Source of the DNA: a virus
Virus record (IMG/VR): IMGVR_UViG_3300045988_080644
DNA: 64,000 bases
Reading direction: 5' to 3' (one strand)
The number at the start of each line of letters is the position of its first letter. Position 1 is the first letter of the stretch. The notes beneath the pieces were generated by a model, which saw nothing but the letters and a program-made list of their open reading frames with translations, ran no database searches and was not told the DNA's origin. The position numbers and the translations under genes were made by a program. This document shows positions 1 to 64,000 of this stretch, in pieces.

Positions 1-56
1 TCTGTTAAGCTAAGACCGTAATTTATATCTGTCATTTTTTCTGTTATTATAATTAA

Positions 57-683
57 TTAAAGAAATGCAATTGTTGGACGCTTCATAGCATCAATTGAAG
101 TCCAACCTCCGAACTCACCAACTGCCTTAAAGCGCCATTCACCATCCTTCTTATAGGCAATACCAAGGATAACCGCCTGCTTATCAGAAATCTTAGTACC
201 CTCTTTGCCGTCTTCAAGATTAAACTTAGCTAAGACATTTACAGGAGTATTAGTGTTTCTCTGTACTTGATCACCAGTATAGATACGAAGACCCATATAA
301 GGAATCTCACCAAATGTCTGATGTGTAAAGTTATTGAGAGTAAATGCAATATACTCAACACGTGGGTCAAGTTCATTCAAGCATACCTCAATAGTCTCAT
401 TATCAAGACCATCATTACCATTGGTGTCACCTGAGCGGTCATCACCACTATGACGGATACCTGGAGCACTCAAATTGTAATAAGCTACTTCGCCAATACA
501 ATTCTTATTGGCATCATACAGAAGAACAGTAGAATCCAAATCTACTTTCTCAACAGACCCACCAATACCGAACAGTCCACGATGCTGAATGGCGCCCCAA
601 TTTGAACCAAAGTACAACTTACTCAAACCATTGTTAGACTCTTTAGACAGATTAATTCTGCCACCTTTACTTAAATTAATCAT
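57..683 (-). CDS. TerD-domain protein (TerD/TerE/TerZ stress-protein family)
   Basis: 208-aa track ORF. The INLSKGGRINLSKE N-terminus, acidic GDDRSGDTNGNDG..DNE loops and C-terminal GEWRFKAVGE match the TerD-fold signature. Paralog of 792..1394. Confidence 0.8.
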   Translation of the reverse strand: MINLSKGGRINLSKESNNGLSKLYFGSNWGAIQHRGLFGIGGSVEKVDLDSTVLLYDANKNCIGEVAYYNLSAPGIRHSGDDRSGDTNGNDGLDNETIEVCLNELDPRVEYIAFTLNNFTHQTFGEIPYMGLRIYTGDQVQRNTNTPVNVLAKFNLEDGKEGTKISDKQAVILGIAYKKDGEWRFKAVGEFGGWTSIDAMKRPTIAFL

Positions 684-791
684 AAAACTTTACTAAATAA
701 TTGTAAATTACTAATTAACTAAAAATGGGAGTACCTAATTAAAGATACTCCCTTATAGAATCAAGAATTAAAACCGAATTAACTTAATTAA

Positions 792-1394
792 TTAAATAGC
801 TGGAGCATCTGGCAAGATGAGTCCATAGCCACGAAGAATATCACGATAGATAACGTTCTGATAGCTACCCTTATCTTCTCCAAGAGCCTTGAACTTCCAA
901 TCACCATTATGGCGATAAAGTTGGCAAAATACAATACAGCGAGACATACTTGCATCCTCAGTGAGATCAAACTTAGCCAGAGGAGTAGTATTACCTTTAG
1001 CATACAAGTTGCAATAAGCATTGTTAACCATACCAAAGTTCTGCTGACGATTCTTAGCATCGTGAATATTAACTAAGATAATAATTTTCTGGACATCTGC
1101 AGGAACCTTAGTGGTATCTACTACAATTGTCTCATCATCTCCAGCACCAGCACCTGTACGATTATCGCCTGAATGCTTAATAGCATCTTTCCAATTTGGA
1201 TTATTGTAGAAAATGAAGCCATCATCAGGATCTACTGCTTTATCCTGAGCATTCAAAGGAATAGTAGCTACATCCAAATCAAATTCTACACCTGCCTGAG
1301 TTGCTATATCCCAACCCAAACCAATTGAAAACTCTGTTACACCATTTGCTTCTTTAGCGAGGTTGATGTTACCTCCTTTACTTAATTGAATCAT
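792..1394 (-). CDS. TerD-domain protein, second paralog
   Basis: Track ORF 792..1424 trimmed to the ATG that gives MIQLSKGGNINLAKE. The GDNRTGAGAGDDE loop and GDWKFKALGE C-terminus parallel the 57..683 protein. Confidence 0.75.
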   Translation of the reverse strand: MIQLSKGGNINLAKEANGVTEFSIGLGWDIATQAGVEFDLDVATIPLNAQDKAVDPDDGFIFYNNPNWKDAIKHSGDNRTGAGAGDDETIVVDTTKVPADVQKIIILVNIHDAKNRQQNFGMVNNAYCNLYAKGNTTPLAKFDLTEDASMSRCIVFCQLYRHNGDWKFKALGEDKGSYQNVIYRDILRGYGLILPDAPAI

Positions 1395-1408
1395 AATTGT
1401 GAATTTAA

Positions 1409-1600
1409 TTAAAATTTGCCGCAAAGTTTACGGCTAATTATAGTCATAACTTTATCATAAGTTAACTTTTTAGCTTCTTTCTCAGAATAACCTTCTATAA
1501 TATAAGAATCTACTATTTTCTCAATTGCAGCATTCATTTCAGAGAATAAGTACTTTTGTTCTTTAGTTAACTTATCATCGTATAAATAAGATTTATTCAT
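1409..1600 (-). CDS. hypothetical protein (63 aa)
   Basis: Track ORF overlapping both neighbours by a few nt, which suggests translational coupling. No motif recognised. Confidence 0.5.
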   Translation of the reverse strand: MNKSYLYDDKLTKEQKYLFSEMNAAIEKIVDSYIIEGYSEKEAKKLTYDKVMTIISRKLCGKF

Positions 1601-1868
1601 CTACTTGTAAATCCGCCTGAGTACTTTCTAAGTAATCCTTATTATCTAAGTCTTTAATAAGATTAACTAAGTCTTCCACAGTCTTTAGATTCTGAACTTT
1701 ATCATCTTTAATAGGATAACCAAACTCCTGTTCACATTCAATGATAATTTCTACTAAATCAAGGCTGTCTATGTACAAATCATCGAAAGTATCTGCACTA
1801 GTTATTTTTTCGCTTTCTATTCCAAGGACTTCACTAACAATGCTTATTACTTTTTCTTCTATACTCAT
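1593..1868 (-). CDS. acyl carrier protein
   Basis: 91-aa acidic ORF with the phosphopantetheine-attachment motif DSLDLVEII at the expected position of a four-helix ACP. Confidence 0.7.
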   Translation of the reverse strand: MSIEEKVISIVSEVLGIESEKITSADTFDDLYIDSLDLVEIIIECEQEFGYPIKDDKVQNLKTVEDLVNLIKDLDNKDYLESTQADLQVDE

Positions 1869-2671
1869 TATATATCTTCCCTTTTAGTTTTAAACACATG
1901 CTCTGTATGAGTAGAAGTAAATCCTGGATTATACTGCAATTTCTGAATACCAAGTACTTTATTATACATCACATTAGGAAAAGAATCCAACATAGAGTTC
2001 TGCTGTCTTACTGTTTCCATACATGCTTCTTCTAACTTGTAATACTCTTCTCGTTGTCCATTTACAAACCCAGATAAATCACCATAAAATTTAGTAAATT
2101 CAGAATAAGGAATATTTTGATTCTCTTGAAGCCATTTCCAAGTAACTTGTGCTCCATCATGTCTTCCTTCCATAATCATATTAGTGACTTCTAAGAAAGT
2201 ATTCTTGTTTAATTCACAAATTTCATACTTCTGAAGATACACTTTCCATAATTTATCGAAGAACATTTTACGAGCATACTGTTGCTTGTCTAGCTGATTG
2301 GTATATTCAATATTCTTATTATACAATTTTATTATAGCACCAATAGGACTTATAAACCAACACAATATAATAATTCCAGGAATTACAATCCACTTTTTCT
2401 TAATATTTACATTTGAATAGTCTTCCCTCTCATTACCAAATGTACATATAGCAGTTATAGCTAAAACAAAGGTCGCGATAAATAAAATCCACTGAATAAT
2501 ACAATGACAGAAACCCATTCTTATAGCGTTAGGGGAACCCTCTAAGGTTAATGGACCTTTATCACTAATTATATCATCTAATATCTGTGTATTCCACAAA
2601 TATAAAAACAGGATAGCACATATAATAGATGCACCTAAAAATAATAAACCATGCTTAATATTATTCTTCAT
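1868..2671 (-). CDS. membrane protein with LemA-like C-terminal region (tentative)
   Basis: 267-aa ORF with several hydrophobic N-terminal segments. The C-terminal REEYYKLEEA...QQNSMLDSFPNVMYNKVLG resembles the LemA R..YN...N...FP motif. Confidence 0.35.
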   Translation of the reverse strand: MKNNIKHGLLFLGASIICAILFLYLWNTQILDDIISDKGPLTLEGSPNAIRMGFCHCIIQWILFIATFVLAITAICTFGNEREDYSNVNIKKKWIVIPGIIILCWFISPIGAIIKLYNKNIEYTNQLDKQQYARKMFFDKLWKVYLQKYEICELNKNTFLEVTNMIMEGRHDGAQVTWKWLQENQNIPYSEFTKFYGDLSGFVNGQREEYYKLEEACMETVRQQNSMLDSFPNVMYNKVLGIQKLQYNPGFTSTHTEHVFKTKREDI

Positions 2672-2672
2672 A

Positions 2673-2849
2673 TTATTTAATTAAAAATTTATTAAACTTA
2701 TCGTGAAGAGGTTGAAATTCCTTTCTAAGTTCTACTAGTTCTCCCATTTCTTCTATAGAACTAACATCACTTAGTTTAATGTTATTAATCATATTCAAAG
2801 CATCTCTAAGACGACATTGAATACCTTTTATTAAAGTGTCATTTACCAT
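2673..2849 (-). CDS. small hypothetical protein (58 aa, below track cutoff)
   Basis: Hand-read ATG..TAA ORF MVNDTLIKGIQCRLRD... that fills the gap between track ORFs on the same strand. Confidence 0.3.
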   Translation of the reverse strand: MVNDTLIKGIQCRLRDALNMINNIKLSDVSSIEEMGELVELRKEFQPLHDKFNKFLIK

Positions 2850-3002
2850 AATTAAGATTCTATAAAGACTATTACAATTAAAAAGATAAGTACAATAAGT
2901 GCTGTCGTTTTACAAAACTCAACGAGTTCCATATTCTGTACGGCAAGTATACTTTCTATTATACCAAATAGCAATAAAACACTGCTTCTTATTATAAGTT
3001 TT

Positions 3003-3314
3003 TTAATCATCACCTAATAAACCTAATTTCTCTAATTTGGGGGTATCATCAATATGTATCTCCAATGGGTACTCCACATCTTTGATGTCTCTCATAAATT
3101 CCATATGTATAGCTCCATAATAAGCATCTGAATAAGCTTTTCGTAAAAGTCTTAAAAATAAATCAGTAGATAAAGTAATAGTACCATTAACTTCTTCTAA
3201 CCCTTCTAAATACTTACGACACCATTCATATGATGCAACTTTAGATAAGGGCTGTGAAGTACACATAGCAAAACCATCAAAATCAGGACATTTTGGACAA
3301 TTTAATTTAGCCAT
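3003..3314 (-). CDS. hypothetical protein (103 aa)
   Basis: Track ORF, co-directional and tightly packed. No motif recognised. Confidence 0.5.
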   Translation of the reverse strand: MAKLNCPKCPDFDGFAMCTSQPLSKVASYEWCRKYLEGLEEVNGTITLSTDLFLRLLRKAYSDAYYGAIHMEFMRDIKDVEYPLEIHIDDTPKLEKLGLLGDD

Positions 3315-3321
3315 AATTAAT

Positions 3322-3705
3322 TTATTTAAGAATCTTAACCTTTACATGTCTTATACTAATTCTTTTAGAGTTTTTGGGGTGTATCAATATATCGACTCTA
3401 TGTTTAAATCGTTTATTAGTAACATCCCTAACTTCATACACTCCAAATCCCTCTATAAACACCTTTTTAGGCTTATTCTTTGGAAATAAATAAAGTAAAT
3501 CGCGGGAAACTGCACACCACTTAATGTGACCCCTTTTCAAATGACGTAAATTAATTTTAGAACCATCAGCTGTAACTAATGGTTTACTGTCACATTGACT
3601 CTTTACAGGTTGATAACAAGTAAGAGTTACATGAGTAGTTGTTTGGCAGAAAGCCCCACTCATGAAGCTTAATAATAATAAAAATATTAATATCTGTTTC
3701 CTCAT
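3322..3705 (-). CDS. secreted 3D-domain-like (MltA/RlpA-type barrel) protein (tentative)
   Basis: Signal peptide MRKQILIFLLLLSFMSGAFC. TCYQP...CDSKPLVTADGSKI...WCAVSRDLL...IEGFGVYEVRDV...RVDILI follows the 3D-domain pattern TaY..c...P.TAdG...AV...i.G.G.Y.V.D...iDi. Confidence 0.4.
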   Translation of the reverse strand: MRKQILIFLLLLSFMSGAFCQTTTHVTLTCYQPVKSQCDSKPLVTADGSKINLRHLKRGHIKWCAVSRDLLYLFPKNKPKKVFIEGFGVYEVRDVTNKRFKHRVDILIHPKNSKRISIRHVKVKILK

Positions 3706-4854
3706 TTAATATATCTGATTAAACTTACCTGAAGCATTCGTAGAATACCCAGATTTAATTATATAAATAATAAAATGGTTATAACAAGTTACAATATATC
3801 CCTTCTTAGCATTTATATAGAATATAGGACGGTCATCAAATTCATCACCTATTTTAAGATACTTTATTTCTTTATTTACACTTACAGAATCTGTACGAAT
3901 ATAAGCACCTGCCATAGTGATTTGAGCATCCCGTTCCTCTTCAGTTAATTTAGAAGGGGACTTTCTTTCTATTTTACGAGTTACTTCACGACTTCTAATT
4001 ATTTTCTCAAATAACTGCTCATTAATATTCTGAACATTACTAAGAGAACCAGACTCTAACTCTATAGACTCTACTAAATAAGTAAAATCAGAGAACTCAA
4101 GATTAAAATTCTTACGGATTAAATCTATTTTGTCAACACCATGAATATTAACTTCCTGAGCGAGAGCCTTAACTAAATCAACAGTAACTATTTGCATCTG
4201 TCTAATTAAATCCAGTACTGGTTCTATTGCATCTTTGTCAATTAAAATATCATTAAGTAACTCAAGTGTGGTTTCTTCAGGTAAATTGCCAAAAGAACGT
4301 ACATATCTAATACGTGATGGACGACCTAATAAATTATTATTAATTTCTAACTCATTAGTGGTAAGTAGGAATATTTTACGATATTGTGAGTTGTGCACAC
4401 CATCCATAAAAGAAAGCACTAATGAGGATTCCCTAAATTCTTTTTCGTATTCATCAAAGAAGAAAATACAATCAAAGTTAATTTGAGTAGCTAAGAATTT
4501 AAGCATGTCATCTACTTCCTTACAGGATTTAACAATAATAACTGGAAGTCCAATACGATTACAAAGCTCTTCTGCAGTTACTGTCTTACCTGTTCCCTTG
4601 ATTCCATTAAATAATACGCCTAAATTACCAGTAGTATTATTGTAAGTCTTTATAAAATGATCAATAAACTTGTTATTAATACCATATAATTTGTAATTAA
4701 ATACAAAAGAATCTCCAAGTCTATTTAAATAATAACCTGTCATTGATTCTTTAACTTCATAAATTCCTTTAGGTAATCCTTCAGGATGTGCTTTTGTTGT
4801 GGCACTACCCTTTATAAAAGTATTACCGTCTTGAATCCAAATGTTTTGTTCCAT
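3706..4854 (-). CDS. AAA+/P-loop ATPase
   Basis: 382-aa ORF with Walker A GIKGTGKT and a Walker B-like CIFFFDEYE. It abuts the 3322..3705 gene with no spacer. Confidence 0.7.
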   Translation of the reverse strand: MEQNIWIQDGNTFIKGSATTKAHPEGLPKGIYEVKESMTGYYLNRLGDSFVFNYKLYGINNKFIDHFIKTYNNTTGNLGVLFNGIKGTGKTVTAEELCNRIGLPVIIVKSCKEVDDMLKFLATQINFDCIFFFDEYEKEFRESSLVLSFMDGVHNSQYRKIFLLTTNELEINNNLLGRPSRIRYVRSFGNLPEETTLELLNDILIDKDAIEPVLDLIRQMQIVTVDLVKALAQEVNIHGVDKIDLIRKNFNLEFSDFTYLVESIELESGSLSNVQNINEQLFEKIIRSREVTRKIERKSPSKLTEEERDAQITMAGAYIRTDSVSVNKEIKYLKIGDEFDDRPIFYINAKKGYIVTCYNHFIIYIIKSGYSTNASGKFNQIY

Positions 4855-4875
4855 AATTAACTAAATTATTTAAAA

Positions 4876-5109
4876 TTATTTAATTGTTTCACCTACTCTG
4901 TAATCGTCCCCATCACACACACGAATAGTTTTAATCTCATATCGATTAATTTTCTTATTATACATTCGTATCTTGAAAGTATAATGCTCTATATGTATTG
5001 TTTTTGATATTATTACCCCTCCCTTATAATTCAATATAGAATCTTTATATTGAACTGGAGGACCACAAGATACTAATAAAGATAAAATTACTAATACTAT
5101 TACTTTCAT
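4876..5109 (-). CDS. small lipoprotein
   Basis: Track ORF trimmed to MKVIVLVILSLLVSC, which has a lipobox L-V-S-C. The longer start at 5124 would lie inside the terminator T-run at 5120-5156. Confidence 0.5.
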   Translation of the reverse strand: MKVIVLVILSLLVSCGPPVQYKDSILNYKGGVIISKTIHIEHYTFKIRMYNKKINRYEIKTIRVCDGDDYRVGETIK

Positions 5110-5119
5110 AATAATTAAA

Positions 5120-5156
5120 CACAAAAATCCCTGAACTAAATAAATAGTCCAGGGAT
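5120..5156 (-). terminator. rho-independent terminator (reverse strand)
   Basis: 7-bp stem ATCCCTG/CAGGGAT (5127-5133 / 5150-5156), followed on the reverse strand by UUUUUGU. Confidence 0.5.
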
Positions 5157-5657
5157 TAAAATAACGTTAAATAATAAAAACAGTTCTATGAACTGGTGGA
5201 GCTAGACGGTACTGCCCCGTCGTCTTGCCTATTTGCATCAAAACGTTCTTACAGCATAGGTTTTAAAGACTTTCCTTGTCTTAGGGTTGACAAGATTAAC
5301 ATTGTCAACTTCCACCACTCTGTTCCTAAAGTATACAGAGAACTTATAAGAAATGAAAGAATAGTGCACCTTTCTGTTCCTAAGCAAGTGCTGCTCGGCT
5401 TCTCAGGCTGCAATAGCGTAAGAAGCGGAAGTGTTATTTACTTCGCCAATTAATTTTTTACTTGTCTATCCAAGTTGTCTTGCTGTGTTTCTTATCTCCT
5501 AGACAATCAAATACTAGTTTAGCCCCATACTTAAAAGAGTCCTAAATTAGAACTCTTTAATATCTTCTGATTCTTCGGCTATATGGAAAACCCATATCGT
5601 ACCAATCATCTGGATCTATTCTATCTTCATTACCCATAATTTAAAACTTAATTAATG

Positions 5658-5987
5658 TTAAAAACTAAATTGAATATCTCTATTGACATCTAATAATCCT
5701 CCTTGCCAATTAGATTGAATATCCATACTGAACCATGTACCATATTTAGTTCTTGCAAACCAAATAAGATGATTGTCGTACTTAGGAATATAACAACCTA
5801 TAAAATAGTCAGTATCTCCATTCCATATCCAACTACAGTTAAGAGCACTATTTATTAAATGTATCTTTAGATGTATATCAGCCCTATTAAAAGGAATTAC
5901 TTTCTTTACATAAGCTTTATATAATCTACTTGGCGAACATTTACCATCGTCAAAGAAATTATAAATCTGTCTCTTTTTCGGAATCAT
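5658..5987 (-). CDS. hypothetical protein (109 aa)
   Basis: Track ORF, co-directional. No motif recognised. Confidence 0.5.
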   Translation of the reverse strand: MIPKKRQIYNFFDDGKCSPSRLYKAYVKKVIPFNRADIHLKIHLINSALNCSWIWNGDTDYFIGCYIPKYDNHLIWFARTKYGTWFSMDIQSNWQGGLLDVNRDIQFSF

Positions 5988-6681
5988 TAATCATATACTG
6001 TCTTAATATATTTTCATTAACTGTACCATCATTTTCTCTAGTGAGATTGTCTAATAGTTCCAAATCAAATTTTTCTTTTCGAAATTTAAAACATTGTCTT
6101 AATATAGCTTCATTAACTATATTCTCATTTTCTCTTGCAAGTTTATCTAATAACTCTAGATTAAATTCTTCCTTTTGAAACTTAAATTGAATCCAATTAG
6201 GTTCAAATTCTCTGTAATCTAGATGAGACAGAGGTTCATCTGTATTTAATACATATTTAACTAGTCTAGTTAAACGTTCTCCAGCTAGTTTAGATACCAC
6301 AAAACCAGATAAATCATAACCTACACCTCTACTTCTCCAATATTCACCAACTTCAGGTTTAGAATCCGGAGCAACATAGAACATTTTATAATAATCTGAA
6401 GACTCTAAAGTTACATAAGTACCTAACTGACTACTACAACATATACCTAAACCAATATTAGAATACAAATTATTATCACGCTCTAATGTAAGAAATACTG
6501 GAACTTTATAAGGGTCTAAATTATTAATCTCACAATGATGCAATGCAGTATGTGCATACTCAAGTAATTTAGACACTGATATAGTACTTAGTTTAGTATC
6601 TTCTTCACTTTTGTTCTCTTTAATGGCAGCATCAGAACATCTAGTGTGCCAATTTTTCCATTTATCTCCTTCTAAATACAT
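5959..6681 (-). CDS. hypothetical protein with internal 32-aa tandem duplication
   Basis: 240-aa track ORF. The C-terminus carries two consecutive copies, FKFQKEEFNLELLDKLARENENIVNEAILRQC and FKFRKEKFDLELLDNLTRENDGTVNENILRQY. Confidence 0.55.
   Translation of the reverse strand: MYLEGDKWKNWHTRCSDAAIKENKSEEDTKLSTISVSKLLEYAHTALHHCEINNLDPYKVPVFLTLERDNNLYSNIGLGICCSSQLGTYVTLESSDYYKMFYVAPDSKPEVGEYWRSRGVGYDLSGFVVSKLAGERLTRLVKYVLNTDEPLSHLDYREFEPNWIQFKFQKEEFNLELLDKLARENENIVNEAILRQCFKFRKEKFDLELLDNLTRENDGTVNENILRQYMINDSEKETDL
5995..6186 (-). repeat. 2 x 96-nt in-frame tandem repeat inside CDS 5959..6681
   Basis: Copies at 5995-6090 and 6091-6186 encode the two 32-aa repeats. The similarity is also visible at the DNA level. 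Confidence 0.7.
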
Positions 6682-6790
6682 AGCAATTAACTTATATAAT
6701 ACAATAAAAAAGTCATAGAAACAATTAATATTCCTATCATAATAAAGAATAGAATTACAAATTGAATATCTGCATTCATATTATAAATAC

Positions 6791-7000
6791 TTAATCACCT
6801 CCAGGCAGGCTATCTAAATACTGAGGAATAGTTACTTCTGTATTATTCTTCTCTTTTTCAAGTTGCTGAATAGCATTTGACTGTCTATCTACAATTATTT
6901 GCAATTCCAGAATTTTTGCTTTCTGATAATAGTAGTTAGGAACTGACCAAGCTAAAACAATTATAAAACAAATTGTTGGTAATATCCAAAGTTTATTCAT
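6791..7000 (-). CDS. small membrane-anchored protein (69 aa)
   Basis: Track ORF with an N-terminal hydrophobic helix followed by a coiled-coil-like segment. Confidence 0.5.
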   Translation of the reverse strand: MNKLWILPTICFIIVLAWSVPNYYYQKAKILELQIIVDRQSNAIQQLEKEKNNTEVTIPQYLDSLPGGD

Positions 7001-7021
7001 ATTTTTTTATTTTTTTTATTT

Positions 7022-7261
7022 TTAACCCCAAATTACATAAACTCCATGTTCACCCTTATAACGAAGACTAATCTCAAATCCTAACTCTTTAAGGTAATTA
7101 TAATATTTGTCAACATTAGTTGGCGGAAGTATAGAACCAATCCAAGCTGCATAATTACCTTTACTAGCTTCTTTAATTATAGCAAAGTTTATTTGATCTA
7201 ATATATGCGGGTCTAATACAGCAGACCTAGATATAGTCTTTGCTTCTGTTGCTTTAATCAT
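7022..7261 (-). CDS. hypothetical protein (79 aa)
   Basis: Track ORF whose 4-nt overlap with the next gene suggests coupling. Confidence 0.5.
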   Translation of the reverse strand: MIKATEAKTISRSAVLDPHILDQINFAIIKEASKGNYAAWIGSILPPTNVDKYYNYLKELGFEISLRYKGEHGVYVIWG

Positions 7262-7662
7262 AACTTTTTAATTTTTAAACTAGCATCTTTAAACCATATA
7301 TTAAGTCTATCTATGGCACTTTCCCATTCAGATTGAGAGCAGATTTTATAATATTTTAAAAAGTTAGTATTACCTGCATTAAATTGGTATATACCTATAC
7401 ATTTACCACCAGGAGTGATTTTAGTTACAGTATATCCAGTACCATCATTGATAACTACTTTTAGATAAGATGTGTTATCTTTATAGTAAGGATGTTCTCT
7501 AAGAGCGCAATTATTAACTTGTATCTTTTTAGCTCTTATGTTACTTACTATTTCTCCTATAGTATTCTCTAAATTGTCTCTTTGACTTAGAAACTTTATT
7601 TTGAGTTTTTCCAAGTCCTCAATAGACATTTCCGAATAGTTATTTATATTTTCTGTTTCCAT
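7258..7662 (-). CDS. hypothetical protein (134 aa)
   Basis: Track ORF, co-directional. No motif recognised. Confidence 0.5.
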   Translation of the reverse strand: METENINNYSEMSIEDLEKLKIKFLSQRDNLENTIGEIVSNIRAKKIQVNNCALREHPYYKDNTSYLKVVINDGTGYTVTKITPGGKCIGIYQFNAGNTNFLKYYKICSQSEWESAIDRLNIWFKDASLKIKKL

Positions 7663-7664
7663 AA

Positions 7665-7961
7665 CTATAATTTTTTTAATATTTTTACATTTTTAATTAA
7701 TGGTTCGCCATCAGTACCAGTTTCATCTAACAAATCACCAGTTACTAGATATTTATTGCCAGTAAAGTATTTTACATTATATATAAAATCATTAAATGCC
7801 ATCTCATTTGTTGGAAATGGAAGAACGGGAGAGTATGTTCCATTTATATTTTTATGAGCTTCATAAACTGAAACTCCAGGTTCTTCTCCAACTTTTTCGT
7901 TGCATTTCCAAATACATGATTTCTCATTTTTAGGTATTTCACCAAATCTATAGAATATCAT
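7665..7961 (-). CDS. hypothetical protein (98 aa); ORF closed by TAG
   Basis: Track ORF whose stop codon is TAG (cta at 7665-7667), in the junction TAG-TT-ATG with the next gene. Confidence 0.5.
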   Translation of the reverse strand: MIFYRFGEIPKNEKSCIWKCNEKVGEEPGVSVYEAHKNINGTYSPVLPFPTNEMAFNDFIYNVKYFTGNKYLVTGDLLDETGTDGEPLIKNVKILKKL

Positions 7962-8099
7962 TTAGTTTTTCCTTAACATTCTTATACTCTTCTATGAAAT
8001 ACATAACTAGAGAAACAATACTTACTATAGCAGCTGCCACACAAATAACTGCTATCAAAATCATTATAGTTAATAAAATAACATCCATAGTTATTTTGT

Positions 8100-8291
8100 T
8101 TAATTCTCTTTAAGTTCTACTGGCTCATCATTCCAAGATAGTTCCCTTCCGATGAGTTTCTTAATGCTACCTTGTGGTATTTCTATGCATTTGCAAGAAC
8201 CATAATCGTCTCTCCAGCTATATACAGCTTTGTGAGGCTCTGTTTCAAATATAAGTTCCGTACCGAAACTATTAACACATACCCATGCCAT
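8100..8291 (-). CDS. hypothetical protein (63 aa)
   Basis: Track ORF, co-directional. Confidence 0.45.
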   Translation of the reverse strand: MAWVCVNSFGTELIFETEPHKAVYSWRDDYGSCKCIEIPQGSIKKLIGRELSWNDEPVELKEN

Positions 8292-8293
8292 AA

Positions 8294-8641
8294 CTATTCC
8301 TCCAATTTTTTAATTAATAAATTACTTTTCTTATCAAATAGTTTATAACCACTACGGAGATACCAATCCAGAACAAATCTATCAGATTCCTCTTCAACAA
8401 AGTGTAATCCGATGGTTTTTACTCCATTCAACTTAGCCTGTTGTTCTGCAAGTTGTAATAGGCTTTTTGCGACACCCTTTCTTCTATAATTATTATCTAC
8501 AAAGAGTGCATATATTAGAGCATCGGCTTTGCCAAAAATATCACTAACATATAATGGAATAAATATTTGAACCGAACTGAGATTTTCTTCATCGGTTATT
8601 AAAATTCTGATTTCATCCTTCCATGTCTGCTTTTGTATCAT
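8294..8641 (-). CDS. GNAT-family N-acetyltransferase; ORF closed by TAG
   Basis: 115-aa ORF with acetyl-CoA motif A, VDNNYRRKGVAKSLLQLAEQQAK. The stop codon is TAG, in a TAG-TT-ATG junction. Confidence 0.7.
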   Translation of the reverse strand: MIQKQTWKDEIRILITDEENLSSVQIFIPLYVSDIFGKADALIYALFVDNNYRRKGVAKSLLQLAEQQAKLNGVKTIGLHFVEEESDRFVLDWYLRSGYKLFDKKSNLLIKKLEE

Positions 8642-8981
8642 CCTCTAACTTTTTAAATTGATTTTTATAAAAGTCTGGAACTCTATTGACTCCCCACCAA
8701 GAACCTCCTTCATCACCACAAGACACTATCCATACTGGTTCTTTAGTATCTTTATCTCGGCAATAAACCATACCACGAACTTTATCATACATAAAGATTG
8801 ATTCTAGCTCAAAGTCTAAGTCTTCTAGAGTAGTATAGACTTTGCAAGAAAATACGTCTCTTTCTTCATTATAGAACCTAGCAGAAGATTCTTCATCATT
8901 CATTAGGTCTATTTTAAGTATTTCTAAGTTATAGTATTCAACAACTTCTAGAAGTGACTTTTTAACATTTATTTTACACAT
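8613..8981 (-). CDS. hypothetical protein (122 aa)
   Basis: Track ORF, co-directional. Confidence 0.5.
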   Translation of the reverse strand: MCKINVKKSLLEVVEYYNLEILKIDLMNDEESSARFYNEERDVFSCKVYTTLEDLDFELESIFMYDKVRGMVYCRDKDTKEPVWIVSCGDEGGSWWGVNRVPDFYKNQFKKLEDDTKADMEG

Positions 8982-9120
8982 TATTCATCCTCCAATTCTT
9001 CTTTAATGTTGTCTAACCACATAAGAATGACATCAATATTAACATAAGTGGTATGTTTTTCTTTACACTTTCTTAAAAGATTTCTCCTTTTAATGATTTC
9101 ATTGATTGCAGTTACTTTAC

Positions 9121-9474
9121 TCATTGCTTATCTCCTTCCTTTAGGAATAAATCATCAATATAAAGCCATCCCTTAAAATTTCTTTTAAAATCTTTAGGAC
9201 TCATATCATCACATACCCATCCTTCTGGATTACGGAAATATACACATAATTCCGTACTTTCATTTTTAAACTTAACCAAACATGTAACACAACATTCTCC
9301 TTGCTTAATGTTTGGCTCTTCACTAGCAGGATGCCATAAATTCTTCAAGAACTCATTGATAGCCCACTTAGCACCGGCCTTAAAAGCAAGAAGTTTATTT
9401 ATATTATAAGAATATCCACAATTATCTTGACTATATTCATTTGCAACAGTTTCTATTTTCTTATCATCTATCAT
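9121..9474 (-). CDS. hypothetical protein (possible DUF551-like C-terminus)
   Basis: Track ORF trimmed to MIDDKKIETV. WHPASEEPNIKQGECCVTCLV resembles the W...E.P motif of DUF551 phage proteins; the match is weak. Confidence 0.4.
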   Translation of the reverse strand: MIDDKKIETVANEYSQDNCGYSYNINKLLAFKAGAKWAINEFLKNLWHPASEEPNIKQGECCVTCLVKFKNESTELCVYFRNPEGWVCDDMSPKDFKRNFKGWLYIDDLFLKEGDKQ

Positions 9475-9585
9475 ATTTTTAAGTTTTATAGTGACCTCCA
9501 CGACCAGTATTGTTCTGGGGCTAAGAAGGTATATGGGCATAAAGCCTTAACTTACTTTCGCTCATTCTGTGTCGTGGAAGTTGTA

Positions 9586-10296
9586 TTATTCAAAATTATC
9601 TGTCGTACCTAGAAGATGTTCATTACCTTCGTAAGGAATACAATACTTACGACTAAATCCGATACACCGAAAAGGATATTGTGATTCTTCTCTATAATGA
9701 GAAAAGAGGTCAGCTTCCCATACATCATCTTTCTCATTTCGTCCCAATACTTTATCGAATGTCTTAAACTCACACTTAGGCTTTTCAATCTCCAAAGTTT
9801 CAAGATTGGGCTTGCCATCCAAACGCTTCTCTATGGTGTTAATGTAGGTCTGAGCAATATCCTTATCTTCAAGGGAATATCTTTCAGTTGTGCATAAGAA
9901 TTCTTCGTAATATACGATTTTATTCTTATCTTCACTGTTAAGGTAATGCTTACAATAAAAACTTGTATAAGTATCATCGTACCATTTGTCAAAGATAACC
10001 TCTGTGCCACCATCATTACTTATCAGTACATCACCTTTTTCCCATTGGAACTTAGACCAATCACGCATTTCCTTAGATGGGAAGATAATACATTCTCCGC
10101 CATCATACATATTACCAAATTTAATTAAGGTACATTCTCCAGATTGTGTTAAACCAAATTTTGAAGTACAGAAGTTTATTTTAAAAATTTCATCTGTTAC
10201 TGCTTCAGAACTACATTTACCATGAATCATAGAATACAATTTAGTACCCCTTGGTTTATTCTTCAAGATTTCTGCTATATTAAGTTTCTGTTCCAT
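9586..10296 (-). CDS. hypothetical protein (236 aa)
   Basis: Longest ORF at this locus. The five overlapping track ORFs on either strand are shorter and low-complexity. Confidence 0.55.
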   Translation of the reverse strand: MEQKLNIAEILKNKPRGTKLYSMIHGKCSSEAVTDEIFKINFCTSKFGLTQSGECTLIKFGNMYDGGECIIFPSKEMRDWSKFQWEKGDVLISNDGGTEVIFDKWYDDTYTSFYCKHYLNSEDKNKIVYYEEFLCTTERYSLEDKDIAQTYINTIEKRLDGKPNLETLEIEKPKCEFKTFDKVLGRNEKDDVWEADLFSHYREESQYPFRCIGFSRKYCIPYEGNEHLLGTTDNFE

Positions 10297-10309
10297 AATC
10301 TACTTAATT

Positions 10310-10453
10310 TTAATAAAACATATTGTATATTATATCTTCATATTTAAGTTTATCTATTACTTTATTCAAGTAATCGATAGCCACTTTACAATCAGGTCTA
10401 AATTTTTTTATCTCAGAAACTAGTTGCTCTAAATCTGATAATCTAGTATTCAT
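10310..10453 (-). CDS. small hypothetical protein (47 aa, below track cutoff)
   Basis: Hand-read ORF MNTRLSDLEQLVSEIKKF... that starts in a TAA-TT-ATG junction with the upstream gene and fills the gap. Confidence 0.35.
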   Translation of the reverse strand: MNTRLSDLEQLVSEIKKFRPDCKVAIDYLNKVIDKLKYEDIIYNMFY

Positions 10454-10455
10454 AA

Positions 10456-10854
10456 TTAGCTATTAACACTAGTTACAATAGAGTTATAAACTGTATTCCA
10501 ATTAGATCCTATCCTATCTCCTAAGTCTGGGTCTTGAATATCTTTCATTACAGCAAGATAAGCATTCTTAAACTGTTTTGATGTAATCTTTTTCCAGCCT
10601 TGAATGTAAAGTAGACAAGAATTTTCTCTGCAAATAGAGAAATTGTCTAAACATATATAATATACGTAATTACCTTGTATTGAAACAATTTTTATTAAAT
10701 TATCTTGTCTTGTATCTAAGTAACATTCACCAACAGTAAACTTAGAAAGTTTATCTTGATTTTCTAATGCTGTAATTTTATTATAGAGATTATTTTTTTC
10801 TTCTTGTAATTTCTTATATTTATTTTTTAGCTCTTCTAATGTTTCCATAATCAA
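10456..10854 (-). CDS. hypothetical protein (132 aa)
   Basis: Track ORF with an N-terminal coiled coil. Confidence 0.5.
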   Translation of the reverse strand: MIMETLEELKNKYKKLQEEKNNLYNKITALENQDKLSKFTVGECYLDTRQDNLIKIVSIQGNYVYYICLDNFSICRENSCLLYIQGWKKITSKQFKNAYLAVMKDIQDPDLGDRIGSNWNTVYNSIVTSVNS

Positions 10855-11471
10855 TTTTTATAAATGGCATCAAGAATATCTCTAAAATTAGGATTATCTA
10901 TTACTGCTTGAGCATCTTTTTTATTTTTAAAATAGATGTTATTAGAAATAGTCGTCCAATTATGATCTACTTTATAGATATCGCCGTTATATATAATAAA
11001 ATATTTATATTCATTTTGATCACTCCAGTTTGGCTTCCAATCCCCATTATAATATTTAGCAATATTCATTAGTCTACTTAAAGTAACTAACTTAGAGGCA
11101 TTGCTTTCATTGATAATTATACTCTTACAATTCTTGTCTAGCTTTAAGGTATCTTCAACATCTTCATAAGTAATAGTACTCTGCTTAAATCTAACTATAC
11201 CTTTAGCTAAATCACTATTTTCTAAATCTATCTCCATTCCTTCAGGAATATCAATAGTTAATTGATTATTCTTTATTTCCATATTATTTATTTCTTTAAA
11301 TATTACATTAGTTTTATCAGTTCTTTTAGTATAATCACAAGGACCTAAAAGTTCATTAACTAAGTCACAACAACCATTCTTTATAAAAGCACAACCCTTA
11401 CATGAAAAACCTTTTACTACCTGATAAATTTTACCATTATAAGTAAATATTTCACCTAATTTTCTTTCCAT
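10851..11471 (-). CDS. hypothetical protein (206 aa), Cys-rich N-terminus
   Basis: Track ORF with a CKGCAF..GCCD...GPCD cysteine cluster. Confidence 0.55.
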   Translation of the reverse strand: MERKLGEIFTYNGKIYQVVKGFSCKGCAFIKNGCCDLVNELLGPCDYTKRTDKTNVIFKEINNMEIKNNQLTIDIPEGMEIDLENSDLAKGIVRFKQSTITYEDVEDTLKLDKNCKSIIINESNASKLVTLSRLMNIAKYYNGDWKPNWSDQNEYKYFIIYNGDIYKVDHNWTTISNNIYFKNKKDAQAVIDNPNFRDILDAIYKN

Positions 11472-11491
11472 AATTCTTTTGTATCATATGC

Positions 11492-11839
11492 TTAACTTTT
11501 AAAATGTTTAACTATTTTATCTAGAGCTTTATCATACTCTTCTTTAGTACATTTCTTATAATATGTCTCTTCAAAAGATCTCCAATAATAAGTTTCCTTT
11601 GTAAGACTTAGTAAATCTGTAGTATCTAATTCATACACATGTATATTGTCACCTTTAATATCATAGACTTTACAGAATAAACCAAGGTTATTAGTATAAT
11701 ATCCTTTTTTAATATTTTTTAATTCTAGTATATCTCTTAATTCATTAATTTTACACTCTAAAACTGTAACGTCCTTCTTTAATAGGTCTCGTTGCTTTTG
11801 CAATTCTTTAATTTTATTAAAAAATTCTTGTTCATTCAT
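11492..11839 (-). CDS. hypothetical protein
   Basis: Track ORF trimmed to MNEQEFF. The conserved 13-mer TAACACATTAACA lies 9 nt upstream of this ATG. Confidence 0.5.
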   Translation of the reverse strand: MNEQEFFNKIKELQKQRDLLKKDVTVLECKINELRDILELKNIKKGYYTNNLGLFCKVYDIKGDNIHVYELDTTDLLSLTKETYYWRSFEETYYKKCTKEEYDKALDKIVKHFKS

Positions 11840-11848
11840 AATTAATTT

Positions 11849-11861
11849 TGTTAATGTGTTA
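11849..11861 (-). promoter_or_regulatory. 13-mer TAACACATTAACA, copy 1 of 6
   Basis: Exact TGTTAATGTGTTA on the forward strand, 9 nt upstream of the ATG at 11839. Confidence 0.6.
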
Positions 11862-12236
11862 AACGTAAAAAGGAGCATACTAACTAATTAGCTAATATAC
11901 TCCTGTGAAACCTGGCATTTCAGTCCATCAAAGACTTTGGAGAAGTAATACGAATTGAACGTACTTCAGCTACTTAGATAATAATCATGTTTCGCCTTAT
12001 CACCTGTCCTACATACTCCGGATTATGTAGGTAACTTCTCTTTTCTCTAATTAGGTACATAATTTCCTAACTAGGTACAACAACTGAAACTTCGCAGTGG
12101 GGACTTACGAATTAAACGTACTTCGAAACTTTCGTTCACAATTCCTGGGGGTTACTAGAATTACCCATTCATTGTTTCCGTTTCTTATCAATCTGCCCTA
12201 TAATATTCGCGACTATATAGGTATCCCCCAAATTGG

Positions 12237-12632
12237 TTATTCTTCTAATAATCCTAAATATTTAATATCAGTACTAACTACTTCTCTATATGCATAGTTG
12301 ATATATACAGTAGCACCTACTGGAATTTCAAATATTCCTATTTCAGCACTATACATTCTACCCTTAGCTATTTCTTCAGTTAAGTATGAATGATAACCTT
12401 CATGTATATAAAAACGATCATAATTCCAAAGTTCTCCCACACATCCCATAACAGAGCTATACCTTTCAAATTTAGGTCTTATCTTTACTGTAGGCATAAT
12501 CTGAGATTTATAGTACCTAAAATTTTGATATTGACTTATAAAGATACCTAAAGTTGCTAATTTACCTACTTTATAAACTCTTAAAGGCTTCTTCAATACA
12601 ATTGGAGTTGCCATATAATTTGACCAACACAT
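12237..12632 (-). CDS. 'MCW' family paralog 1
   Basis: 131 aa starting MCW. It shares VYKVGK, EGYHSY and a C-terminal block with 13396..14704. Confidence 0.55.
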   Translation of the reverse strand: MCWSNYMATPIVLKKPLRVYKVGKLATLGIFISQYQNFRYYKSQIMPTVKIRPKFERYSSVMGCVGELWNYDRFYIHEGYHSYLTEEIAKGRMYSAEIGIFEIPVGATVYINYAYREVVSTDIKYLGLLEE

Positions 12633-12642
12633 ACCTTAATTA

Positions 12643-12969
12643 TTAAATTGTTTTCTGCCATTTAAGAAATAAATTAAGTAGAGGAGAATAATCTTCTTCT
12701 CTAAAAGTTCTGTTTCTAGCTAAACAGATGACTCTTTGAAATGTTAAAACATCCCTTTTTAAATGCCATAACTTATTAAACTTATCTTTAGTTAATTTAT
12801 AGTGACCCTCATTCTCTATCCATTTGCGAGGTTCATCACAAGCATCAACTTGTATAGGATAAGTCAATACCATATCACCATTAAGTATATCAAATTCAAT
12901 ATATTCACAGTCATCTGGTATTTTAACTAACTTACCTTTACCATTATAATCATATATACGTATAATCAT
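12643..12969 (-). CDS. hypothetical protein (108 aa)
   Basis: Track ORF, co-directional. Confidence 0.5.
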   Translation of the reverse strand: MIIRIYDYNGKGKLVKIPDDCEYIEFDILNGDMVLTYPIQVDACDEPRKWIENEGHYKLTKDKFNKLWHLKRDVLTFQRVICLARNRTFREEDYSPLLNLFLKWQKTI

Positions 12970-13184
12970 TATTTAAATAATTCTATAATTGGATAATAAA
13001 TAATTGTATTATACTTAGCTATATTTAGTGCCCAAAGAACAGCCCAAATCATAGCAAAGACTCCTAATCCTACAGCGAAATATCCTGCTTTATATATAGT
13101 TCGAGTTTCATTTAATAGTTTTACTCTAAGTATTATATATAATACAATCATAACTATCCCTAACAATACTTTAAGTATAATCAT
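12969..13184 (-). CDS. small two-pass membrane protein (71 aa)
   Basis: Track ORF consisting almost entirely of two hydrophobic helices. Confidence 0.5.
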   Translation of the reverse strand: MIILKVLLGIVMIVLYIILRVKLLNETRTIYKAGYFAVGLGVFAMIWAVLWALNIAKYNTIIYYPIIELFK

Positions 13185-13399
13185 TTGTATGTATTTGCAT
13201 CTAAATCAACAGCCGCCATACCTACTCTCCGCCTACTATAGATAACTATCTTATGAGGGCGTTTCTTAGAATCATACATTATTTCTAATGTTTTATACTC
13301 ATAAGCTGGTGCTTTAGAGCCACTTCTAGTAGGATAGTTATAACTATTAACTATTGTAACAGTTAATAATAATCCTATAATTAATAATACTTTTTTCAT
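13181..13399 (-). CDS. small secreted protein (72 aa)
   Basis: Track ORF with an N-terminal signal-like MKKVLLIIGLLLTVTIVNS. Confidence 0.5.
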   Translation of the reverse strand: MKKVLLIIGLLLTVTIVNSYNYPTRSGSKAPAYEYKTLEIMYDSKKRPHKIVIYSRRRVGMAAVDLDANTYK

Positions 13400-13833
13400 A
13401 ATTTTATATATTTACCTGTATATCTAATATAATTAGATATTATTGTACCCATCTCATTTATAAAAAATACAGAGTTTTTAGGAATTACAAAGGTGGCTAA
13501 ATAAAATGGATTATCTATACTAAGTACTTTTTCACTATCCCCGCATTGTACAGTTTTAGATAAAGTTCCACCAACACCTGGTGCTATTGAATCACATACA
13601 AAATTTACAGACGAATAACTATAATAACCTTCTTTAATTTCTGCAAAAGAATAACTCGATCCAACTCTTACTTCTAAAATTCGAGAAGGATGTATACTAT
13701 TTTTATAATAAGTATATCCTATAAATAAAGATACACAAGATTCTTTATCAGCTTTTCTAACTACTTTATATACATTAATATCTTCTTTAGCTATTTGAGC
13801 TTTTAAATTTTCAATACAACAAGTCCAACACAT
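13396..13833 (-). CDS. 'MCW' family paralog 2
   Basis: 145 aa starting MCW, with VYKVV, EGYYSY, ATFVIPKNS and YTGKYIKL. Confidence 0.6.
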   Translation of the reverse strand: MCWTCCIENLKAQIAKEDINVYKVVRKADKESCVSLFIGYTYYKNSIHPSRILEVRVGSSYSFAEIKEGYYSYSSVNFVCDSIAPGVGGTLSKTVQCGDSEKVLSIDNPFYLATFVIPKNSVFFINEMGTIISNYIRYTGKYIKL

Positions 13834-13835
13834 AA

Positions 13836-14264
13836 CTACTCTTCAGAATTACCTATTCTTACGTACTTACCAGTATAAATTATATTAGAAGAAACTATTT
13901 CTCCTCCACCATTCTCGTAATATTCAGAACCTTTAGGTATAATAAATGTCGCAATAGAATAAATATTATTTAATCTAATATCTTCTGCAATCTTACCTAA
14001 ATAAATTGTTCTATAATATGAGCGCAAATCAGAGTAAGGCATAGCTATATCTTTATAAGAATGATACCCTTCATAAATTACATAAGAGGATTCATCTTTA
14101 AAGAATTGAATAGGATTTAGTTCAACTTTTTTATTTATTTCTTTTGGTTCATAAATAAAGTTTTGATACAAACTCTTAAAACCTTTATCAGATGCACGAC
14201 CTATTTTATAAACATAAAAATCTCGTTTAGCTATTTTTACATCGCACCTACCTACCCAACACAT
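13836..14264 (-). CDS. 'MCW' family paralog 3; ORF closed by TAG
   Basis: 142 aa starting MCW, with AKRDFYVYKIG, EGYHSY, ATFIIPKGSEYYEN and IVSSNIIYTGKYVRI. The stop is TAG in a TAG-TT-ATG junction. Confidence 0.6.
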   Translation of the reverse strand: MCWVGRCDVKIAKRDFYVYKIGRASDKGFKSLYQNFIYEPKEINKKVELNPIQFFKDESSYVIYEGYHSYKDIAMPYSDLRSYYRTIYLGKIAEDIRLNNIYSIATFIIPKGSEYYENGGGEIVSSNIIYTGKYVRIGNSEE

Positions 14265-14266
14265 AA

Positions 14267-14704
14267 TTATTTGCTAAAATTACTTATTCTTAAATATTTG
14301 CCTGTATAAATAATCTCAGAAGATACTATATGTCCATACTTATTTTCAAAGTATTCAGCACCTTCGGGAACTATAAAGGTAGCTATACAACAACCTTTAT
14401 ATAGTGATATATTCTCTTTTAAAGCAGAATTGTAATTACCTAAACATAAACATCTTTCGTTTGGATAGGTATCCTCTAGGGCTATCCATTTATAAGAGTG
14501 ATAACCTCTGTCTATTATATAACTATTTACACAAAGATTATAAGGCACTAAAGGAACTATTCTATTAGGACATTTAGGAGCATAGTTATACCCCCTAATA
14601 TCACTAATAAAAATATTATTCCATACAATCTTCCCTATTTTATAGACATAGAAATCTCTTTCAGCTACCTTTTTAATAACTGTATCATTGCTCCTCCAAC
14701 ACAT
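14267..14704 (-). CDS. 'MCW' family paralog 4
   Basis: 145 aa starting MCW, with AERDFYVYKIG, RGYHSY, ATFIVPEGAEYFEN and IVSSEIIYTGKYLRI. Confidence 0.6.
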   Translation of the reverse strand: MCWRSNDTVIKKVAERDFYVYKIGKIVWNNIFISDIRGYNYAPKCPNRIVPLVPYNLCVNSYIIDRGYHSYKWIALEDTYPNERCLCLGNYNSALKENISLYKGCCIATFIVPEGAEYFENKYGHIVSSEIIYTGKYLRISNFSK

Positions 14705-14733
14705 AATTATTTAACTAATTTATAGTCACCAAT

Positions 14734-14925
14734 TTAAAATCCTGCTTCTGTAGAATCTAAAGACCAAACTTCAGGAAATACTGTGAGACCATTAAATGAA
14801 TGACACTCTACTTCTATGCTGTTAGTAATTCTATCTATATTAAGAATTCTAAACCACATAGGTTTCTGACATCCTTTCCACGCTTGGGAAAAGATGTCAT
14901 TTACCTGTAACACTACTTTGTCCAT
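14734..14925 (-). CDS. hypothetical protein (63 aa)
   Basis: Track ORF, co-directional. Confidence 0.45.
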   Translation of the reverse strand: MDKVVLQVNDIFSQAWKGCQKPMWFRILNIDRITNSIEVECHSFNGLTVFPEVWSLDSTEAGF

Positions 14926-15206
14926 TCTGAATCAATATTAAGAAGTCTGAACACACCCCTAACAGTATACATAAGATGCTCATCAGGTTTCATATTTTTC
15001 CATATCTGATAAGCTAGTTCAGCATATTCTTTCTTTTCAAATCTGAAAGTGCCGAACATTCTCTTATCAGAGCTGACATAGTAACCATGCTCATCCTTAC
15101 TAATAGTGTACTCAGGCTTCTTATCAAGCTTTACACGTAATGCATTATACATTACATTTTGCTCTCCTGGACTTAGTGAATCAATAATTTTATTTATATC
15201 CTTCAT
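14913..15206 (-). CDS. hypothetical protein (97 aa); ORF closed by TAG
   Basis: Track ORF with stop codon TAG (cta at 14913-14915). Confidence 0.5.
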   Translation of the reverse strand: MKDINKIIDSLSPGEQNVMYNALRVKLDKKPEYTISKDEHGYYVSSDKRMFGTFRFEKKEYAELAYQIWKNMKPDEHLMYTVRGVFRLLNIDSEWTK

Positions 15207-15852
15207 CTTTGTGCATAAACTTAGTTAAATCTAAATAATTGATAAGCTGGTAAGCATACCATTTACTTTCTCCTAAATCCTCATAATAGTACCACTGTTT
15301 CTTAGAATTAACATAAAACATAATAATACCATTATTTACTTTTATTTTAGTAATCAGCAATTCATCTCTACCTGCCTTAGTACGAAACATATTAAAGCAA
15401 AACTGTTCTCCGCATAAATCAGATACTAAGTGTTCTTTACCATCATCAGGTATACTATTAATATGTTTGAACAATTGAGTATAGTCACTATTAATGTTAT
15501 TAATCTTTCTTTGCTGATACTCTGTTGCCCACTTAATAAATTCTTCTTTGGATATTTCCTTAGCACCTTCCAATTTCTTACTTAGCTCCTCTACATTCCA
15601 ATATTTACGGCTAAGATGCCCTGCTGTACTTACTAAAGTACAATTAAATATGAAACGCTCATGGTTAAGACGCTCTCCTCCAGTGTATAATAGAGAATAC
15701 CCCTTCAATTTAAAGAATCTTCTGTATCCATCAGAACTAGGTTCTGTGGACGCCTCCTTTAAAAGTTGCAAACGATCATTATTACGTTTCAACATTTCCT
15801 CTAATCTGAGCTTCTCAGATTCAAGAGTGTTTATTTCATTTGTAAAATCCAT
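15190..15852 (-). CDS. hypothetical protein (220 aa)
   Basis: Track ORF. The conserved 13-mer lies 1 nt upstream of its ATG. Confidence 0.55.
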   Translation of the reverse strand: MDFTNEINTLESEKLRLEEMLKRNNDRLQLLKEASTEPSSDGYRRFFKLKGYSLLYTGGERLNHERFIFNCTLVSTAGHLSRKYWNVEELSKKLEGAKEISKEEFIKWATEYQQRKINNINSDYTQLFKHINSIPDDGKEHLVSDLCGEQFCFNMFRTKAGRDELLITKIKVNNGIIMFYVNSKKQWYYYEDLGESKWYAYQLINYLDLTKFMHKDEGYK

Positions 15853-15853
15853 A

Positions 15854-15866
15854 TGTTAATGTGTTA
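15854..15866 (-). promoter_or_regulatory. 13-mer TAACACATTAACA, copy 2 of 6
   Basis: Exact TGTTAATGTGTTA, 1 nt upstream of the ATG at 15852. Confidence 0.6.
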
Positions 15867-15946
15867 TTTGATTAAACAATAAAAGAGCCTAACTAGATTA
15901 ACTAATTAGACTCTCCAAAATAAAATAATATGATAAAAGAAAGAGT

Positions 15947-16019
15947 GGGCTCGCCCGGGATTGAACCGAGAATAAGAGATTATGAGTCTCCCGTTTTAAC
16001 CGATTGAACTACAAGCCCG
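15947..16019 (-). tRNA. tRNA with anticodon CAT (Met, or Ile2 if lysidinylated)
   Basis: Hand-folded 73-nt cloverleaf with acceptor GGGCTTG/CGAGCCC, anticodon arm GGAGA-CTCATAA-TCTCT and T arm CTCGG-TTCAATC-CCGGG. Confidence 0.8.
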
Positions 16020-16228
16020 AAAATGTGCCTGAGGGTCGTTAATCCTCTCCTTTCTTAGTCAAGAGAACGTTGCAACTTGCCACTAAGACACACTGTTTTT
16101 GAGTTTTTGTAAGTCCTCCGACTTATTAAAGTTTTCGCATAATTTTGATAAGAATTCTACTTTCACAAGCAAAACTCTTTGAGCCTTATTCAATAATTTA
16201 AAAATTATATAAAATTTAGGATAGAAAG

Positions 16229-16300
16229 GAAATGCGGACAGATTCGAACTGCCGACCTTCTACTCTACGGTAGATGCTCTAACCACTAAGCTACACATTT
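16229..16300 (-). tRNA. tRNA-like gene with a non-canonical 6-nt anticodon loop (isotype unresolved)
   Basis: Good acceptor (AAATGTG/CGCATTT), D arm (GCTT-AGTGGTTA-GAGC) and T arm (GGCAG-TTCGAAT-CTGTC). The perfect anticodon stem TCTAC/GTAGA encloses only CGTAGA; the alternative fold is a 4-bp stem with an 8-nt loop. Confidence 0.5.
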
Positions 16301-16451
16301 CATTACAATTCAGTAAGAGCATTTGTTTTTATTAAACGCTTTACCTAGTTAGTTGACTATGTGCCACCACATACTGCCATATTGAATCAGACAGCCTATT
16401 CCAGGGATTAAGCATCTGGACATGCTATTATACTAGTATTGCTATATAGCC

Positions 16452-17057
16452 TTAATTCATAAAGGAGTGCTCTTTACATAATTTATATACAAAAGGCTTT
16501 CCTTTGTGTTTTTGATAATCACACATTATACATTTGGGGTTAGTACAATGCCTTGCCCCATAAAATCCATGACCAAATTCGTGTACTATTACAGCAACTA
16601 AATCATGTGTTCTATAATCACTAACTATAGATTTATTACTATTTAAAGGAGTTAATCCCATTATTCCATAGTTAGTTTGACCATGTATTTTGTATGATAT
16701 ATCCTTATGAGTTAAACCTATTACATAGGATTGCTCCTTGTTAATATTAAGGTCTTTTAACAACTCATTAGCTAAGTACCTATTCCGAGGCTTATAATAA
16801 GCTTTTTTGGGTAAGTCCTTATTAGCTAATACTTTTACATTAGTCCAATCACCTCCGTATACCTTACTTAATCCCCTTGTGATTTTAGAGGCTAGCTTTG
16901 TAGCTTCCTGTTGTGTAAAATCATCATAAGGTTGTAAATAAATATAAGCAATTGGATCTGCAGGAAAACTATCACAATCTGTAATATTTCCCTTTATAAC
17001 ATTATTAGAACAAGATGTAACTAATAATATTATTAATAATCTAAATAATAGTTTCAT
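16452..17057 (-). CDS. archaemetzincin-like (peptidase M54-type) zinc metalloprotease lipoprotein
   Basis: Lipobox LLVTSC. HEFGHGFYGARHC-TNPK-C-I-M...C..C matches the archaemetzincin pattern HExxH..G..HC-x4-C-x-M plus a distal Cys pair. Confidence 0.65.
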   Translation of the reverse strand: MKLLFRLLIILLVTSCSNNVIKGNITDCDSFPADPIAYIYLQPYDDFTQQEATKLASKITRGLSKVYGGDWTNVKVLANKDLPKKAYYKPRNRYLANELLKDLNINKEQSYVIGLTHKDISYKIHGQTNYGIMGLTPLNSNKSIVSDYRTHDLVAVIVHEFGHGFYGARHCTNPKCIMCDYQKHKGKPFVYKLCKEHSFMN

Positions 17058-17064
17058 AATCTAA

Positions 17065-18126
17065 TTAATATCCTTTATTATAATTTAAATTTAAATCATA
17101 TTTATTTGCATAATGTTTTCCCTAAACTCTTTGAGGAGCATTTCCATAATGTACTTTTAATGGATGTCCTTCTTCTCCAGATTCATATATATAATTACCC
17201 TATCTAACAGGCAAAGAATATATAGAATCTCCTACTGCGTTATTGTTTATCATATAGTTAAGTGCATCTGTAGGTAAATTAACACAACCATAAGATTTAT
17301 TTCTAATTCCATTTTTAAAATCAGTCTATCTACTCTTAGGCATAATATGAAATAAAACGGAAGTTTTCTACTTAGTGTTTGTATTATCTCTACTTCCCTC
17401 ATTCCATCTAAATGCTGGATGTCCTTCATAACTAGAAGAAGATAAAGTAAAAATACCAGCAGGTGTTACCTAGGCTTGTTTACTTCCATTATAAAAGTTT
17501 TTATCTTTCTAGTATATTGGATCAGTTTTATAATTATTCCAAAAATTATATCCATCCTAGTCATTAGATAAACCTGTCATAACATCAAATTGTGCTAAGG
17601 CTTTGTTTCCTTGCATGTGTTTTAATTGATGATTATTTCTATCTAGTATCCAATAAGGTTCAGTAACACCACTATGTATTTTATGGTCTATAATAGCCTA
17701 TTCATTCTTGTTAGTAGATAATGGATAAGGTTTTGGCTCAAACTTATTAATCCAATTAGTTAAACTAGTAAACATATCGGTATCTTTGTTAGTCTACTAA
17801 TTCTTTTTTAACTAATAATCATGCCATGCCTATTTACTTTTTACACCCCAATCTCCATCTACTGCAATATTATAACCAGCTTTAACTAGTTCCTACTGCT
17901 ATTGACGAACTTTGTTAGGGTCATACATAGCACCATATTTAGCTCTTAATCTAGCATCATAATTATTTTGCTGTTTTCTTCTAGTCTAGAGCTATTTAGA
18001 ACCCTATGTAGCTCTCTGATTCATCTATTTTACCTTTTTTAATCCAGAATTAGTAAAATCCTTCATTTTCTATCTTTGTACTCCAATAATGTTTCCAAGA
18101 TAACTATTTTCAAAATTTCCTGTCAT
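17065..18126 (-). CDS. L,D-transpeptidase (YkuD) domain protein with PG-binding repeat; TAG-recoded
   Basis: Absent from the track. Hand translation gives 353 codons from ATG 18126 to TAA 17065, with 19 in-frame TAG and no TAA or TGA. Reading TAG as Q gives QQELVKAGYNIAVDGDWGVKSKQAWHDYQ (PG_binding_1-like) and FHIMP...NKSYGCVNLP (YkuD His / catalytic Cys motif). Confidence 0.7.
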
Positions 18127-18199
18127 AAATATTAATATTTAAGTTATTATTTTTAATTGATTAATCACTTATTTATTATATGTCTATGGCATAGAAATT

Positions 18200-18243
18200 A
18201 CCAATAAATTAAAACTCATACTACTTTCGCAAGCAGTATGAGT
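18200..18243 (-). terminator. rho-independent terminator after the tRNA-Leu gene
   Basis: 9-bp stem ACTCATACT/AGTATGAGT (18214-18222 / 18235-18243), followed on the reverse strand by UUUUAAUUUAUU. Confidence 0.55.
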
Positions 18244-18373
18244 TAATGTGTAAGTCATTTTATTGACTTATCAACTCAACTACAAGAAATTCATCAATTT
18301 TCACAAATTAATAATTAATATGTCGCTTAGACGGGATTCGAACCCGTAAGACCATTCCTGGTCAAGGGATTTT

Positions 18374-18960
18374 CTTACTACACTTGCTTTTATACAAGCT
18401 AACTTAAATAAAGGGATTCGAACCCTTAATCCTCAAGAGATATTTAATGACGACTTTAGAGGAGATTCCGTCAATCTGCTGCCGTATACCAATTCCGCCA
18501 TATTTAAGTTATTGTAGTCTGGACTATTTTATTACCTTATCAATTAACTTCGAAGTAAGGAATTAGGTTTTACCTCTCTCAATGAGCGTCTCCTTTTTTA
18601 CATAATGCATTACTATTATAACCTTATTACTAAGGATGAAGTCTAAACCATTCCTTTTAATTAACTTAGGTATCTCCTCTATAGTCTCTACACATTTATG
18701 CTGTAACACTCCAATTTACATTTAAGATAGATTAGCGTTCTATCACAATTTAGCTCGTCACCACCAAAACCTATGTCACCATAAGTGAGGCTTCTGTCGC
18801 AAGTTAATTAGATTTCTGAATACTGCTTCTATAATCATTACTCTGCTTCTTACACAGATGCTAACCTTTTTACAATTAGTAATTAACTTGTTTAATTAGG
18901 GAGATTCTACTTCTATTATTTCTAATAGAGCACTCAAATTCACCATTACTGGTGTTCCAA
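18374..18960 (-). ncRNA. group I intron in the anticodon loop of tRNA-Leu(TAA)
   Basis: 587 nt inserted between U34 and A35. The 5' exon ends in U and the intron ends in G. Core elements are R-like GTAGAGACTATAG and S-like AAAATAGTCC (P7 GACTA/TAGTC), P3 candidate ATCTCC/GGAGAT directly 3' of P7, and IGS candidate GAGT opposite exon ACTT. There is no ORF inside. Confidence 0.7.
18402..18509 (-). ncRNA. tRNA-like module nested in the 3' part of the intron
   Basis: A 9-bp bracket ACTTAAATA/TATTTAAGT encloses a GG-containing D-loop-like AATTGGTATA and a consensus T arm AAGGG-TTCGAAT-CCCTT. The central arm is non-canonical and contains CTCTAAA (18455-18461). Confidence 0.45.
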
Positions 18961-19210
18961 AAGTCCCTCGTGTATCCCAGTTTCACCACTAAGCGATAAA
19001 GCAACTAATTATCTGCTAGTTGCCAACAATATTTGGGAAAAAACCAACATGTAATTTATGGGGGTTGGTATTCTTATTTTTCAAACAAATTAAATACGTT
19101 CAACATCATAGTCATATCCAATACCAATGTTTTCTAATAACCAAGATGGATCATCCAATACATAATCATCCGGAACTTCTACTGTTACTTTTAATACTAT
19201 TTTCTTCATA

Positions 19211-19570
19211 TTATAATTGTTCTAAAATATTCTTCGCAATATATAAGGATACTTCTCTAGTAGTATGCTCAGAATCATTAAGTACTAGAAGATATTTATC
19301 TTTATCATCAGTTTTCTTAGTTAATTCAAGTAAATACTTTTTATTAATTAATAAACCTTTAGTTACTACTATATATTCTATACACAATTTCTTAATAACA
19401 GCAGTTAAAGAGCAACCAATAATAAATTTTCTGCAATCTTTAGTTACTATTAGGACATATTTATTCAGTGCCTCTAAACTAACTATATCTTCTATATTTA
19501 TTTGTCGGTACTCAATGCCTTTAAATACAAGAAATGTGTCAGAATCAATTTGTATTGTTTTTATTTCCAT
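19211..19570 (-). CDS. LytTR-like DNA-binding domain protein (tentative)
   Basis: 119-aa ORF whose pattern I.DIVSLEA..KYVLIVTKD..F.....L..V...L......V.K..LIN..Y...L follows the LytTR beta-fold consensus. The antisense track ORF 19020..19583 is rejected. Confidence 0.4.
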   Translation of the reverse strand: MEIKTIQIDSDTFLVFKGIEYRQINIEDIVSLEALNKYVLIVTKDCRKFIIGCSLTAVIKKLCIEYIVVTKGLLINKKYLLELTKKTDDKDKYLLVLNDSEHTTREVSLYIAKNILEQL

Positions 19571-19583
19571 ATTACTAATTTAA

Positions 19584-19973
19584 TTAACCCATAATAAAGT
19601 GAGTGCTCACAATATCCTCAGGATGATGAATAGTTTTAGCTAACTCATCCTTTGCCCATTTCTCAATAGCAGAATGTTTAACGCCTGGAGCAATTTCGTG
19701 ATAATACATTAAATCATATACTTCACCACTCTTAAAGGTTACACGTATTTGAAAAGTAGGATCTACTTCATCTTCTATGAGTTTATCCATTTCTTCTCTA
19801 GTTACCATATAACTAAATAATGGATTAGAAAAATGTTCCTCCCAAAATTTCTTTTCCAATTTAGCTAACTCTGCTCGTGCATATTTAAGCACATTCTTAC
19901 AACCTAACTTCTCAGCACTATCTATTTGTGCCAATAGTTGGGTCTTCTTAATAAAATGTTCTTCTCTTGTCAT
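19584..19973 (-). CDS. hypothetical protein (129 aa)
   Basis: Track ORF. The conserved 13-mer lies 9 nt upstream of its ATG. Confidence 0.5.
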   Translation of the reverse strand: MTREEHFIKKTQLLAQIDSAEKLGCKNVLKYARAELAKLEKKFWEEHFSNPLFSYMVTREEMDKLIEDEVDPTFQIRVTFKSGEVYDLMYYHEIAPGVKHSAIEKWAKDELAKTIHHPEDIVSTHFIMG

Positions 19974-19982
19974 AATTTTATC

Positions 19983-19995
19983 TGTTAATGTGTTA
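19983..19995 (-). promoter_or_regulatory. 13-mer TAACACATTAACA, copy 3 of 6
   Basis: Exact TGTTAATGTGTTA, 9 nt upstream of the ATG at 19973. Confidence 0.6.
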
Positions 19996-20162
19996 ATAAT
20001 CTATTTAAATAATAGGCGATTTTCACTGGTTATATTTAAACTATTCCATTGTCCTCAGCTATCTAACGTTCTTTCTCTTTCTAACCCAAATGATTAATTT
20101 TAAGGTAATTACGCTATTTAATAGAGTTACTGAGAGTTGTTTAGTACCTATGTATTAATTAG

Positions 20163-20235
20163 TAGAGGATGGCAGAGTCGGACTGCCTATTAGGGAGTCA
20201 AAGTCCCTCGTGTGAAACCGTTACACTAATCCTCC
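20163..20235 (-). tRNA. tRNA-Gln(TTG)
   Basis: Acceptor GGAGGAT/ATCCTCT, anticodon arm AGGGA-CTTTGAC-TCCCT and T arm GGCAG-TCCGACT-CTGCC. Confidence 0.8.
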
Positions 20236-20239
20236 GAAT

Positions 20240-20267
20240 AAAATACTATTCTCACGAACCATATTTT
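20240..20267 (-). promoter_or_regulatory. conserved-loop hairpin (e), 4 nt 5' of tRNA-Gln
   Basis: Stem AAAATA/TATTTT around loop CTATTCTCACGAACCA (forward-strand reading). Confidence 0.55.
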
Positions 20268-20301
20268 CCAACTACAAGTTCACAATTTGTCATAAATGTT
20301 G

Positions 20302-20389
20302 CGGAGAAAGAAGGATTCGAACCTTCGAGCCATGTAATATGACTAACACCTTAGCAGGGTGCCGCTTTAGACCACTCAGCCATTTCTCC
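20302..20389 (-). tRNA. tRNA-Ser(GCT)
   Basis: 88-nt type-II cloverleaf with acceptor GGAGAAA/TTTCTCC, D arm GCT-GAGTGGTCTAA-AGC, anticodon arm GCACC-CTGCTAA-GGTGT, 6-bp variable stem AGTCAT/ATGGCT and discriminator G. Confidence 0.8.
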
Positions 20390-20394
20390 AATAG

Positions 20395-20467
20395 GGTCAC
20401 GCTAGGGATTCGAACCCTGTACTGTAGTCTCACAAACTACCGTGTTACCAGTTACACTAGACGGACC
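20395..20467 (-). tRNA. tRNA-His(GTG)-like, imperfect acceptor stem
   Basis: D arm GTGT-AACTGGTA-ACAC, anticodon arm GTAGT-TTGTGAG-ACTAC, T loop TTCGAAT and an extra 5' G typical of His. By eye, 3 of 7 acceptor pairs are mismatched (GTCCGTC vs GCGTGAC). Confidence 0.5.
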
Positions 20468-20473
20468 ATAAAA

Positions 20474-20499
20474 GCTTCCTATCTTCACAGACCAGAAGC
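20474..20499 (-). promoter_or_regulatory. conserved-loop hairpin (a), 6 nt 5' of tRNA-His
   Basis: Stem GCTTC/GAAGC around loop CTATCTTCACAGACCA. Confidence 0.6.
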
Positions 20500-20584
20500 A
20501 TAACAACTCTTTAACGTTATAAAGTCCGCCGACTTTATATTTTAAACATTAATCGTATTAGTTTTATTAAATAATATGAAAGAG

Positions 20585-20657
20585 TAGCACTAGCGATGCT
20601 CGAAATCGCCTTTTAACCTTGAAAGAGTTACGTCCTAACCAGCTAGACGATAGTGCC
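20585..20657 (-). tRNA. tRNA-Glu(TTC)
   Basis: Acceptor GGCACTA/TAGTGCT, anticodon arm TAACT-CTTTCAA-GGTTA and T arm GCGAT-TTCGAGC-ATCGC. Confidence 0.8.
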
Positions 20658-20662
20658 AAGTA

Positions 20663-20690
20663 GATTCTCTATCTTCACAGACTAAGAACC
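20663..20690 (-). promoter_or_regulatory. conserved-loop hairpin (b), 5 nt 5' of tRNA-Glu
   Basis: Stem GATTCT/AGAACC around loop CTATCTTCACAGACTA. The A/C position is a G-U pair only in the reverse-strand RNA. Confidence 0.6.
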
Positions 20691-20724
20691 TCAAGATTAA
20701 CAAATCAAAAAAATAATAGCATTG

Positions 20725-20799
20725 CGCACCCTGCAGGATTCGAACCTGCGACATCAAAATTAACAGTTTTGCGTTCTAGACCAACTGAACTAAGGGTAC
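20725..20799 (-). tRNA. tRNA-Asn(GTT)
   Basis: Acceptor GTACCCT/AGGGTGC, anticodon arm CAAAA-CTGTTAA-TTTTG and T arm GCAGG-TTCGAAT-CCTGC. Confidence 0.8.
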
Positions 20800-20803
20800 A
20801 AAT

Positions 20804-20832
20804 CTCTACCTATTTATCACAAACCAGTAGAG
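20804..20832 (-). promoter_or_regulatory. conserved-loop hairpin (c), 4 nt 5' of tRNA-Asn
   Basis: Stem CTCTAC/GTAGAG around loop CTATTTATCACAAACCA. Confidence 0.6.
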
Positions 20833-20867
20833 TTATAATGTTTCTTTAACTTTTGAATAATATGAGG

Positions 20868-20938
20868 TGCTCCCTGATAGTACTGACCTGTCTTCCCGAA
20901 ATTAAAAGTTTCGTGCTTCACCTTAAAGCTTAGAGAGC
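20868..20938 (-). tRNA. tRNA-Lys(TTT), atypical T arm
   Basis: Acceptor GCTCTCT/AGGGAGC, D arm GCTT-TAAGGTG-AAGC and anticodon arm CGAAA-CTTTTAA-TTTCG. The T arm GACAG-GTCAGTA-CTATC has one mismatch and a non-consensus loop. Confidence 0.6.
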
Positions 20939-20958
20939 TAATTTATAATCTTATTTTG

Positions 20959-21048
20959 CACACGGAGTAGGATTCGAACCCACGCTGTTCAACTTTCATC
21001 TCTATAGGTTTTGGAGACCTACCCTTTCGACCACTCAGGCATCCGTAT
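20959..21048 (-). tRNA. type-II (Ser-shaped) tRNA carrying anticodon CCA
   Basis: 90 nt with acceptor ATACGGA/TCCGTGT and discriminator G. The D arm CCT-GAGTGGTCGAA-AGG is nearly identical in form to the tRNA-Ser(GCT) D arm. Anticodon arm is TAGGT-CTCCAAA-ACCTA, followed by a 21-nt extra region and T arm GTGGG-TTCGAAT-CCTAC. Confidence 0.6.
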
Positions 21049-21052
21049 ATAG

Positions 21053-21125
21053 TGGAGACACGTGGAATCGAACCACAATCTCGGAATTTTCAGTCCCGCG
21101 CTCTGACCTTCTAAGCTATATCTCC
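21053..21125 (-). tRNA. tRNA-Phe(GAA)
   Basis: Acceptor GGAGATA/TGTCTCC, anticodon arm CGGGA-CTGAAAA-TTCCG and T arm TGTGG-TTCGATT-CCACG. Confidence 0.8.
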
Positions 21126-21378
21126 ATATGTCTAAGATTTACTTAGACACACCACATTTCTATAAGTAGAATAGTGGTAAGAACTTTGCCCAAATAGGCA
21201 TAACACACTAACAAAATATGATTAATTACAAAAATTCAAATTAAAGTGATAGTGTCTTCTCACATCATGGCTGGTGATTGTAGACTTTCCAATATTGTAA
21301 TAATCTACATACGTGAGGCACTAAGAGAATCATTTTTCTCCCGTTACTTCCCAAATTTGGACGAAATCTCCATAATTA

Positions 21379-21480
21379 GATAGCTAACTAATTACAAAAA
21401 TTAGAGGATTCGAACCCCTGTTTCTATCACTATATTTAAAATAGTTATACTGATTACAGCTTACTAATTAATTAGCTATC
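21379..21480 (-). ncRNA. tRNA-like module clamped by a 16-bp terminal stem
   Basis: GATAGCTAACTAATTA (21379-21394) pairs with TAATTAATTAGCTATC (21465-21480). The clamp encloses a mini hairpin, a 5-bp/7-nt hairpin ACTAT-TTTAAAT-ATAGT and a consensus T arm AGGGG-TTCGAAT-CCTCT. No matching acceptor 5' strand was found. Confidence 0.45.
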
Positions 21481-21742
21481 TTAACTAGTAATTGTTTCAT
21501 ATTAATCCCATTAAATGGGAGTTGCGCAATATTTTGAAACTAAACTTCTCTTCTAATCGACTCTTTACAGCTGATAGATTAGGCAGATAATGTTCTATAC
21601 TTCCTCTGGGAGGAGAGTCTCAATATAACTAACATAAATATCAATTTAAAAGAAAGTTTAGTGGACTTTGAGTGCTAGATATATTAAATAGTACATCCTA
21701 AATAATACTCTAGTTATCCACTAAACTTATCTTTGAAGAAAC
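21481..21742 (-). ncRNA. candidate second group-I-like ribozyme core (boundaries unresolved)
   Basis: ORF-free. It has R-like TTGAGACTCTCC (about 21612-21623) and S-like AAAGAGTCGATT (about 21555-21566) with P7 GACTC/GAGTC, a 12-bp hairpin AAGTTTAGTGGA/TCCACTAAACTT and nested hairpins GTTTCA/TGAAAC and TCCCAT/ATGGGA. It is followed by the clamped tRNA-like module, the same layout as the tRNA-Leu intron. Confidence 0.35.
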
Positions 21743-21771
21743 CTACAACTATTTATCACAAACCATTGTAG
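21743..21771 (-). promoter_or_regulatory. conserved-loop hairpin (d), upstream of the group-I-like element
   Basis: Stem CTACAA/TTGTAG around loop CTATTTATCACAAACCA. The loop is identical to copy (c) while the stem is fully different. Confidence 0.6.
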
Positions 21772-21854
21772 AATTATATTTTGTCGACCTATTTTAATTC
21801 ACAATTATTACAACTTGAAAATATTTTAAATATTTTTGTTGTAACTTGTAGTTG

Positions 21855-21990
21855 TGCTCCCATCCAGATTCAAACTGGAAACCCACAGCTTAGAACTAGA
21901 TAAAGGAGTCGAACCTCAATCTAATTAGATGATTTACAGCTCATTACACTGTATGAAGGCTGTTGCTCTATTCAGTTGAGCTATGGGAGC
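21855..21990 (-). tRNA. interrupted tRNA (Arg-TCT if a 61-nt insert is removed) or chimeric pseudogene
   Basis: Perfect outer cloverleaf parts: acceptor GCTCCCA/TGGGAGC, D arm GCTC-AACTGAATA-GAGC, anticodon stem ACAGC...GCTGT and T arm TCCAG-TTTGAAT-CTGGA. About 68 nt lie between the anticodon stem strands, beginning CTTCATA and ending GTTCTAA, and they contain a second T-arm-like GAGG-TTCGACT-CCTT. Confidence 0.5.
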
Positions 21991-22129
21991 TGCTAATTAT
22001 TAGCATTTTTCTACTAACCTTGCCAAGTGAACTAACTATATAATCAGTTATTTAGAATTGGTAGTTAATAAATGTTAATTTGTAATCAACACTTAAAAAC
22101 TTACCAATTCTTTTATAGGCATAGAGTAA

Positions 22130-22582
22130 TTATAGAGAATTAATTTTCTTCTTTAATTCTCTTATTTCAGCTTTAATACCATTTAATACTTGTTCATAGT
22201 ATTGTCCTGTAACTATGATAACAGCATCTTCATCATTACAGGTAAGCCAATAAGTAAGAGTATGCGTCCATAAACCACAAATATCACCAAGAAACACATC
22301 ATCCATAGACATAGTTGCTATGTTAGAAGTTCTGAACATTCCATATTGAGCTGGACATATTGCAGGATTCCATGCTAAATGCATTGCTCCTAACTGTCTG
22401 TGAATTTTAAAAGTGTCTTCAAGAGTGTGATGAGACATCAATTCACCTTTAAATTTAGTCAGCTGAAGGATTTGATGTTCTATCATATGTTTCTTATCCT
22501 TCTTCTCCTGATTTTTCCGAGCCATAACTCCAACTACAATAAATATAATTAAAGCTAGTAAGGCTATTACTGTTATTACCAT
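22130..22582 (-). CDS. membrane-anchored protein (150 aa)
   Basis: Track ORF with an N-terminal TM helix VITVIALLALIIFIVVGV. Confidence 0.5.
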   Translation of the reverse strand: MVITVIALLALIIFIVVGVMARKNQEKKDKKHMIEHQILQLTKFKGELMSHHTLEDTFKIHRQLGAMHLAWNPAICPAQYGMFRTSNIATMSMDDVFLGDICGLWTHTLTYWLTCNDEDAVIIVTGQYYEQVLNGIKAEIRELKKKINSL

Positions 22583-22596
22583 AATCTAATTAATTA

Positions 22597-22926
22597 TTAC
22601 AATAGAGGTGCTTCTCTATTTTGTTTATACTTATTTCCTATTAACCAATAGTAAAGATACTTATAGTTATTAACTAACTCAATGATTGGATAGTTTCTAA
22701 TATAAATATATTTATAATGGTCTATTACTAACTCACACAAAGCCTTAGCTGGGTTAGTTTTGTATCTCTTCTTCCACTCCTTAGTACAGCATAAATAGTT
22801 AGTAGTCCAAGTATTGGTTTTTCTAACACTTATTCTATTTTTAGGAATTACTGGAAGGACACTATCCTTAACCCAGAAATCTAAAGCTTCAATTAGTAAT
22901 TCGAAATTATCTTTATCGATAATCAT
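22597..22926 (-). CDS. hypothetical protein (109 aa)
   Basis: Track ORF, co-directional. Confidence 0.5.
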   Translation of the reverse strand: MIIDKDNFELLIEALDFWVKDSVLPVIPKNRISVRKTNTWTTNYLCCTKEWKKRYKTNPAKALCELVIDHYKYIYIRNYPIIELVNNYKYLYYWLIGNKYKQNREAPLL

Positions 22927-23082
22927 TCTTACTTAGTCATTTCGGAACCTACAATAGCTACAAATATTAATCCAAATACTATAGCCCAAACAATTCTAAG
23001 AAACTCCATTATTCTTTACTCCTTAGTATTAAAATAATAATAATAGGAATTGCTCCACAAATTATATTTAATAGTGTCATAA

Positions 23083-23481
23083 CTATTTGCCATTAGTTAA
23101 TTTGTAGATATAGTCCCAGATTTCCTGAGGAATATTATTGCCTGTCTCATGCACATAGTCTTTCATATGACACATATTGCCATCTTCAGCAGTCTTAATT
23201 ACTGCTTCAGTAAAAAGCTTAATGTCCTTGAGATTTGGAGTGACAAGAGTGATATTGGTAGAATCTGAAGCACCCATGCCAGCAAGCAGACCCTCAAAAG
23301 CAGTTAGTTTTCCATCCTTGACCTGATCACCAACAGCTCTACTAGTAATACGAGCAGCTATCATAAGGACTTCTTTCTTATCCTCAGTCTTAGTAGCACT
23401 GACACTTTCCATGATGTCATTGTTAACTACCAACACATTGCCAAACAAACCAAAATCGTTTACTTTCTTTGTAAAATCCAT
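23083..23481 (-). CDS. hypothetical protein (132 aa); ORF closed by TAG
   Basis: Track ORF with stop codon TAG (cta at 23083-23085). Confidence 0.5.
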   Translation of the reverse strand: MDFTKKVNDFGLFGNVLVVNNDIMESVSATKTEDKKEVLMIAARITSRAVGDQVKDGKLTAFEGLLAGMGASDSTNITLVTPNLKDIKLFTEAVIKTAEDGNMCHMKDYVHETGNNIPQEIWDYIYKLTNGK

Positions 23482-23619
23482 AATCTTATCTGTTTAATTA
23501 ATTATCTAAAAGTACATAAGTCTTGTCTTATGATTAACCAATTTACTTTCCAAGATGTCAACTATTTATTATACTCTATAGTACTAGAGTGCTATTTTAT
23601 CTTTATTCGTATTTTTATA

Positions 23620-23847
23620 CTATTTACAATTAAGAGAACGTCCATCTACTACACAAGTTCCTTTTAAATCGGAAATTACATAGTTAGTTACACAATTCTC
23701 ATTGTACTGAATAGAAACTACAATGTTTGGTTCAATAGTCATTGTATCCGGTTTAATATCTACACCCATTAACATAGTCTCTACTTGAGATGCAATCTTT
23801 TCTGCTTCTGCTGTTGTCATAGTTGTTCCATAATTAGTAAGTTCCAT
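23620..23847 (-). CDS. hypothetical protein (75 aa); ORF closed by TAG
   Basis: Track ORF with stop codon TAG (cta at 23620-23622). Confidence 0.45.
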   Translation of the reverse strand: MELTNYGTTMTTAEAEKIASQVETMLMGVDIKPDTMTIEPNIVVSIQYNENCVTNYVISDLKGTCVVDGRSLNCK

Positions 23848-23945
23848 AACTTTCTAATTAAATAGTAAAGACCTAACTAAACAATAACTATATAAATAAT
23901 TAAAGTCTAATTAGGTCTCTTGATTATGGAACTTAACAGAAAAAA

Positions 23946-24512
23946 TTACTTCTTTTTCTCCTCAATGAGGAGTTGCATAGCGTGACGAGACTTTTCCATC
24001 ACAAACTCGAGAAGTGTACGGAATGTGTATGGTTTACGATGCCACTTCTTAGGAACATAAGCAAGTGCCATCTCTGCCTGCCACCACATGTTGGCAGTAA
24101 ACTCGTCAAACTTCTCCTCTTCAGCTAACTTAATAGCTTCCTGCATAGCCTTGTAACTATTGTAGTCAAAGGTATCATCACAATCGCTCTTGGTCTTATA
24201 ATCCCAAGAGTCTACCTTACGCTTGCCCCGCTCTTTAGCATTGACAAGCTCATGTTCACACTTGTCAATATATTCCTTAAGCGCATAGATAATGTCATCT
24301 TTGAATAAGTGCAATAATTCTACATCATCAAACTCATGTGGCTTGTAATCACCATTTGAGTTCAAGATGATTTCAGTACGTTGTACACCATTAGCTACCT
24401 CTGTTTCGGTAGTCACTTTGACACCCTCAAATGTCCAAGAAAAAATTCCATTTTTCATTTTGTTGTAATCTAAAAATTGTGAATCTATAAACAGACATAA
24501 TGTCTGTCTCAT
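23946..24512 (-). CDS. hypothetical protein (188 aa)
   Basis: Track ORF, visibly more GC-rich than its neighbours. Confidence 0.55.
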   Translation of the reverse strand: MRQTLCLFIDSQFLDYNKMKNGIFSWTFEGVKVTTETEVANGVQRTEIILNSNGDYKPHEFDDVELLHLFKDDIIYALKEYIDKCEHELVNAKERGKRKVDSWDYKTKSDCDDTFDYNSYKAMQEAIKLAEEEKFDEFTANMWWQAEMALAYVPKKWHRKPYTFRTLLEFVMEKSRHAMQLLIEEKKK

Positions 24513-24678
24513 TATAATTGTGAATTGATACCTAAATACAATCTAACTACGCTTAATTAGACTAACTTTATTGAATGTCTTTATACTTACGGCAAAATCC
24601 TTACGTTAGTTTTAAAACTAGTAGGTTCACGACTTTTCTTAAATTGTTTCATTTTATTACTATTTATATTGTTAATAA

Positions 24679-24888
24679 CTAGGAATTAGCCCATTTAATA
24701 AGCCAATTCCAACCTGTATATTCCTTAAACAATTCTTCGTTCATAAAGGTAGAACAAAGAATACAAAGAGCAAATGCCCCGAAACCCATAAAGAGTGTCA
24801 CAAAGAGTGACATATGGGCAATGTAATCTATACCACTCACATAAGTGATGATATAGAATACTGTAAAGTAAAAATAAAATCTTTTCAT
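24679..24888 (-). CDS. small two-pass membrane protein (69 aa); ORF closed by TAG
   Basis: Track ORF with two hydrophobic helices and stop codon TAG. The 13-mer variant lies 1 nt upstream of its ATG. Confidence 0.5.
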   Translation of the reverse strand: MKRFYFYFTVFYIITYVSGIDYIAHMSLFVTLFMGFGAFALCILCSTFMNEELFKEYTGWNWLIKWANS

Positions 24889-24889
24889 T

Positions 24890-24902
24890 TGTTAATGTGT
24901 TT
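24890..24902 (-). promoter_or_regulatory. 13-mer variant AAACACATTAACA, copy 4 of 6
   Basis: TGTTAATGTGTTT on the forward strand, 1 nt upstream of the ATG at 24888. Confidence 0.5.
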
Positions 24903-24922
24903 AATTATTTTGTTACCAGCTG

Positions 24923-25222
24923 TCAGATCGATACATTATTAGCTAATTTAAATAGAGCAATATCTACTTTAACAATAGACATCTTTCTAATTGAGAACTT
25001 CTCATTAATTACGAGAGACATCAACTTAAATATCTCTGGAGTATATTCTAATCCAGATTCTTTAATAAGCTGATTTACTGCATAATTATGAGATTTTCTA
25101 TTAGCTACTGCTATATTACGATATTTAGCAGCATTGAATTTCCAGTTCTTATGTTCTTTTTCTTTTATCTTATTCTGATATAACTGGAATACCTGAATAA
25201 GTGTTGAACTACCTGTAATCAT
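24923..25222 (-). CDS. hypothetical protein (99 aa)
   Basis: Track ORF, co-directional. Confidence 0.5.
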   Translation of the reverse strand: MITGSSTLIQVFQLYQNKIKEKEHKNWKFNAAKYRNIAVANRKSHNYAVNQLIKESGLEYTPEIFKLMSLVINEKFSIRKMSIVKVDIALFKLANNVSI

Positions 25223-25431
25223 TTTCTGTTAAGTGTGTAATTGGGATAGAGCTGATAACCCACTACCTTAATTAGTATTTTATTGCATAATACTACTAGT
25301 TGCCACATTGGGTGATACTGCAACCATATTTATTTTACAACTCTATCCCTTATTGTTATTTAAATTGTTATTAAAGGGAGCAGTTTAAACTCATGCTCAG
25401 GAGCTCGTCTTAAAACTATGTGCGAATATTG

Positions 25432-25620
25432 TTACTTAACTAAAACATTATAATTATAAAATACTGAATCCATTTCGTCCAACTGATTAGCCTGTATAGA
25501 TATAACTTTTTTCAGCTGTTTGTTGGCTGTGTGACAATTAACTAAATTAATTGACAATACAACTACTGCACTTACTAATACTAACATAATAAGTGCTGTT
25601 ACTTTATTTATCTTATTCAT
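25432..25620 (-). CDS. small membrane-anchored protein (62 aa)
   Basis: Track ORF with an N-terminal TM helix. The 13-mer lies 8 nt upstream of its ATG. Confidence 0.45.
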   Translation of the reverse strand: MNKINKVTALIMLVLVSAVVVLSINLVNCHTANKQLKKVISIQANQLDEMDSVFYNYNVLVK

Positions 25621-25628
25621 AATTTTGT

Positions 25629-25641
25629 TGTTAATGTGTTA
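25629..25641 (-). promoter_or_regulatory. 13-mer TAACACATTAACA, copy 5 of 6
   Basis: Exact TGTTAATGTGTTA, 8 nt upstream of the ATG at 25620. Confidence 0.6.
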
Positions 25642-25702
25642 AAATATTATACTTATGTTATTTATTCATAGATAGCTAATAACGTACAACTGTTACTAGC
25701 TA

Positions 25703-25747
25703 TTTCGTCCAGTCTCATCAGTATGAATTTTATAGTCTCCTGGCTGA
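25703..25747 (-). promoter_or_regulatory. conserved ~46-nt upstream element, copy 1
   Basis: TTTCGTCCAGTCTCATCAGTATGAATTTTATAGTCTCCTGGCTGA aligns at roughly three quarters identity with 26700-26746. Both copies sit about 85-90 nt upstream of a start codon, and a non-conserved hairpin lies between element and ATG. Confidence 0.5.
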
Positions 25748-26275
25748 CTTATAAATTACCTGTCTTTCCAGGTTGTCAGTTGTCTCTCCAACAGTCTAAT
25801 ACACAAGACGCGCTGCTTGTGCTCAGCTATGTAAGACGTACCGCTCACACTCGGCTAATTAAACAATTTCTCTTACTCCTTGTTTAAGGGAAGCCTCTCT
25901 TTTAGCACCGAGGTTATCGCTTTAAAAATGTAGAGTCCTTCAACACTTACTATCCCCTCTACTAACTGTCTTTACGCTTTCTTACTTCTAAAGTCTTTTT
26001 AATACTTTAGTTCTACCAGTAATACTTTCAATGTGTTACGACGCGCTAAATACCTCCTGCACAAACCTATAAAGGATAAACACCCGTTCTACTATTTAGC
26101 TATATACTAGGATGATTTTTCAACTTAATTTAAAACATATTAGATAGGAACAGGTTTTACACAATACCCTGTATTACTTTCCGACTGTAGTACGGCAACC
26201 TATAGCTAGATATATCCTAGCCAGATTTTTTAGATTAAACACAGCAGTTTATACACTTACTCAGGTGTTTTTAAT

Positions 26276-26611
26276 TTATCGATGAATATCAATATCCATA
26301 TCAGATCCAGGAACTCTTAAACTTATTACATAGTTAATGTAATTAGTCGCTACTATGATAGCTACTTTATTTGGAGTATCCACGATATCTAAGTATCCTG
26401 GATATGGATAATTTTCTCTAGAATAATTAGCAATATTGTTGATAACATTTGCTAAATGTTTCTTAATATTCTCTTTTGGGAGTCTATTGGATATTTGTGT
26501 AATAACACAGTTCATCCATAGATCATTTGTTAGAAGAGCTTTCTTTGCTTCTTCAAATATGTCTACTGTGTTAATTACAGTAGTAATAAAGTTTTTTAAA
26601 TTCTTTTCCAT
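26276..26611 (-). CDS. hypothetical protein (111 aa)
   Basis: Track ORF. The 13-mer lies 2 nt upstream of its ATG. Confidence 0.5.
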   Translation of the reverse strand: MEKNLKNFITTVINTVDIFEEAKKALLTNDLWMNCVITQISNRLPKENIKKHLANVINNIANYSRENYPYPGYLDIVDTPNKVAIIVATNYINYVISLRVPGSDMDIDIHR

Positions 26612-26613
26612 AT

Positions 26614-26626
26614 TGTTAATGTGTTA
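26614..26626 (-). promoter_or_regulatory. 13-mer TAACACATTAACA, copy 6 of 6
   Basis: Exact TGTTAATGTGTTA, 2 nt upstream of the ATG at 26611. Confidence 0.6.
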
Positions 26627-26699
26627 TTTTTACTTATTTTAGTTCATGGACACAGAGTCATTACTAATACTATCCAGTGATTAATAATTTTCCTCTGTG

Positions 26700-26746
26700 T
26701 TTCGTCTAGGTCTCGTCAACATGAATGTTATACTCTCCCTAGCTGA
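26700..26746 (-). promoter_or_regulatory. conserved ~46-nt upstream element, copy 2
   Basis: TTTCGTCTAGGTCTCGTCAACATGAATGTTATACTCTCCCTAGCTGA, paired with 25703-25747. Confidence 0.5.
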
Positions 26747-26961
26747 GTTTTATTTTTGCATAAGCCATTATTAGTTAACCTATACACTAAAAGGTTTTTA
26801 ATTCTGATTTAATTATGACTATAGTTTATATTTTAGTGAAACATTAAAGTGCGAGTTACTTATGCACCCAATGTTTGAAAATTGACTTGTAATGTGAAAG
26901 TAGTAAAAACCACTCTCCCACAACAGCGCCACCTTGCAGCCGTCTCGATTGTGTTATCCGC

Positions 26962-27195
26962 TTATGTTTTGCATAAATAACACTGTCTGACTGAATATCG
27001 GCGTTCTCCGTTTCTAAGTACTTCTAATAGTTCTAATTGCCACCAACAATCACAAGCTGGATACTTGGTGATGTCTTCTCGAACTTTATAATACTTATAC
27101 TCAGAGACTAATAACCTTGAAGCCTTTTTATGAGCTTTTACAGTTATTAGTTTCCGAGATAGAGGATTAAGATGGCGACCTTTGTAGATTACCAT
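26962..27195 (-). CDS. hypothetical protein (77 aa), Cys-containing
   Basis: Track ORF with CDCW...CYLC cysteine pairs. Confidence 0.45.
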   Translation of the reverse strand: MVIYKGRHLNPLSRKLITVKAHKKASRLLVSEYKYYKVREDITKYPACDCWWQLELLEVLRNGERRYSVRQCYLCKT

Positions 27196-27205
27196 CTTAG
27201 CTTAC

Positions 27206-27772
27206 TTATGCTACCAGGTCATACTTGAACAAAGCCTTATCAATGAGCTTTGATGTGTCTTGTACACCATCCTTGAAACCAGTAGTCTTGTACATAACCT
27301 TTGAACTTACCTTGACTCTTTTGCCAGCCAAAAGTTCAACACCCTTCTGAGTATCACTCTTAATGATGTTACCGTTAGCATCGAGATCAGACTGACCCCT
27401 TACCTTCAAGAACTCAGTAACAGCTGTACCTTCTGGATAGAGTACATCTGATGTACGATATGGTTTACCTGCACTATCCTCAGCCCATACAAACAATGGA
27501 TTCTGGAAAGTTGTCGGGAACCAATTAATTGAACGCTTAGTTCCATCAGGTGCTTCCACTTCGATGACCATGAACTCATAGTCATTACCGTTGAATGTTC
27601 TGCTACCGATGCGGTCTTTCATCTCCTCCAAAGTTGGGAAGATCAAGATATCGCCCTCATTGAGAGCAGCACCGCCGTCAAATACAGGTTTCATACCTGA
27701 TGTGAACACTGTTAAACCCATCTTAATTGCACCATCTGCCTTATTGGCATTGATTCTTTCAATAACTGTCAT
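27206..27772 (-). CDS. hypothetical protein (188 aa), GC-rich
   Basis: Track ORF with clearly higher GC and non-AT-biased codons. No motif recognised. Confidence 0.6.
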   Translation of the reverse strand: MTVIERINANKADGAIKMGLTVFTSGMKPVFDGGAALNEGDILIFPTLEEMKDRIGSRTFNGNDYEFMVIEVEAPDGTKRSINWFPTTFQNPLFVWAEDSAGKPYRTSDVLYPEGTAVTEFLKVRGQSDLDANGNIIKSDTQKGVELLAGKRVKVSSKVMYKTTGFKDGVQDTSKLIDKALFKYDLVA

Positions 27773-27980
27773 TTTTAATTCTCCTATTGTTTAATTATGT
27801 AGTCTCTTACTATACATTAAGTATGCAAGATTTGCTACCACAACACTTATACTTGTTGCTAAGTTACAATAGGTGCTTATACACGGCTATTTTCTACCTA
27901 TTTATGGCTATTTTTATGAGAGGAGAAAATAGAGGGAAGAGTTGGGGGAGAAGTTAGAGAAGATTTTAAGAAGAAAAGCT

Positions 27981-28029
27981 AATTAAAAAATAAGGGCTAA
28001 CCCAAGGAAGTTATTTCCCTAGGTTAGCC
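27981..28029 (-). terminator. rho-independent terminator after gene 28034..28219
   Basis: Stem GGCTAACC/GGTTAGCC (27995-28002 / 28022-28029), followed on the reverse strand by UUAUUUUUUAAUU. Confidence 0.6.
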
Positions 28030-28033
28030 TTTC

Positions 28034-28219
28034 TTATTTTAGTAATCTCGGAAGAGTTTCATTAACAAAATCAATATAGAAACTTTTTACCTTTTGAAAA
28101 TTCTCTTCACTCATCTCATTAACTGTGCACCAGTAGTTATTAGCTCGGCTTTCAGTTATGCAGTTGCTAGTCTCATCATAGATGATTTCTAACAATTTTA
28201 AAATGTTTTCCTTTTTCAT
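28034..28219 (-). CDS. hypothetical protein (61 aa)
   Basis: Track ORF immediately followed by a terminator. Confidence 0.45.
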   Translation of the reverse strand: MKKENILKLLEIIYDETSNCITESRANNYWCTVNEMSEENFQKVKSFYIDFVNETLPRLLK

Positions 28220-28616
28220 AATTCTTTGTATTTAAAGGAGAGCAAGCTAATGCTCTCCCGATTTATTATATAAAGCCTCTACAAATGTATCTATGTATTC
28301 GTAGAGATAGTCCTCTTTCTCTTCTTCTGTCATATTTATATAAGAAAGTAACTCCAACACCAATTTAATGATGTTAGGGTTATTTTTTCAGTTAGTATAT
28401 CTCTTTGAACTCTGAATATCGGTGGTGCCATCCCTCCATATATGGATAGATAGTCTTTACTCTATTTTTGAACTCTTCAAGGGACTCACCATTGCGGGAA
28501 AGCATAGCGTGACTGTTGTTATTATATTTCCAAAGATAAACAATGTAAGTAATCATATTGAACACAATTCCACCACACTAGAGCTGAATTGAGAACGGCT
28601 TTAAAATGTTATTTTA

Positions 28617-29138
28617 TTAATCAACTAAGTCTGTATCTGGTAGGACTTGTAAGCCAAGTATGCCAAGAGCTTCAGTACCTTCTTGTTCATATCGGTTATT
28701 AGCATCCATTCCTCCAAGATAACCACGAGTATAAGCTAGAATAGCAGCTGTACTAGTCTTGAACTTTGCAGCCTTTAATCTCTTAAAGTACTTCCAACCT
28801 AGCATAATGGCATAGCTAGACTGAAAATTGAGGGTATGCTGAGAGCGTCCTATTTCACGAATAAACTCGGAAGCGTCTTCTCCGTCCACATAATAGTACC
28901 ACTTGTACCAAGCATCATAGATGTCTTTAGGAAGTTCGTACTTTGGTTCCCAGCCCTCGATGTCCTTTTTGACCTCGGTAATCAACTTAAACTTCCAATA
29001 GTCTTGAAGATTATCCTCATTCTTTTCCCAAGCGTACTTGGTGACTTGTTGAGAAGTCAACATCTTATCCTCAGCACAAAGTGCTAACTCAATGAAATCC
29101 TCGGAATAATTAGAAACTGTAAAATGTAATGTAATCAT
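28617..29138 (-). CDS. hypothetical protein (173 aa)
   Basis: Track ORF, GC-richer. The antisense 28836..29087 ORF is rejected. Confidence 0.55.
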   Translation of the reverse strand: MITLHFTVSNYSEDFIELALCAEDKMLTSQQVTKYAWEKNEDNLQDYWKFKLITEVKKDIEGWEPKYELPKDIYDAWYKWYYYVDGEDASEFIREIGRSQHTLNFQSSYAIMLGWKYFKRLKAAKFKTSTAAILAYTRGYLGGMDANNRYEQEGTEALGILGLQVLPDTDLVD

Positions 29139-29213
29139 GATTTTAATGTTAAAGAGTTAAAAATTTAATGAAAGAAAGAGGGAAATCCAAGTGGAAATCC
29201 CTCTTTGATAGAA

Positions 29214-29723
29214 CTACTTCTTAATGATGCCAAGCAGAGACTTTGTGTAAAGTCTTTCCTCGTATTTGCACATATAGTCCAGTTTGGTGAACTTATAGTC
29301 TGCAACATTGTTGAAGTGGTTAGCTACTCCCTCCATCCAGTCTTTCACTGTAGTATCAGCTGAGGCTGTGGAACGTGAGAATGTGTGTAGTTCGTCATTA
29401 GGTGTGACGAACGCAACAAATTCACCCTTCGCATCGAAGGTAGCAATATCATCAGTGAGTAAGTCCCACTGCAACATTGCAAACTCCAAGTGTTCCTTAC
29501 CATTGAAGTAAGGAACGAGACCACAATAGCAGTTTTCAGAGAAAGACTTGTCACGCTTCATATAGCGCAAATCATTATGGAAGACCAATTTGAAGTCATC
29601 AGGCATCTTGTCAGGATAAGCGGTGACAACGTTAGTAATTGCCATCGCATTGCGTAAGCTCATATTGCTTGAACCATTTGCAACCTGAACATTAGAGTCA
29701 TTGTTTACGATTACTGTAGCCAT
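29214..29723 (-). CDS. hypothetical protein (169 aa); ORF closed by TAG
   Basis: Track ORF with stop codon TAG (cta at 29214-29216). It is the first gene of the reverse-strand block next to the divergent control region. Confidence 0.55.
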   Translation of the reverse strand: MATVIVNNDSNVQVANGSSNMSLRNAMAITNVVTAYPDKMPDDFKLVFHNDLRYMKRDKSFSENCYCGLVPYFNGKEHLEFAMLQWDLLTDDIATFDAKGEFVAFVTPNDELHTFSRSTASADTTVKDWMEGVANHFNNVADYKFTKLDYMCKYEERLYTKSLLGIIKK

Positions 29724-30177
29724 ATTAAATCGGAATTAGGCGCAACATTACGCCGACCACTCTTTCGGAGTAGACGAGACTATCTCATTTTCTTGGAAAT
29801 GGGCAAAATCATTCAGTAGTTTAAGGTCAGACTGAATGCGTGACCGACGATGAGGTGCTCGGACAGCTGCCCCAGACGAGCTTGACGTGCTCGGATTCGA
29901 TATAATTATTTATATCTATGTTTTAATAGTTGCTAATAACTGGCTATTTTAATATTTATTTTCCCTACTCGATGCCCAGGGGGGCTAAAACGAGTAGTGA
30001 GCCCATGCTACGATCACTATGTGAATTTTTCATAAGTAATACTTATCCTCATCTTTGCTTTAGTATAAAATACTGATATTATGTTAGAATTAGCATTTTT
30101 GATAATTTTAACTTTGACCCTCCGATATTTTTGAGTATCTATCGTATAGATAAGTGATAACACTAAATTGAACAAAT

Positions 30178-31026
30178 ATGAAAAGAAATTTAAATGTATT
30201 ATTAGCAGTTATAAATGCATACGAAGAAAACGGAGAATTTTCTCATTTTAGTGGGGCAGAATTAAATCATAAATTTGGATTTGCTACTAAAAATATTCCG
30301 CAGATGTTAAAAGATTTAGTAGATCTAAAATATATAGAAAATCACACAATAAATGGATTTTATAATAGATATAAAATATTAAAACATATAGATTGTCCAG
30401 AATTTATATTAGATAATAGACTTTCTAATTCTCAAAAAGACTTCTTATTAAGATGTATAGAACAAAATATAACAGAAGATCTTTCTAAGAAAGAAATGGC
30501 TAGAAGAGTAAATGGAAATGAAAATGGATGGAATTTTTCACGTTCAGTAGATGGAATCCTGGAGATATTAGGAGAAGATAGTTTATTTGATATAATCAGT
30601 GAATTTAATATAGTAAAAGAATTAAAACCAGAAAATGCAATCAAAACAGAATTTGGATATAAAACAAATAAAAATATTAAGAGATTAGACTCTAGTGAAA
30701 AAACTCAAGATAATATAATAGCTCAATTTCTATTAAAGAAATCTTCTCAGTGTAGGAGAAGAAGAAATAAAGTATTGGAGTATAACTTAACATTAGAATA
30801 TATAAAAGAACTTTTGTTAAAACAAGAGTATAAAGACTATTATACTGGGCAAGTGCCAGAAAACTATGAAGACTATTCCATAGATAGAATAGATAGCAAT
30901 TTAGGATATATAGAAGGAAATATTGTAATTACAACTAATAGAGTAAACACTATGAAAAATGATATGTCTACAGAAGAATTTAAAAAACTAATTTCTGACA
31001 TATATAAAAATATTTCTAATTTCTAA
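30178..31026 (+). CDS. HNH-type endonuclease-like protein
   Basis: 282-aa ORF. The C-terminal SIDRIDSNLGYIEGNIVITTNRVNTMKND matches the HNH (D..d...gY...N......N..K) pattern of phage homing-endonuclease-like genes. Confidence 0.5.
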   Translation: MKRNLNVLLAVINAYEENGEFSHFSGAELNHKFGFATKNIPQMLKDLVDLKYIENHTINGFYNRYKILKHIDCPEFILDNRLSNSQKDFLLRCIEQNITEDLSKKEMARRVNGNENGWNFSRSVDGILEILGEDSLFDIISEFNIVKELKPENAIKTEFGYKTNKNIKRLDSSEKTQDNIIAQFLLKKSSQCRRRRNKVLEYNLTLEYIKELLLKQEYKDYYTGQVPENYEDYSIDRIDSNLGYIEGNIVITTNRVNTMKNDMSTEEFKKLISDIYKNISNF

Positions 31027-31273
31027 AGTCAGGATTTATAACAACCCAGGGGCTGTTTATATAAAGTACCCGTACCAGTTTTACTGTCGTTCAAATGCAT
31101 TTATCAATTAGTAATTAAGGGATTAAAACAATGATTTTTGACAATAATTTGGGTATAAAGCTCTTATTGTTACATTTTAAATTATTTTAACTTTTATATT
31201 TTCAACAATTAATCTATTGTAGAATGTGATTAAAAAAGAACTAAATTAAAACAATTTTAAAATATTAATTAAT

Positions 31274-31672
31274 ATGGTTGAAAACTTGTTAGAAGGAATA
31301 ATGACAAATGAAGAATTTCAAGAGCTTATGAAAGCTTCTGAAAATAACAAAGATTATAAATTTAATAAAAATGGTTTAGATATTTCAATGAATAGTTCAG
31401 ATAATGGTTTTGAACTCAGTGTTAAATACACTAATCCAGTACAATCTGAAGTAGAGAAGTTTACAGATTTCTTAAATAGTTTGGATGATGAATTGTTTGT
31501 AGACATTTGTGAACAGATTGGTAATGATGGTTTACAAAAGATTCAGAATTGTTTAGACTCAGAAAATATTGAATCTGTCCGATCTGCAGTTTCTTATTTT
31601 AAAGCACATGCACGAAAATTCATTGCAGATAAAACTAACTATTTGAATGAGCAATTAGTCAAATTTAACTAA
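31274..31672 (+). CDS. hypothetical acidic protein (132 aa)
   Basis: Track ORF, followed by the stem-loop GCTAGTT/AACTAGC (31692-31710). Confidence 0.5.
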   Translation: MVENLLEGIMTNEEFQELMKASENNKDYKFNKNGLDISMNSSDNGFELSVKYTNPVQSEVEKFTDFLNSLDDELFVDICEQIGNDGLQKIQNCLDSENIESVRSAVSYFKAHARKFIADKTNYLNEQLVKFN

Positions 31673-31716
31673 TAACTTAAATACACATTTGGCTAGTTTT
31701 GATAACTAGCTAATAT

Positions 31717-31788
31717 TCTCTTATGGTGTAATGGTCAGCACAGAAGACTCTAAATCTTTTAGTCAGGGTTCGAATCCTTGTGAGAGAA
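31717..31788 (+). tRNA. amber suppressor tRNA, anticodon CTA (reads TAG; probably charged with Gln)
   Basis: 72-nt cloverleaf with acceptor TCTCTTA/TGAGAGA (U1-A72), D region GTGTAATGGTCAGCAC, anticodon arm GAAGA-CTCTAAA-TCTTT (CTA at 31750-31752) and T arm CAGGG-TTCGAAT-CCTTG. Its D region resembles the phage's own tRNA-Gln(TTG). Confidence 0.85.
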
Positions 31789-31878
31789 GAATAGCAATAG
31801 TAGAAACCTCCACGTGGTGCTATTCGGGTAATGCTAATTCTACTTTAAAAAATGATTTAATTATAAAAGATATGTATT

Positions 31879-32190
31879 ATGATTATTGCAATTTATAGAC
31901 TAAATGACAAGCTTTTAAAAACAACTAATTTAGAAAAGAAACTTAAAAAGTTGAAAAAGTCTAAATTAGATAGTAAAATACAAATTCTTTTCCAAGAGGA
32001 TTATGAGGGGGATTTAAAAGAGGCTGAGAATTATTTAGATTACATAATTAAAAAGAACTATGTAATAGATGACAATGTAGATGATACTAGTAATGTGGTT
32101 TTACATCATTATGTCAATAGACAAACTGGTTATACACACACTAGTATATATGATAATGAAATTTTAGAAGGATATGAACAAATCGACTGA
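31879..32190 (+). CDS. hypothetical protein (103 aa)
   Basis: Track ORF, co-directional. Confidence 0.45.
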   Translation: MIIAIYRLNDKLLKTTNLEKKLKKLKKSKLDSKIQILFQEDYEGDLKEAENYLDYIIKKNYVIDDNVDDTSNVVLHHYVNRQTGYTHTSIYDNEILEGYEQID

Positions 32191-32374
32191 TGTTTTTAAC
32201 AGACTAATTAAACCTAAAAATAATATAATGGCTAACTATCTAAGTCGTAAAGCTACAATGTTAGCTGGTAATTGTGCAACTTTAAATCAAAATACTTTAG
32301 TTACACAATTTAAAGATAATCAATGGTACTTAGATTATTTAGATGAATTAAATACATATAGTACTCAGTATTAA
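32174..32374 (+). CDS. hypothetical protein (66 aa)
   Basis: Track ORF overlapping the previous gene by 17 nt. Confidence 0.4.
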   Translation: MNKSTDVFNRLIKPKNNIMANYLSRKATMLAGNCATLNQNTLVTQFKDNQWYLDYLDELNTYSTQY

Positions 32375-32396
32375 ATTGTAACTAATTAAATAATAA

Positions 32397-32708
32397 ATGA
32401 TTGATTATAAAGCAACTATTAAAAATATACACTCAGCATTGTCTGATTTAAATATAGATGAATTATTAATTATACTTGATTGTATTAAAGAGATTCCTAA
32501 TTATAATAACTCAGTACATATTAATAGTGGAGGTTACACATATCCTAGTATGGATAATGTTTTGTTAAATTCAAAATTGAAATCTCCTTCTGTTTCAGAT
32601 ACATTATATTCTCTGCAATTAGATACAGACCATACTACATGTAATTCAGTAAATTGTACTAATGTAGCTAAAAAACGTAAAGACAATGAAACCAATTCTT
32701 CAATTTGA
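32397..32708 (+). CDS. hypothetical protein (103 aa)
   Basis: Track ORF, co-directional. Confidence 0.45.
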   Translation: MIDYKATIKNIHSALSDLNIDELLIILDCIKEIPNYNNSVHINSGGYTYPSMDNVLLNSKLKSPSVSDTLYSLQLDTDHTTCNSVNCTNVAKKRKDNETNSSI

Positions 32709-32782
32709 ATTATAAAATATTTAAGGCGACCTAGCAATTAAGCTAAGCCGCCTTTTATTGTATCTATTAATTACTATAATAG

Positions 32783-32992
32783 TTATTTTCTCCATATACT
32801 AGTTATACTATCTATACCTAGTAATCCCATACAACAATATAAAACTGTATCTATCATATCAGGAGCTTGTTTAGTTACAATACTACAATATATAAGTACT
32901 ATTAAACTAACTACCCATCCTAATATGCCACACACTCTTTTACTACTTATTCCAGTATGTGCTGTTATTAATTTAATTAAAAACTATTTCAT
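32783..32992 (-). CDS. small two-helix membrane protein (holin-like?), TAG-recoded
   Basis: Absent from the track. Hand-verified 69 codons, MK(TAG)FLIKL...ILGWVVSLIVLIYCSIV...VLYCCMGLLGI...WRK, ending in TAA with one in-frame TAG at codon 3. Confidence 0.5.
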
Positions 32993-33113
32993 AATTCTAT
33001 ATTGTCATTTAATTGGGTGCATTTAATTAAATATTTATCCCATAACTATTTATCTCTCTCATTTACAAAATTTAGAAATTCTTGTAATTCATTCAATTGT
33101 ATATTTATATCTC

Positions 33114-33836
33114 TCATACCTAGTTACTATTCTAATTATATATTTGAGCAATTGGATTTAAACCCTATTGCTTATTCCACTAATTAATAATCTATTTATC
33201 CCTATTTCTCCCTCTATTCATTTCTACATTATAGAAGGCTGGTCTTGTATTATAGTTCTTCTATTTTAATCCCTATTTAAACTGTCCAAAGTTCTAAACA
33301 TTCTATAAGTTTTTATATCTACCATTAGTTAGACTATCAGTTACATTTTTAGTCCATCCACCTAAGTTAGATGCCCTTCTTCCAAATGAATAATATTTTC
33401 CAGGTCTGCCATCTTCTATCATAGATAAATGTGAAGTGTCAAAAGCAGCCTACTATGGAATACCCTAATTAACTAAGGAGATATATCTTTGTAATACTTG
33501 AGGCTATGAGTCACTAATCTAAAAAGGTCCGCCCTACTAATAAGTGAGAGGATGATTCTTCTTTAAATCTTTTGTTTTAAACCATCCATTATCTAATATT
33601 GATCTATGACCATTTGGCTTATGTACTTCACCACCATCTTCATGTTTCCATTTCTTTGCATTCTAAGCAAATATGGCTCTTTTTCTAGTTAGAGGATTTT
33701 TACTATGTGTTAATTCTTCAGTAGTTTTACCTGTTCTCTTTTTAGTCTCAGTAAATTTTCCTCTATTTTCTTTTTTAATGTGTATTCCTGAACCTTTAGC
33801 TAGATAAGGGATACCAAATATTTCTAAATCTTCCAT
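33114..33836 (-). CDS. hypothetical 240-aa protein, TAG-recoded
   Basis: Absent from the track. Triplet-by-triplet check gives ATG 33836 to TGA 33114 with 17 in-frame TAG and no TAA or TGA. The product MEDLEIFGIPYLAKGSGIHIKKENRGKF... matches no motif. Confidence 0.6.
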
Positions 33837-33959
33837 TTTAATTAAATTTAATAGTTTATATTACTAATTAATTTGTTATACACCTAATTATATATTATTA
33901 TTGAAAAGTTAAAAATTAGTTTAGATAAATATAAAATAAATGTAAAATGTTAATGTTAT

Positions 33960-34874
33960 ATGGAAAATTTAAGTATTGATAAACAAAACGGAACAGTAGC
34001 CTTTAATGAAGAAGTACATCGTTATTGGGATGTTAATGACCCTTCTATCAAGTTTACTTCTGTAACTACTATGATTGAGCAATTTGGTCAGCCATTTGAT
34101 AAGGAATTTTGGTCAGCATATAAAGCTTTAGAGAAATTATTACCTGCTGATGAATTTAAGATTGAGAAGAAGTCTCTTTTAAATACTAAGAAATTTGATC
34201 CTGTTCTGTTAGAGTTACATAATATTACAGAACTAGATTTTAATAAAGCACAGCAAGAAATATTAGACTCTTGGGATGAGGAGAATAGAAGGTCTTGTGA
34301 AAGAGGTACTAAAATACATGCAGGATTAGAGAATTCCTTTTACACCCAGAAAAAGAATATTACTCTAGATAAATATCAAATAGGAGGTAAATTTGAATGT
34401 CAAAAAGATAGAACTTCTTTAGATTTGGAAAACGCAGTATATCCTGAGTATTTAATTCATTGGGATTCTCCATCTGGTAAATTACATATTGCAGGTCAGA
34501 TTGATTTATTAGTTAAAAAAGGCAATTCCATCGTAATTGGAGACTGGAAAACAAATAAGAAGATTGATACCAAGAGCTATTTTGATTCTAAAGTAAGAAG
34601 TTCTGTTAAGATGAAGTTTCCTCTAAATAATTTAGATGATTGTAATTATTATCATTATTGTCTTCAGCTTAGTACTTATGCTTATATAATTGAATCATAT
34701 AATCCTGATTTTAGTATAGAAGATTTAGTATTAGTACATTTTGATCACAATGACAATATGACTGTTTATCATCTACCTTATCTTAGAAAAGAAGTAGAAC
34801 GTATGTTATCTTATTATGAAAAGGAACATCTTCTACAAGAACGTAGATTAAAGAATAAACGAATTGAATATTAA
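33960..34874 (+). CDS. PD-(D/E)XK (RecB/Cas4-like) exonuclease
   Basis: 304-aa ORF with GTKIHAGLE, the catalytic block GQIDLL...IGDWKT (D...D-x-K) and the distal QLSTYAY (QxxxY) motif. Confidence 0.65.
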   Translation: MENLSIDKQNGTVAFNEEVHRYWDVNDPSIKFTSVTTMIEQFGQPFDKEFWSAYKALEKLLPADEFKIEKKSLLNTKKFDPVLLELHNITELDFNKAQQEILDSWDEENRRSCERGTKIHAGLENSFYTQKKNITLDKYQIGGKFECQKDRTSLDLENAVYPEYLIHWDSPSGKLHIAGQIDLLVKKGNSIVIGDWKTNKKIDTKSYFDSKVRSSVKMKFPLNNLDDCNYYHYCLQLSTYAYIIESYNPDFSIEDLVLVHFDHNDNMTVYHLPYLRKEVERMLSYYEKEHLLQERRLKNKRIEY

Positions 34875-34965
34875 TATGATACTATGTATAGCATTATTAC
34901 TAATAGCTTATTTAATTTATAGCACTATAATGGAATTAACTAAGAATTAATATACAAATTAATAT

Positions 34966-35178
34966 ATGGAAGAATATATAACTAAACGTACTAAAATATG
35001 TAGAGCTTGTCCTATTTGTGACCAAGAAAATGAGATTTGTAATGCACATTTGTATTTAAATCCTGAAAATAATGATGTAAGTACAACACCTAAGAAGGGA
35101 TATTTAAAGGGATGCGGATGTTGGCTGCACGCTAAGATTAAAAACTTAAATAGTAAATGTCCTTGTGGAAAATGGTAA
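34966..35178 (+). CDS. Cys-rich small protein (paralog of 35776..36033)
   Basis: 70 aa with CRACPIC...C...GCGCW...CPCGKW. It shares the C-terminal GKW ending with the paralog. Confidence 0.5.
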   Translation: MEEYITKRTKICRACPICDQENEICNAHLYLNPENNDVSTTPKKGYLKGCGCWLHAKIKNLNSKCPCGKW

Positions 35179-35783
35179 TGTGTAAGGTAGAAGGATGTAT
35201 AAGTAATACAATACGTGCTAATGGATATTGTTCTAGGCATTATTATCAGATAAATAAATATGGTAAAATTTTAGATAGAATTAATCGAGATACTAATGTA
35301 ATCCACATAAAAGATACTTATGCAATAATTGATTTGTACGATAGAATAGGAAATAAGATAGGTGAAACTTTAATAGATTTAGAAGATATACCAAAGGTTA
35401 AGAGTATTGGATGGCATCTAACTCCAAATAAGCGTAATACACGATATTGTATCAGCAATAAGGGAGTATTATTACACCGTTTATTAATGGATGACCCGGA
35501 GGGTATGGTTATAGACCATATTAATCATAATGGACTTGACAATAGGAAATGTAATTTACGTATATGTACTAATCAAGAAAATATTTGTAATTGTGAAATA
35601 CCTAAAAATAACAAATCAGGATGTAAAGGGGTATATTGGGCTAAAGACAAGCAAAAGTGGACTGTACAAGTTACAATAAACAATAAAACTAAATATATAG
35701 GAAGATATGAAAATCTAGAAGATGCTATTAAGGCTCGACAAGAAGCTTCTAAGAAATATTATGGAGACTTTGCTAATGATTAA
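35157..35783 (+). CDS. HNH endonuclease with AP2 DNA-binding domain (homing-endonuclease-like)
   Basis: VIDHINHNGLDNRKCNLRICTNQEN is an HNH_3 motif. CKGVYWAKDKQKWTVQVTINNKTKYIGRYENLEDAIKARQEA is an AP2 domain. The true start may be the ATG at 35178. Confidence 0.7.
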   Translation: MSLWKMVMCKVEGCISNTIRANGYCSRHYYQINKYGKILDRINRDTNVIHIKDTYAIIDLYDRIGNKIGETLIDLEDIPKVKSIGWHLTPNKRNTRYCISNKGVLLHRLLMDDPEGMVIDHINHNGLDNRKCNLRICTNQENICNCEIPKNNKSGCKGVYWAKDKQKWTVQVTINNKTKYIGRYENLEDAIKARQEASKKYYGDFAND

Positions 35784-36033
35784 AGGAATGAAATTAAACA
35801 TATTAATTAAATGGTTACATGGTATTTTAACTAAGCCATTAACTATATTAAAAAGCATATATTATAATATTAAGAATAAACATCAAGATTTAGCTATTAC
35901 AAGATTAGGTATATGTCATAGATGCGACCATAAATTAAATACTAACTTCGGTGATTTATGTGATTTATGTGGATGTGTATTAGATAATAAAACTAGAGTT
36001 AAAGATGAATTTTGTGAACAAGGTAAATGGTAA
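35776..36033 (+). CDS. Cys-rich small protein (paralog of 34966..35178)
   Basis: Track ORF trimmed to the ATG at 35776. It contains CHRC...CDLCGC...CEQGKW. Confidence 0.5.
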   Translation: MIKGMKLNILIKWLHGILTKPLTILKSIYYNIKNKHQDLAITRLGICHRCDHKLNTNFGDLCDLCGCVLDNKTRVKDEFCEQGKW

Positions 36034-36056
36034 TTATTGCCGTAAATTAAATGTAA

Positions 36057-36662
36057 ATGACTATGGATTTTAGAAGTGAATTAAATGGAAAAGAGAAAGT
36101 AGCTCAATCACTTATCGGTATGGAAAGCACAGGAACTCCTATTGTAGTTAATGGACAAAGAGCAGACGTTATTTTAGCTAATGAAAAGAAGTCTAAATTT
36201 AATACTAAAGTAGATGAATATGTAGATAAATTTGAAAAACACAATAAAGCACTTGAGGACTATGCTAAGGAAATCTCAAAGGACATCAATGGTTTAGAGA
36301 TATTACCAATGGGTTCTTATGCATTGATTAAACCTTTTGATGAGAATCCTTTCCAAAAAATAACAGTAGAGAGTGGAATTATTACAGACCTAGGTGGATT
36401 TACTCCTCAATATAAGAGTGAAGAGGATGGTCAAATTCACGAATTGGAACAGTTTATTCGTGTCGGTACTGTAATTGAGACTGGGTTTAAATGTGAGTTC
36501 TTGAAAGAAGGTGATGTAGTATTCTTTACTAAAGCTAGTGAAGCTACTGTTCCATTCTTCAAGCAAGGATTTGTAGTAGTTAATGAATCGCGAATTATGG
36601 CAATAGTTAATGAGAAATTAACAGAAAGAAAGAATCAAATTAAGAATAATGGAAACAAGTAA
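36057..36662 (+). CDS. GroES/Gp31-like co-chaperonin fold with N-terminal extension (tentative)
   Basis: The C-terminal half ALIKP..E....SGII....VGTVIETG....LKEGDVVFF.K....V.F..QGFVVV.ES.IMAIV follows the GroES pattern. This is the last forward-strand ORF without in-frame TAG. Confidence 0.45.
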   Translation: MTMDFRSELNGKEKVAQSLIGMESTGTPIVVNGQRADVILANEKKSKFNTKVDEYVDKFEKHNKALEDYAKEISKDINGLEILPMGSYALIKPFDENPFQKITVESGIITDLGGFTPQYKSEEDGQIHELEQFIRVGTVIETGFKCEFLKEGDVVFFTKASEATVPFFKQGFVVVNESRIMAIVNEKLTERKNQIKNNGNK

Positions 36663-36672
36663 TAAAGTTTAC

Positions 36673-36858
36673 ATGCAGCCGGGAGATGTAGTTTAGTTAC
36701 GTTAGCGTGACAAAATGCATTGTCCGGCTATGCTTGTTATTAGAAAAGAGCAAGCAATATTTAAAGATGAAATGAAAGGATTAAGATGTAGATGGTTTAC
36801 TGATTCAGGTTTAATGTAGGAAGCAGTATTCAACACTAAGGATTTAATACTTGTATAA
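36673..36858 (+). CDS. DUF2158 (YodC)-like small protein, TAG-recoded
   Basis: 61 aa with 3 in-frame TAG. Reading TAG as Q gives MQPGDVVQLRQRDKMHCPAML...CRWF, which matches the GDVVQLKSGGP.M...C.WF signature. This is the first TAG-containing ORF of the late block. Confidence 0.6.
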
Positions 36859-36860
36859 TT

Positions 36861-38468
36861 ATGGCATGGAAAACAGTTAATGCAGCATAGTCAATGGATG
36901 CTCGAAGTCAAAATGCTTTTAGAAGATTTTCTAACATACTTATGTCCCATAGAAATGCTAATGGCAATATTTAGTATAATCCTCAGGATAAATCTTACCG
37001 ATTAGTAAATGATAATGGAATATTTTATTCTAATGGCAGATTCTTTTCTAGATCTGGAGCAAGGGGTAATTATGATATAAATACAGGAAATTTTTTAAAG
37101 AAAAAAGTAAATAAACCAGCTGCTCCTGTAAAATAGCAGTCTTCTGCTGGATCCAAAGATATAGTATCTTAGGTGACTAATCCTAACTATTTATATGGTT
37201 ATAAAGAGTAGGTAAATAAATAGAATAAAATTCCTACAAACTCTCCTGCTACTAACAAGCCAAGAACTGCATTAGCTCCAAAAGCTCCTGCATCTAATTC
37301 ATGGATTAATAAGGGTAGAGGAATATGGAATTATAATGGAGTATCTCAAGCAGATGTTGCAAATGCTTATAAGACAGGAGACTTTAGTAAAGTAGGAAGT
37401 TATTTATCACAACATAAAGATTTAGCTAGTTACTTAAATAATGTTTACAGTAAGAGAGGAGGTAACTAGTTTAATTAGTCTGCACAAACTCCTGCAGTTA
37501 ATACTATGACCTTATAGACATTAAACAATGTAGTACCAAAATCTCCAGTAAAGGAAGTTACTCCAACTGTAGAGTTACCTACTGCACCAACTCCTACTTA
37601 TAATAGAAGTTAGACTAGAGATTATATGCGTTCTATAGGTATGAATCCTTATGATTATTCAGGAAGTGAACGAAAAGCTTTAAGAACATATTTAAATAAT
37701 CCTGGGTCTATGGACTCTAAGTACCAGCCATTTATTAATTAGGTATAGAATTAGCGTACTTAGAAAATGGTAAATAGCATTGGAACTAATTAGTTATTAA
37801 AACCAGAAACTGATACAAATAAACTGAATAATTAGTTAGTTAATTTAAAATTTGAAAAGGGAGGACAAATGTATAAATACGCAGCAGGAGCACAAATGGT
37901 ACAACCACAATAGACTAATAGTCAAGATCCAATAGATTAGATAGCTTAGATAGCCGCGGAATCTCTATAGGGTGATGAAAATTCAAAACAATAGTTAATT
38001 TAGGTTTTAAGTAATAAAGAGATTGCACCTAAGTTATTACAAATAGTTGATGCCGGAGTTAAGAACTAGGACAAGAGAGCTGTGATTATAGCTTAGGCAA
38101 TAAAGGCTTTATAGTAGGGAAGTACTCGTAAAGCAAGGCTTGGTGCTAAGTTAGATTATATTAAATAGTCTATTGGGGAATGCCCTGAAGGTCAGGAAGT
38201 AGTATATTTTAAAAAGGGCGGAGAAATCTGTAAGATATGTGCAGGTAAAAAGATGCAAGATGGAGGAAAATCTGACCCTATTAAAAACTTTAAGAAAAAG
38301 AAGGATGTTGCAAAACAAACTTATTAGAGAAATCCTTATACTAGGGGTAAATCAGCTAAAGAAATTGCCGAAATGCAAAGAAGAAATCGACAAGAAGCTA
38401 GTGAGGGTAAAGGTGAGAATGATGCTAATGTTGCTCCATGGAACTATAAAAAGAAAAAGATGAAATAA
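36861..38468 (+). CDS. 535-aa Gln/Asn-rich protein with C-terminal CPEG..C..C knuckle, TAG-recoded
   Basis: Line-by-line hand translation shows a continuous frame from ATG 36861 to TAA 38466, with dozens of TAG and no TAA or TGA. Confidence 0.65.
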
Positions 38469-38495
38469 AATACTAATGTTTAATGTTAATGATTT

Positions 38496-39056
38496 ATGAA
38501 TGTATTTAATTATGATAGTGACCATCTTGTTCTAGAATTAAATGAGCCTGAGATTCTTTTAATCAGAGAATTTAAGGCTCTTCTAGATAGAGATAAAACA
38601 AAAACTAAGACTAGAGTAAATAAAGAACTTACTTACATTTATTTGGCTTTAGATTGGAAGTCTCCTTATTCTAATTATTTAGAATAGGAAAGACATGAAG
38701 AAGCCCTAGCTGATAGTGGTTTGACAGAAGCCTAGTTTAACGACCCTATATTTAGAGAAGCTTGTCGAAAATATAGGAAATTACAAGAATCAAATAAATC
38801 TGTGAAATTATTAGAAGCAGCTCGAAGGGCAGCAGATTAGTTTATAGATTATTTTGAAACTATTGTAGATTTAAATGAACGAGATATTAATGGTAAACCT
38901 ATTTTCTCTGCAGAAAAAGTAATGAAGGAGATGGCTTAGTTAAGTAATGTCCATGAGCAATTAATTACTTTAGAGAAAGAAGTTAAAGAGTCCGTATCAC
39001 AAGAGTCTACAACTAGAGGTGGAGTTAATACTGGATATGACCCAGGTGATTTTTAA
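38496..39056 (+). CDS. 186-aa protein directly upstream of terL (position compatible with a small terminase), TAG-recoded
   Basis: The track fragment 38496..38687 continues through 4 TAG codons to TAA at 39054. The function is inferred from position only. Confidence 0.55.
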
Positions 39057-39061
39057 TTGAT

Positions 39062-41422
39062 ATGCCTAGAAAGAAGAAAGTATTACCTGATGAAATCTAG
39101 TTAATTGTAGATGAAGTAAAAAAGAAATAGTAGGAAGAAGATACTAAAGAGGCTAAGAAATTAGTTGATGAATATAGAATTGAACGTTCTAATGATAAGA
39201 CATATTGGGATATTACTAAGGATATGAAAATAGAATGCTTCGATCCTACTTTATCTTATGAATTAACTGGTTATAGACCCATAGATGAAACTCATGGTTT
39301 AGATTTTGATCCTTCATGGTTTACTGAAGTTAGAGAAACATTTCTAAGAACTGGGAGATATTGTTCTTATTTACCTAGAAGTAAAAGATGGGATGCATTT
39401 TGGAAAGAACAATATACTAGATGTAAATACGGTATGACCTCACATGGATATACTATTACTGGAGATAACTATTTCTTCTTAAATTTTTATTAGTTACCAG
39501 TAGTAGATATGGATAAAGCATCAGGTGAAGGTACTAATGAAAGTTTTCCAGTATTCTTTGCTTCTCAATATATGTTCTTTCATTATTTACAGATGTGTAG
39601 AGTATTACATAAAAATGCTGCCTTAATGAAAGCGCGTTCAATTGGCTTTAGTGAGATAAATGCTTCTCTTGCAGCTAGACTATACACTACTATAAAAAGA
39701 AGTAGAACTATGATTACTTGTTTTAAAGATACTTATTTAAATGGTACCTTTAGTAAGTTAGACCATGCTCTCACATTCATTAATACAAATGCTGATGGAT
39801 TTTTTAAACCTAGATTAACAGATAAAGCCCTAGAAAAGAAATCAGGATATTAGGTTAAAATAGATGGTTAGTTCACAGACTTTGGATGGCGTTCTGTTGT
39901 AATAGGAATTAATGGAAGCAAGCCTTCTAATATTCGTGGTGATCGTGTTGATCTTCTTATTTATGATGAGGCTGGTTCGTGGCCTGATTTAACTACTGCC
40001 GTAGTGCAAGGACAAGAATTATGTGAAGTACAAGGTGTTCCTAGAGGTATTATGTTATTTGGTGGTACTGGAGGTGACTTTGGTCCCCCTCTTGAAGGAT
40101 TAAAAAAGATTTATTATAATCCTAAGGCTTTTAAAATTCTACCATTTAGGCATAAGTGGACACAAGATGGAACCACTATAGAGAGCGGATTCTTTCTTCC
40201 TTATTTTCTGCAGTCTTTGAATCCTGAATATATGGATTCTAGAGGAGTTTGTAATTAGACAGAGTATAAGAAATTATTACAAGAAGAAAGAAATAATCTG
40301 TTAGCTGTTCCTGAAGAGTATCTTAAAAAGTGTGCTGAGCGCTGCTGGAATGCAGAAGAAGCATTTACTCTCGAAGGTTAGAACAAGTTTAATAAAATGA
40401 AGATAGCAGATTAGTTAGCTAAAATACGTCTTCATAAAATTGGACCTAGACCACAAGTAGGAACTATTGATTATACTTATAAATCTAATAAACACTCTTT
40501 AGAAAATATAGATGGATTTAGATGGCTTCTTAATTCTGGTAAAGTTTAGATATTGGAACATCCAGTATGGTCTGATTTATATAAAGAACAGATTGAGAAG
40601 TAGAAGAGAGAAGCTGAGGAATAGGGGATTGATTTTGAAGCTCCTGTATACACAGAAATGAATGATTTATATGTAGCAGGTATTGATGGTATTGATATTG
40701 GTGCTGCTCAAACTTCTAAAGAAACTAGAGACCCTTCTGATTTTTGTATTGTAATTAAACGTAGAGCCTTTGGTCTTAATGAACCCCAATATGTAGCTAT
40801 GTATAAAGACAGACCTCAAAATATTAGAGAAGCTTATAAGATAGCTATGTGTATGTGTAGATATTATAATTGTAGAATTAATATAGAGGCTACCCGTGTA
40901 GGTATGATTACTTGGGCTAGAGAAAATAAATGTCTACAATACTTTATGAAAAGACCTAGAGCCACTTTGACTGATATTAAATATGGTACTACTAAATAGT
41001 ATGGTACTCCTGCAACTAAAACTATTATAGAACAACAAACAGACCTTATAGCTGATTATGTAGAAGACTATGGACATAATATCTGGTTTGAAGATATGCT
41101 AGAATAGTTAAATGGTTATAATGATGAGAATAAAACAAAATTTGATATTATAGCTGCTCTTGGAATGGTTGAACTTGCCGACTAGGAATTATCAGGAAGA
41201 CAACCTACAAAAGTTGACAAAGAAGTTGAAGAATTTTAGGACTACGGATATTATATAAATGACAAAGGTTATAGAGAATTTGGGGTTATTCCAAAGAAAC
41301 AATCAAATCAAATAGTAATTAAATAGGAGGAAAACAATGACCCATACCGAATTGAAACAAGTGATCCTAGATTATATGAGAACACAGTTTTAGATAGATT
41401 TTATAGGAGATATTCGTATTGA
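39062..41422 (+). CDS. terL: terminase large subunit, TAG-recoded
   Basis: Track fragments 39224.., 39509.., 40004.. and 40658.. all lie in one frame, and hand reading joins them into 786 aa. Motifs are Walker B-like RVDLLIYDEAGSW, GDNYFFLNFY(TAG)LP, CWNAEEAFTLEG and the nuclease-domain VAGIDGIDIGAAQ. The 3' end is either TGA 41420 or, if the TAG at about 41325 terminates, 32 codons earlier. Confidence 0.85.
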
Positions 41423-41639
41423 AGATTTGGATCCTATAGGATATAAAGTTTCTCTTAATCTAGACCATTCTGAGAACCCTTTTGTACTAATGGCAGATTT
41501 ACCTGATGCTAAATTTGTAGATTTTATAAAAGAGGAATTAAGAAGAAGTAAATTACATAGAGTAAAGTATTTTAAAGCAATTAAAATACAACCTCCAGAA
41601 TCTAAACTATGTTATGACAGACAAAGAGCTTATAGATAA
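41337..41639 (+). CDS. hypothetical 100-aa protein, one in-frame TAG
   Basis: The ATG is preceded by AGGAGGAAAACA, a rare strong Shine-Dalgarno in this window. It extends track ORF 41427..41639 upstream through one TAG. Confidence 0.5.
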
Positions 41640-43785
41640 GACTAACGAAACCATTTCTGAACTTGTATATGATAAAACTAAGTTATAGAAAGCTTATAAT
41701 TATTATAATGGAAAAAGAGACAAGGAATAGTTTCGTTATCTAGAAGAAAACTTTGGTATAGGAAGTCCTACTTCTGTTGAATTTACGCCTTTACTAAGAA
41801 AACATGTAGATGCTTTAGTTGGTGAATTTCTAGGAACTCCTATATTACCAAAAATATCCTGTAAAGATGCAGGAACTATCAGTAATATGGATAGAGAAAA
41901 ATAGCTATTGATATAGACACAAATAATAGGATTTTTAAAGACGCATTTAAATAATTCCTTACTTAAATTTGCTAATAACTAGGATATTACTGATAAATCT
42001 ATTAAATAGTAGTTAGATAAAATAATTGAAGAGCAAGATTAGCAATTTGTTTCTCAATATGAGATTGCTGCTTAGAATATTCTTCAATACATTATGTAGT
42101 CTGAAGAAATTGATTTTGTAACTAAACTTAGACAATTATTTATAGACTTATTAGTTACAGGTTATTGTTTTTACAGAGTAAAACCATCATTTAGTAAAAC
42201 TAATATTGAAATAGAGGTATTAAATCCTTTAAATACCTTTGTAGACAGAAATCCTGAATCTCCTTATGTTAAGAAATCTTATAGGTCAGTTGTGAGACAA
42301 TGGCTTTCTAAAAGTTAGATATTAGCTAAATATGGAAATGAACTGAGTAAAGAGGACTTACGTAATTTTAAATAGAACTGGACAGATGATGACACAGCTA
42401 GGTACAGAAGAGCCTATGGTCCGGTTGTAGATATAGATGAAGCTAGTGATGATGACGAAGAACAAGATTTACTTCCTGGTTATCCTGAAGATGATTCCCA
42501 TAGATATAATCTGATTCCGGTATATGAAGTAGAATGGATAGAAACTGATGATAAATTTATTATGTAGAGATATAATACAATTAGAATCGGTGATGAATAT
42601 TATATTCTTAGGGGAATTGATAAATAGGTAATTAGAAGTCATGATAATCCTAATTATTGTGGATTGTCGGTAAATGGTGTTTATTTTTTAAATAGAGCTC
42701 GTTAGCCTTATAGTTTAATCTTAAAATGTGCTCATTTGTAGGATCGTTATGATCTTTTACATTACTATAGAGATGCTATTGTAGCAAATAGCGGGGTTAA
42801 AGGTAGTATTATTGACATTTCTATGATTCCTAAAGTGTTAGGACCTGATTTTGGAGCTAGAGTAAAGAAATGGAGAGCTTATAAGAAACAAGGAGAAATG
42901 TTAATTGACTCTTCTCAAGAAGGAAGAATGGAAGATGGATAGGCTCCTTTAAATACTATATTTAATGGCTATGATGAATCTTTACCAGCTTAGGTAATAC
43001 AAGCAATTGATTTAGCTATACAATCTATTGAATCTACTGTGTCTTCTATTACAGGTGTATTTAGAGAAAGACTTAATGGCATTGAATAGAGAGATGCTGT
43101 AACTAATGTTAAATAGGGAGTAACTAATTCTTATACTGTAACTAAACCTATCTATTAGCAAATGGATTTAGTTGTAAGAGAAGTCTTACTTGATAGTCTT
43201 AACTAGGCTAAAATAGTTTATAAGAAAGGACTAACTGGCACTATTACTTTAGGGGATAAATATTAGAAAATATTTACAGCCCTTCCCGAATACTTTACAA
43301 TTACAGACTATGATATACATGTAATATCTAGTACTGAAATTATGTAGGATATGTAGACAATTAAATCTACATTACCTGATTTAATTAAGTCCGGATTAGT
43401 TAGTGCTGATATTATATTTGAAGCTCTTACTGCTAAGAGTTTGACTGAACTTAAATATACTGTTAAGAAAGCCATAGAAAAATAGAAAGCTGAAAATAAT
43501 TAGTTATAGCAACTGTAGTAGAAATTAGAGGAAACTAGTTAGTAGTTACAATAGACATAGCAAGAGTTATAGAAGGCTCAATAGAAAGCAGAATCTCTTA
43601 ATGAACAAAGAATGCAGCTTGATTAGCAGAAGATTCAATTAGAATATCAAGTTAATTGGTATAAAGCTCAAACAGATAGAACTTATAAAGATAGACAATT
43701 AGATATAGAGGATTAGAGAACTAAGGTTGAATTAGCTTAGTTAAATGATGGTAATCCTTATAATGACAAAATTAGACAATCGTAA
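41614..43785 (+). CDS. portal protein, TAG-recoded
   Basis: 723 codons verified line by line, with about 39 in-frame TAG and no TAA or TGA before TAA 43783. It lies next to terL. The N-terminal AYNYYNGKRDKE(TAG)F is recalled from crAss-type portals. The C-terminus becomes a Q-rich coiled coil if TAG is Gln. Confidence 0.7.
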
Positions 43786-44675
43786 TGGCAATCAGTTGTG
43801 AAAAAGTATACTCTGGAACTGGTGATTAGATTTATCCGGAGACAGCAGATAGAGCAGTTACAGTTTTAGCTAAACATACTACACTTGACCTTTATTTAGC
43901 GGATCTTGCTAAATAGATTTCAGAAAATTAGGGAGCTGATGAAGTAGCCAAATCTTTAAAGTTTAAAGTGGATTATTTGGCTACAAATACAGCCGATGTT
44001 AATAAAGTGAAGGAGTTAGAAAATTAGGATGAAACTAATTAGTGGGGAGAAAACTTTGTATTACCTTCTGTGAAAACTCCTTATACCTGGAAAAGAACTA
44101 TTGTATATTTTGAAGGTTAGGATCTTAAAAATGGTTAGAAATTTTATGAAATCGTAACTGCAGATATTGCTGAGATTAGTTAGACTCTGTATATGGTTAA
44201 AGATAATTCTTAGTAGCCTAGGATAATATATCCACAGAAAGCCGTAGAAGTGGGAGGAGACATATAGAATGTAGATGATACGGATGCTTCTATAGATGAA
44301 ATAATCAAAGCTAGTGAAGAAGGTAAAAATAATTGGAGTAAATACCCATCGGAAATAACTGCATCTAATCCATATGGATTTATGGCAGTACGATAGAGAG
44401 TAAGTGGTGCTTGGAGCTTATTTAAAATTGCTCTATATTCTAAATGGGCTTATGACAGTAGACTTGTTACTAAATTTACAGTAACTAATACTTTTGAAAA
44501 ACCTCAATTAATTAAAACTGCAGTAGATCCAGGTGACTAGTGGACAGATACTAATGAATAGGAATTTACTGGTTATCTATGGATGATTTCCGCCTCCTAG
44601 AACAATAATAATTATGTTTTAGATGATGATAAGAATATATGGAGTGAACCTCAATTAATTTCAATAGTTAAGTAA
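43785..44675 (+). CDS. structural protein (296 aa), TAG-recoded
   Basis: Continuous frame verified, with TAATG start/stop overlaps at both ends. Repeated YTWKR / YLWMISA...IWSEPQLIS motifs resemble virion minor structural proteins. Confidence 0.6.
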
Positions 44676-45454
44676 TGGAATTTAAAATAGATATATGTAA
44701 TTCGGTACAGGGTGATTTAACTGTATTAGATTTATCTAAAGAGTATGACCAATATTTATCTGAAGAGGAAGAGGTGGCTAGTACTTATGAAGATACATTA
44801 TTATTTAAATACAGTAAGTCGGTGACTGTAAATGTATTAATGAAAATAGGAACTACAGAAATAACATTCTTAGATGCATTAATACATGAACACAATTAGT
44901 TAGAAAATGGAGTATATAAAGATGATGCATGTACTTTCAACCTTAAAGAAGATGGTTTTTATACTATTGACCATTATGTATTTCCGAATATAGATTGGTA
45001 TAATTGGTATAAAAATAAAGCTTCACAAGAATATAAAGATAAAATAAATAGGGTATATATAATAGATGAAGGAGCTATTAAAAAAGAAGTAGATGGAGTA
45101 TTAAAAGAAACTACTCTTAGGGAAGTACTGGAAATGAATTTAGAAGGAACTCCTATTTAGTAGGAACACATAAATACTTTCTTTACAGGAAATATGCAAC
45201 AATGTTATATTAATTATTGTAAGAAATTATTTAATGCATTATTAAATAAATGTCGAACTTCTGCGTATAATGAAGATTTATATGCCAGAGACTTCATTTG
45301 GATGACTCTTAATATAATAGATTATTTAATCTAGTTTGAACAATTTATGGAAGCCGAAAAAATAGTAGAAGAATTTAATACTTGTGGAGGTTTCTGTTAG
45401 AATAATGAATATGGATAGCATACAGCTCATGGATGTGGATGTTCTAAAGCGTAA
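44675..45454 (+). CDS. structural-module protein (259 aa) with Cys-rich C-terminus, TAG-recoded
   Basis: Track fragment 44675..44899 extended through 6 TAG codons to TAA 45452. Confidence 0.6.
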
Positions 45455-45659
45455 AGCAATAGAACTTTATAGAGATTTATTAAATAGAGCAAAGAAAGGT
45501 TATCAAGATGATTATTCATTATTGTTAAATATTATTTGTTTTATTAGTTTACCTATAGATATAGATAATAAAGAATTTATTAAAGAGAACTTACTAAATT
45601 AGAATGATACACTCTATTTACAATTAGGTAGGGAAGGTAGGTTTAACACCATGTTCTAA
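45405..45659 (+). CDS. small protein (84 aa), one in-frame TAG
   Basis: Track ORF 45384..45602 trimmed to the ATG at 45405 and read through one TAG to TAA 45657. It overlaps both neighbours. Confidence 0.4.
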
Positions 45660-46926
45660 AGAAAGACCTAAACAACTTATACCTCTTTTAAAGAGTAATT
45701 TTTTAGGAGAGTTTCAAACAGAACTAGAAAAGAAATTAGCTAGAGAAAGTATAGGTGTAACAGTTACAGGTAAATATACATATCAACCTGACAGTGACCA
45801 TATAACAAACATAGAATAGATTACATCTATCTATGAAGCACTTGATTATGCTTTAACTCTAGCTAAATCTTATCAAGATAAAAAGATAGAAAAATAGATA
45901 GAAACTATTAAAGCTAATATAAATTAGTTAACTAGCACTGTTACTAATTAGGGGGAGGAGTTATCTAATTTATAGGAATTAGTTAATACTATTAATACAT
46001 AGGTAGGGGCCTTAAATAGTCAACTAGCTAATTTAAATGTAGATGATAAAATAGAAGCATGGATTAGAACACATTCGGGTTCAGTAGCTTTAAATGGGGA
46101 ATCTAAATTAGATTTTGCTATATCTCAAGCTGAAGGTAATGCTATTAAATCTAATGCAGATGGTCTCTATGTTGAAAGCTCTTCTGCAGCTGTATATAAA
46201 TCAGAATTATAGGATAATATTAAAATGAATATTTCTGTGGGAGGACTCAAATAGGGAACTAAAGTATCTGACTTAAAAGGTAAAGCATTCTCTACCATAT
46301 TAGATAAACTATTATTCCCGGTATTAGTTAGAGAATTAGTTCAACCTTATGTGGTATCTAATGTATCTAGTTAGCTAGTAGAAGTGGGTAGCCCTATCAT
46401 TCCTGCAAGTACAACTTTTATTAAAGGGGATGCTGGAGAAATAACTTCTAAAACAGATTCTATAACTCACAATGATTAGGCTTACACAGAATCCACATAT
46501 ACAGAGTTGGGAGATTATATTTATAAAGTAGTAATTGATTATTCTGCCGGAGAATATTTAATTGATGATAGAGGATAGACTACTGATAAAAGAATTGAAG
46601 CAGGTTCTATAAATAAAACAGTGGCTACTATTTCTGCAACATATCCCTGGTATTATAATACTCATAAAGGCACTTTAGTTAAGTATGGTACTCAATCTAA
46701 TATAATGGAAATTAATTTATCGGGTAAAGCCGTTATTAAAATACCGGGCGCTAATTCAACTTTAGATAGCTTAAAAGTAAATGGTGGTTTAGGATTCTTA
46801 GAGATTGATATGTCTGGATGGACTAAATCTATTGAACAGATAAACGATTATACATATTAGGTATGGACTAAGAATGATTCTTATGCTTCTGAACTACCTC
46901 ATCAAATTCAATTCACATTAGCATGA
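45604..46926 (+). CDS. tail-fibre-like protein (440 aa), TAG-recoded
   Basis: Frame verified from ATG 45604 to TGA 46924. The N-terminal CSKERPKQLIPLLKSNFLGEFQTELEKKLARESIGV is shared with the 55784 gene. Confidence 0.6.
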
Positions 46927-48038
46927 AATATACAGGTGATTCGTTGTTGGGAGTTTCATTTTCAGTACAAACTCCTAAACCATTAGATTGTAGAACTGTA
47001 GTAAGTACTACTTAGGAATTATATACTATTCCTGTTGAAATAGCATATGAAGGTATGTCAGTTTCTAATCTTGAAGATGGTTATATTTATATGTTAGTGG
47101 ACAAAACTAATATAACTAATTCTGACGGATGGGTGGCTTCTTATAAAGCTCTTTAGTTAGTTAGTTGCACAGAAGCCGAATATACAGAATGGAAGAAAAA
47201 TACTACAGGACAAGGGACTGCAATAGATTCTGAAAAACCATATTTACATAATGACACTTATTATTATATTTATGAGGATAGTATTGAAAATAAGGATACA
47301 TATTATGTAAATCAAGAATAGTACCAACGTGTTTGGAACCTAGCATCTTCTAAAGCTGATAACACTAGTTTCCTGGCTTTACAAAAGAAAGTGGAAAGTA
47401 ATAATACTAATATTACTACCAACTACTTAACTAAAGAAGACGCCACAAATACTTATATAAATAAATCATTTTTAGAAGGTACTGCAGAAACTACTTTAAA
47501 AGAAGTAACAGATAAGTATCAAACAGCAGAAACATCTGATTCTAAATATTTAAAGCCTTCAAATTTTGGAGTAGATGATGTAAATACTTAGTTTTCATTT
47601 TTAAATACTACAGCTTTTGAAGAATACAAGTCTACTGTTACAGAATAGTTAGACACCAAAATAACTAAAAACTCTAGAGCCACGTTGGAAAGCTTAATGG
47701 TAAATACTATCCAGAATACTTCAGGTAATACCATGAGTATTAAAACTGACGGTATATTCTATGGCACAGAGAAGTTAGCTAAAGTTTCGGAAGTACCTAA
47801 GTGGATGTGTTTATCCCAAGAAGAATATAAATAGTTAGAGACAGATGGGGCTTTACAGGATGATACTTACTATTTAACATATGGCAAAAATGCAGATGAT
47901 TCGGGATTTGTAACTGCAGACTTATTAGAAAGATAGATAAAGTCTATTATGTAGGGTGTAACTAATCTACAAGATTCAGCAACTTTAGCAGATTGTATTT
48001 CTAAAGTAAATGAAATAATAGATAAATTCAAAGTTTAA
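46923..48038 (+). CDS. structural protein (371 aa), TAG-recoded
   Basis: ATGA overlap with the upstream gene. Frame verified to TAA 48036. Confidence 0.6.
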
Positions 48039-48095
48039 TAATATTCTTATATTGTTGTCTTTTCCTATTATTTATTAAACTAAAACTTATTTATT

Positions 48096-48704
48096 ATGTC
48101 AACAATTTGGAAAAATGGAAAATATTAGCCTTTAATTAGGTATGTCACTAATAAAGATTTTAAACTATTATCTAACCTTGTAAATATTATAAATGGGGAT
48201 TCCAATACTAAAGGTTCCTTTAGAAAAACTATAAAAGACTTAATTGGAGGAGCCCCTGAAGCTTATGATACATTGAAGGAGATTGCAGATAAACTCAAGA
48301 ATAATGATAATTTATACACAGCTATTAGTAATACTATTGCTACTAAGGCTACTACAGTTGCTCTTAATGAAGAAATCACAAGGGCTAAGGCAGCAGAAGC
48401 GTCTATTACATCAGATGTTAATGCTAAGCTTTCAAAAAAGGCTAACTCTACTGCCCTTAATGATTATGTTCTTACAACAGTACTTAATGAGCAGGTTAAC
48501 ACACTAAATGCTGCTATTGATGCAAAGTAGCCTAAAGGTAATTATCTTACAGAGCACCAGTCTCTCGAAGAGTATGCCAAGAAGAGTGAGATTGCTGAAT
48601 AGATTGCTGCTAAGGCTGACGTTACAGCTCTCACAGCACTTGAAGCACGTATTGCAGCACTTGAAGCCAAGCATACTGAAACTAATACTTAGATAGAAGC
48701 TTAA
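48096..48704 (+). CDS. tail-fibre-like coiled-coil protein (202 aa)
   Basis: It contains GGAPEAYDTLKEIADKL, the widespread phage tail-fibre motif aPeaLDTLkELA, followed by heptad-like ALN/ALE repeats. It has only 4 TAG and is locally GC-richer. Confidence 0.6.
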
Positions 48705-48725
48705 TAAAATTATATTAGATGTTAA

Positions 48726-48947
48726 ATGATATATAGAAATGGTAAGTTAGTTTCTGAAATTAATAAAAATCTTTCAGAATTAATCGACACAATTGAATAG
48801 GTAGCACAGAGAAGTATAGGAGCTGTATATAAAGGTTCCTAGTTAGTATTTTTAACTGTGCTAAATGCTATAAAGAGCTGTTATGGTAGTGGTTCTTGGC
48901 TTTCAGATAAAAATTGGTTAGATAATGATTATTGGAAAAATAAATAA
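48726..48947 (+). CDS. small protein (73 aa), 2 in-frame TAG
   Basis: Hand-read ATG..TAA ORF between two fibre genes. Confidence 0.45.
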
Positions 48948-48952
48948 ATAAA

Positions 48953-51900
48953 ATGGCAATCTTTAAAGATTTAGAAAATAAAATTGAATCGCTTGAGACA
49001 CCTTGGAATGAAAAAACCGGTCAATAGGTAGAAGATTTAATCTCTCGCCATCTTGTTAATTCTATGGATTTTGCTAATAGTACCCTTACATTAAGAGATT
49101 ATAATGGGGAGGCAATTACTTCTACTAGAGTTACTGTAGAAACTCCATCCTACGATTAGGATGTATTGGTAGTTGCTGTTAGAATTAATGGTACTATTTA
49201 TAAAACTGGTGAAGTAGTTATGTAGTGTAATTCTAAGAGTAAAGTAGAATTAGCAGTAGCTACAAGTCATACTTCTACTACCTAGTCTTTTGGTGTTTAG
49301 GATGCCGCCGGTGCCGTAAAAGTTAAGATACAATATGGGGTTAATAGTATGGAAACTACTGTCGCTCCTTATGCATTAAAAGATTTTACATTAGATTCCT
49401 CTGGTACAAGAATTGAACATCTTAATAAAGCAGATAGTGAATTAAGATGGGTAGACATTACAGAATTGTTTACTGATTCATAGGAGAGTAAAATTACTGC
49501 TACTCTTGTAGATTATCCACAAAAATCTAGCATTCTTAATGTATCTATTAAAAGCTAGAAGATAACTCTGTTGTATACAGGCAATATTATTTCTACCACT
49601 GCTCAGTTCACTCTTAGTGGAGGCTTATCTACAGAATATCATTTAGAGGGTTATCTAAATGCGAAACCTACAAATACTACTGACGGTGATCTGTCTTTTG
49701 GTGAGTTATAGTCTGGCTTAAATTTATTAACTGTTAAGGCAGTACATAAGACTCAAAACATTGCAACAAATTATATAAATGTTTGTGTAATTAATCCTTC
49801 AGGATTTAGTGGGGTTGCTGTAGCGGTAAATGGAATTACGGGTTCTATTAATAACCACGATACAGTAGAGTTGTATACACTTACTGTTTATAGTCCTACT
49901 AAAGAGTCAGTAACTATTAATACCTATCTAAATTCTGACTCATCAGATGATAGATAGAACTTACTTGATACAGTAATAGTTAATGCTTAGAATTATACAG
50001 CGGATAATAAATACGAGGTTACTTATAAGAAATATATAGAAGTAAATAGTGATGATGCTAAATAGTATTTACAAGTAGAAGTAAATGGCTAGCTTTATTA
50101 GTTCCAATCAACTAATTCTAATAAGGTATTTATGTCTAATTATTAGACATTATCTATCTCTAAGGCAAATGCTAATTATTTGTATACTGCTAGTCCCCGA
50201 CCTACAATTAACTTTGATTAGATAAATGGTAGAACTACTACTTTATTTAATGTAAGTCCGGATTATTGGACGGCTTCAGATGGTAAAATAATATATAGAG
50301 TAGAATCTAATACTAATAAGGTATTTGAAACTCCTGTTAATTTATAGTTAAGTAATAACTTTACTCTTGAATTTGGTTTTAAATCCTATAATATAAGTAA
50401 TGAGGAGTCTCCAGTAATTACATTTGGTCAAATGTTAATTAAACCAACTGTAGTATGTTGGAACACATCAGCAGAGTAGCTTTATAATGCTAGATTTGCA
50501 CAATTCAAGGAAGATGCGGATACACATATTACTATTACAGTACAAAAGGGGTTTACTCTTAATTAGAATGATCCATATTATCCTAATTATTTCTTAGCAT
50601 AGGATTCTTATAATACATTAAAAGCTAATTTGGACAGTGCCAAATTTAACTTAGTAAGAATCTATGTTAATGGAGTAATTAATAGAGAAATATCTATTGA
50701 TGATGCCACTTTACTTGCACTGTAGCAGGAGGCTTAGTTACAAATAAATCCTAAGGGTTCTGATTTAGACTTATATTTATTAAGAGTTTATAATTCTACG
50801 GCACTTACTTTTGATTAGATTTAGCATAATTATATTTCCTTCTTAGCTACTAGAGAATAGAAAGATAAGTTCTACGATAGAAATAATATCCTAGGAACTA
50901 ACGGTGCGATTTCATTTGCTAAAAGTTTTGGTAAATACAATACGTTAGTATATGTATTCCCTAAAGGGGGTAAGTTACCAAATAGAACCTGGCAAGCTGA
51001 AAATAATAAACCGGGAGATCAAGATAAAGCAGCTAAGAAAATTAGATGTACGTTATTTATTAACTATGCTGATTAGGCAATTAATAAAATATATGGTGGT
51101 AGAATAAATAATGGTCTTGTTAAGGGTTAGGGTTCTTCGGCTATGCGTTATTTAATTTGGAATACAACATTCTAGTTAAATAAGTTTAAAGACAATGAAA
51201 TTAAGGTGAAGAGTGTGTTTACTCCTTACGAAGATTTAGATACTTCTACTAATAAATTTATAGCTAAACCTACTCATGAAAAGAAGGGTTATTATAATAT
51301 GCCTCCTTACAGTGGTTAGTATGATTCTACTGAAAAAGATTTAAAGGTAACTAAACTTGTAGGTAAGGTCAATTTCGCTTCTTCTATGCAGTCTCATAAA
51401 GAGGGAGCTTGTAAACTTTATAATGATGCATATAAATCGGATTCTGATTAGACCGGATTACTTATGGGAGGCCGTAAGGCAGTACATGAAGAAGCTTTCT
51501 TATACTTCTATTTAATTACTGATTTAGAGTCTGTGGCTAACTATGAATTAGCAGACTTACTTAAGAATCCTGATATTTAGTTTATGGGATTCCAGACATT
51601 TGGTTCAGCTAAAGGTGATAAGGCTACTTTCGGTTATGATGAGAATGCAACTCCTGAATATATCTTAATAGAAGGTGGTGAGAACTCTGATCCCCATGTT
51701 AACTTTAGAAGACCTTGGGCTGCTTTGCAACGTGCCGGATTAAATTCAGCAAGTTCTAGAACATTAACTAATTTCCCAACTGTTACAGTAGAAGAATAGC
51801 AATCACCTAATAGAGATTATACAAAGAATCTTTGGATTTCCGACGAATCTATTGTTTACTAGAATCGTGGTTCTTGGGATGTAGACTTTGGATTAAATGA

Positions 51901-54900
51901 TGATGCCAATGATTTTGCAGAACCTGCTCGTAAATCATTAAATAAGTTTGGAGAGTTTGTAGACTTTGTTTACAAATATAACTTTAATTTAGTTAAGACA
52001 GGGGAGACAGATGTTACTAAATGGGATACATTAAATAGATATATAGCTACTAAGGCTATTCCGGCATTTACTGGTTCTAAAGAAGGCGATATTTATCGCT
52101 ATGATGAGTTTGCAGGAAGTACAAGTGCTACTGGAGAGGCTGTTGGAGGCTGGGTAAGAGGAGGTACTATATATGATCCTACTACTGGTTGGTCAAGACT
52201 AAATATCTATGAAGATTTTGGAATGGATTCTAGCATTAATTAGCTTGATATAGCTATTGATGAACTCAAATCTTTATTTAAAAAGGGAATAACTAAATAT
52301 ATAGATATAAATGATGTAGCCATGCATTAGGCTGTAATTAGATTTTTATCAGGTACTGATAATAGGGCTAAAAACACTTACTTTTAGATATTTGGTAAAA
52401 TCTATGAAAATAAAGCAGTGTCCGATGAAACCGATAACTGGTAGCCGTCAGACAGAGGTGATTATTTAATTAGATTATATGGTGATGACTTAGATACTGT
52501 TATTGCAACTGATAATAACGGTCTGTAGTCTAAACCTTATAATTTACTTGAACCATCTTATGTTTCAGAGACTGCCTCCCAATGGGGTGATAGTGGATTA
52601 AATGCCTTCTTCTATATGTTTGATTTGCAGTTTGAAGATATTATTAAAAATAAACTTCATACAGTAATTAATCAAGCATTTGGAACAGCTTCGGGAGAGA
52701 ATACTAATTTCTATAAATATTTCTATAGTATTTAGGCAGACAAGTGTCCTGCTATTGCTTATAATCATACTGCTCAAATTTATTATGAGAATGCTCAAAT
52801 AATTAAGAATGCAGGTGCTATTGAGTATTATGATAATAACTAGATCGAACCTATTGAGCAGAGTCATGGTTCATGTCTGGAAGGTGAGCAGTAGTTTATG
52901 GAAAAGAGAAGGAATTTCTTAGCTTCATATACTAAGTAGAGTACTACTCCCGATTATCCAACAGGTTCTTCTGCCGGAGGTAATAAGAGACCCTTGTAGT
53001 TAAGATTAGAATTTACTCCTTTTTAGGATTTTTATCCTACATATTACTATGATGGTACTAAGTATTTGATGCCTAATAATAATGCCGATTATAGACCGGA
53101 TATAATTAAATATTTAGTTAAAGCAGATTAGAATTATGTAGTTAATCTAAAGGAAACAGGTCCAGCTATTAATGAGGGTTTAATTTCTACAGTATTATAC
53201 AAGAAACTTAATATAACTGGTCTAGTTAACTACAGTATTAAACCTAAAGATTCATATACTAGATTAACTAACTTTACTATTGATAATAATAACTTAAAAG
53301 TATATAAAGACTTCTTTGGAACTGATTATCCTAAATATAGATTGGATGAATTTGCAATGAGAGGTCCGGTATTAGAGAGTTTAACTCTTAATAATATGAC
53401 CACACTTGAAACTCTTAATCTTACAGACTTTAATAAGTTAAAAGAGATTAATCTGAGTGGGACTACATTCAAGAGAGTTATATTACCAAGTAAAGCAGAA
53501 ACTGTAATTCTTCCTGAGACTATCGAGACATTAGAATTATATAATCCAGTTAAGGAACTCAGATTAGAAGGAATTAGTAATTTAAAGACAGTAGATTTAT
53601 CTAATGTTGGACAATTTGATGTGAATTCTTTCTTAGAATAGTTGGTTGATTGTAACAGTCTTGAATCTGTTTCTTTACGTAACTTAACTATTAATGTAAC
53701 TGAGCAAACCCTCTCTAAGTTACTCTCTGTTAAAAACAATATTACTGGAACAATTAATATTGTAGATAGTACAGGTGATTTGGTAGAAATTAGTTATGAC
53801 ACTAAGAAGAGCTTGGTAGAATAGTTTGGAGATATTGATAATGCAACTAATAATCCAAAAGTTAATTATAAAGCTTCTAGTTCAGCTTTCTCTGCTACTT
53901 GTGATTCTGAAATAACTATATTTGGATTGGGTGATAAGGGAACTGGTAAATTTAATTTATAGATTAATAGTAACTAGGTAAAAATAGTAAGTGACCCAAC
54001 TCCTAGATTACATATTGATTATTAGTTAGCTAGTTCTACTTATGATTAGTACTTAAAGGTAGACTCAAAGACAGGTAATATTACTTTAATTAAAGAAAGT
54101 ACTACTGTATAGCCAGTAATTAATATCTTAGTATATAAAATTGGAAGTTCTACTCCTACTAAACTTACATGTAAAGTTAAAATCTAGTGGACAGCCCCTC
54201 AAATTGGAGACTTTGTTTACTATGATGGTTCATACTCTAATAACTATAATGCTAATAAAACTTGTGTGGGTATGGTATATGCTGTAGAGAATACTAATGA
54301 TACTAGTGGAACAGCTTATGTTATAGGTAAGGAGAATATGACTGAGAATACTTCATTCTACCTAGGATTTAGTCCAGAGGGTATTAGTGGTAGCGAAGAT
54401 TTAGTTCTTAAAGAATTATATGCTATAGGTGATTGGCTTAAAAATTAGAGATTAATAGCTAATATTACCAGTTCTGATGCTAGTGACTATATAGCTATGT
54501 CTGGTGTATCCACTGATAAACCAGTAGATTAGATTACATATAAATCTTATACTGACTTTACTACAAATGGATTTACTGGTAAAGAAGATACTGCTATTTA
54601 TGTAAATACAGTGAATACCACTGTTCTTAATAAATTATATTCTAGTTTTTAGAATTAGGTTAAGAGTTACATTGCTTATGATAGTATTACCCAAACTTAT
54701 AGTATAAAAAGTATGGATAAGTTAATATCTTTGTGTAAGGGATTAAAAATTACTAATGTAACTTCTGATGAGTTATCTAGTTGTGTAATTTATCCTTATT
54801 ATTATGCTGCTACTTTGTATCAGCCTACATTAAAGTCTACTGAAAGTACTATTTATAACTAGTTTGCTTAGGGTAATTGGTATATTCCATCTGCTAAATA

Positions 54901-55327
54901 GTTAGCAAGAATTATGTATTATAGAGGTTATAGTGCTAAAGGTACTAACTTTATTGATAGTACGTCTGTTTCGGAAACTATTACTAAACAAAGTTCCGGT
55001 ACTGAGGCTAAGAATAAAGCAATATTCTCTAATGCTAAATCAGTTATGGGAACTAACTTCCCTTCTGTGTGGTCTAACATAGCTAATAATTAGAATACAA
55101 CTACTACTATAAATAATTCCTCTAATTACAATAGTTATTCCTATTAGAATATGTGTACAGATTATAGTTGTACCGCACATAGATATGAGTGGATTCCAGG
55201 TAGAACCTTTAGCAATAATGCATATGATGCTAATATGTAGTAGTATATAGCGGCTTGGAGGGTGACTAAACATTAGGGAGTTCCATTTACACAATTTACT
55301 TATAATAAAAGCACTTAGAATGATTGA
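48953..55327 (+). CDS. giant 2,124-aa virion/host-interaction protein with leucine-rich repeats, TAG-recoded
   Basis: All 107 sequence lines were read in frame: about 65 in-frame TAG and zero TAA or TGA from ATG 48953 to TGA 55325. Four track fragments share this frame. LRR block LTLNNMTTLETLNLTDFNKLKEINLSG...LELYNPVKELRLEGISNLKTVDLSN lies at about 53.34-53.76 kb. Weaker resemblances are CotH-like at about 50.9-52.9 kb and DUF1566-like GNWYIPSAK(TAG)LARI at about 54.2-55.3 kb. Confidence 0.75.
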
Positions 55328-55787
55328 TAAGAATTTATCTTTAAATAATATGTTAGAGAGGGGAGACCTATTGGCTCTTCCTCTCTCTAAATGGAAAGAA
55401 TTATTAATAGAAAAAGATGGAGCTTGTTTTGACTTTTAGTTAAAGGATATTTTACAAGCTAAATTAACATCTTATGATAAATCTATTGATGTAAATTCTT
55501 TCTATTATAAAGAAGATAAGAAGTGGTTGAATAAAGATACTAGAATTGGATTATAGAATTTAATTAATTGTGGGGCTTAGACTGTAACTATTTAGTTAGG
55601 TTCTGAATTATTAGATATTTCTGCTGACAAATTAAAAGAATTCTTAAATAAGTTAGAAGTTTATGCGGGGGAATGCTTCTCTACAACAGCTAAACATAGA
55701 ATAGCTATTAACTAGTTAAAATCTACAGAAGAATTACTTAATTATGATTTTACAGCAAATTATCCTAAGAAAATAAGATTACAATGA
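55320..55787 (+). CDS. 155-aa protein (possible DUF4376-like fibre accessory), TAG-recoded
   Basis: Frame verified, with 5 TAG. It overlaps the giant ORF by 8 nt and the next gene by ATGA. Confidence 0.5.
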
Positions 55788-56227
55788 ATGATATAAAGAT
55801 TGGACTGGGAGATAATTCCTCCTGGTCCATTTTTGTTCCACCACAACCTGAAAAACCCCCTTCTATTCCTATTGAAATTCCAGATAAAGTGGAATTTAAA
55901 AAGACAACTATAGATAGTGGATTTAGTTGTGATGATAAATTAACTACAAATTGTCCTAAACCATAGTTACATACTCATCTTTGTAAAGAAAATTATTTAG
56001 GAGAATTTAAAGAAGAATCTGAGAAAGCATTAGCTAGGGATAATTTAGGAGTTTATAGTAAAGATGAGATAAGTAAAGTTTTAGAAGATGCAGTTGCAAA
56101 TCTAGACACATCTATTTTTATTACTAAAAAAGAAGTATATAATTTAGTTGAGAATTTAGATTTTGTTAACTCTACTATTAAAGCAAACATAGATTATGAA
56201 ATTCCTGAACAATTATTTAGTTTATGA
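55784..56227 (+). CDS. fibre-module protein (147 aa), one in-frame TAG
   Basis: Track fragment extended. It contains CKENYLGEFKEESEKALARDNLGV, paralogous to the N-terminus of the 45604 gene. Confidence 0.55.
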
Positions 56228-56805
56228 CAGAAATTAGAAGACTATTTCAACAAGGTAAAGAATTTGTTCCTATTTCTTTAGCAGAAGCAGTTGTAGTTAA
56301 TACTAATAATCTTCCAGGATTTAGTTCCTTAAAGATAACGACACTTGATCGAGTCTTATACAGCTTAACAGGGGTAGTTGGTACTAATTCTATAAATATT
56401 AAAAATTTATAGGATACTAAATAGGATAAATTAACAGCTGGTAACGGTATAGTTATTAAAGATGGAGTAATTAGTACAACTGCTAATATCGGAGACATTT
56501 ATAAAATTGTTTCAGTATTACCACATGCATCTGCAGAATTAACTAATACTCTATATTTAGTTCCAACTACTTCAGATAGTACTGAAGATGGAACAAATAT
56601 ATTTGTAGAATGGCTATGTGTTAAAGTAGGGGAAACTTATAAGTGGGAAAAATTAGGAGAGTCTAAAACCACTATTGATTTATCAGATTACATAACTAGT
56701 ATTCCAGTAACTAATAGTAGTGGCACTATAATTAAGGTTAACTACGAAATTCCTAAAGATTTATATGATAACTTAATGGATGGAAGTAATGTCACAACAA
56801 ATTGA
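56224..56805 (+). CDS. fibre-module protein (193 aa), 2 in-frame TAG
   Basis: Frame verified to TGA 56803, with an ATGA overlap upstream. Confidence 0.55.
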
Positions 56806-57133
56806 GCAACTTAAACACGGTACAACTCTTATATTTCCAAGAACTTCACAAGAAGCGGTATTAGTTATTTATAAAAATAAGGTATAGACTTTAGGAGACT
56901 ATATAAATAGAACTGTAATAACTCCAAATGAAAGTCCTTAGAATATAAAAATTTAGTATAATAAATAGGGAGAAATAATTAATACGAAACCTGTTGAAAA
57001 ATTAAATATATTTATAAATGGAAAGCAATATATTGGATATGATGGGAATACAGAAGATAATCTAAATTTTGGAGATGATTTCATTAGCGAAAATAATAAT
57101 ATTAAATTAACTTGGGGAAATGGCATTACTTAA
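56789..57133 (+). CDS. fibre-module protein (114 aa), 4 in-frame TAG
   Basis: Frame verified from ATG 56789 to TAA 57131. Its N-terminus, like that of 56224, has ..FP.TS.EAVLV. Confidence 0.5.
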
Positions 57134-58715
57134 TTTTGCATCAAATTATCAAGACGTAGTTAAATATAAAAATTTAACAGCAAATTCTCCTAGCCTTAGT
57201 GGCTCTAATGAGAATGATTATGTTAAATTAGTATTTACAAAAGATGGACATATTATTACACATGGTGTTGACTATATTCCATCAGTATGGGATATTAGTA
57301 AACTACCGGTTGATAGTACAAAAATAGATAACAAACATTTGTGGGATTCAGCAACTATTAACTAGAAAATTAATGATAGTTATGTGATTAACTCTGCAAT
57401 GCGATTTAAGGGTACTATTGGATTAAATCCTACTTATAATGGTACCTCAGATACAAAGAAATACTTAGTTAATGATGTAAAATCAGATATACCTGCAGCA
57501 TAGGTAGGTGATACTTATAGGGTTACTTCAAAGGGTAATTATGAAGGATTTACTTGTGAAGCAGGTGACTTATTAATGTGTATTACTGCTAGTGGTACTA
57601 ATAAAGCTGCAGGATGGACGGTAGCGTAGACAAACATCAATGGTACTGTTGACTTTGTAATTAACGGTAGGGTACATAAAATATATTCTAATGATACCTC
57701 TGGTTTGACTATGTTCGCCCCAGTAAGTGCGGGCACTCTTGGAAATATTTTGGTTTCAGGTGGAACAGGTAGTGCGCCTACTTGGGCAAATCCTGCTAAT
57801 TTAACTGTAGGAACAGCTAATAAAGTATCTAATTCTTTATCTAATGGGGCAGGTATTGTAACATTTTCTTACGACGGTTCAAGCGCTAAAAAAATCGCCC
57901 TTGCTCCAGCGACTGCTACCACTATTGGCGGTGTTATTGTAGATGCAGCAGGAGATAAAGCTACTATATCAGTCGATTCAAATGGTAAAATATCTTTAAC
58001 TGCAACTAACGTTAGAAATGCATTAGGATATGATCCAGTAGGAGTAAATAATTGGCGTCCAGTATATGTGGATGGAGAGGTATTTCAAGGAAGTGCTACT
58101 AATACAGGAAATCTTAGTATTAAACATGGTTTAGGTATTATTATAACTAAAGATTCTCAAACTCATGACATTACCTTTAGTACCAATACTAATTATGTAA
58201 CTAATGACAAGAATTATAAAGTAGAAGCAGATCCTTCTACAGGAGGTTTATATGTAAATGTGCCATGGTCTAATACCACTTATGGAGTAGTAAGTGGCAC
58301 TTCAAACGGTCTAGCACCTAGGGTAGTTAATACTAATACAACATTAATTAATAATGCTTTCTATTTACTAGCTTCTTCGAATGGCACTAATACTCCTAGT
58401 TGGTACAAATTACCTGCCACTGCATTTGCTAATACCTGGAGGGATATAAAGATAAAGGGAACTAGTATCGGTAGTAATGCTTTAAATTTACTCGAAGGCA
58501 GCCACATAACTTTATCTAATTCTAATGGTACTGTTACAATCAGTTCTGCTTGGAGAGATATTTAGATAGGTCAAAATTCTATAGGTACACGAGCATTAAA
58601 GATAGATGCTTCAAGTGATATTTATGTATCTGAATCAAAAACAGATACAGTAGAAACAATAAGCTTTGGAATTTCTTGGTATAATTTAGATACAGATGAA
58701 TATGAACATGTTTAA
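57120..58715 (+). CDS. tail fibre protein (531 aa)
   Basis: Track fragments 57120.. and 57705.. share a frame and were joined by hand. It has 4 TAG in total, and the 286-codon stretch 57705-58562 has none. GTLGNILVSGGTGSAPTWANPANL is a typical fibre motif. Confidence 0.65.
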
Positions 58716-58721
58716 TAAATA

Positions 58722-61700
58722 ATGAAAATATCATTTAACCCCTCGAATTCTAATAAGAACATTCTTGATCTTATTAAAAATAATAAAGATATAATATTCG
58801 ACCTCAAGGGGCATAGTATATTTGCACGAGGGGTTGAATTTAAAGGCACAGATACTAATACATGGAGACCAGTAGTGGATAACTTAACTAGTGATTCCAC
58901 TACTAGTTCTCTTTCTGCTAAACAAGGTAAAGTTTTAAAAGCTTTAATTGATGGCAAGTCTAATTCAGATCATAATCACGATGGTAGATATGTTAGATAT
59001 TATGCCGTTACTACATTAGATTGTAATAATTTAGCGGCAGGTTTAACTTCTGCAAGAATATCTGCTACTAATGCAGCTCATACTAATCATAGTGCTTATT
59101 TATATATTTCTGATGTAGGAACTCCATTTCAAATACAAATACCTGATTCTAGTATACCTTATATTTATAAAAGATATTATGGTTCAGGTAAGTGGAGTGG
59201 GTGGTTTAAATTAAATGCTGGATATGCAGATTCAGCAGGCTCTGTAGCTTGGGCTAATGTAACAGGGAAGCCTTCATCATATACACCATCAGCACATACT
59301 CATGCTTGGAACTCTCTTACTCATTCTAGTACTACTGAGAATCAAGCTATCTTAACTAATGGAAAGGCTAATGGCTGGAAGCTATAGACATTAAATATAG
59401 CTAGATGGGATAATGCAGCTAATAATGCACATTCTCATGCTAATAAATCAGTACTCGATGGTATTACTTCCGCCTTAGTTAATAGTTGGAATACAGCTTA
59501 TAACTTTGTTAGTAACATAACTGGAACTGATACTGATAAGGTTATTAATAAATGGGAAGAAATAGTTAATTTCTTAGCAGGTATTACAGAGGATAATAAA
59601 TTAAATACTTTATTAAATAGTAAGCTATCTGTATATGAATTAGCTGATAACACTAATGTAGGAACTATTAAAAATAATGGTATTTATTATAGTACTACAG
59701 ATGCTTCTTCTAGAACTTTAATTAATTCTCCTTTTAATACTGGATTTGCCTTCATAAACATGACTTCCTATGATGGAGGTGATGATTTGAGAAGATCTCG
59801 TTTAGCATTTAATGCCTTTGGAGAAATTAAGGTATCAGATGATAGAGACTAGGCTAATACAGCAGAAACTTGGTATAATGTATTAACATCTAAGAACTCA
59901 GGTATAAATGGTTCTACTATTAAATTAAATGGAACTAGTATTACTGTATATAGTAGTGGTACTGCTGATGGTAGATATGTAAAGAAGTCAGGAGACACTA
60001 TGTCGGGTGTTTTAACTATTGACACTACAAATTTTGGAGCATTAACTATAAAAAGAAACGATGATGCTAATGGTGCTTCTATTCAATTTAGAGGTAAATC
60101 AAGTGTATATGGATATATAGGATTAAATAATAGCACTAAGGATAAATAGTTTTTGAGATGGAGTTCTGATATTTCTAGAATTTATACTATTCTTGATACT
60201 TCATCTACTTATATATCTAATGGTAAAGGAGTTATTAATGGAACTACTATAACTCAAGTAGACAATGCAACAAACTCTACAAATTCCACAAATGCAAGAA
60301 AATTAGTTAATTGGTATTCTGCTAGACCAACTTCACTTAATGCACAATTTGGTGACGGTAGTTTAAGAATATTTTATGCTACTTCATCTACTACTGAAGG
60401 AAAACCAGCTGAAGATTCTCATATATTACACTTAGCTTGGGACAATACTGGTGGATATGATGCTCAATTAGCTGTACACATACGTTCAGGTAAAGTTAGC
60501 ACTCGTGCTCAAAATGATGGTACTTGGCAACCTTGGAAAACTTTAGCTTTTACTACAGACATTCCGTCATCTTTAAAGAATCCATACTCATTTAATGTAT
60601 TTGGAGTGGTATATGATGGTTCTGCTGCTAAAACAGTTACTACTTCTACTTTTATCAGTTAGGTTAATGAAGGTACGTCTACCATAACAGATGGTACTAT
60701 GCTTATTACTTCATATGCATCTAATAGTGGATTTGCAGATACTAATGCTGTCAATGTCCCATATAAGAGAAGGGCTATTCATTTATGGGAATATATAAAA
60801 ACAAAGACTGATTCTCTTTATGCAACAAAGGGGCATAATCATGATGGAAAATATTTAAAATTAACAGGTGGCACAATGTTAGGTGCTCTTAATTTTGCAA
60901 ATAATACTTGGAATTTAGTAGGAGACGACTCTTACATAGGAGATTGTAATATATCTGGACATTTTGGAATTAAAGCTGCTAATACTACATATCCAGGAAT
61001 AACCTTTTTTAATAATGCAAGTACTTTTTTAGGAAATTTAACTGCCTATAGTGGCAATATTAAATATGGAGCATATAGTCTCCAATTTCTTGATAATGGA
61101 AATACTAGTGTAAGTGCTAGTACTTGGACTAATCCGTTTAGTAATTACAATAGTAATGCTGTAGCAGATGGGCAAGCCATTTGTGTTTGGGGACAGAGCT
61201 CTTATTTAAGCAATTTATCAACAGATACTGGAGATATGTCTTTATGGTTAAAAAGAATTAATGCTAATGCGGCTACATTAAATATGGTGTTAAATGGTGA
61301 GTACTATGCTAATGGAAATTAGAGATTAGCTCATGTGTCTGAAATACCTAATAAAGACAGTTGGAACTATGACGATAGATACCTAAGACTAACAGGTGGT
61401 CGGATGTCGGGTGATATTAATTTTGGAGGCGATAATAAAATACACTGGGGACGTAATACTGATTCTGCATCTATTTCATTTAAAAATGATGGAGATGGGG
61501 ATGCTAATTCTTATATGAGTTTTGTTACTTCTGATAATGGTAATGAATACTTTAGATGGAGTCATAGCTCTGGTTCCACTAATACAGAATGGATGGCGTT
61601 AAGAAGCGATGGTCTTAGAGTAAGAGGAACTAAAGTTAGCTTAGAAGGGCACTCTCATAATGACCTTTATTATACTAAAGCTGAGTCTAATGCGAAATAT

Positions 61701-64000
61701 ATAACTGATATAGCTACTTCTGTAAATAAATTAACATTTACTAGAAACGGATCTAATATTGCTAGGAATATTACAGTAAATGTAGTATATAGTTAGGGAA
61801 ATTTAACTGATATTTCTAATAAAGATAATACTACTAAAGCTAGTTCAGGATTATATATATATAATAGTTATAATTAGGTCATAGGAACTAATTCTTATAG
61901 TTCAGTATTATCAATAAATACTGGAGGAACTATTCAAATAGCTGGAAATTGGGGGGACGATTAGACTAGAAATCTTTATTGGAGAAGTTAGTCAGATAGA
62001 AATGTTGCTGATTATCCATGGAAATCTTGGAGAACTATTTTAGATAGTGAGAATTACTCATCTACCTTAGATTCTCGTTATTATACAGAATCAGAAGTAA
62101 ATAGTCTTCTTGATGCTAAATTAAATAGACAAAATCTGTCATATGGTAATTGGAATCCTAGAGGTTGGAATTTAGCAGCTGATTATCATTATAATGGAGG
62201 AGATTTATCTATTTCTGAGAATAATGGTAAAATGTATATTTCAGTAGATGGTTGTTTTTGGTAGAATGAAGGTCAATATAGAGTGTTAGATACTTCTGAT
62301 ATTGGTGATATACAAGGTAGGGTAACATTATCCCAATATTTATCAGCTACAGATGCTACTTGGTATCCTCTAGTGTGGGGAGGAAATGCTCACAAAAATA
62401 CTAGTGATTCTACTGGAGCTGTTTGTAAATCTTATGATAAATTATCTTGGTAGACTAGTAGTTAGACATTATATGCTACCAACATTCAAACAAATAATAT
62501 TAAAAACTTATCTATAGGAGGAGGCATTTATTGGAATCCTTATGCAGAATCGGCTTCAGATGGTAGTGATGCAGCTTCTATTACATTAGTTAGATCTGGT
62601 GTAGCAGGAGGAACTACTTTAGTACTTAGTTAGATGAATGATACTAACGATACTATATAGTTTAAAACTAATACTGCCGCTAGATTGTATCATAATAGTT
62701 ATCCAATATTAACTACTTAGAATACTTATGTAAGTAATAATAAGGGTTATATAAATGGTACTGAGATTACTTAGGTAAATAATTCTGATAAAGTAGATAA
62801 TAGACATGCTATATCTACTACCCCGAATACTGGTATAATTTATAAAGCAGCTATTTACACTAGTTCTTCATTAACATCATACTGGGTAAGACTAGCTAGT
62901 ATTCCTAGTATTAGTTAGAATGGCGAATTTGTTGCCACAATTCATGTATAGTCAGGACATTCTAATCCTGGAAGAAGTGCTATTTTATTAGTATATCTCA
63001 GAGGTAATGCATCGTCATTTATGTCAAAAAGCTTTAAGATATGTTGTAACTCTAATTATGATCCTAACAGATTTAGATTATATTATAAAGACAGTGATAA
63101 AACTTCAGAAATATGGTACCAAACTACTGGTTAGTGGGATGGAATTATTACAACAGTGATAAGTTAGAGTGCAGAAGGATGGCTATATGAGGGACTTACT
63201 CTATATAGTGGAAGTATCACTGCAGTACAAACTCCATCCGTGAGCACATACTTATCTGCTTAGGTTAGCACTATCACAGATAATATATCAGGAAATGCGT
63301 CTACTGCAACTAAACTTCAAACTCCTAGAACTATTTGGGGTCAAAGTTTTGATGGAACTGGTAATGTAAGTGGTTCTTTATCAGAAGTTGGTAATATACA
63401 TTTTAAGGTAGATAATAGTTATGACATAGGCTCTGATGCTGCTGCTAGTAGATATATTTACACTCATTGGTTAGGGGCTAGGTCTGGACGAAAATTAGAA
63501 TTAGGAGCAAATAATAGTGGATTTGGACAGGGATTATGTATAGATACTAATTTAAATGTAGGTATTGGAACTAATAGCCCTACACAAAAATTAGATGTGA
63601 TAGGAAATATTAGAGCAACAGGACAATTATATTTACCTACTAATGGTAATTATAATGCTATCCTTATGGGTGATGACTGTTGGATGGGAGATTGCAATAT
63701 AAATAATGTTATTGGTTTAAGTGGTACAGGTAATGCTAATTCGGGAGGCATTAAATTTGGTAAAGGTGGTATGTATATAGGTTATAATGGTTCTAGCCAT
63801 TATTCTAGTGGTACCTCTCTATGGTCTAATTTTAATGCTGATTTATTAGATGGTTATCATGAAAATTCTTTCTTACGTTATAGGGGAGCTACATACACAG
63901 ATTAGGAAGCCACTTTATGGAGTTAGATAGGAATTAAATAGTATAATAATGCTCTCCCAGACAACTTAACTGGTGTTTATAATTACGGAAGTGTAATAAG
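58722..64000 (+). CDS. giant tail fibre protein, partial (>=1,759 codons, continues past window end)
   Basis: Track fragments 58722.., 60153.., 60699.., 61335.. and 63597.. all lie in frame 0, and the gaps were read by hand with only TAG interruptions. Module junctions recur: DHNHDGRYV, GRYVKKSGDTMSGVL, GHNHDGKYLKLTGGTMLGAL, DDRYLRLTGGRMSGDI, GHSHNDLYY. It also contains IWGQSFDGTGNVSGSL. Confidence 0.7.

What the first reader, a model, noticed from the sequence alone, without database searches (positions are those of the whole stretch)
36673..64000. TAG is a sense codon throughout the late/structural module
Seen directly: from 36,673 onward the standard-code track shows only fragments, but reading through TAG gives long uninterrupted frames. 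These are terL (786 aa), portal (723 codons, about 39 TAG by my count), a 2,124-codon ORF (about 65 TAG) and a >=1,759-codon ORF. I checked these frames line by line and none contains an internal TAA or TGA, which is not expected by chance in AT-rich DNA. Genes end at TAA or TGA, often in TAATG/ATGA overlaps. Gln is the best fit for three reasons. GDVV(TAG)L in the DUF2158-like protein matches the family's GDVVQLK. The portal C-terminus becomes a Q-rich coiled coil. TAG-to-Gln (code-15-like) recoding is the reassignment already reported for crAss-like and other gut phages. The phenomenon itself is therefore known, but any standard-code annotation of this region will be wrong.
Basis: partly seen in the sequence, partly recalled or inferred. 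Interest (0 to 1): 0.7.

Follow-up and report, generated by a model that had tools for sequence, protein, structure and literature searches.

The report
Gut phage late genes read TAG as glutamine
This very common ~180-kb human-gut crAss-like phage reads the stop codon TAG as glutamine in its packaging, virion and cell-wall genes, using its own suppressor tRNA followed by a small self-cleaving ribozyme; this is real but already documented for this phage group.

Summary
From 36,649 to 64,000 on the + strand, 18 contiguous genes (8,965 codons) hold 244 in-frame TAG and no internal TAA or TGA. Coding density rises from 0.30 (code 11) to 0.98 when TAG is read as sense.

TAG = Gln is supported. Across 26 standard-code relatives, Q fills 34% of cells at 80 TAG sites, against a 3.5% background. 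True Gln codons give 29%. In near-identical strains, TAG exchanges with CAG/CAA.

- An amber-suppressor tRNA(CUA) lies at 31,717-31,788.
- A minimal HDV-like "theta" ribozyme (31,789-31,844) abuts its 3' end. It is present in only 5 of 15 strains.
- Two more recoded genes sit outside the stated range, on the other strand: 17,065-18,126 (YkuD domain, 19 TAG) and 33,114-33,836 (17 TAG).
- TAG is still a stop in 8 of 59 non-recoded ORFs.

None of this is new in kind. Partial TAG-to-Gln recoding of late genes is published for crAss-like, including Zeta-group, phages, with proteomic proof in two crAss-like phages. Public gene calls already translate this phage's TerL with Q at every TAG. Verdict: correct and ordinary for this group; low novelty.

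The parts
31717..31788 (+). Amber-suppressor tRNA, anticodon CUA, with U1-A72, discriminator A73 and no encoded CCA. It sits among TAG-free genes on the same strand, about 4.9 kb upstream of the recoded block.
   Evidence: ARAGORN; Rfam tRNA 63.3 bits; alignment with relatives; present in 14 of 15 strain-level loci.
31789..31844 (+). Minimal HDV-like ('theta') ribozyme whose G1 follows tRNA position 73 directly. P1 31789-95/31819-25; P2 31799-805/31838-44; P3 31806-08/31816-18; L3 TCCACGT; P1.1 CC/GG; tiny P4; J4/2 CTAA with the putative catalytic C at 31834.
   Evidence: Sub-threshold Rfam hits to CPEB3 (23.8 bits, E 3e-4) and HDV-F-prausnitzii (23.6 bits, E 0.018). Same core in 123 IMG/VR sites with covarying P1 and P2. 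50 of 87 unique copies abut a tRNA 3' end.
36649..36858 (+). First recoded gene, 69 aa, 3 TAG, weak DUF2158 similarity.
36861..38468 (+). Recoded gene, 535 aa, 28 TAG, function unknown.
38496..39056 (+). Recoded gene, 186 aa, 4 TAG (phrog_16390, function unknown; sits where a small terminase subunit would).
39062..41422 (+). Terminase large subunit, 786 aa, 17 TAG.
   Evidence: phrog_6681 E 1e-64. Identical to public P0001 with Q at all 17 TAG.
41614..43785 (+). Portal protein, 723 aa, 39 TAG.
   Evidence: phrog_6547 E 1.6e-36; per-site table.
43785..48947 (+). Six recoded virion-module genes: 296, 259, 440, 371, 202 (tail-fibre-like) and 73 aa, with 15, 6, 13, 8, 4 and 2 TAG.
48953..55327 (+). 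Giant recoded ORF, 2,124 aa, 65 TAG (phrog_24896, function unknown).
55320..58715 (+). Five recoded genes of 155, 147, 193, 117 and 531 aa, with 5, 1, 2, 4 and 4 TAG.
58722..64000 (+). Recoded ORF of at least 1,759 aa that runs off the window, 24 TAG (phrog_20472, function unknown).
17065..18126 (-). Isolated recoded gene inside the TAG-free leftward arm: 353 aa, 19 TAG, YkuD L,D-transpeptidase domain. Probably a cell-wall-active late or lysis-related protein.
   Evidence: Pfam PF03734 at 26 bits, above the 23.4 cut-off. Full-length 353-aa homologues at 99% identity on ~180-kb contigs.
33114..33836 (-). Isolated recoded gene, 240 aa, 17 TAG, function unknown.
   Evidence: Homologue in standard-code relatives. 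Called as 240 aa in public assemblies.
29214..29723 (-). Example of a gene where TAG is a true stop (169 aa). Strain L318 has TAA at the same codon, and the downstream sequence diverges.

Best explanation
The window comes from a very common human-gut phage of about 180 kb, distantly crAss-like and most likely Zeta-group. It uses two readings of TAG within one genome.

Shown:
- About 57 small genes use the standard code: the whole leftward arm and the first 6.5 kb of the rightward arm. TAG is absent inside them and serves as the stop for 8 of them.
- Twenty genes carry 280 in-frame TAG codons that stand for glutamine. These are the packaging/virion block from 36,649 onward plus two isolated minus-strand genes. 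In these genes TAG is the commonest Gln codon, at 33-83% of Gln-type codons per gene (44-83% in all but one small gene).
- The phage encodes an amber-suppressor tRNA(CUA) at 31,717-31,788, in the TAG-free leader of the rightward arm.
- A minimal HDV-like theta-type ribozyme motif starts at the base after tRNA position 73.

Inferred:
- The ribozyme cuts the primary transcript to make the tRNA 3' end, which then receives CCA.
- Host GlnRS charges the tRNA. A CUA anticodon with U1-A72 favours Gln charging in known systems.
- TAG-containing mRNAs can be translated to full length only once the suppressor has accumulated. Recoding would therefore act as a translational timer or lock on virion and cell-wall genes.
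- An ORF with 65 TAG needs roughly 99% or better read-through per codon. RF1 must therefore be outcompeted or disabled by a factor not visible in this window.
For: ORF restoration and absence of TAA/TGA.

Gln assignment:
- At 80 TAG sites aligned to 26 relatives that I verified as standard-code, Q fills 34% of cells against a 3.5% background. True CAR Gln codons align with Q in 29% of cells.
- Q is the plurality residue at 28 sites and is near-invariant at many, for example TerL 451 and portal 154, 162, 376, 551, 636 and 709.
- The site-weighted log-likelihood puts Q 37 nats ahead of the next residue, K.
- In strains at least 90% identical, 16 of 22 changes at TAG sites are to CAG/CAA, and 11 of 12 reverse changes come from CAG/CAA.

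Other support:
- tRNA(CUA). Relatives carry a second tRNA family in which near-identical genes have CTG or TTG (Gln), CTA or TTA anticodons.
- Ribozyme.
- TAG as stop: 8 of 59 non-recoded ORFs, with a TAG/TAA swap between strains.
- TerL and portal identity; YkuD gene.
Against: - No direct evidence on translation, charging or timing is available for this phage.
- The tRNA's discriminator is A73, not the G73 of E. coli tRNA-Gln.
- An anticodon-free scan for its D and T arms in bacterial genomes returned mostly Patescibacteria tRNA-His (103 of 110 hits). Arm similarity therefore does not establish Gln identity. Only the acceptor end (no G-1:C73, U1-A72/A73 as in the four CTG/TTG hits) and the codon evidence do.
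- The ribozyme is absent from 9 of 15 near-identical strains, so it cannot be essential for the switch.
- No release factor, GlnRS or CCA-adding enzyme was seen in the window, although about two thirds of the genome lies outside it.
- The label 'early' for the TAG-free arm rests on orientation and codon use only. Most of its ORFs have no family match.
Confidence: 0.9

Rival explanations
1. TAG is a sense codon but stands for an amino acid other than Gln, such as Trp, Tyr, Ile, Lys, Glu or His. About 30% of theta-associated suppressor tRNAs get non-Gln isotype predictions in the literature.
For: The tRNA's D and T arms match Patescibacteria tRNA-His more often than any tRNA-Gln in an anticodon-free genome scan. 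Its discriminator is A73. Kienbeck et al. report Trp, Ile and Tyr isotype predictions for some suppressor tRNAs (PMC10879173).
Against: Site-weighted log-likelihoods are Q -197, K -234, E -237, H -295, Y -341 and W -442. Many TAG sites are invariant Q in 24-26 standard-code relatives. TAG exchanges almost only with CAG/CAA in close strains. The tRNA lacks the G-1:C73 that defines tRNA-His.
Confidence: 0.04
2. The whole phage, or its host, uses code 15 throughout, so there is no dual use or switch. TAG is simply rare in the other genes.
For: Most non-recoded genes merely lack TAG. 51 of 59 end in TAA or TGA.
Against: Eight ORFs in the TAG-free region end at TAG. In seven of them the next in-frame TAA/TGA follows within 1-18 codons. 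In the eighth, the GNAT gene, it is 103 codons away. In one, a sister strain has TAA at the same codon and unrelated sequence downstream. The GNAT domain gene ends at a TAG. TAG goes from 0 of 8 Gln-type codons in gene 36057-36662 to 3 of 5 in the next gene. Published recoded-phage hosts use the standard code (10.1101/2021.08.26.457843).
Confidence: 0.04
3. The TAG-interrupted frames are decayed or untranslated sequence, or a sequencing or assembly artefact.
For: Standard-code translation gives only fragments.
Against: There are no TAA or TGA in 8,965 codons where about 577 are expected. The same genes with the same TAGs occur on hundreds of independent assemblies; TerL alone is on 695 contigs. 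Protein-level conservation extends to standard-code relatives.
Confidence: 0.01

Closest known systems
Partial TAG-to-Gln ('code 15') recoding of late genes in crAss-like phages, especially the Zeta group (Yutin et al. 2021, PMC7886860; Borges et al. preprint 10.1101/2021.08.26.457843; Peters et al. 2022, PMC9523058)
   Same: In-frame TAG is confined to packaging, virion and lysis-type genes, and a phage suppressor tRNA(CUA) is present. Genomes are about 175-190 kb. Close relatives switch between TAG recoding, TGA recoding and the standard code: 38, about 18 and 26 of 82 fetched loci (80 IMG/VR plus two GenBank). HNH and intron-type insertions are frequent.
   Different: Nothing essential differs. 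Here TAG is the majority Gln codon in most recoded genes, and two recoded genes sit alone on the opposite strand. Scattered recoded modules are described for other clades in the Borges preprint.
Theta ribozymes, minimal HDV-like ribozymes 3' of phage tRNAs (Kienbeck et al. 2024, PMC10879173)
   Same: G1 directly follows tRNA position 73. The fold has P1, P1.1, P2 and P3 with a tiny P4 and a C at the start of J4/2. No CCA is encoded. The partner is an amber suppressor in a code-15 gut phage.
   Different: Activity was not tested. Within this one phage species the ribozyme is a clean 61-nt presence/absence polymorphism, present in 5 of 15 strains. That argues it is dispensable or recently inserted.
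supE-type amber suppression in E. coli (tRNA-Gln CUG to CUA), from established knowledge
   Same: The suppressor reads UAG as Gln. In relatives, a second tRNA family shows the same CTG/TTG to CTA anticodon change.
   Different: Here suppression must be near-complete, with up to 65 TAG per ORF, and it is a designed part of the gene programme rather than a leaky mutation.

Membership tests
Code-15-type partial recoding of phage late genes | In-frame TAG in conserved phage genes; reading TAG as sense restores long ORFs and coding density | tested here: met
   Density rises from 0.30 to 0.98. 244 TAG and no TAA/TGA in 8,965 codons.
Code-15-type partial recoding of phage late genes | TAG positions correspond to Gln in homologues that use the standard code | tested here: met
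   Q fills 34% of cells against a 3.5% background, and Q is the best-fitting residue by 37 nats. TAG exchanges with CAG/CAA in close strains.
Code-15-type partial recoding of phage late genes | Phage-encoded suppressor tRNA with anticodon CUA | tested here: met
   31717-31788, conserved in strains.
Code-15-type partial recoding of phage late genes | Recoding limited to late, structural or lysis genes, while other genes stay compatible with the standard code | tested here: met
   TerL, portal and tail-fibre-like genes and a YkuD gene are recoded. 59 other ORFs have no internal TAG and 8 end in TAG. Expression timing itself was not tested.
Code-15-type partial recoding of phage late genes | Peptides with Gln at TAG positions | not testable with these tools
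   Shown for two other crAss-like phages (PMC9523058).
Zeta-group crAss-like phages | TerL groups with crAss-like TerL, on the deep Zeta branch | tested here: inconclusive
   Apart from two unannotated 'Bacteriophage sp.' fecal contigs (42-47%), the best matches in the phage collection are crAss-like TerLs at only 25-29% identity. No phylogeny with named Zeta genomes was made.
Zeta-group crAss-like phages | Genome of 145-192 kb from human gut | tested here: met
   Contigs carrying the identical TerL are mostly 175-190 kb and come from human gut metagenomes.
Zeta-group crAss-like phages | TAG-recoded, TGA-recoded and standard-code lineages intermixed at short distances | tested here: met
   38 TAG, about 18 TGA and 26 standard-code loci among TerL relatives.
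Zeta-group crAss-like phages | crAss signature genes (MCP, IHF, giant RNAP-like proteins) | not tested
   PHROGs and Pfam gave no named hit for the candidate capsid gene or the giant ORFs.
Theta (minimal HDV-like) ribozyme | Nested double-pseudoknot with P1 (7 bp, G1), P2, P3, P1.1 and a very short P4 | tested here: met
   All helices can be drawn in 31789-31844. In 87 unique IMG/VR copies sharing the core, P1 is 7/7 in 81 (62 distinct strands). P2 is at least 6 bp in 76, against 8.6 when partners are permuted.
Theta (minimal HDV-like) ribozyme | Cytosine at the first position of J4/2 (catalytic C) | tested here: met
   C at 31834 in CTAA. The core pattern I used required it, so this is not independent for the relatives.
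Theta (minimal HDV-like) ribozyme | Cleavage site within about 1-5 nt of a tRNA 3' end | tested here: met
   G1 at 31789 follows A73 at 31788. 50 of 87 related copies abut tRNAs, mostly Met, Leu and Sup.
Theta (minimal HDV-like) ribozyme | Self-scission | not testable with these tools
   Rfam HDV-type models match only below their gathering scores (23.6-23.8 bits against 35-44).
tRNA-Gln identity of the suppressor | Weak 1-72 pair (U1-A72), U35, and an acceptor end like cellular tRNA-Gln | tested here: inconclusive
   U1-A72 and U35 are present. A73 differs from E. coli G73 but equals the CTG/TTG tRNAs of Prevotella-binned contigs. D and T arms also match tRNA-His. Charging was not tested.

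The most novel reading that the evidence does not exclude
The suppressor-tRNA locus, not the recoded genes, may be where the code switch is tuned or parasitised. Within one phage species the same tRNA(CUA) gene occurs in three forms. It is bare in 9 strains. It carries a theta ribozyme fused to its 3' end in 5 strains. In one strain (L316) it is split between U35 and A36 of the anticodon by a ~1-kb insertion encoding an HNH endonuclease, with group-I-like U|...G| boundaries. If these forms differ in how fast mature suppressor appears, RNA self-processing would set the timing of late-gene translation and lysis, and strains would differ in it.
Probability: 0.15. Interest if true: 0.55.

Novelty: already known. 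Interest (0 to 1): 0.27.

Why it matters
For annotation, any code-11 gene call on this region gives fragments. The right calls need TAG = Gln for 20 specific genes, while TAG stays a stop for the rest, so a single whole-contig code is also slightly wrong.

For biology, this is one more clear and very abundant example of a phage that uses a stop codon as a translational lock on virion and cell-wall genes. The suppressor tRNA and its ribozyme are mapped to the base. It does not open a new question. The only mildly new material is the strain-level variation at the tRNA locus.

Tried and rejected
- Reading TGA or TAA as sense gave no comparable gain in the late block.
- 7982-8899(-) looked recoded (8 TAG), but it is a GNAT gene that ends at a TAG, followed by other frames.
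- I did not tabulate residues from the 150 TerL representatives. Some may themselves be code-15 translations, which would be circular. I used only DNA loci that I had classified as standard-code.
- The anticodon-free scan of bacterial genomes for the tRNA's D and T arms returned mainly Patescibacteria tRNA-His, so arm similarity was dropped as evidence for Gln identity.
- The YkuD protein has no match in the phage genome collection.
- PHROGs gave only function-unknown families for the two giant ORFs, and PHROGs/Pfam gave no meaningful hit for the candidate capsid gene. Ten more leftward-arm ORFs had no Pfam hit.
- Rfam found no group I intron model in the L316 insertion.
- An exact-pattern scan for the odd long-arm tRNA(CCA) found only two distant copies, both with Thr anticodons.
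- No release factor, GlnRS or CCA-adding enzyme was seen among the window proteins scanned.
Full report
**Observation**

The window is 31% GC. GC skew is negative up to about 30 kb and positive from there on, which matches leftward genes in 1-30 kb and rightward genes from 30.2 kb.

Under the standard code, the + strand from 36.6 kb gives only fragments. Reading TAG as sense gives 18 contiguous genes from 36649 to the window end.

Together the 18 genes hold 8,965 codons, 244 in-frame TAG and no internal TAA or TGA. Local base composition predicts 6.4% TAA/TGA per codon, so the 2,124-codon frame alone has log10 P of about -61.

Greedy coding density for 36673-64000 is 0.30 under code 11 and 0.98 with TAG as sense. 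Reading TGA as sense does nothing. Every late gene ends in TAA or TGA, several in TAATG or ATGA overlaps.

**What the genes are**

- PHROGs identifies 39062-41422 as large terminase (E 1e-64) and 41614-43785 as portal (E 1.6e-36). 48096-48704 has tail-fibre-type matches.
- The two giant ORFs hit only PHROG families of unknown function.
- Apart from two unannotated 'Bacteriophage sp.' fecal contigs (42-47% identity), TerL's best matches in the phage collection are crAss-like phages at 25-29% identity.
- The exact TerL protein, with Q at all 17 TAG positions, is already in NCBI, ENA and Logan protein sets (P0001). It occurs on 695 contigs, mostly 175-190 kb.
- Public gene calls on ten such contigs give the same gene lengths as mine, so code 15 has already been applied to this phage.

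**Which amino acid TAG encodes**

I fetched 80 loci around TerL relatives from IMG/VR, which together with the two GenBank loci gave 82, and classified each by ORF length under the alternative codes. The result was 38 TAG-recoded, 26 standard-code and about 18 TGA-recoded loci.

Against the 26 standard-code loci only, 80 of the window's TAG sites are aligned (1,727 cells).
- Q fills 34% of cells, against a Q background of 3.5%. The window's ordinary CAA/CAG glutamines align with Q in 29%.
- Q is the plurality residue at 28 sites. E, N, K and R, the usual replacements of Q, come next.
- A site-weighted likelihood built from the same alignments' substitution frequencies puts Q 37 nats ahead of K and about 100 ahead of H.
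- Many sites are Q in all 24-26 relatives, for example TerL 451 and portal 154, 162, 376, 551, 636 and 709.

At the codon level:
- In strains at least 90% identical, 16 of 22 changes at TAG sites are to CAG/CAA, and 11 of 12 reverse changes come from CAG/CAA.
- At 60-90% identity, 239 of 534 non-TAG partners are CAA/CAG.
- Counting TAG as Gln brings Gln content of most late proteins from 1-3.5% up to roughly 3-9%, though a few stay at 1.5-3%. TAG supplies 33-83% of Gln-type codons per gene, and 44-83% in all but one 147-aa gene.

The TAG in GDVV(TAG)L aligns with Thr in all 25 standard-code relatives, and the DUF2158 hit is below Pfam's cut-off.

**Extent of recoding**

The boundary is sharp. 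Gene 36057-36662 has 0 TAG among 8 Gln-type codons, and the next gene (36649-36858) has 3 of 5.

- 17065-18126 is 353 aa with 19 TAG and a YkuD L,D-transpeptidase domain above Pfam's threshold. Full-length 99%-identical homologues occur on ~180-kb contigs.
- 33114-33836 is 240 aa with 17 TAG. It is conserved in standard-code relatives and called as 240 aa in public assemblies.

A cell-wall enzyme that is recoded while embedded in a TAG-free arm fits the published bias of recoding towards lysis-related genes (10.1101/2021.08.26.457843).

Elsewhere TAG is a stop.
- Of 59 non-overlapping ORFs on the coding strand of 1-36.6 kb, 42 end in TAA, 9 in TGA and 8 in TAG. In seven of the eight, a further TAA/TGA follows 1-18 codons later.
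- For 29214-29723, a sister strain has TAA at the same codon and unrelated sequence after it.
- 7982-8899(-), which looked recoded, is a GNAT gene that ends at a TAG.

**Machinery**

ARAGORN and Rfam find a tRNA with anticodon CUA at 31717-31788 (+). It lies between TAG-free genes, 4.9 kb upstream of the recoded block. It has U1-A72, A73 and no encoded CCA.

Relatives at 72-75% TerL identity carry this tRNA plus a second family on the other strand. In that second family, near-identical genes have CTA in most, CTG in L025, TTG in L150, and TTA in L006, L133 and L138. That family is plainly tRNA-Gln-derived.

For the window's own tRNA, identity is less clear.
- An anticodon-free scan of 185,579 genomes for its D and T arms returned 103 Patescibacteria tRNA-His, 4 tRNA-Gln (CTG/TTG) and 3 phage CTA copies.
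- The His tRNAs have G-1:C73, which the phage tRNA lacks. The four Gln tRNAs share its U1-A72/A73 acceptor end.
- The Gln assignment therefore rests on the codon evidence, not on tRNA resemblance.

**Ribozyme**

The base after A73 (31789) starts a 56-nt element. It matches HDV-type Rfam models below threshold: CPEB3 at 23.8 bits (E 3e-4) and HDV-F-prausnitzii at 23.6 bits (E 0.018).

It folds as a minimal HDV-like ribozyme:
- P1 GAATAGC/GCTATTC
- P2 AGTAGAA/TTCTACT
- P3 ACC/GGT with L3 TCCACGT
- P1.1 CC/GG
- a tiny P4
- J4/2 CTAA

A scan of IMG/VR with the core pattern gave 123 sites, and 120 of them have a P1 partner. In 87 unique copies:
- P1 has 62 distinct sequences and is 7/7 paired in 81.
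- P2 was not used for selection. It forms at least 6 perfect pairs in 76 copies, against 8.6 when partners are permuted.
- Fifty abut a tRNA 3' end, mostly Met, Leu and Sup(CTA).

This matches the published theta ribozymes, which sit at the 3' end of phage tRNAs. By that report, 85% of suppressor tRNAs in theta-ribozyme-bearing phages carry one, and 96% of those phages are code 15 (PMC10879173).

Within this species the ribozyme is optional. It is present in the window, L004, L319, L320 and L322. In nine other strains it is absent as a clean 61-nt indel.

In strain L316 the tRNA gene is split between U35 and A36 by about 1 kb carrying an HNH ORF. The boundaries are U|...G| as in group I introns, but Rfam gives no support.

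**Mechanism**

Shown:
- dual use of TAG
- the Gln assignment by comparative evidence
- the tRNA
- the ribozyme motif at its 3' end

Inferred:
- ribozyme cleavage, CCA addition and charging by host GlnRS
- delayed translation of TAG-containing mRNAs until the suppressor accumulates
- the need to neutralise RF1, because 0.95^65 is about 4% and 0.99^65 is about 52% full-length product for the largest ORF

No release factor, GlnRS or CCA-adding enzyme was found among the window proteins scanned. About 120 kb of the genome is outside the window.

**Comparison and novelty**

Partial TAG-to-Gln recoding of late genes is described for crAss-like phages, and specifically for the 145-192-kb Zeta group, including code switching among close relatives (PMC7886860). 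The timing and lysis model is in 10.1101/2021.08.26.457843. Peptide proof exists for two crAss-like phages (PMC9523058). The tRNA-ribozyme pairing is in PMC10879173.

The finding is therefore correct and already known. The only modestly new material is the strain-level variation at the suppressor-tRNA locus.

Noticed in passing
window 25666-25750 (-) and 26644-26749 (-): Two RAGATH-1 hammerhead ribozymes above Rfam gathering score (81.3 and 69.7 bits). They sit in a low-coding stretch and flank a 111-aa ORF (26276-26611).
   Followed up: no
window 20958-21048 (-): A 91-nt tRNA with a long variable arm and a Ser/Leu-type D arm, but anticodon CCA (Trp codon). An exact-pattern scan of IMG/VR found only two distant copies, both long-arm tRNAs with TGT (Thr) anticodons.
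   Followed up: partly
window 16228-16300 (-): A tRNA-like gene (Rfam tRNA 52.4 bits) with a 6-nt anticodon loop, CGTAGA, on a 5-bp stem. ARAGORN cannot assign an anticodon.
   Followed up: no
window 20395-20466 (-): A tRNA-His(GTG) found by Rfam only and missed by ARAGORN. It lies within the tRNA cluster at 20162-21125.
   Followed up: no
L316 1753-2841 (ENA ERZ28637130 scaffold_2), same species as the window: The suppressor tRNA(CUA) gene is split between U35 and A36 by about 1 kb that encodes a 272-aa HNH protein. The boundaries are U|...G| as in group I introns, and the exons rejoin to the intact tRNA sequence. Rfam finds no group I model.
   Followed up: partly
window 31789-31849 compared with L003, L016, L017, L317, L318, L321, L323-L325: The theta ribozyme is a clean 61-nt presence/absence polymorphism among strains with 97-100% identical TerL. 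It is present in 5 of 15.
   Followed up: yes
L006 707-777 (-), L133 5191-5261 (+), L138 677-747 (-): In relatives at 72-75% TerL identity, the second, Gln-derived tRNA carries a TTA (ochre-type) anticodon instead of CTA. L025 has CTG and L150 has TTG at the same locus.
   Followed up: partly
L003-L082 (TerL relatives in IMG/VR): One TerL family contains TAG-recoded (38), standard-code (26) and apparently TGA-recoded (about 18) genomes. L082 has a tRNA(TCA).
   Followed up: partly
window 57-683 (-) and 792-1394 (-): Two adjacent TerD-domain proteins (E 5e-23 and 1e-58) at the left end of the window.
   Followed up: no
window 35157-35783 (+): An HNH_3 + AP2 homing-endonuclease-type gene, TAG-free, sits just upstream of the recoded block. 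Its length varies or it is absent among strains.
   Followed up: no
L001 20470-24281: In the recoded relative MT835539, TerL is split into three separate frames, which suggests intron or intein insertions as reported for Zeta-group phages.
   Followed up: no
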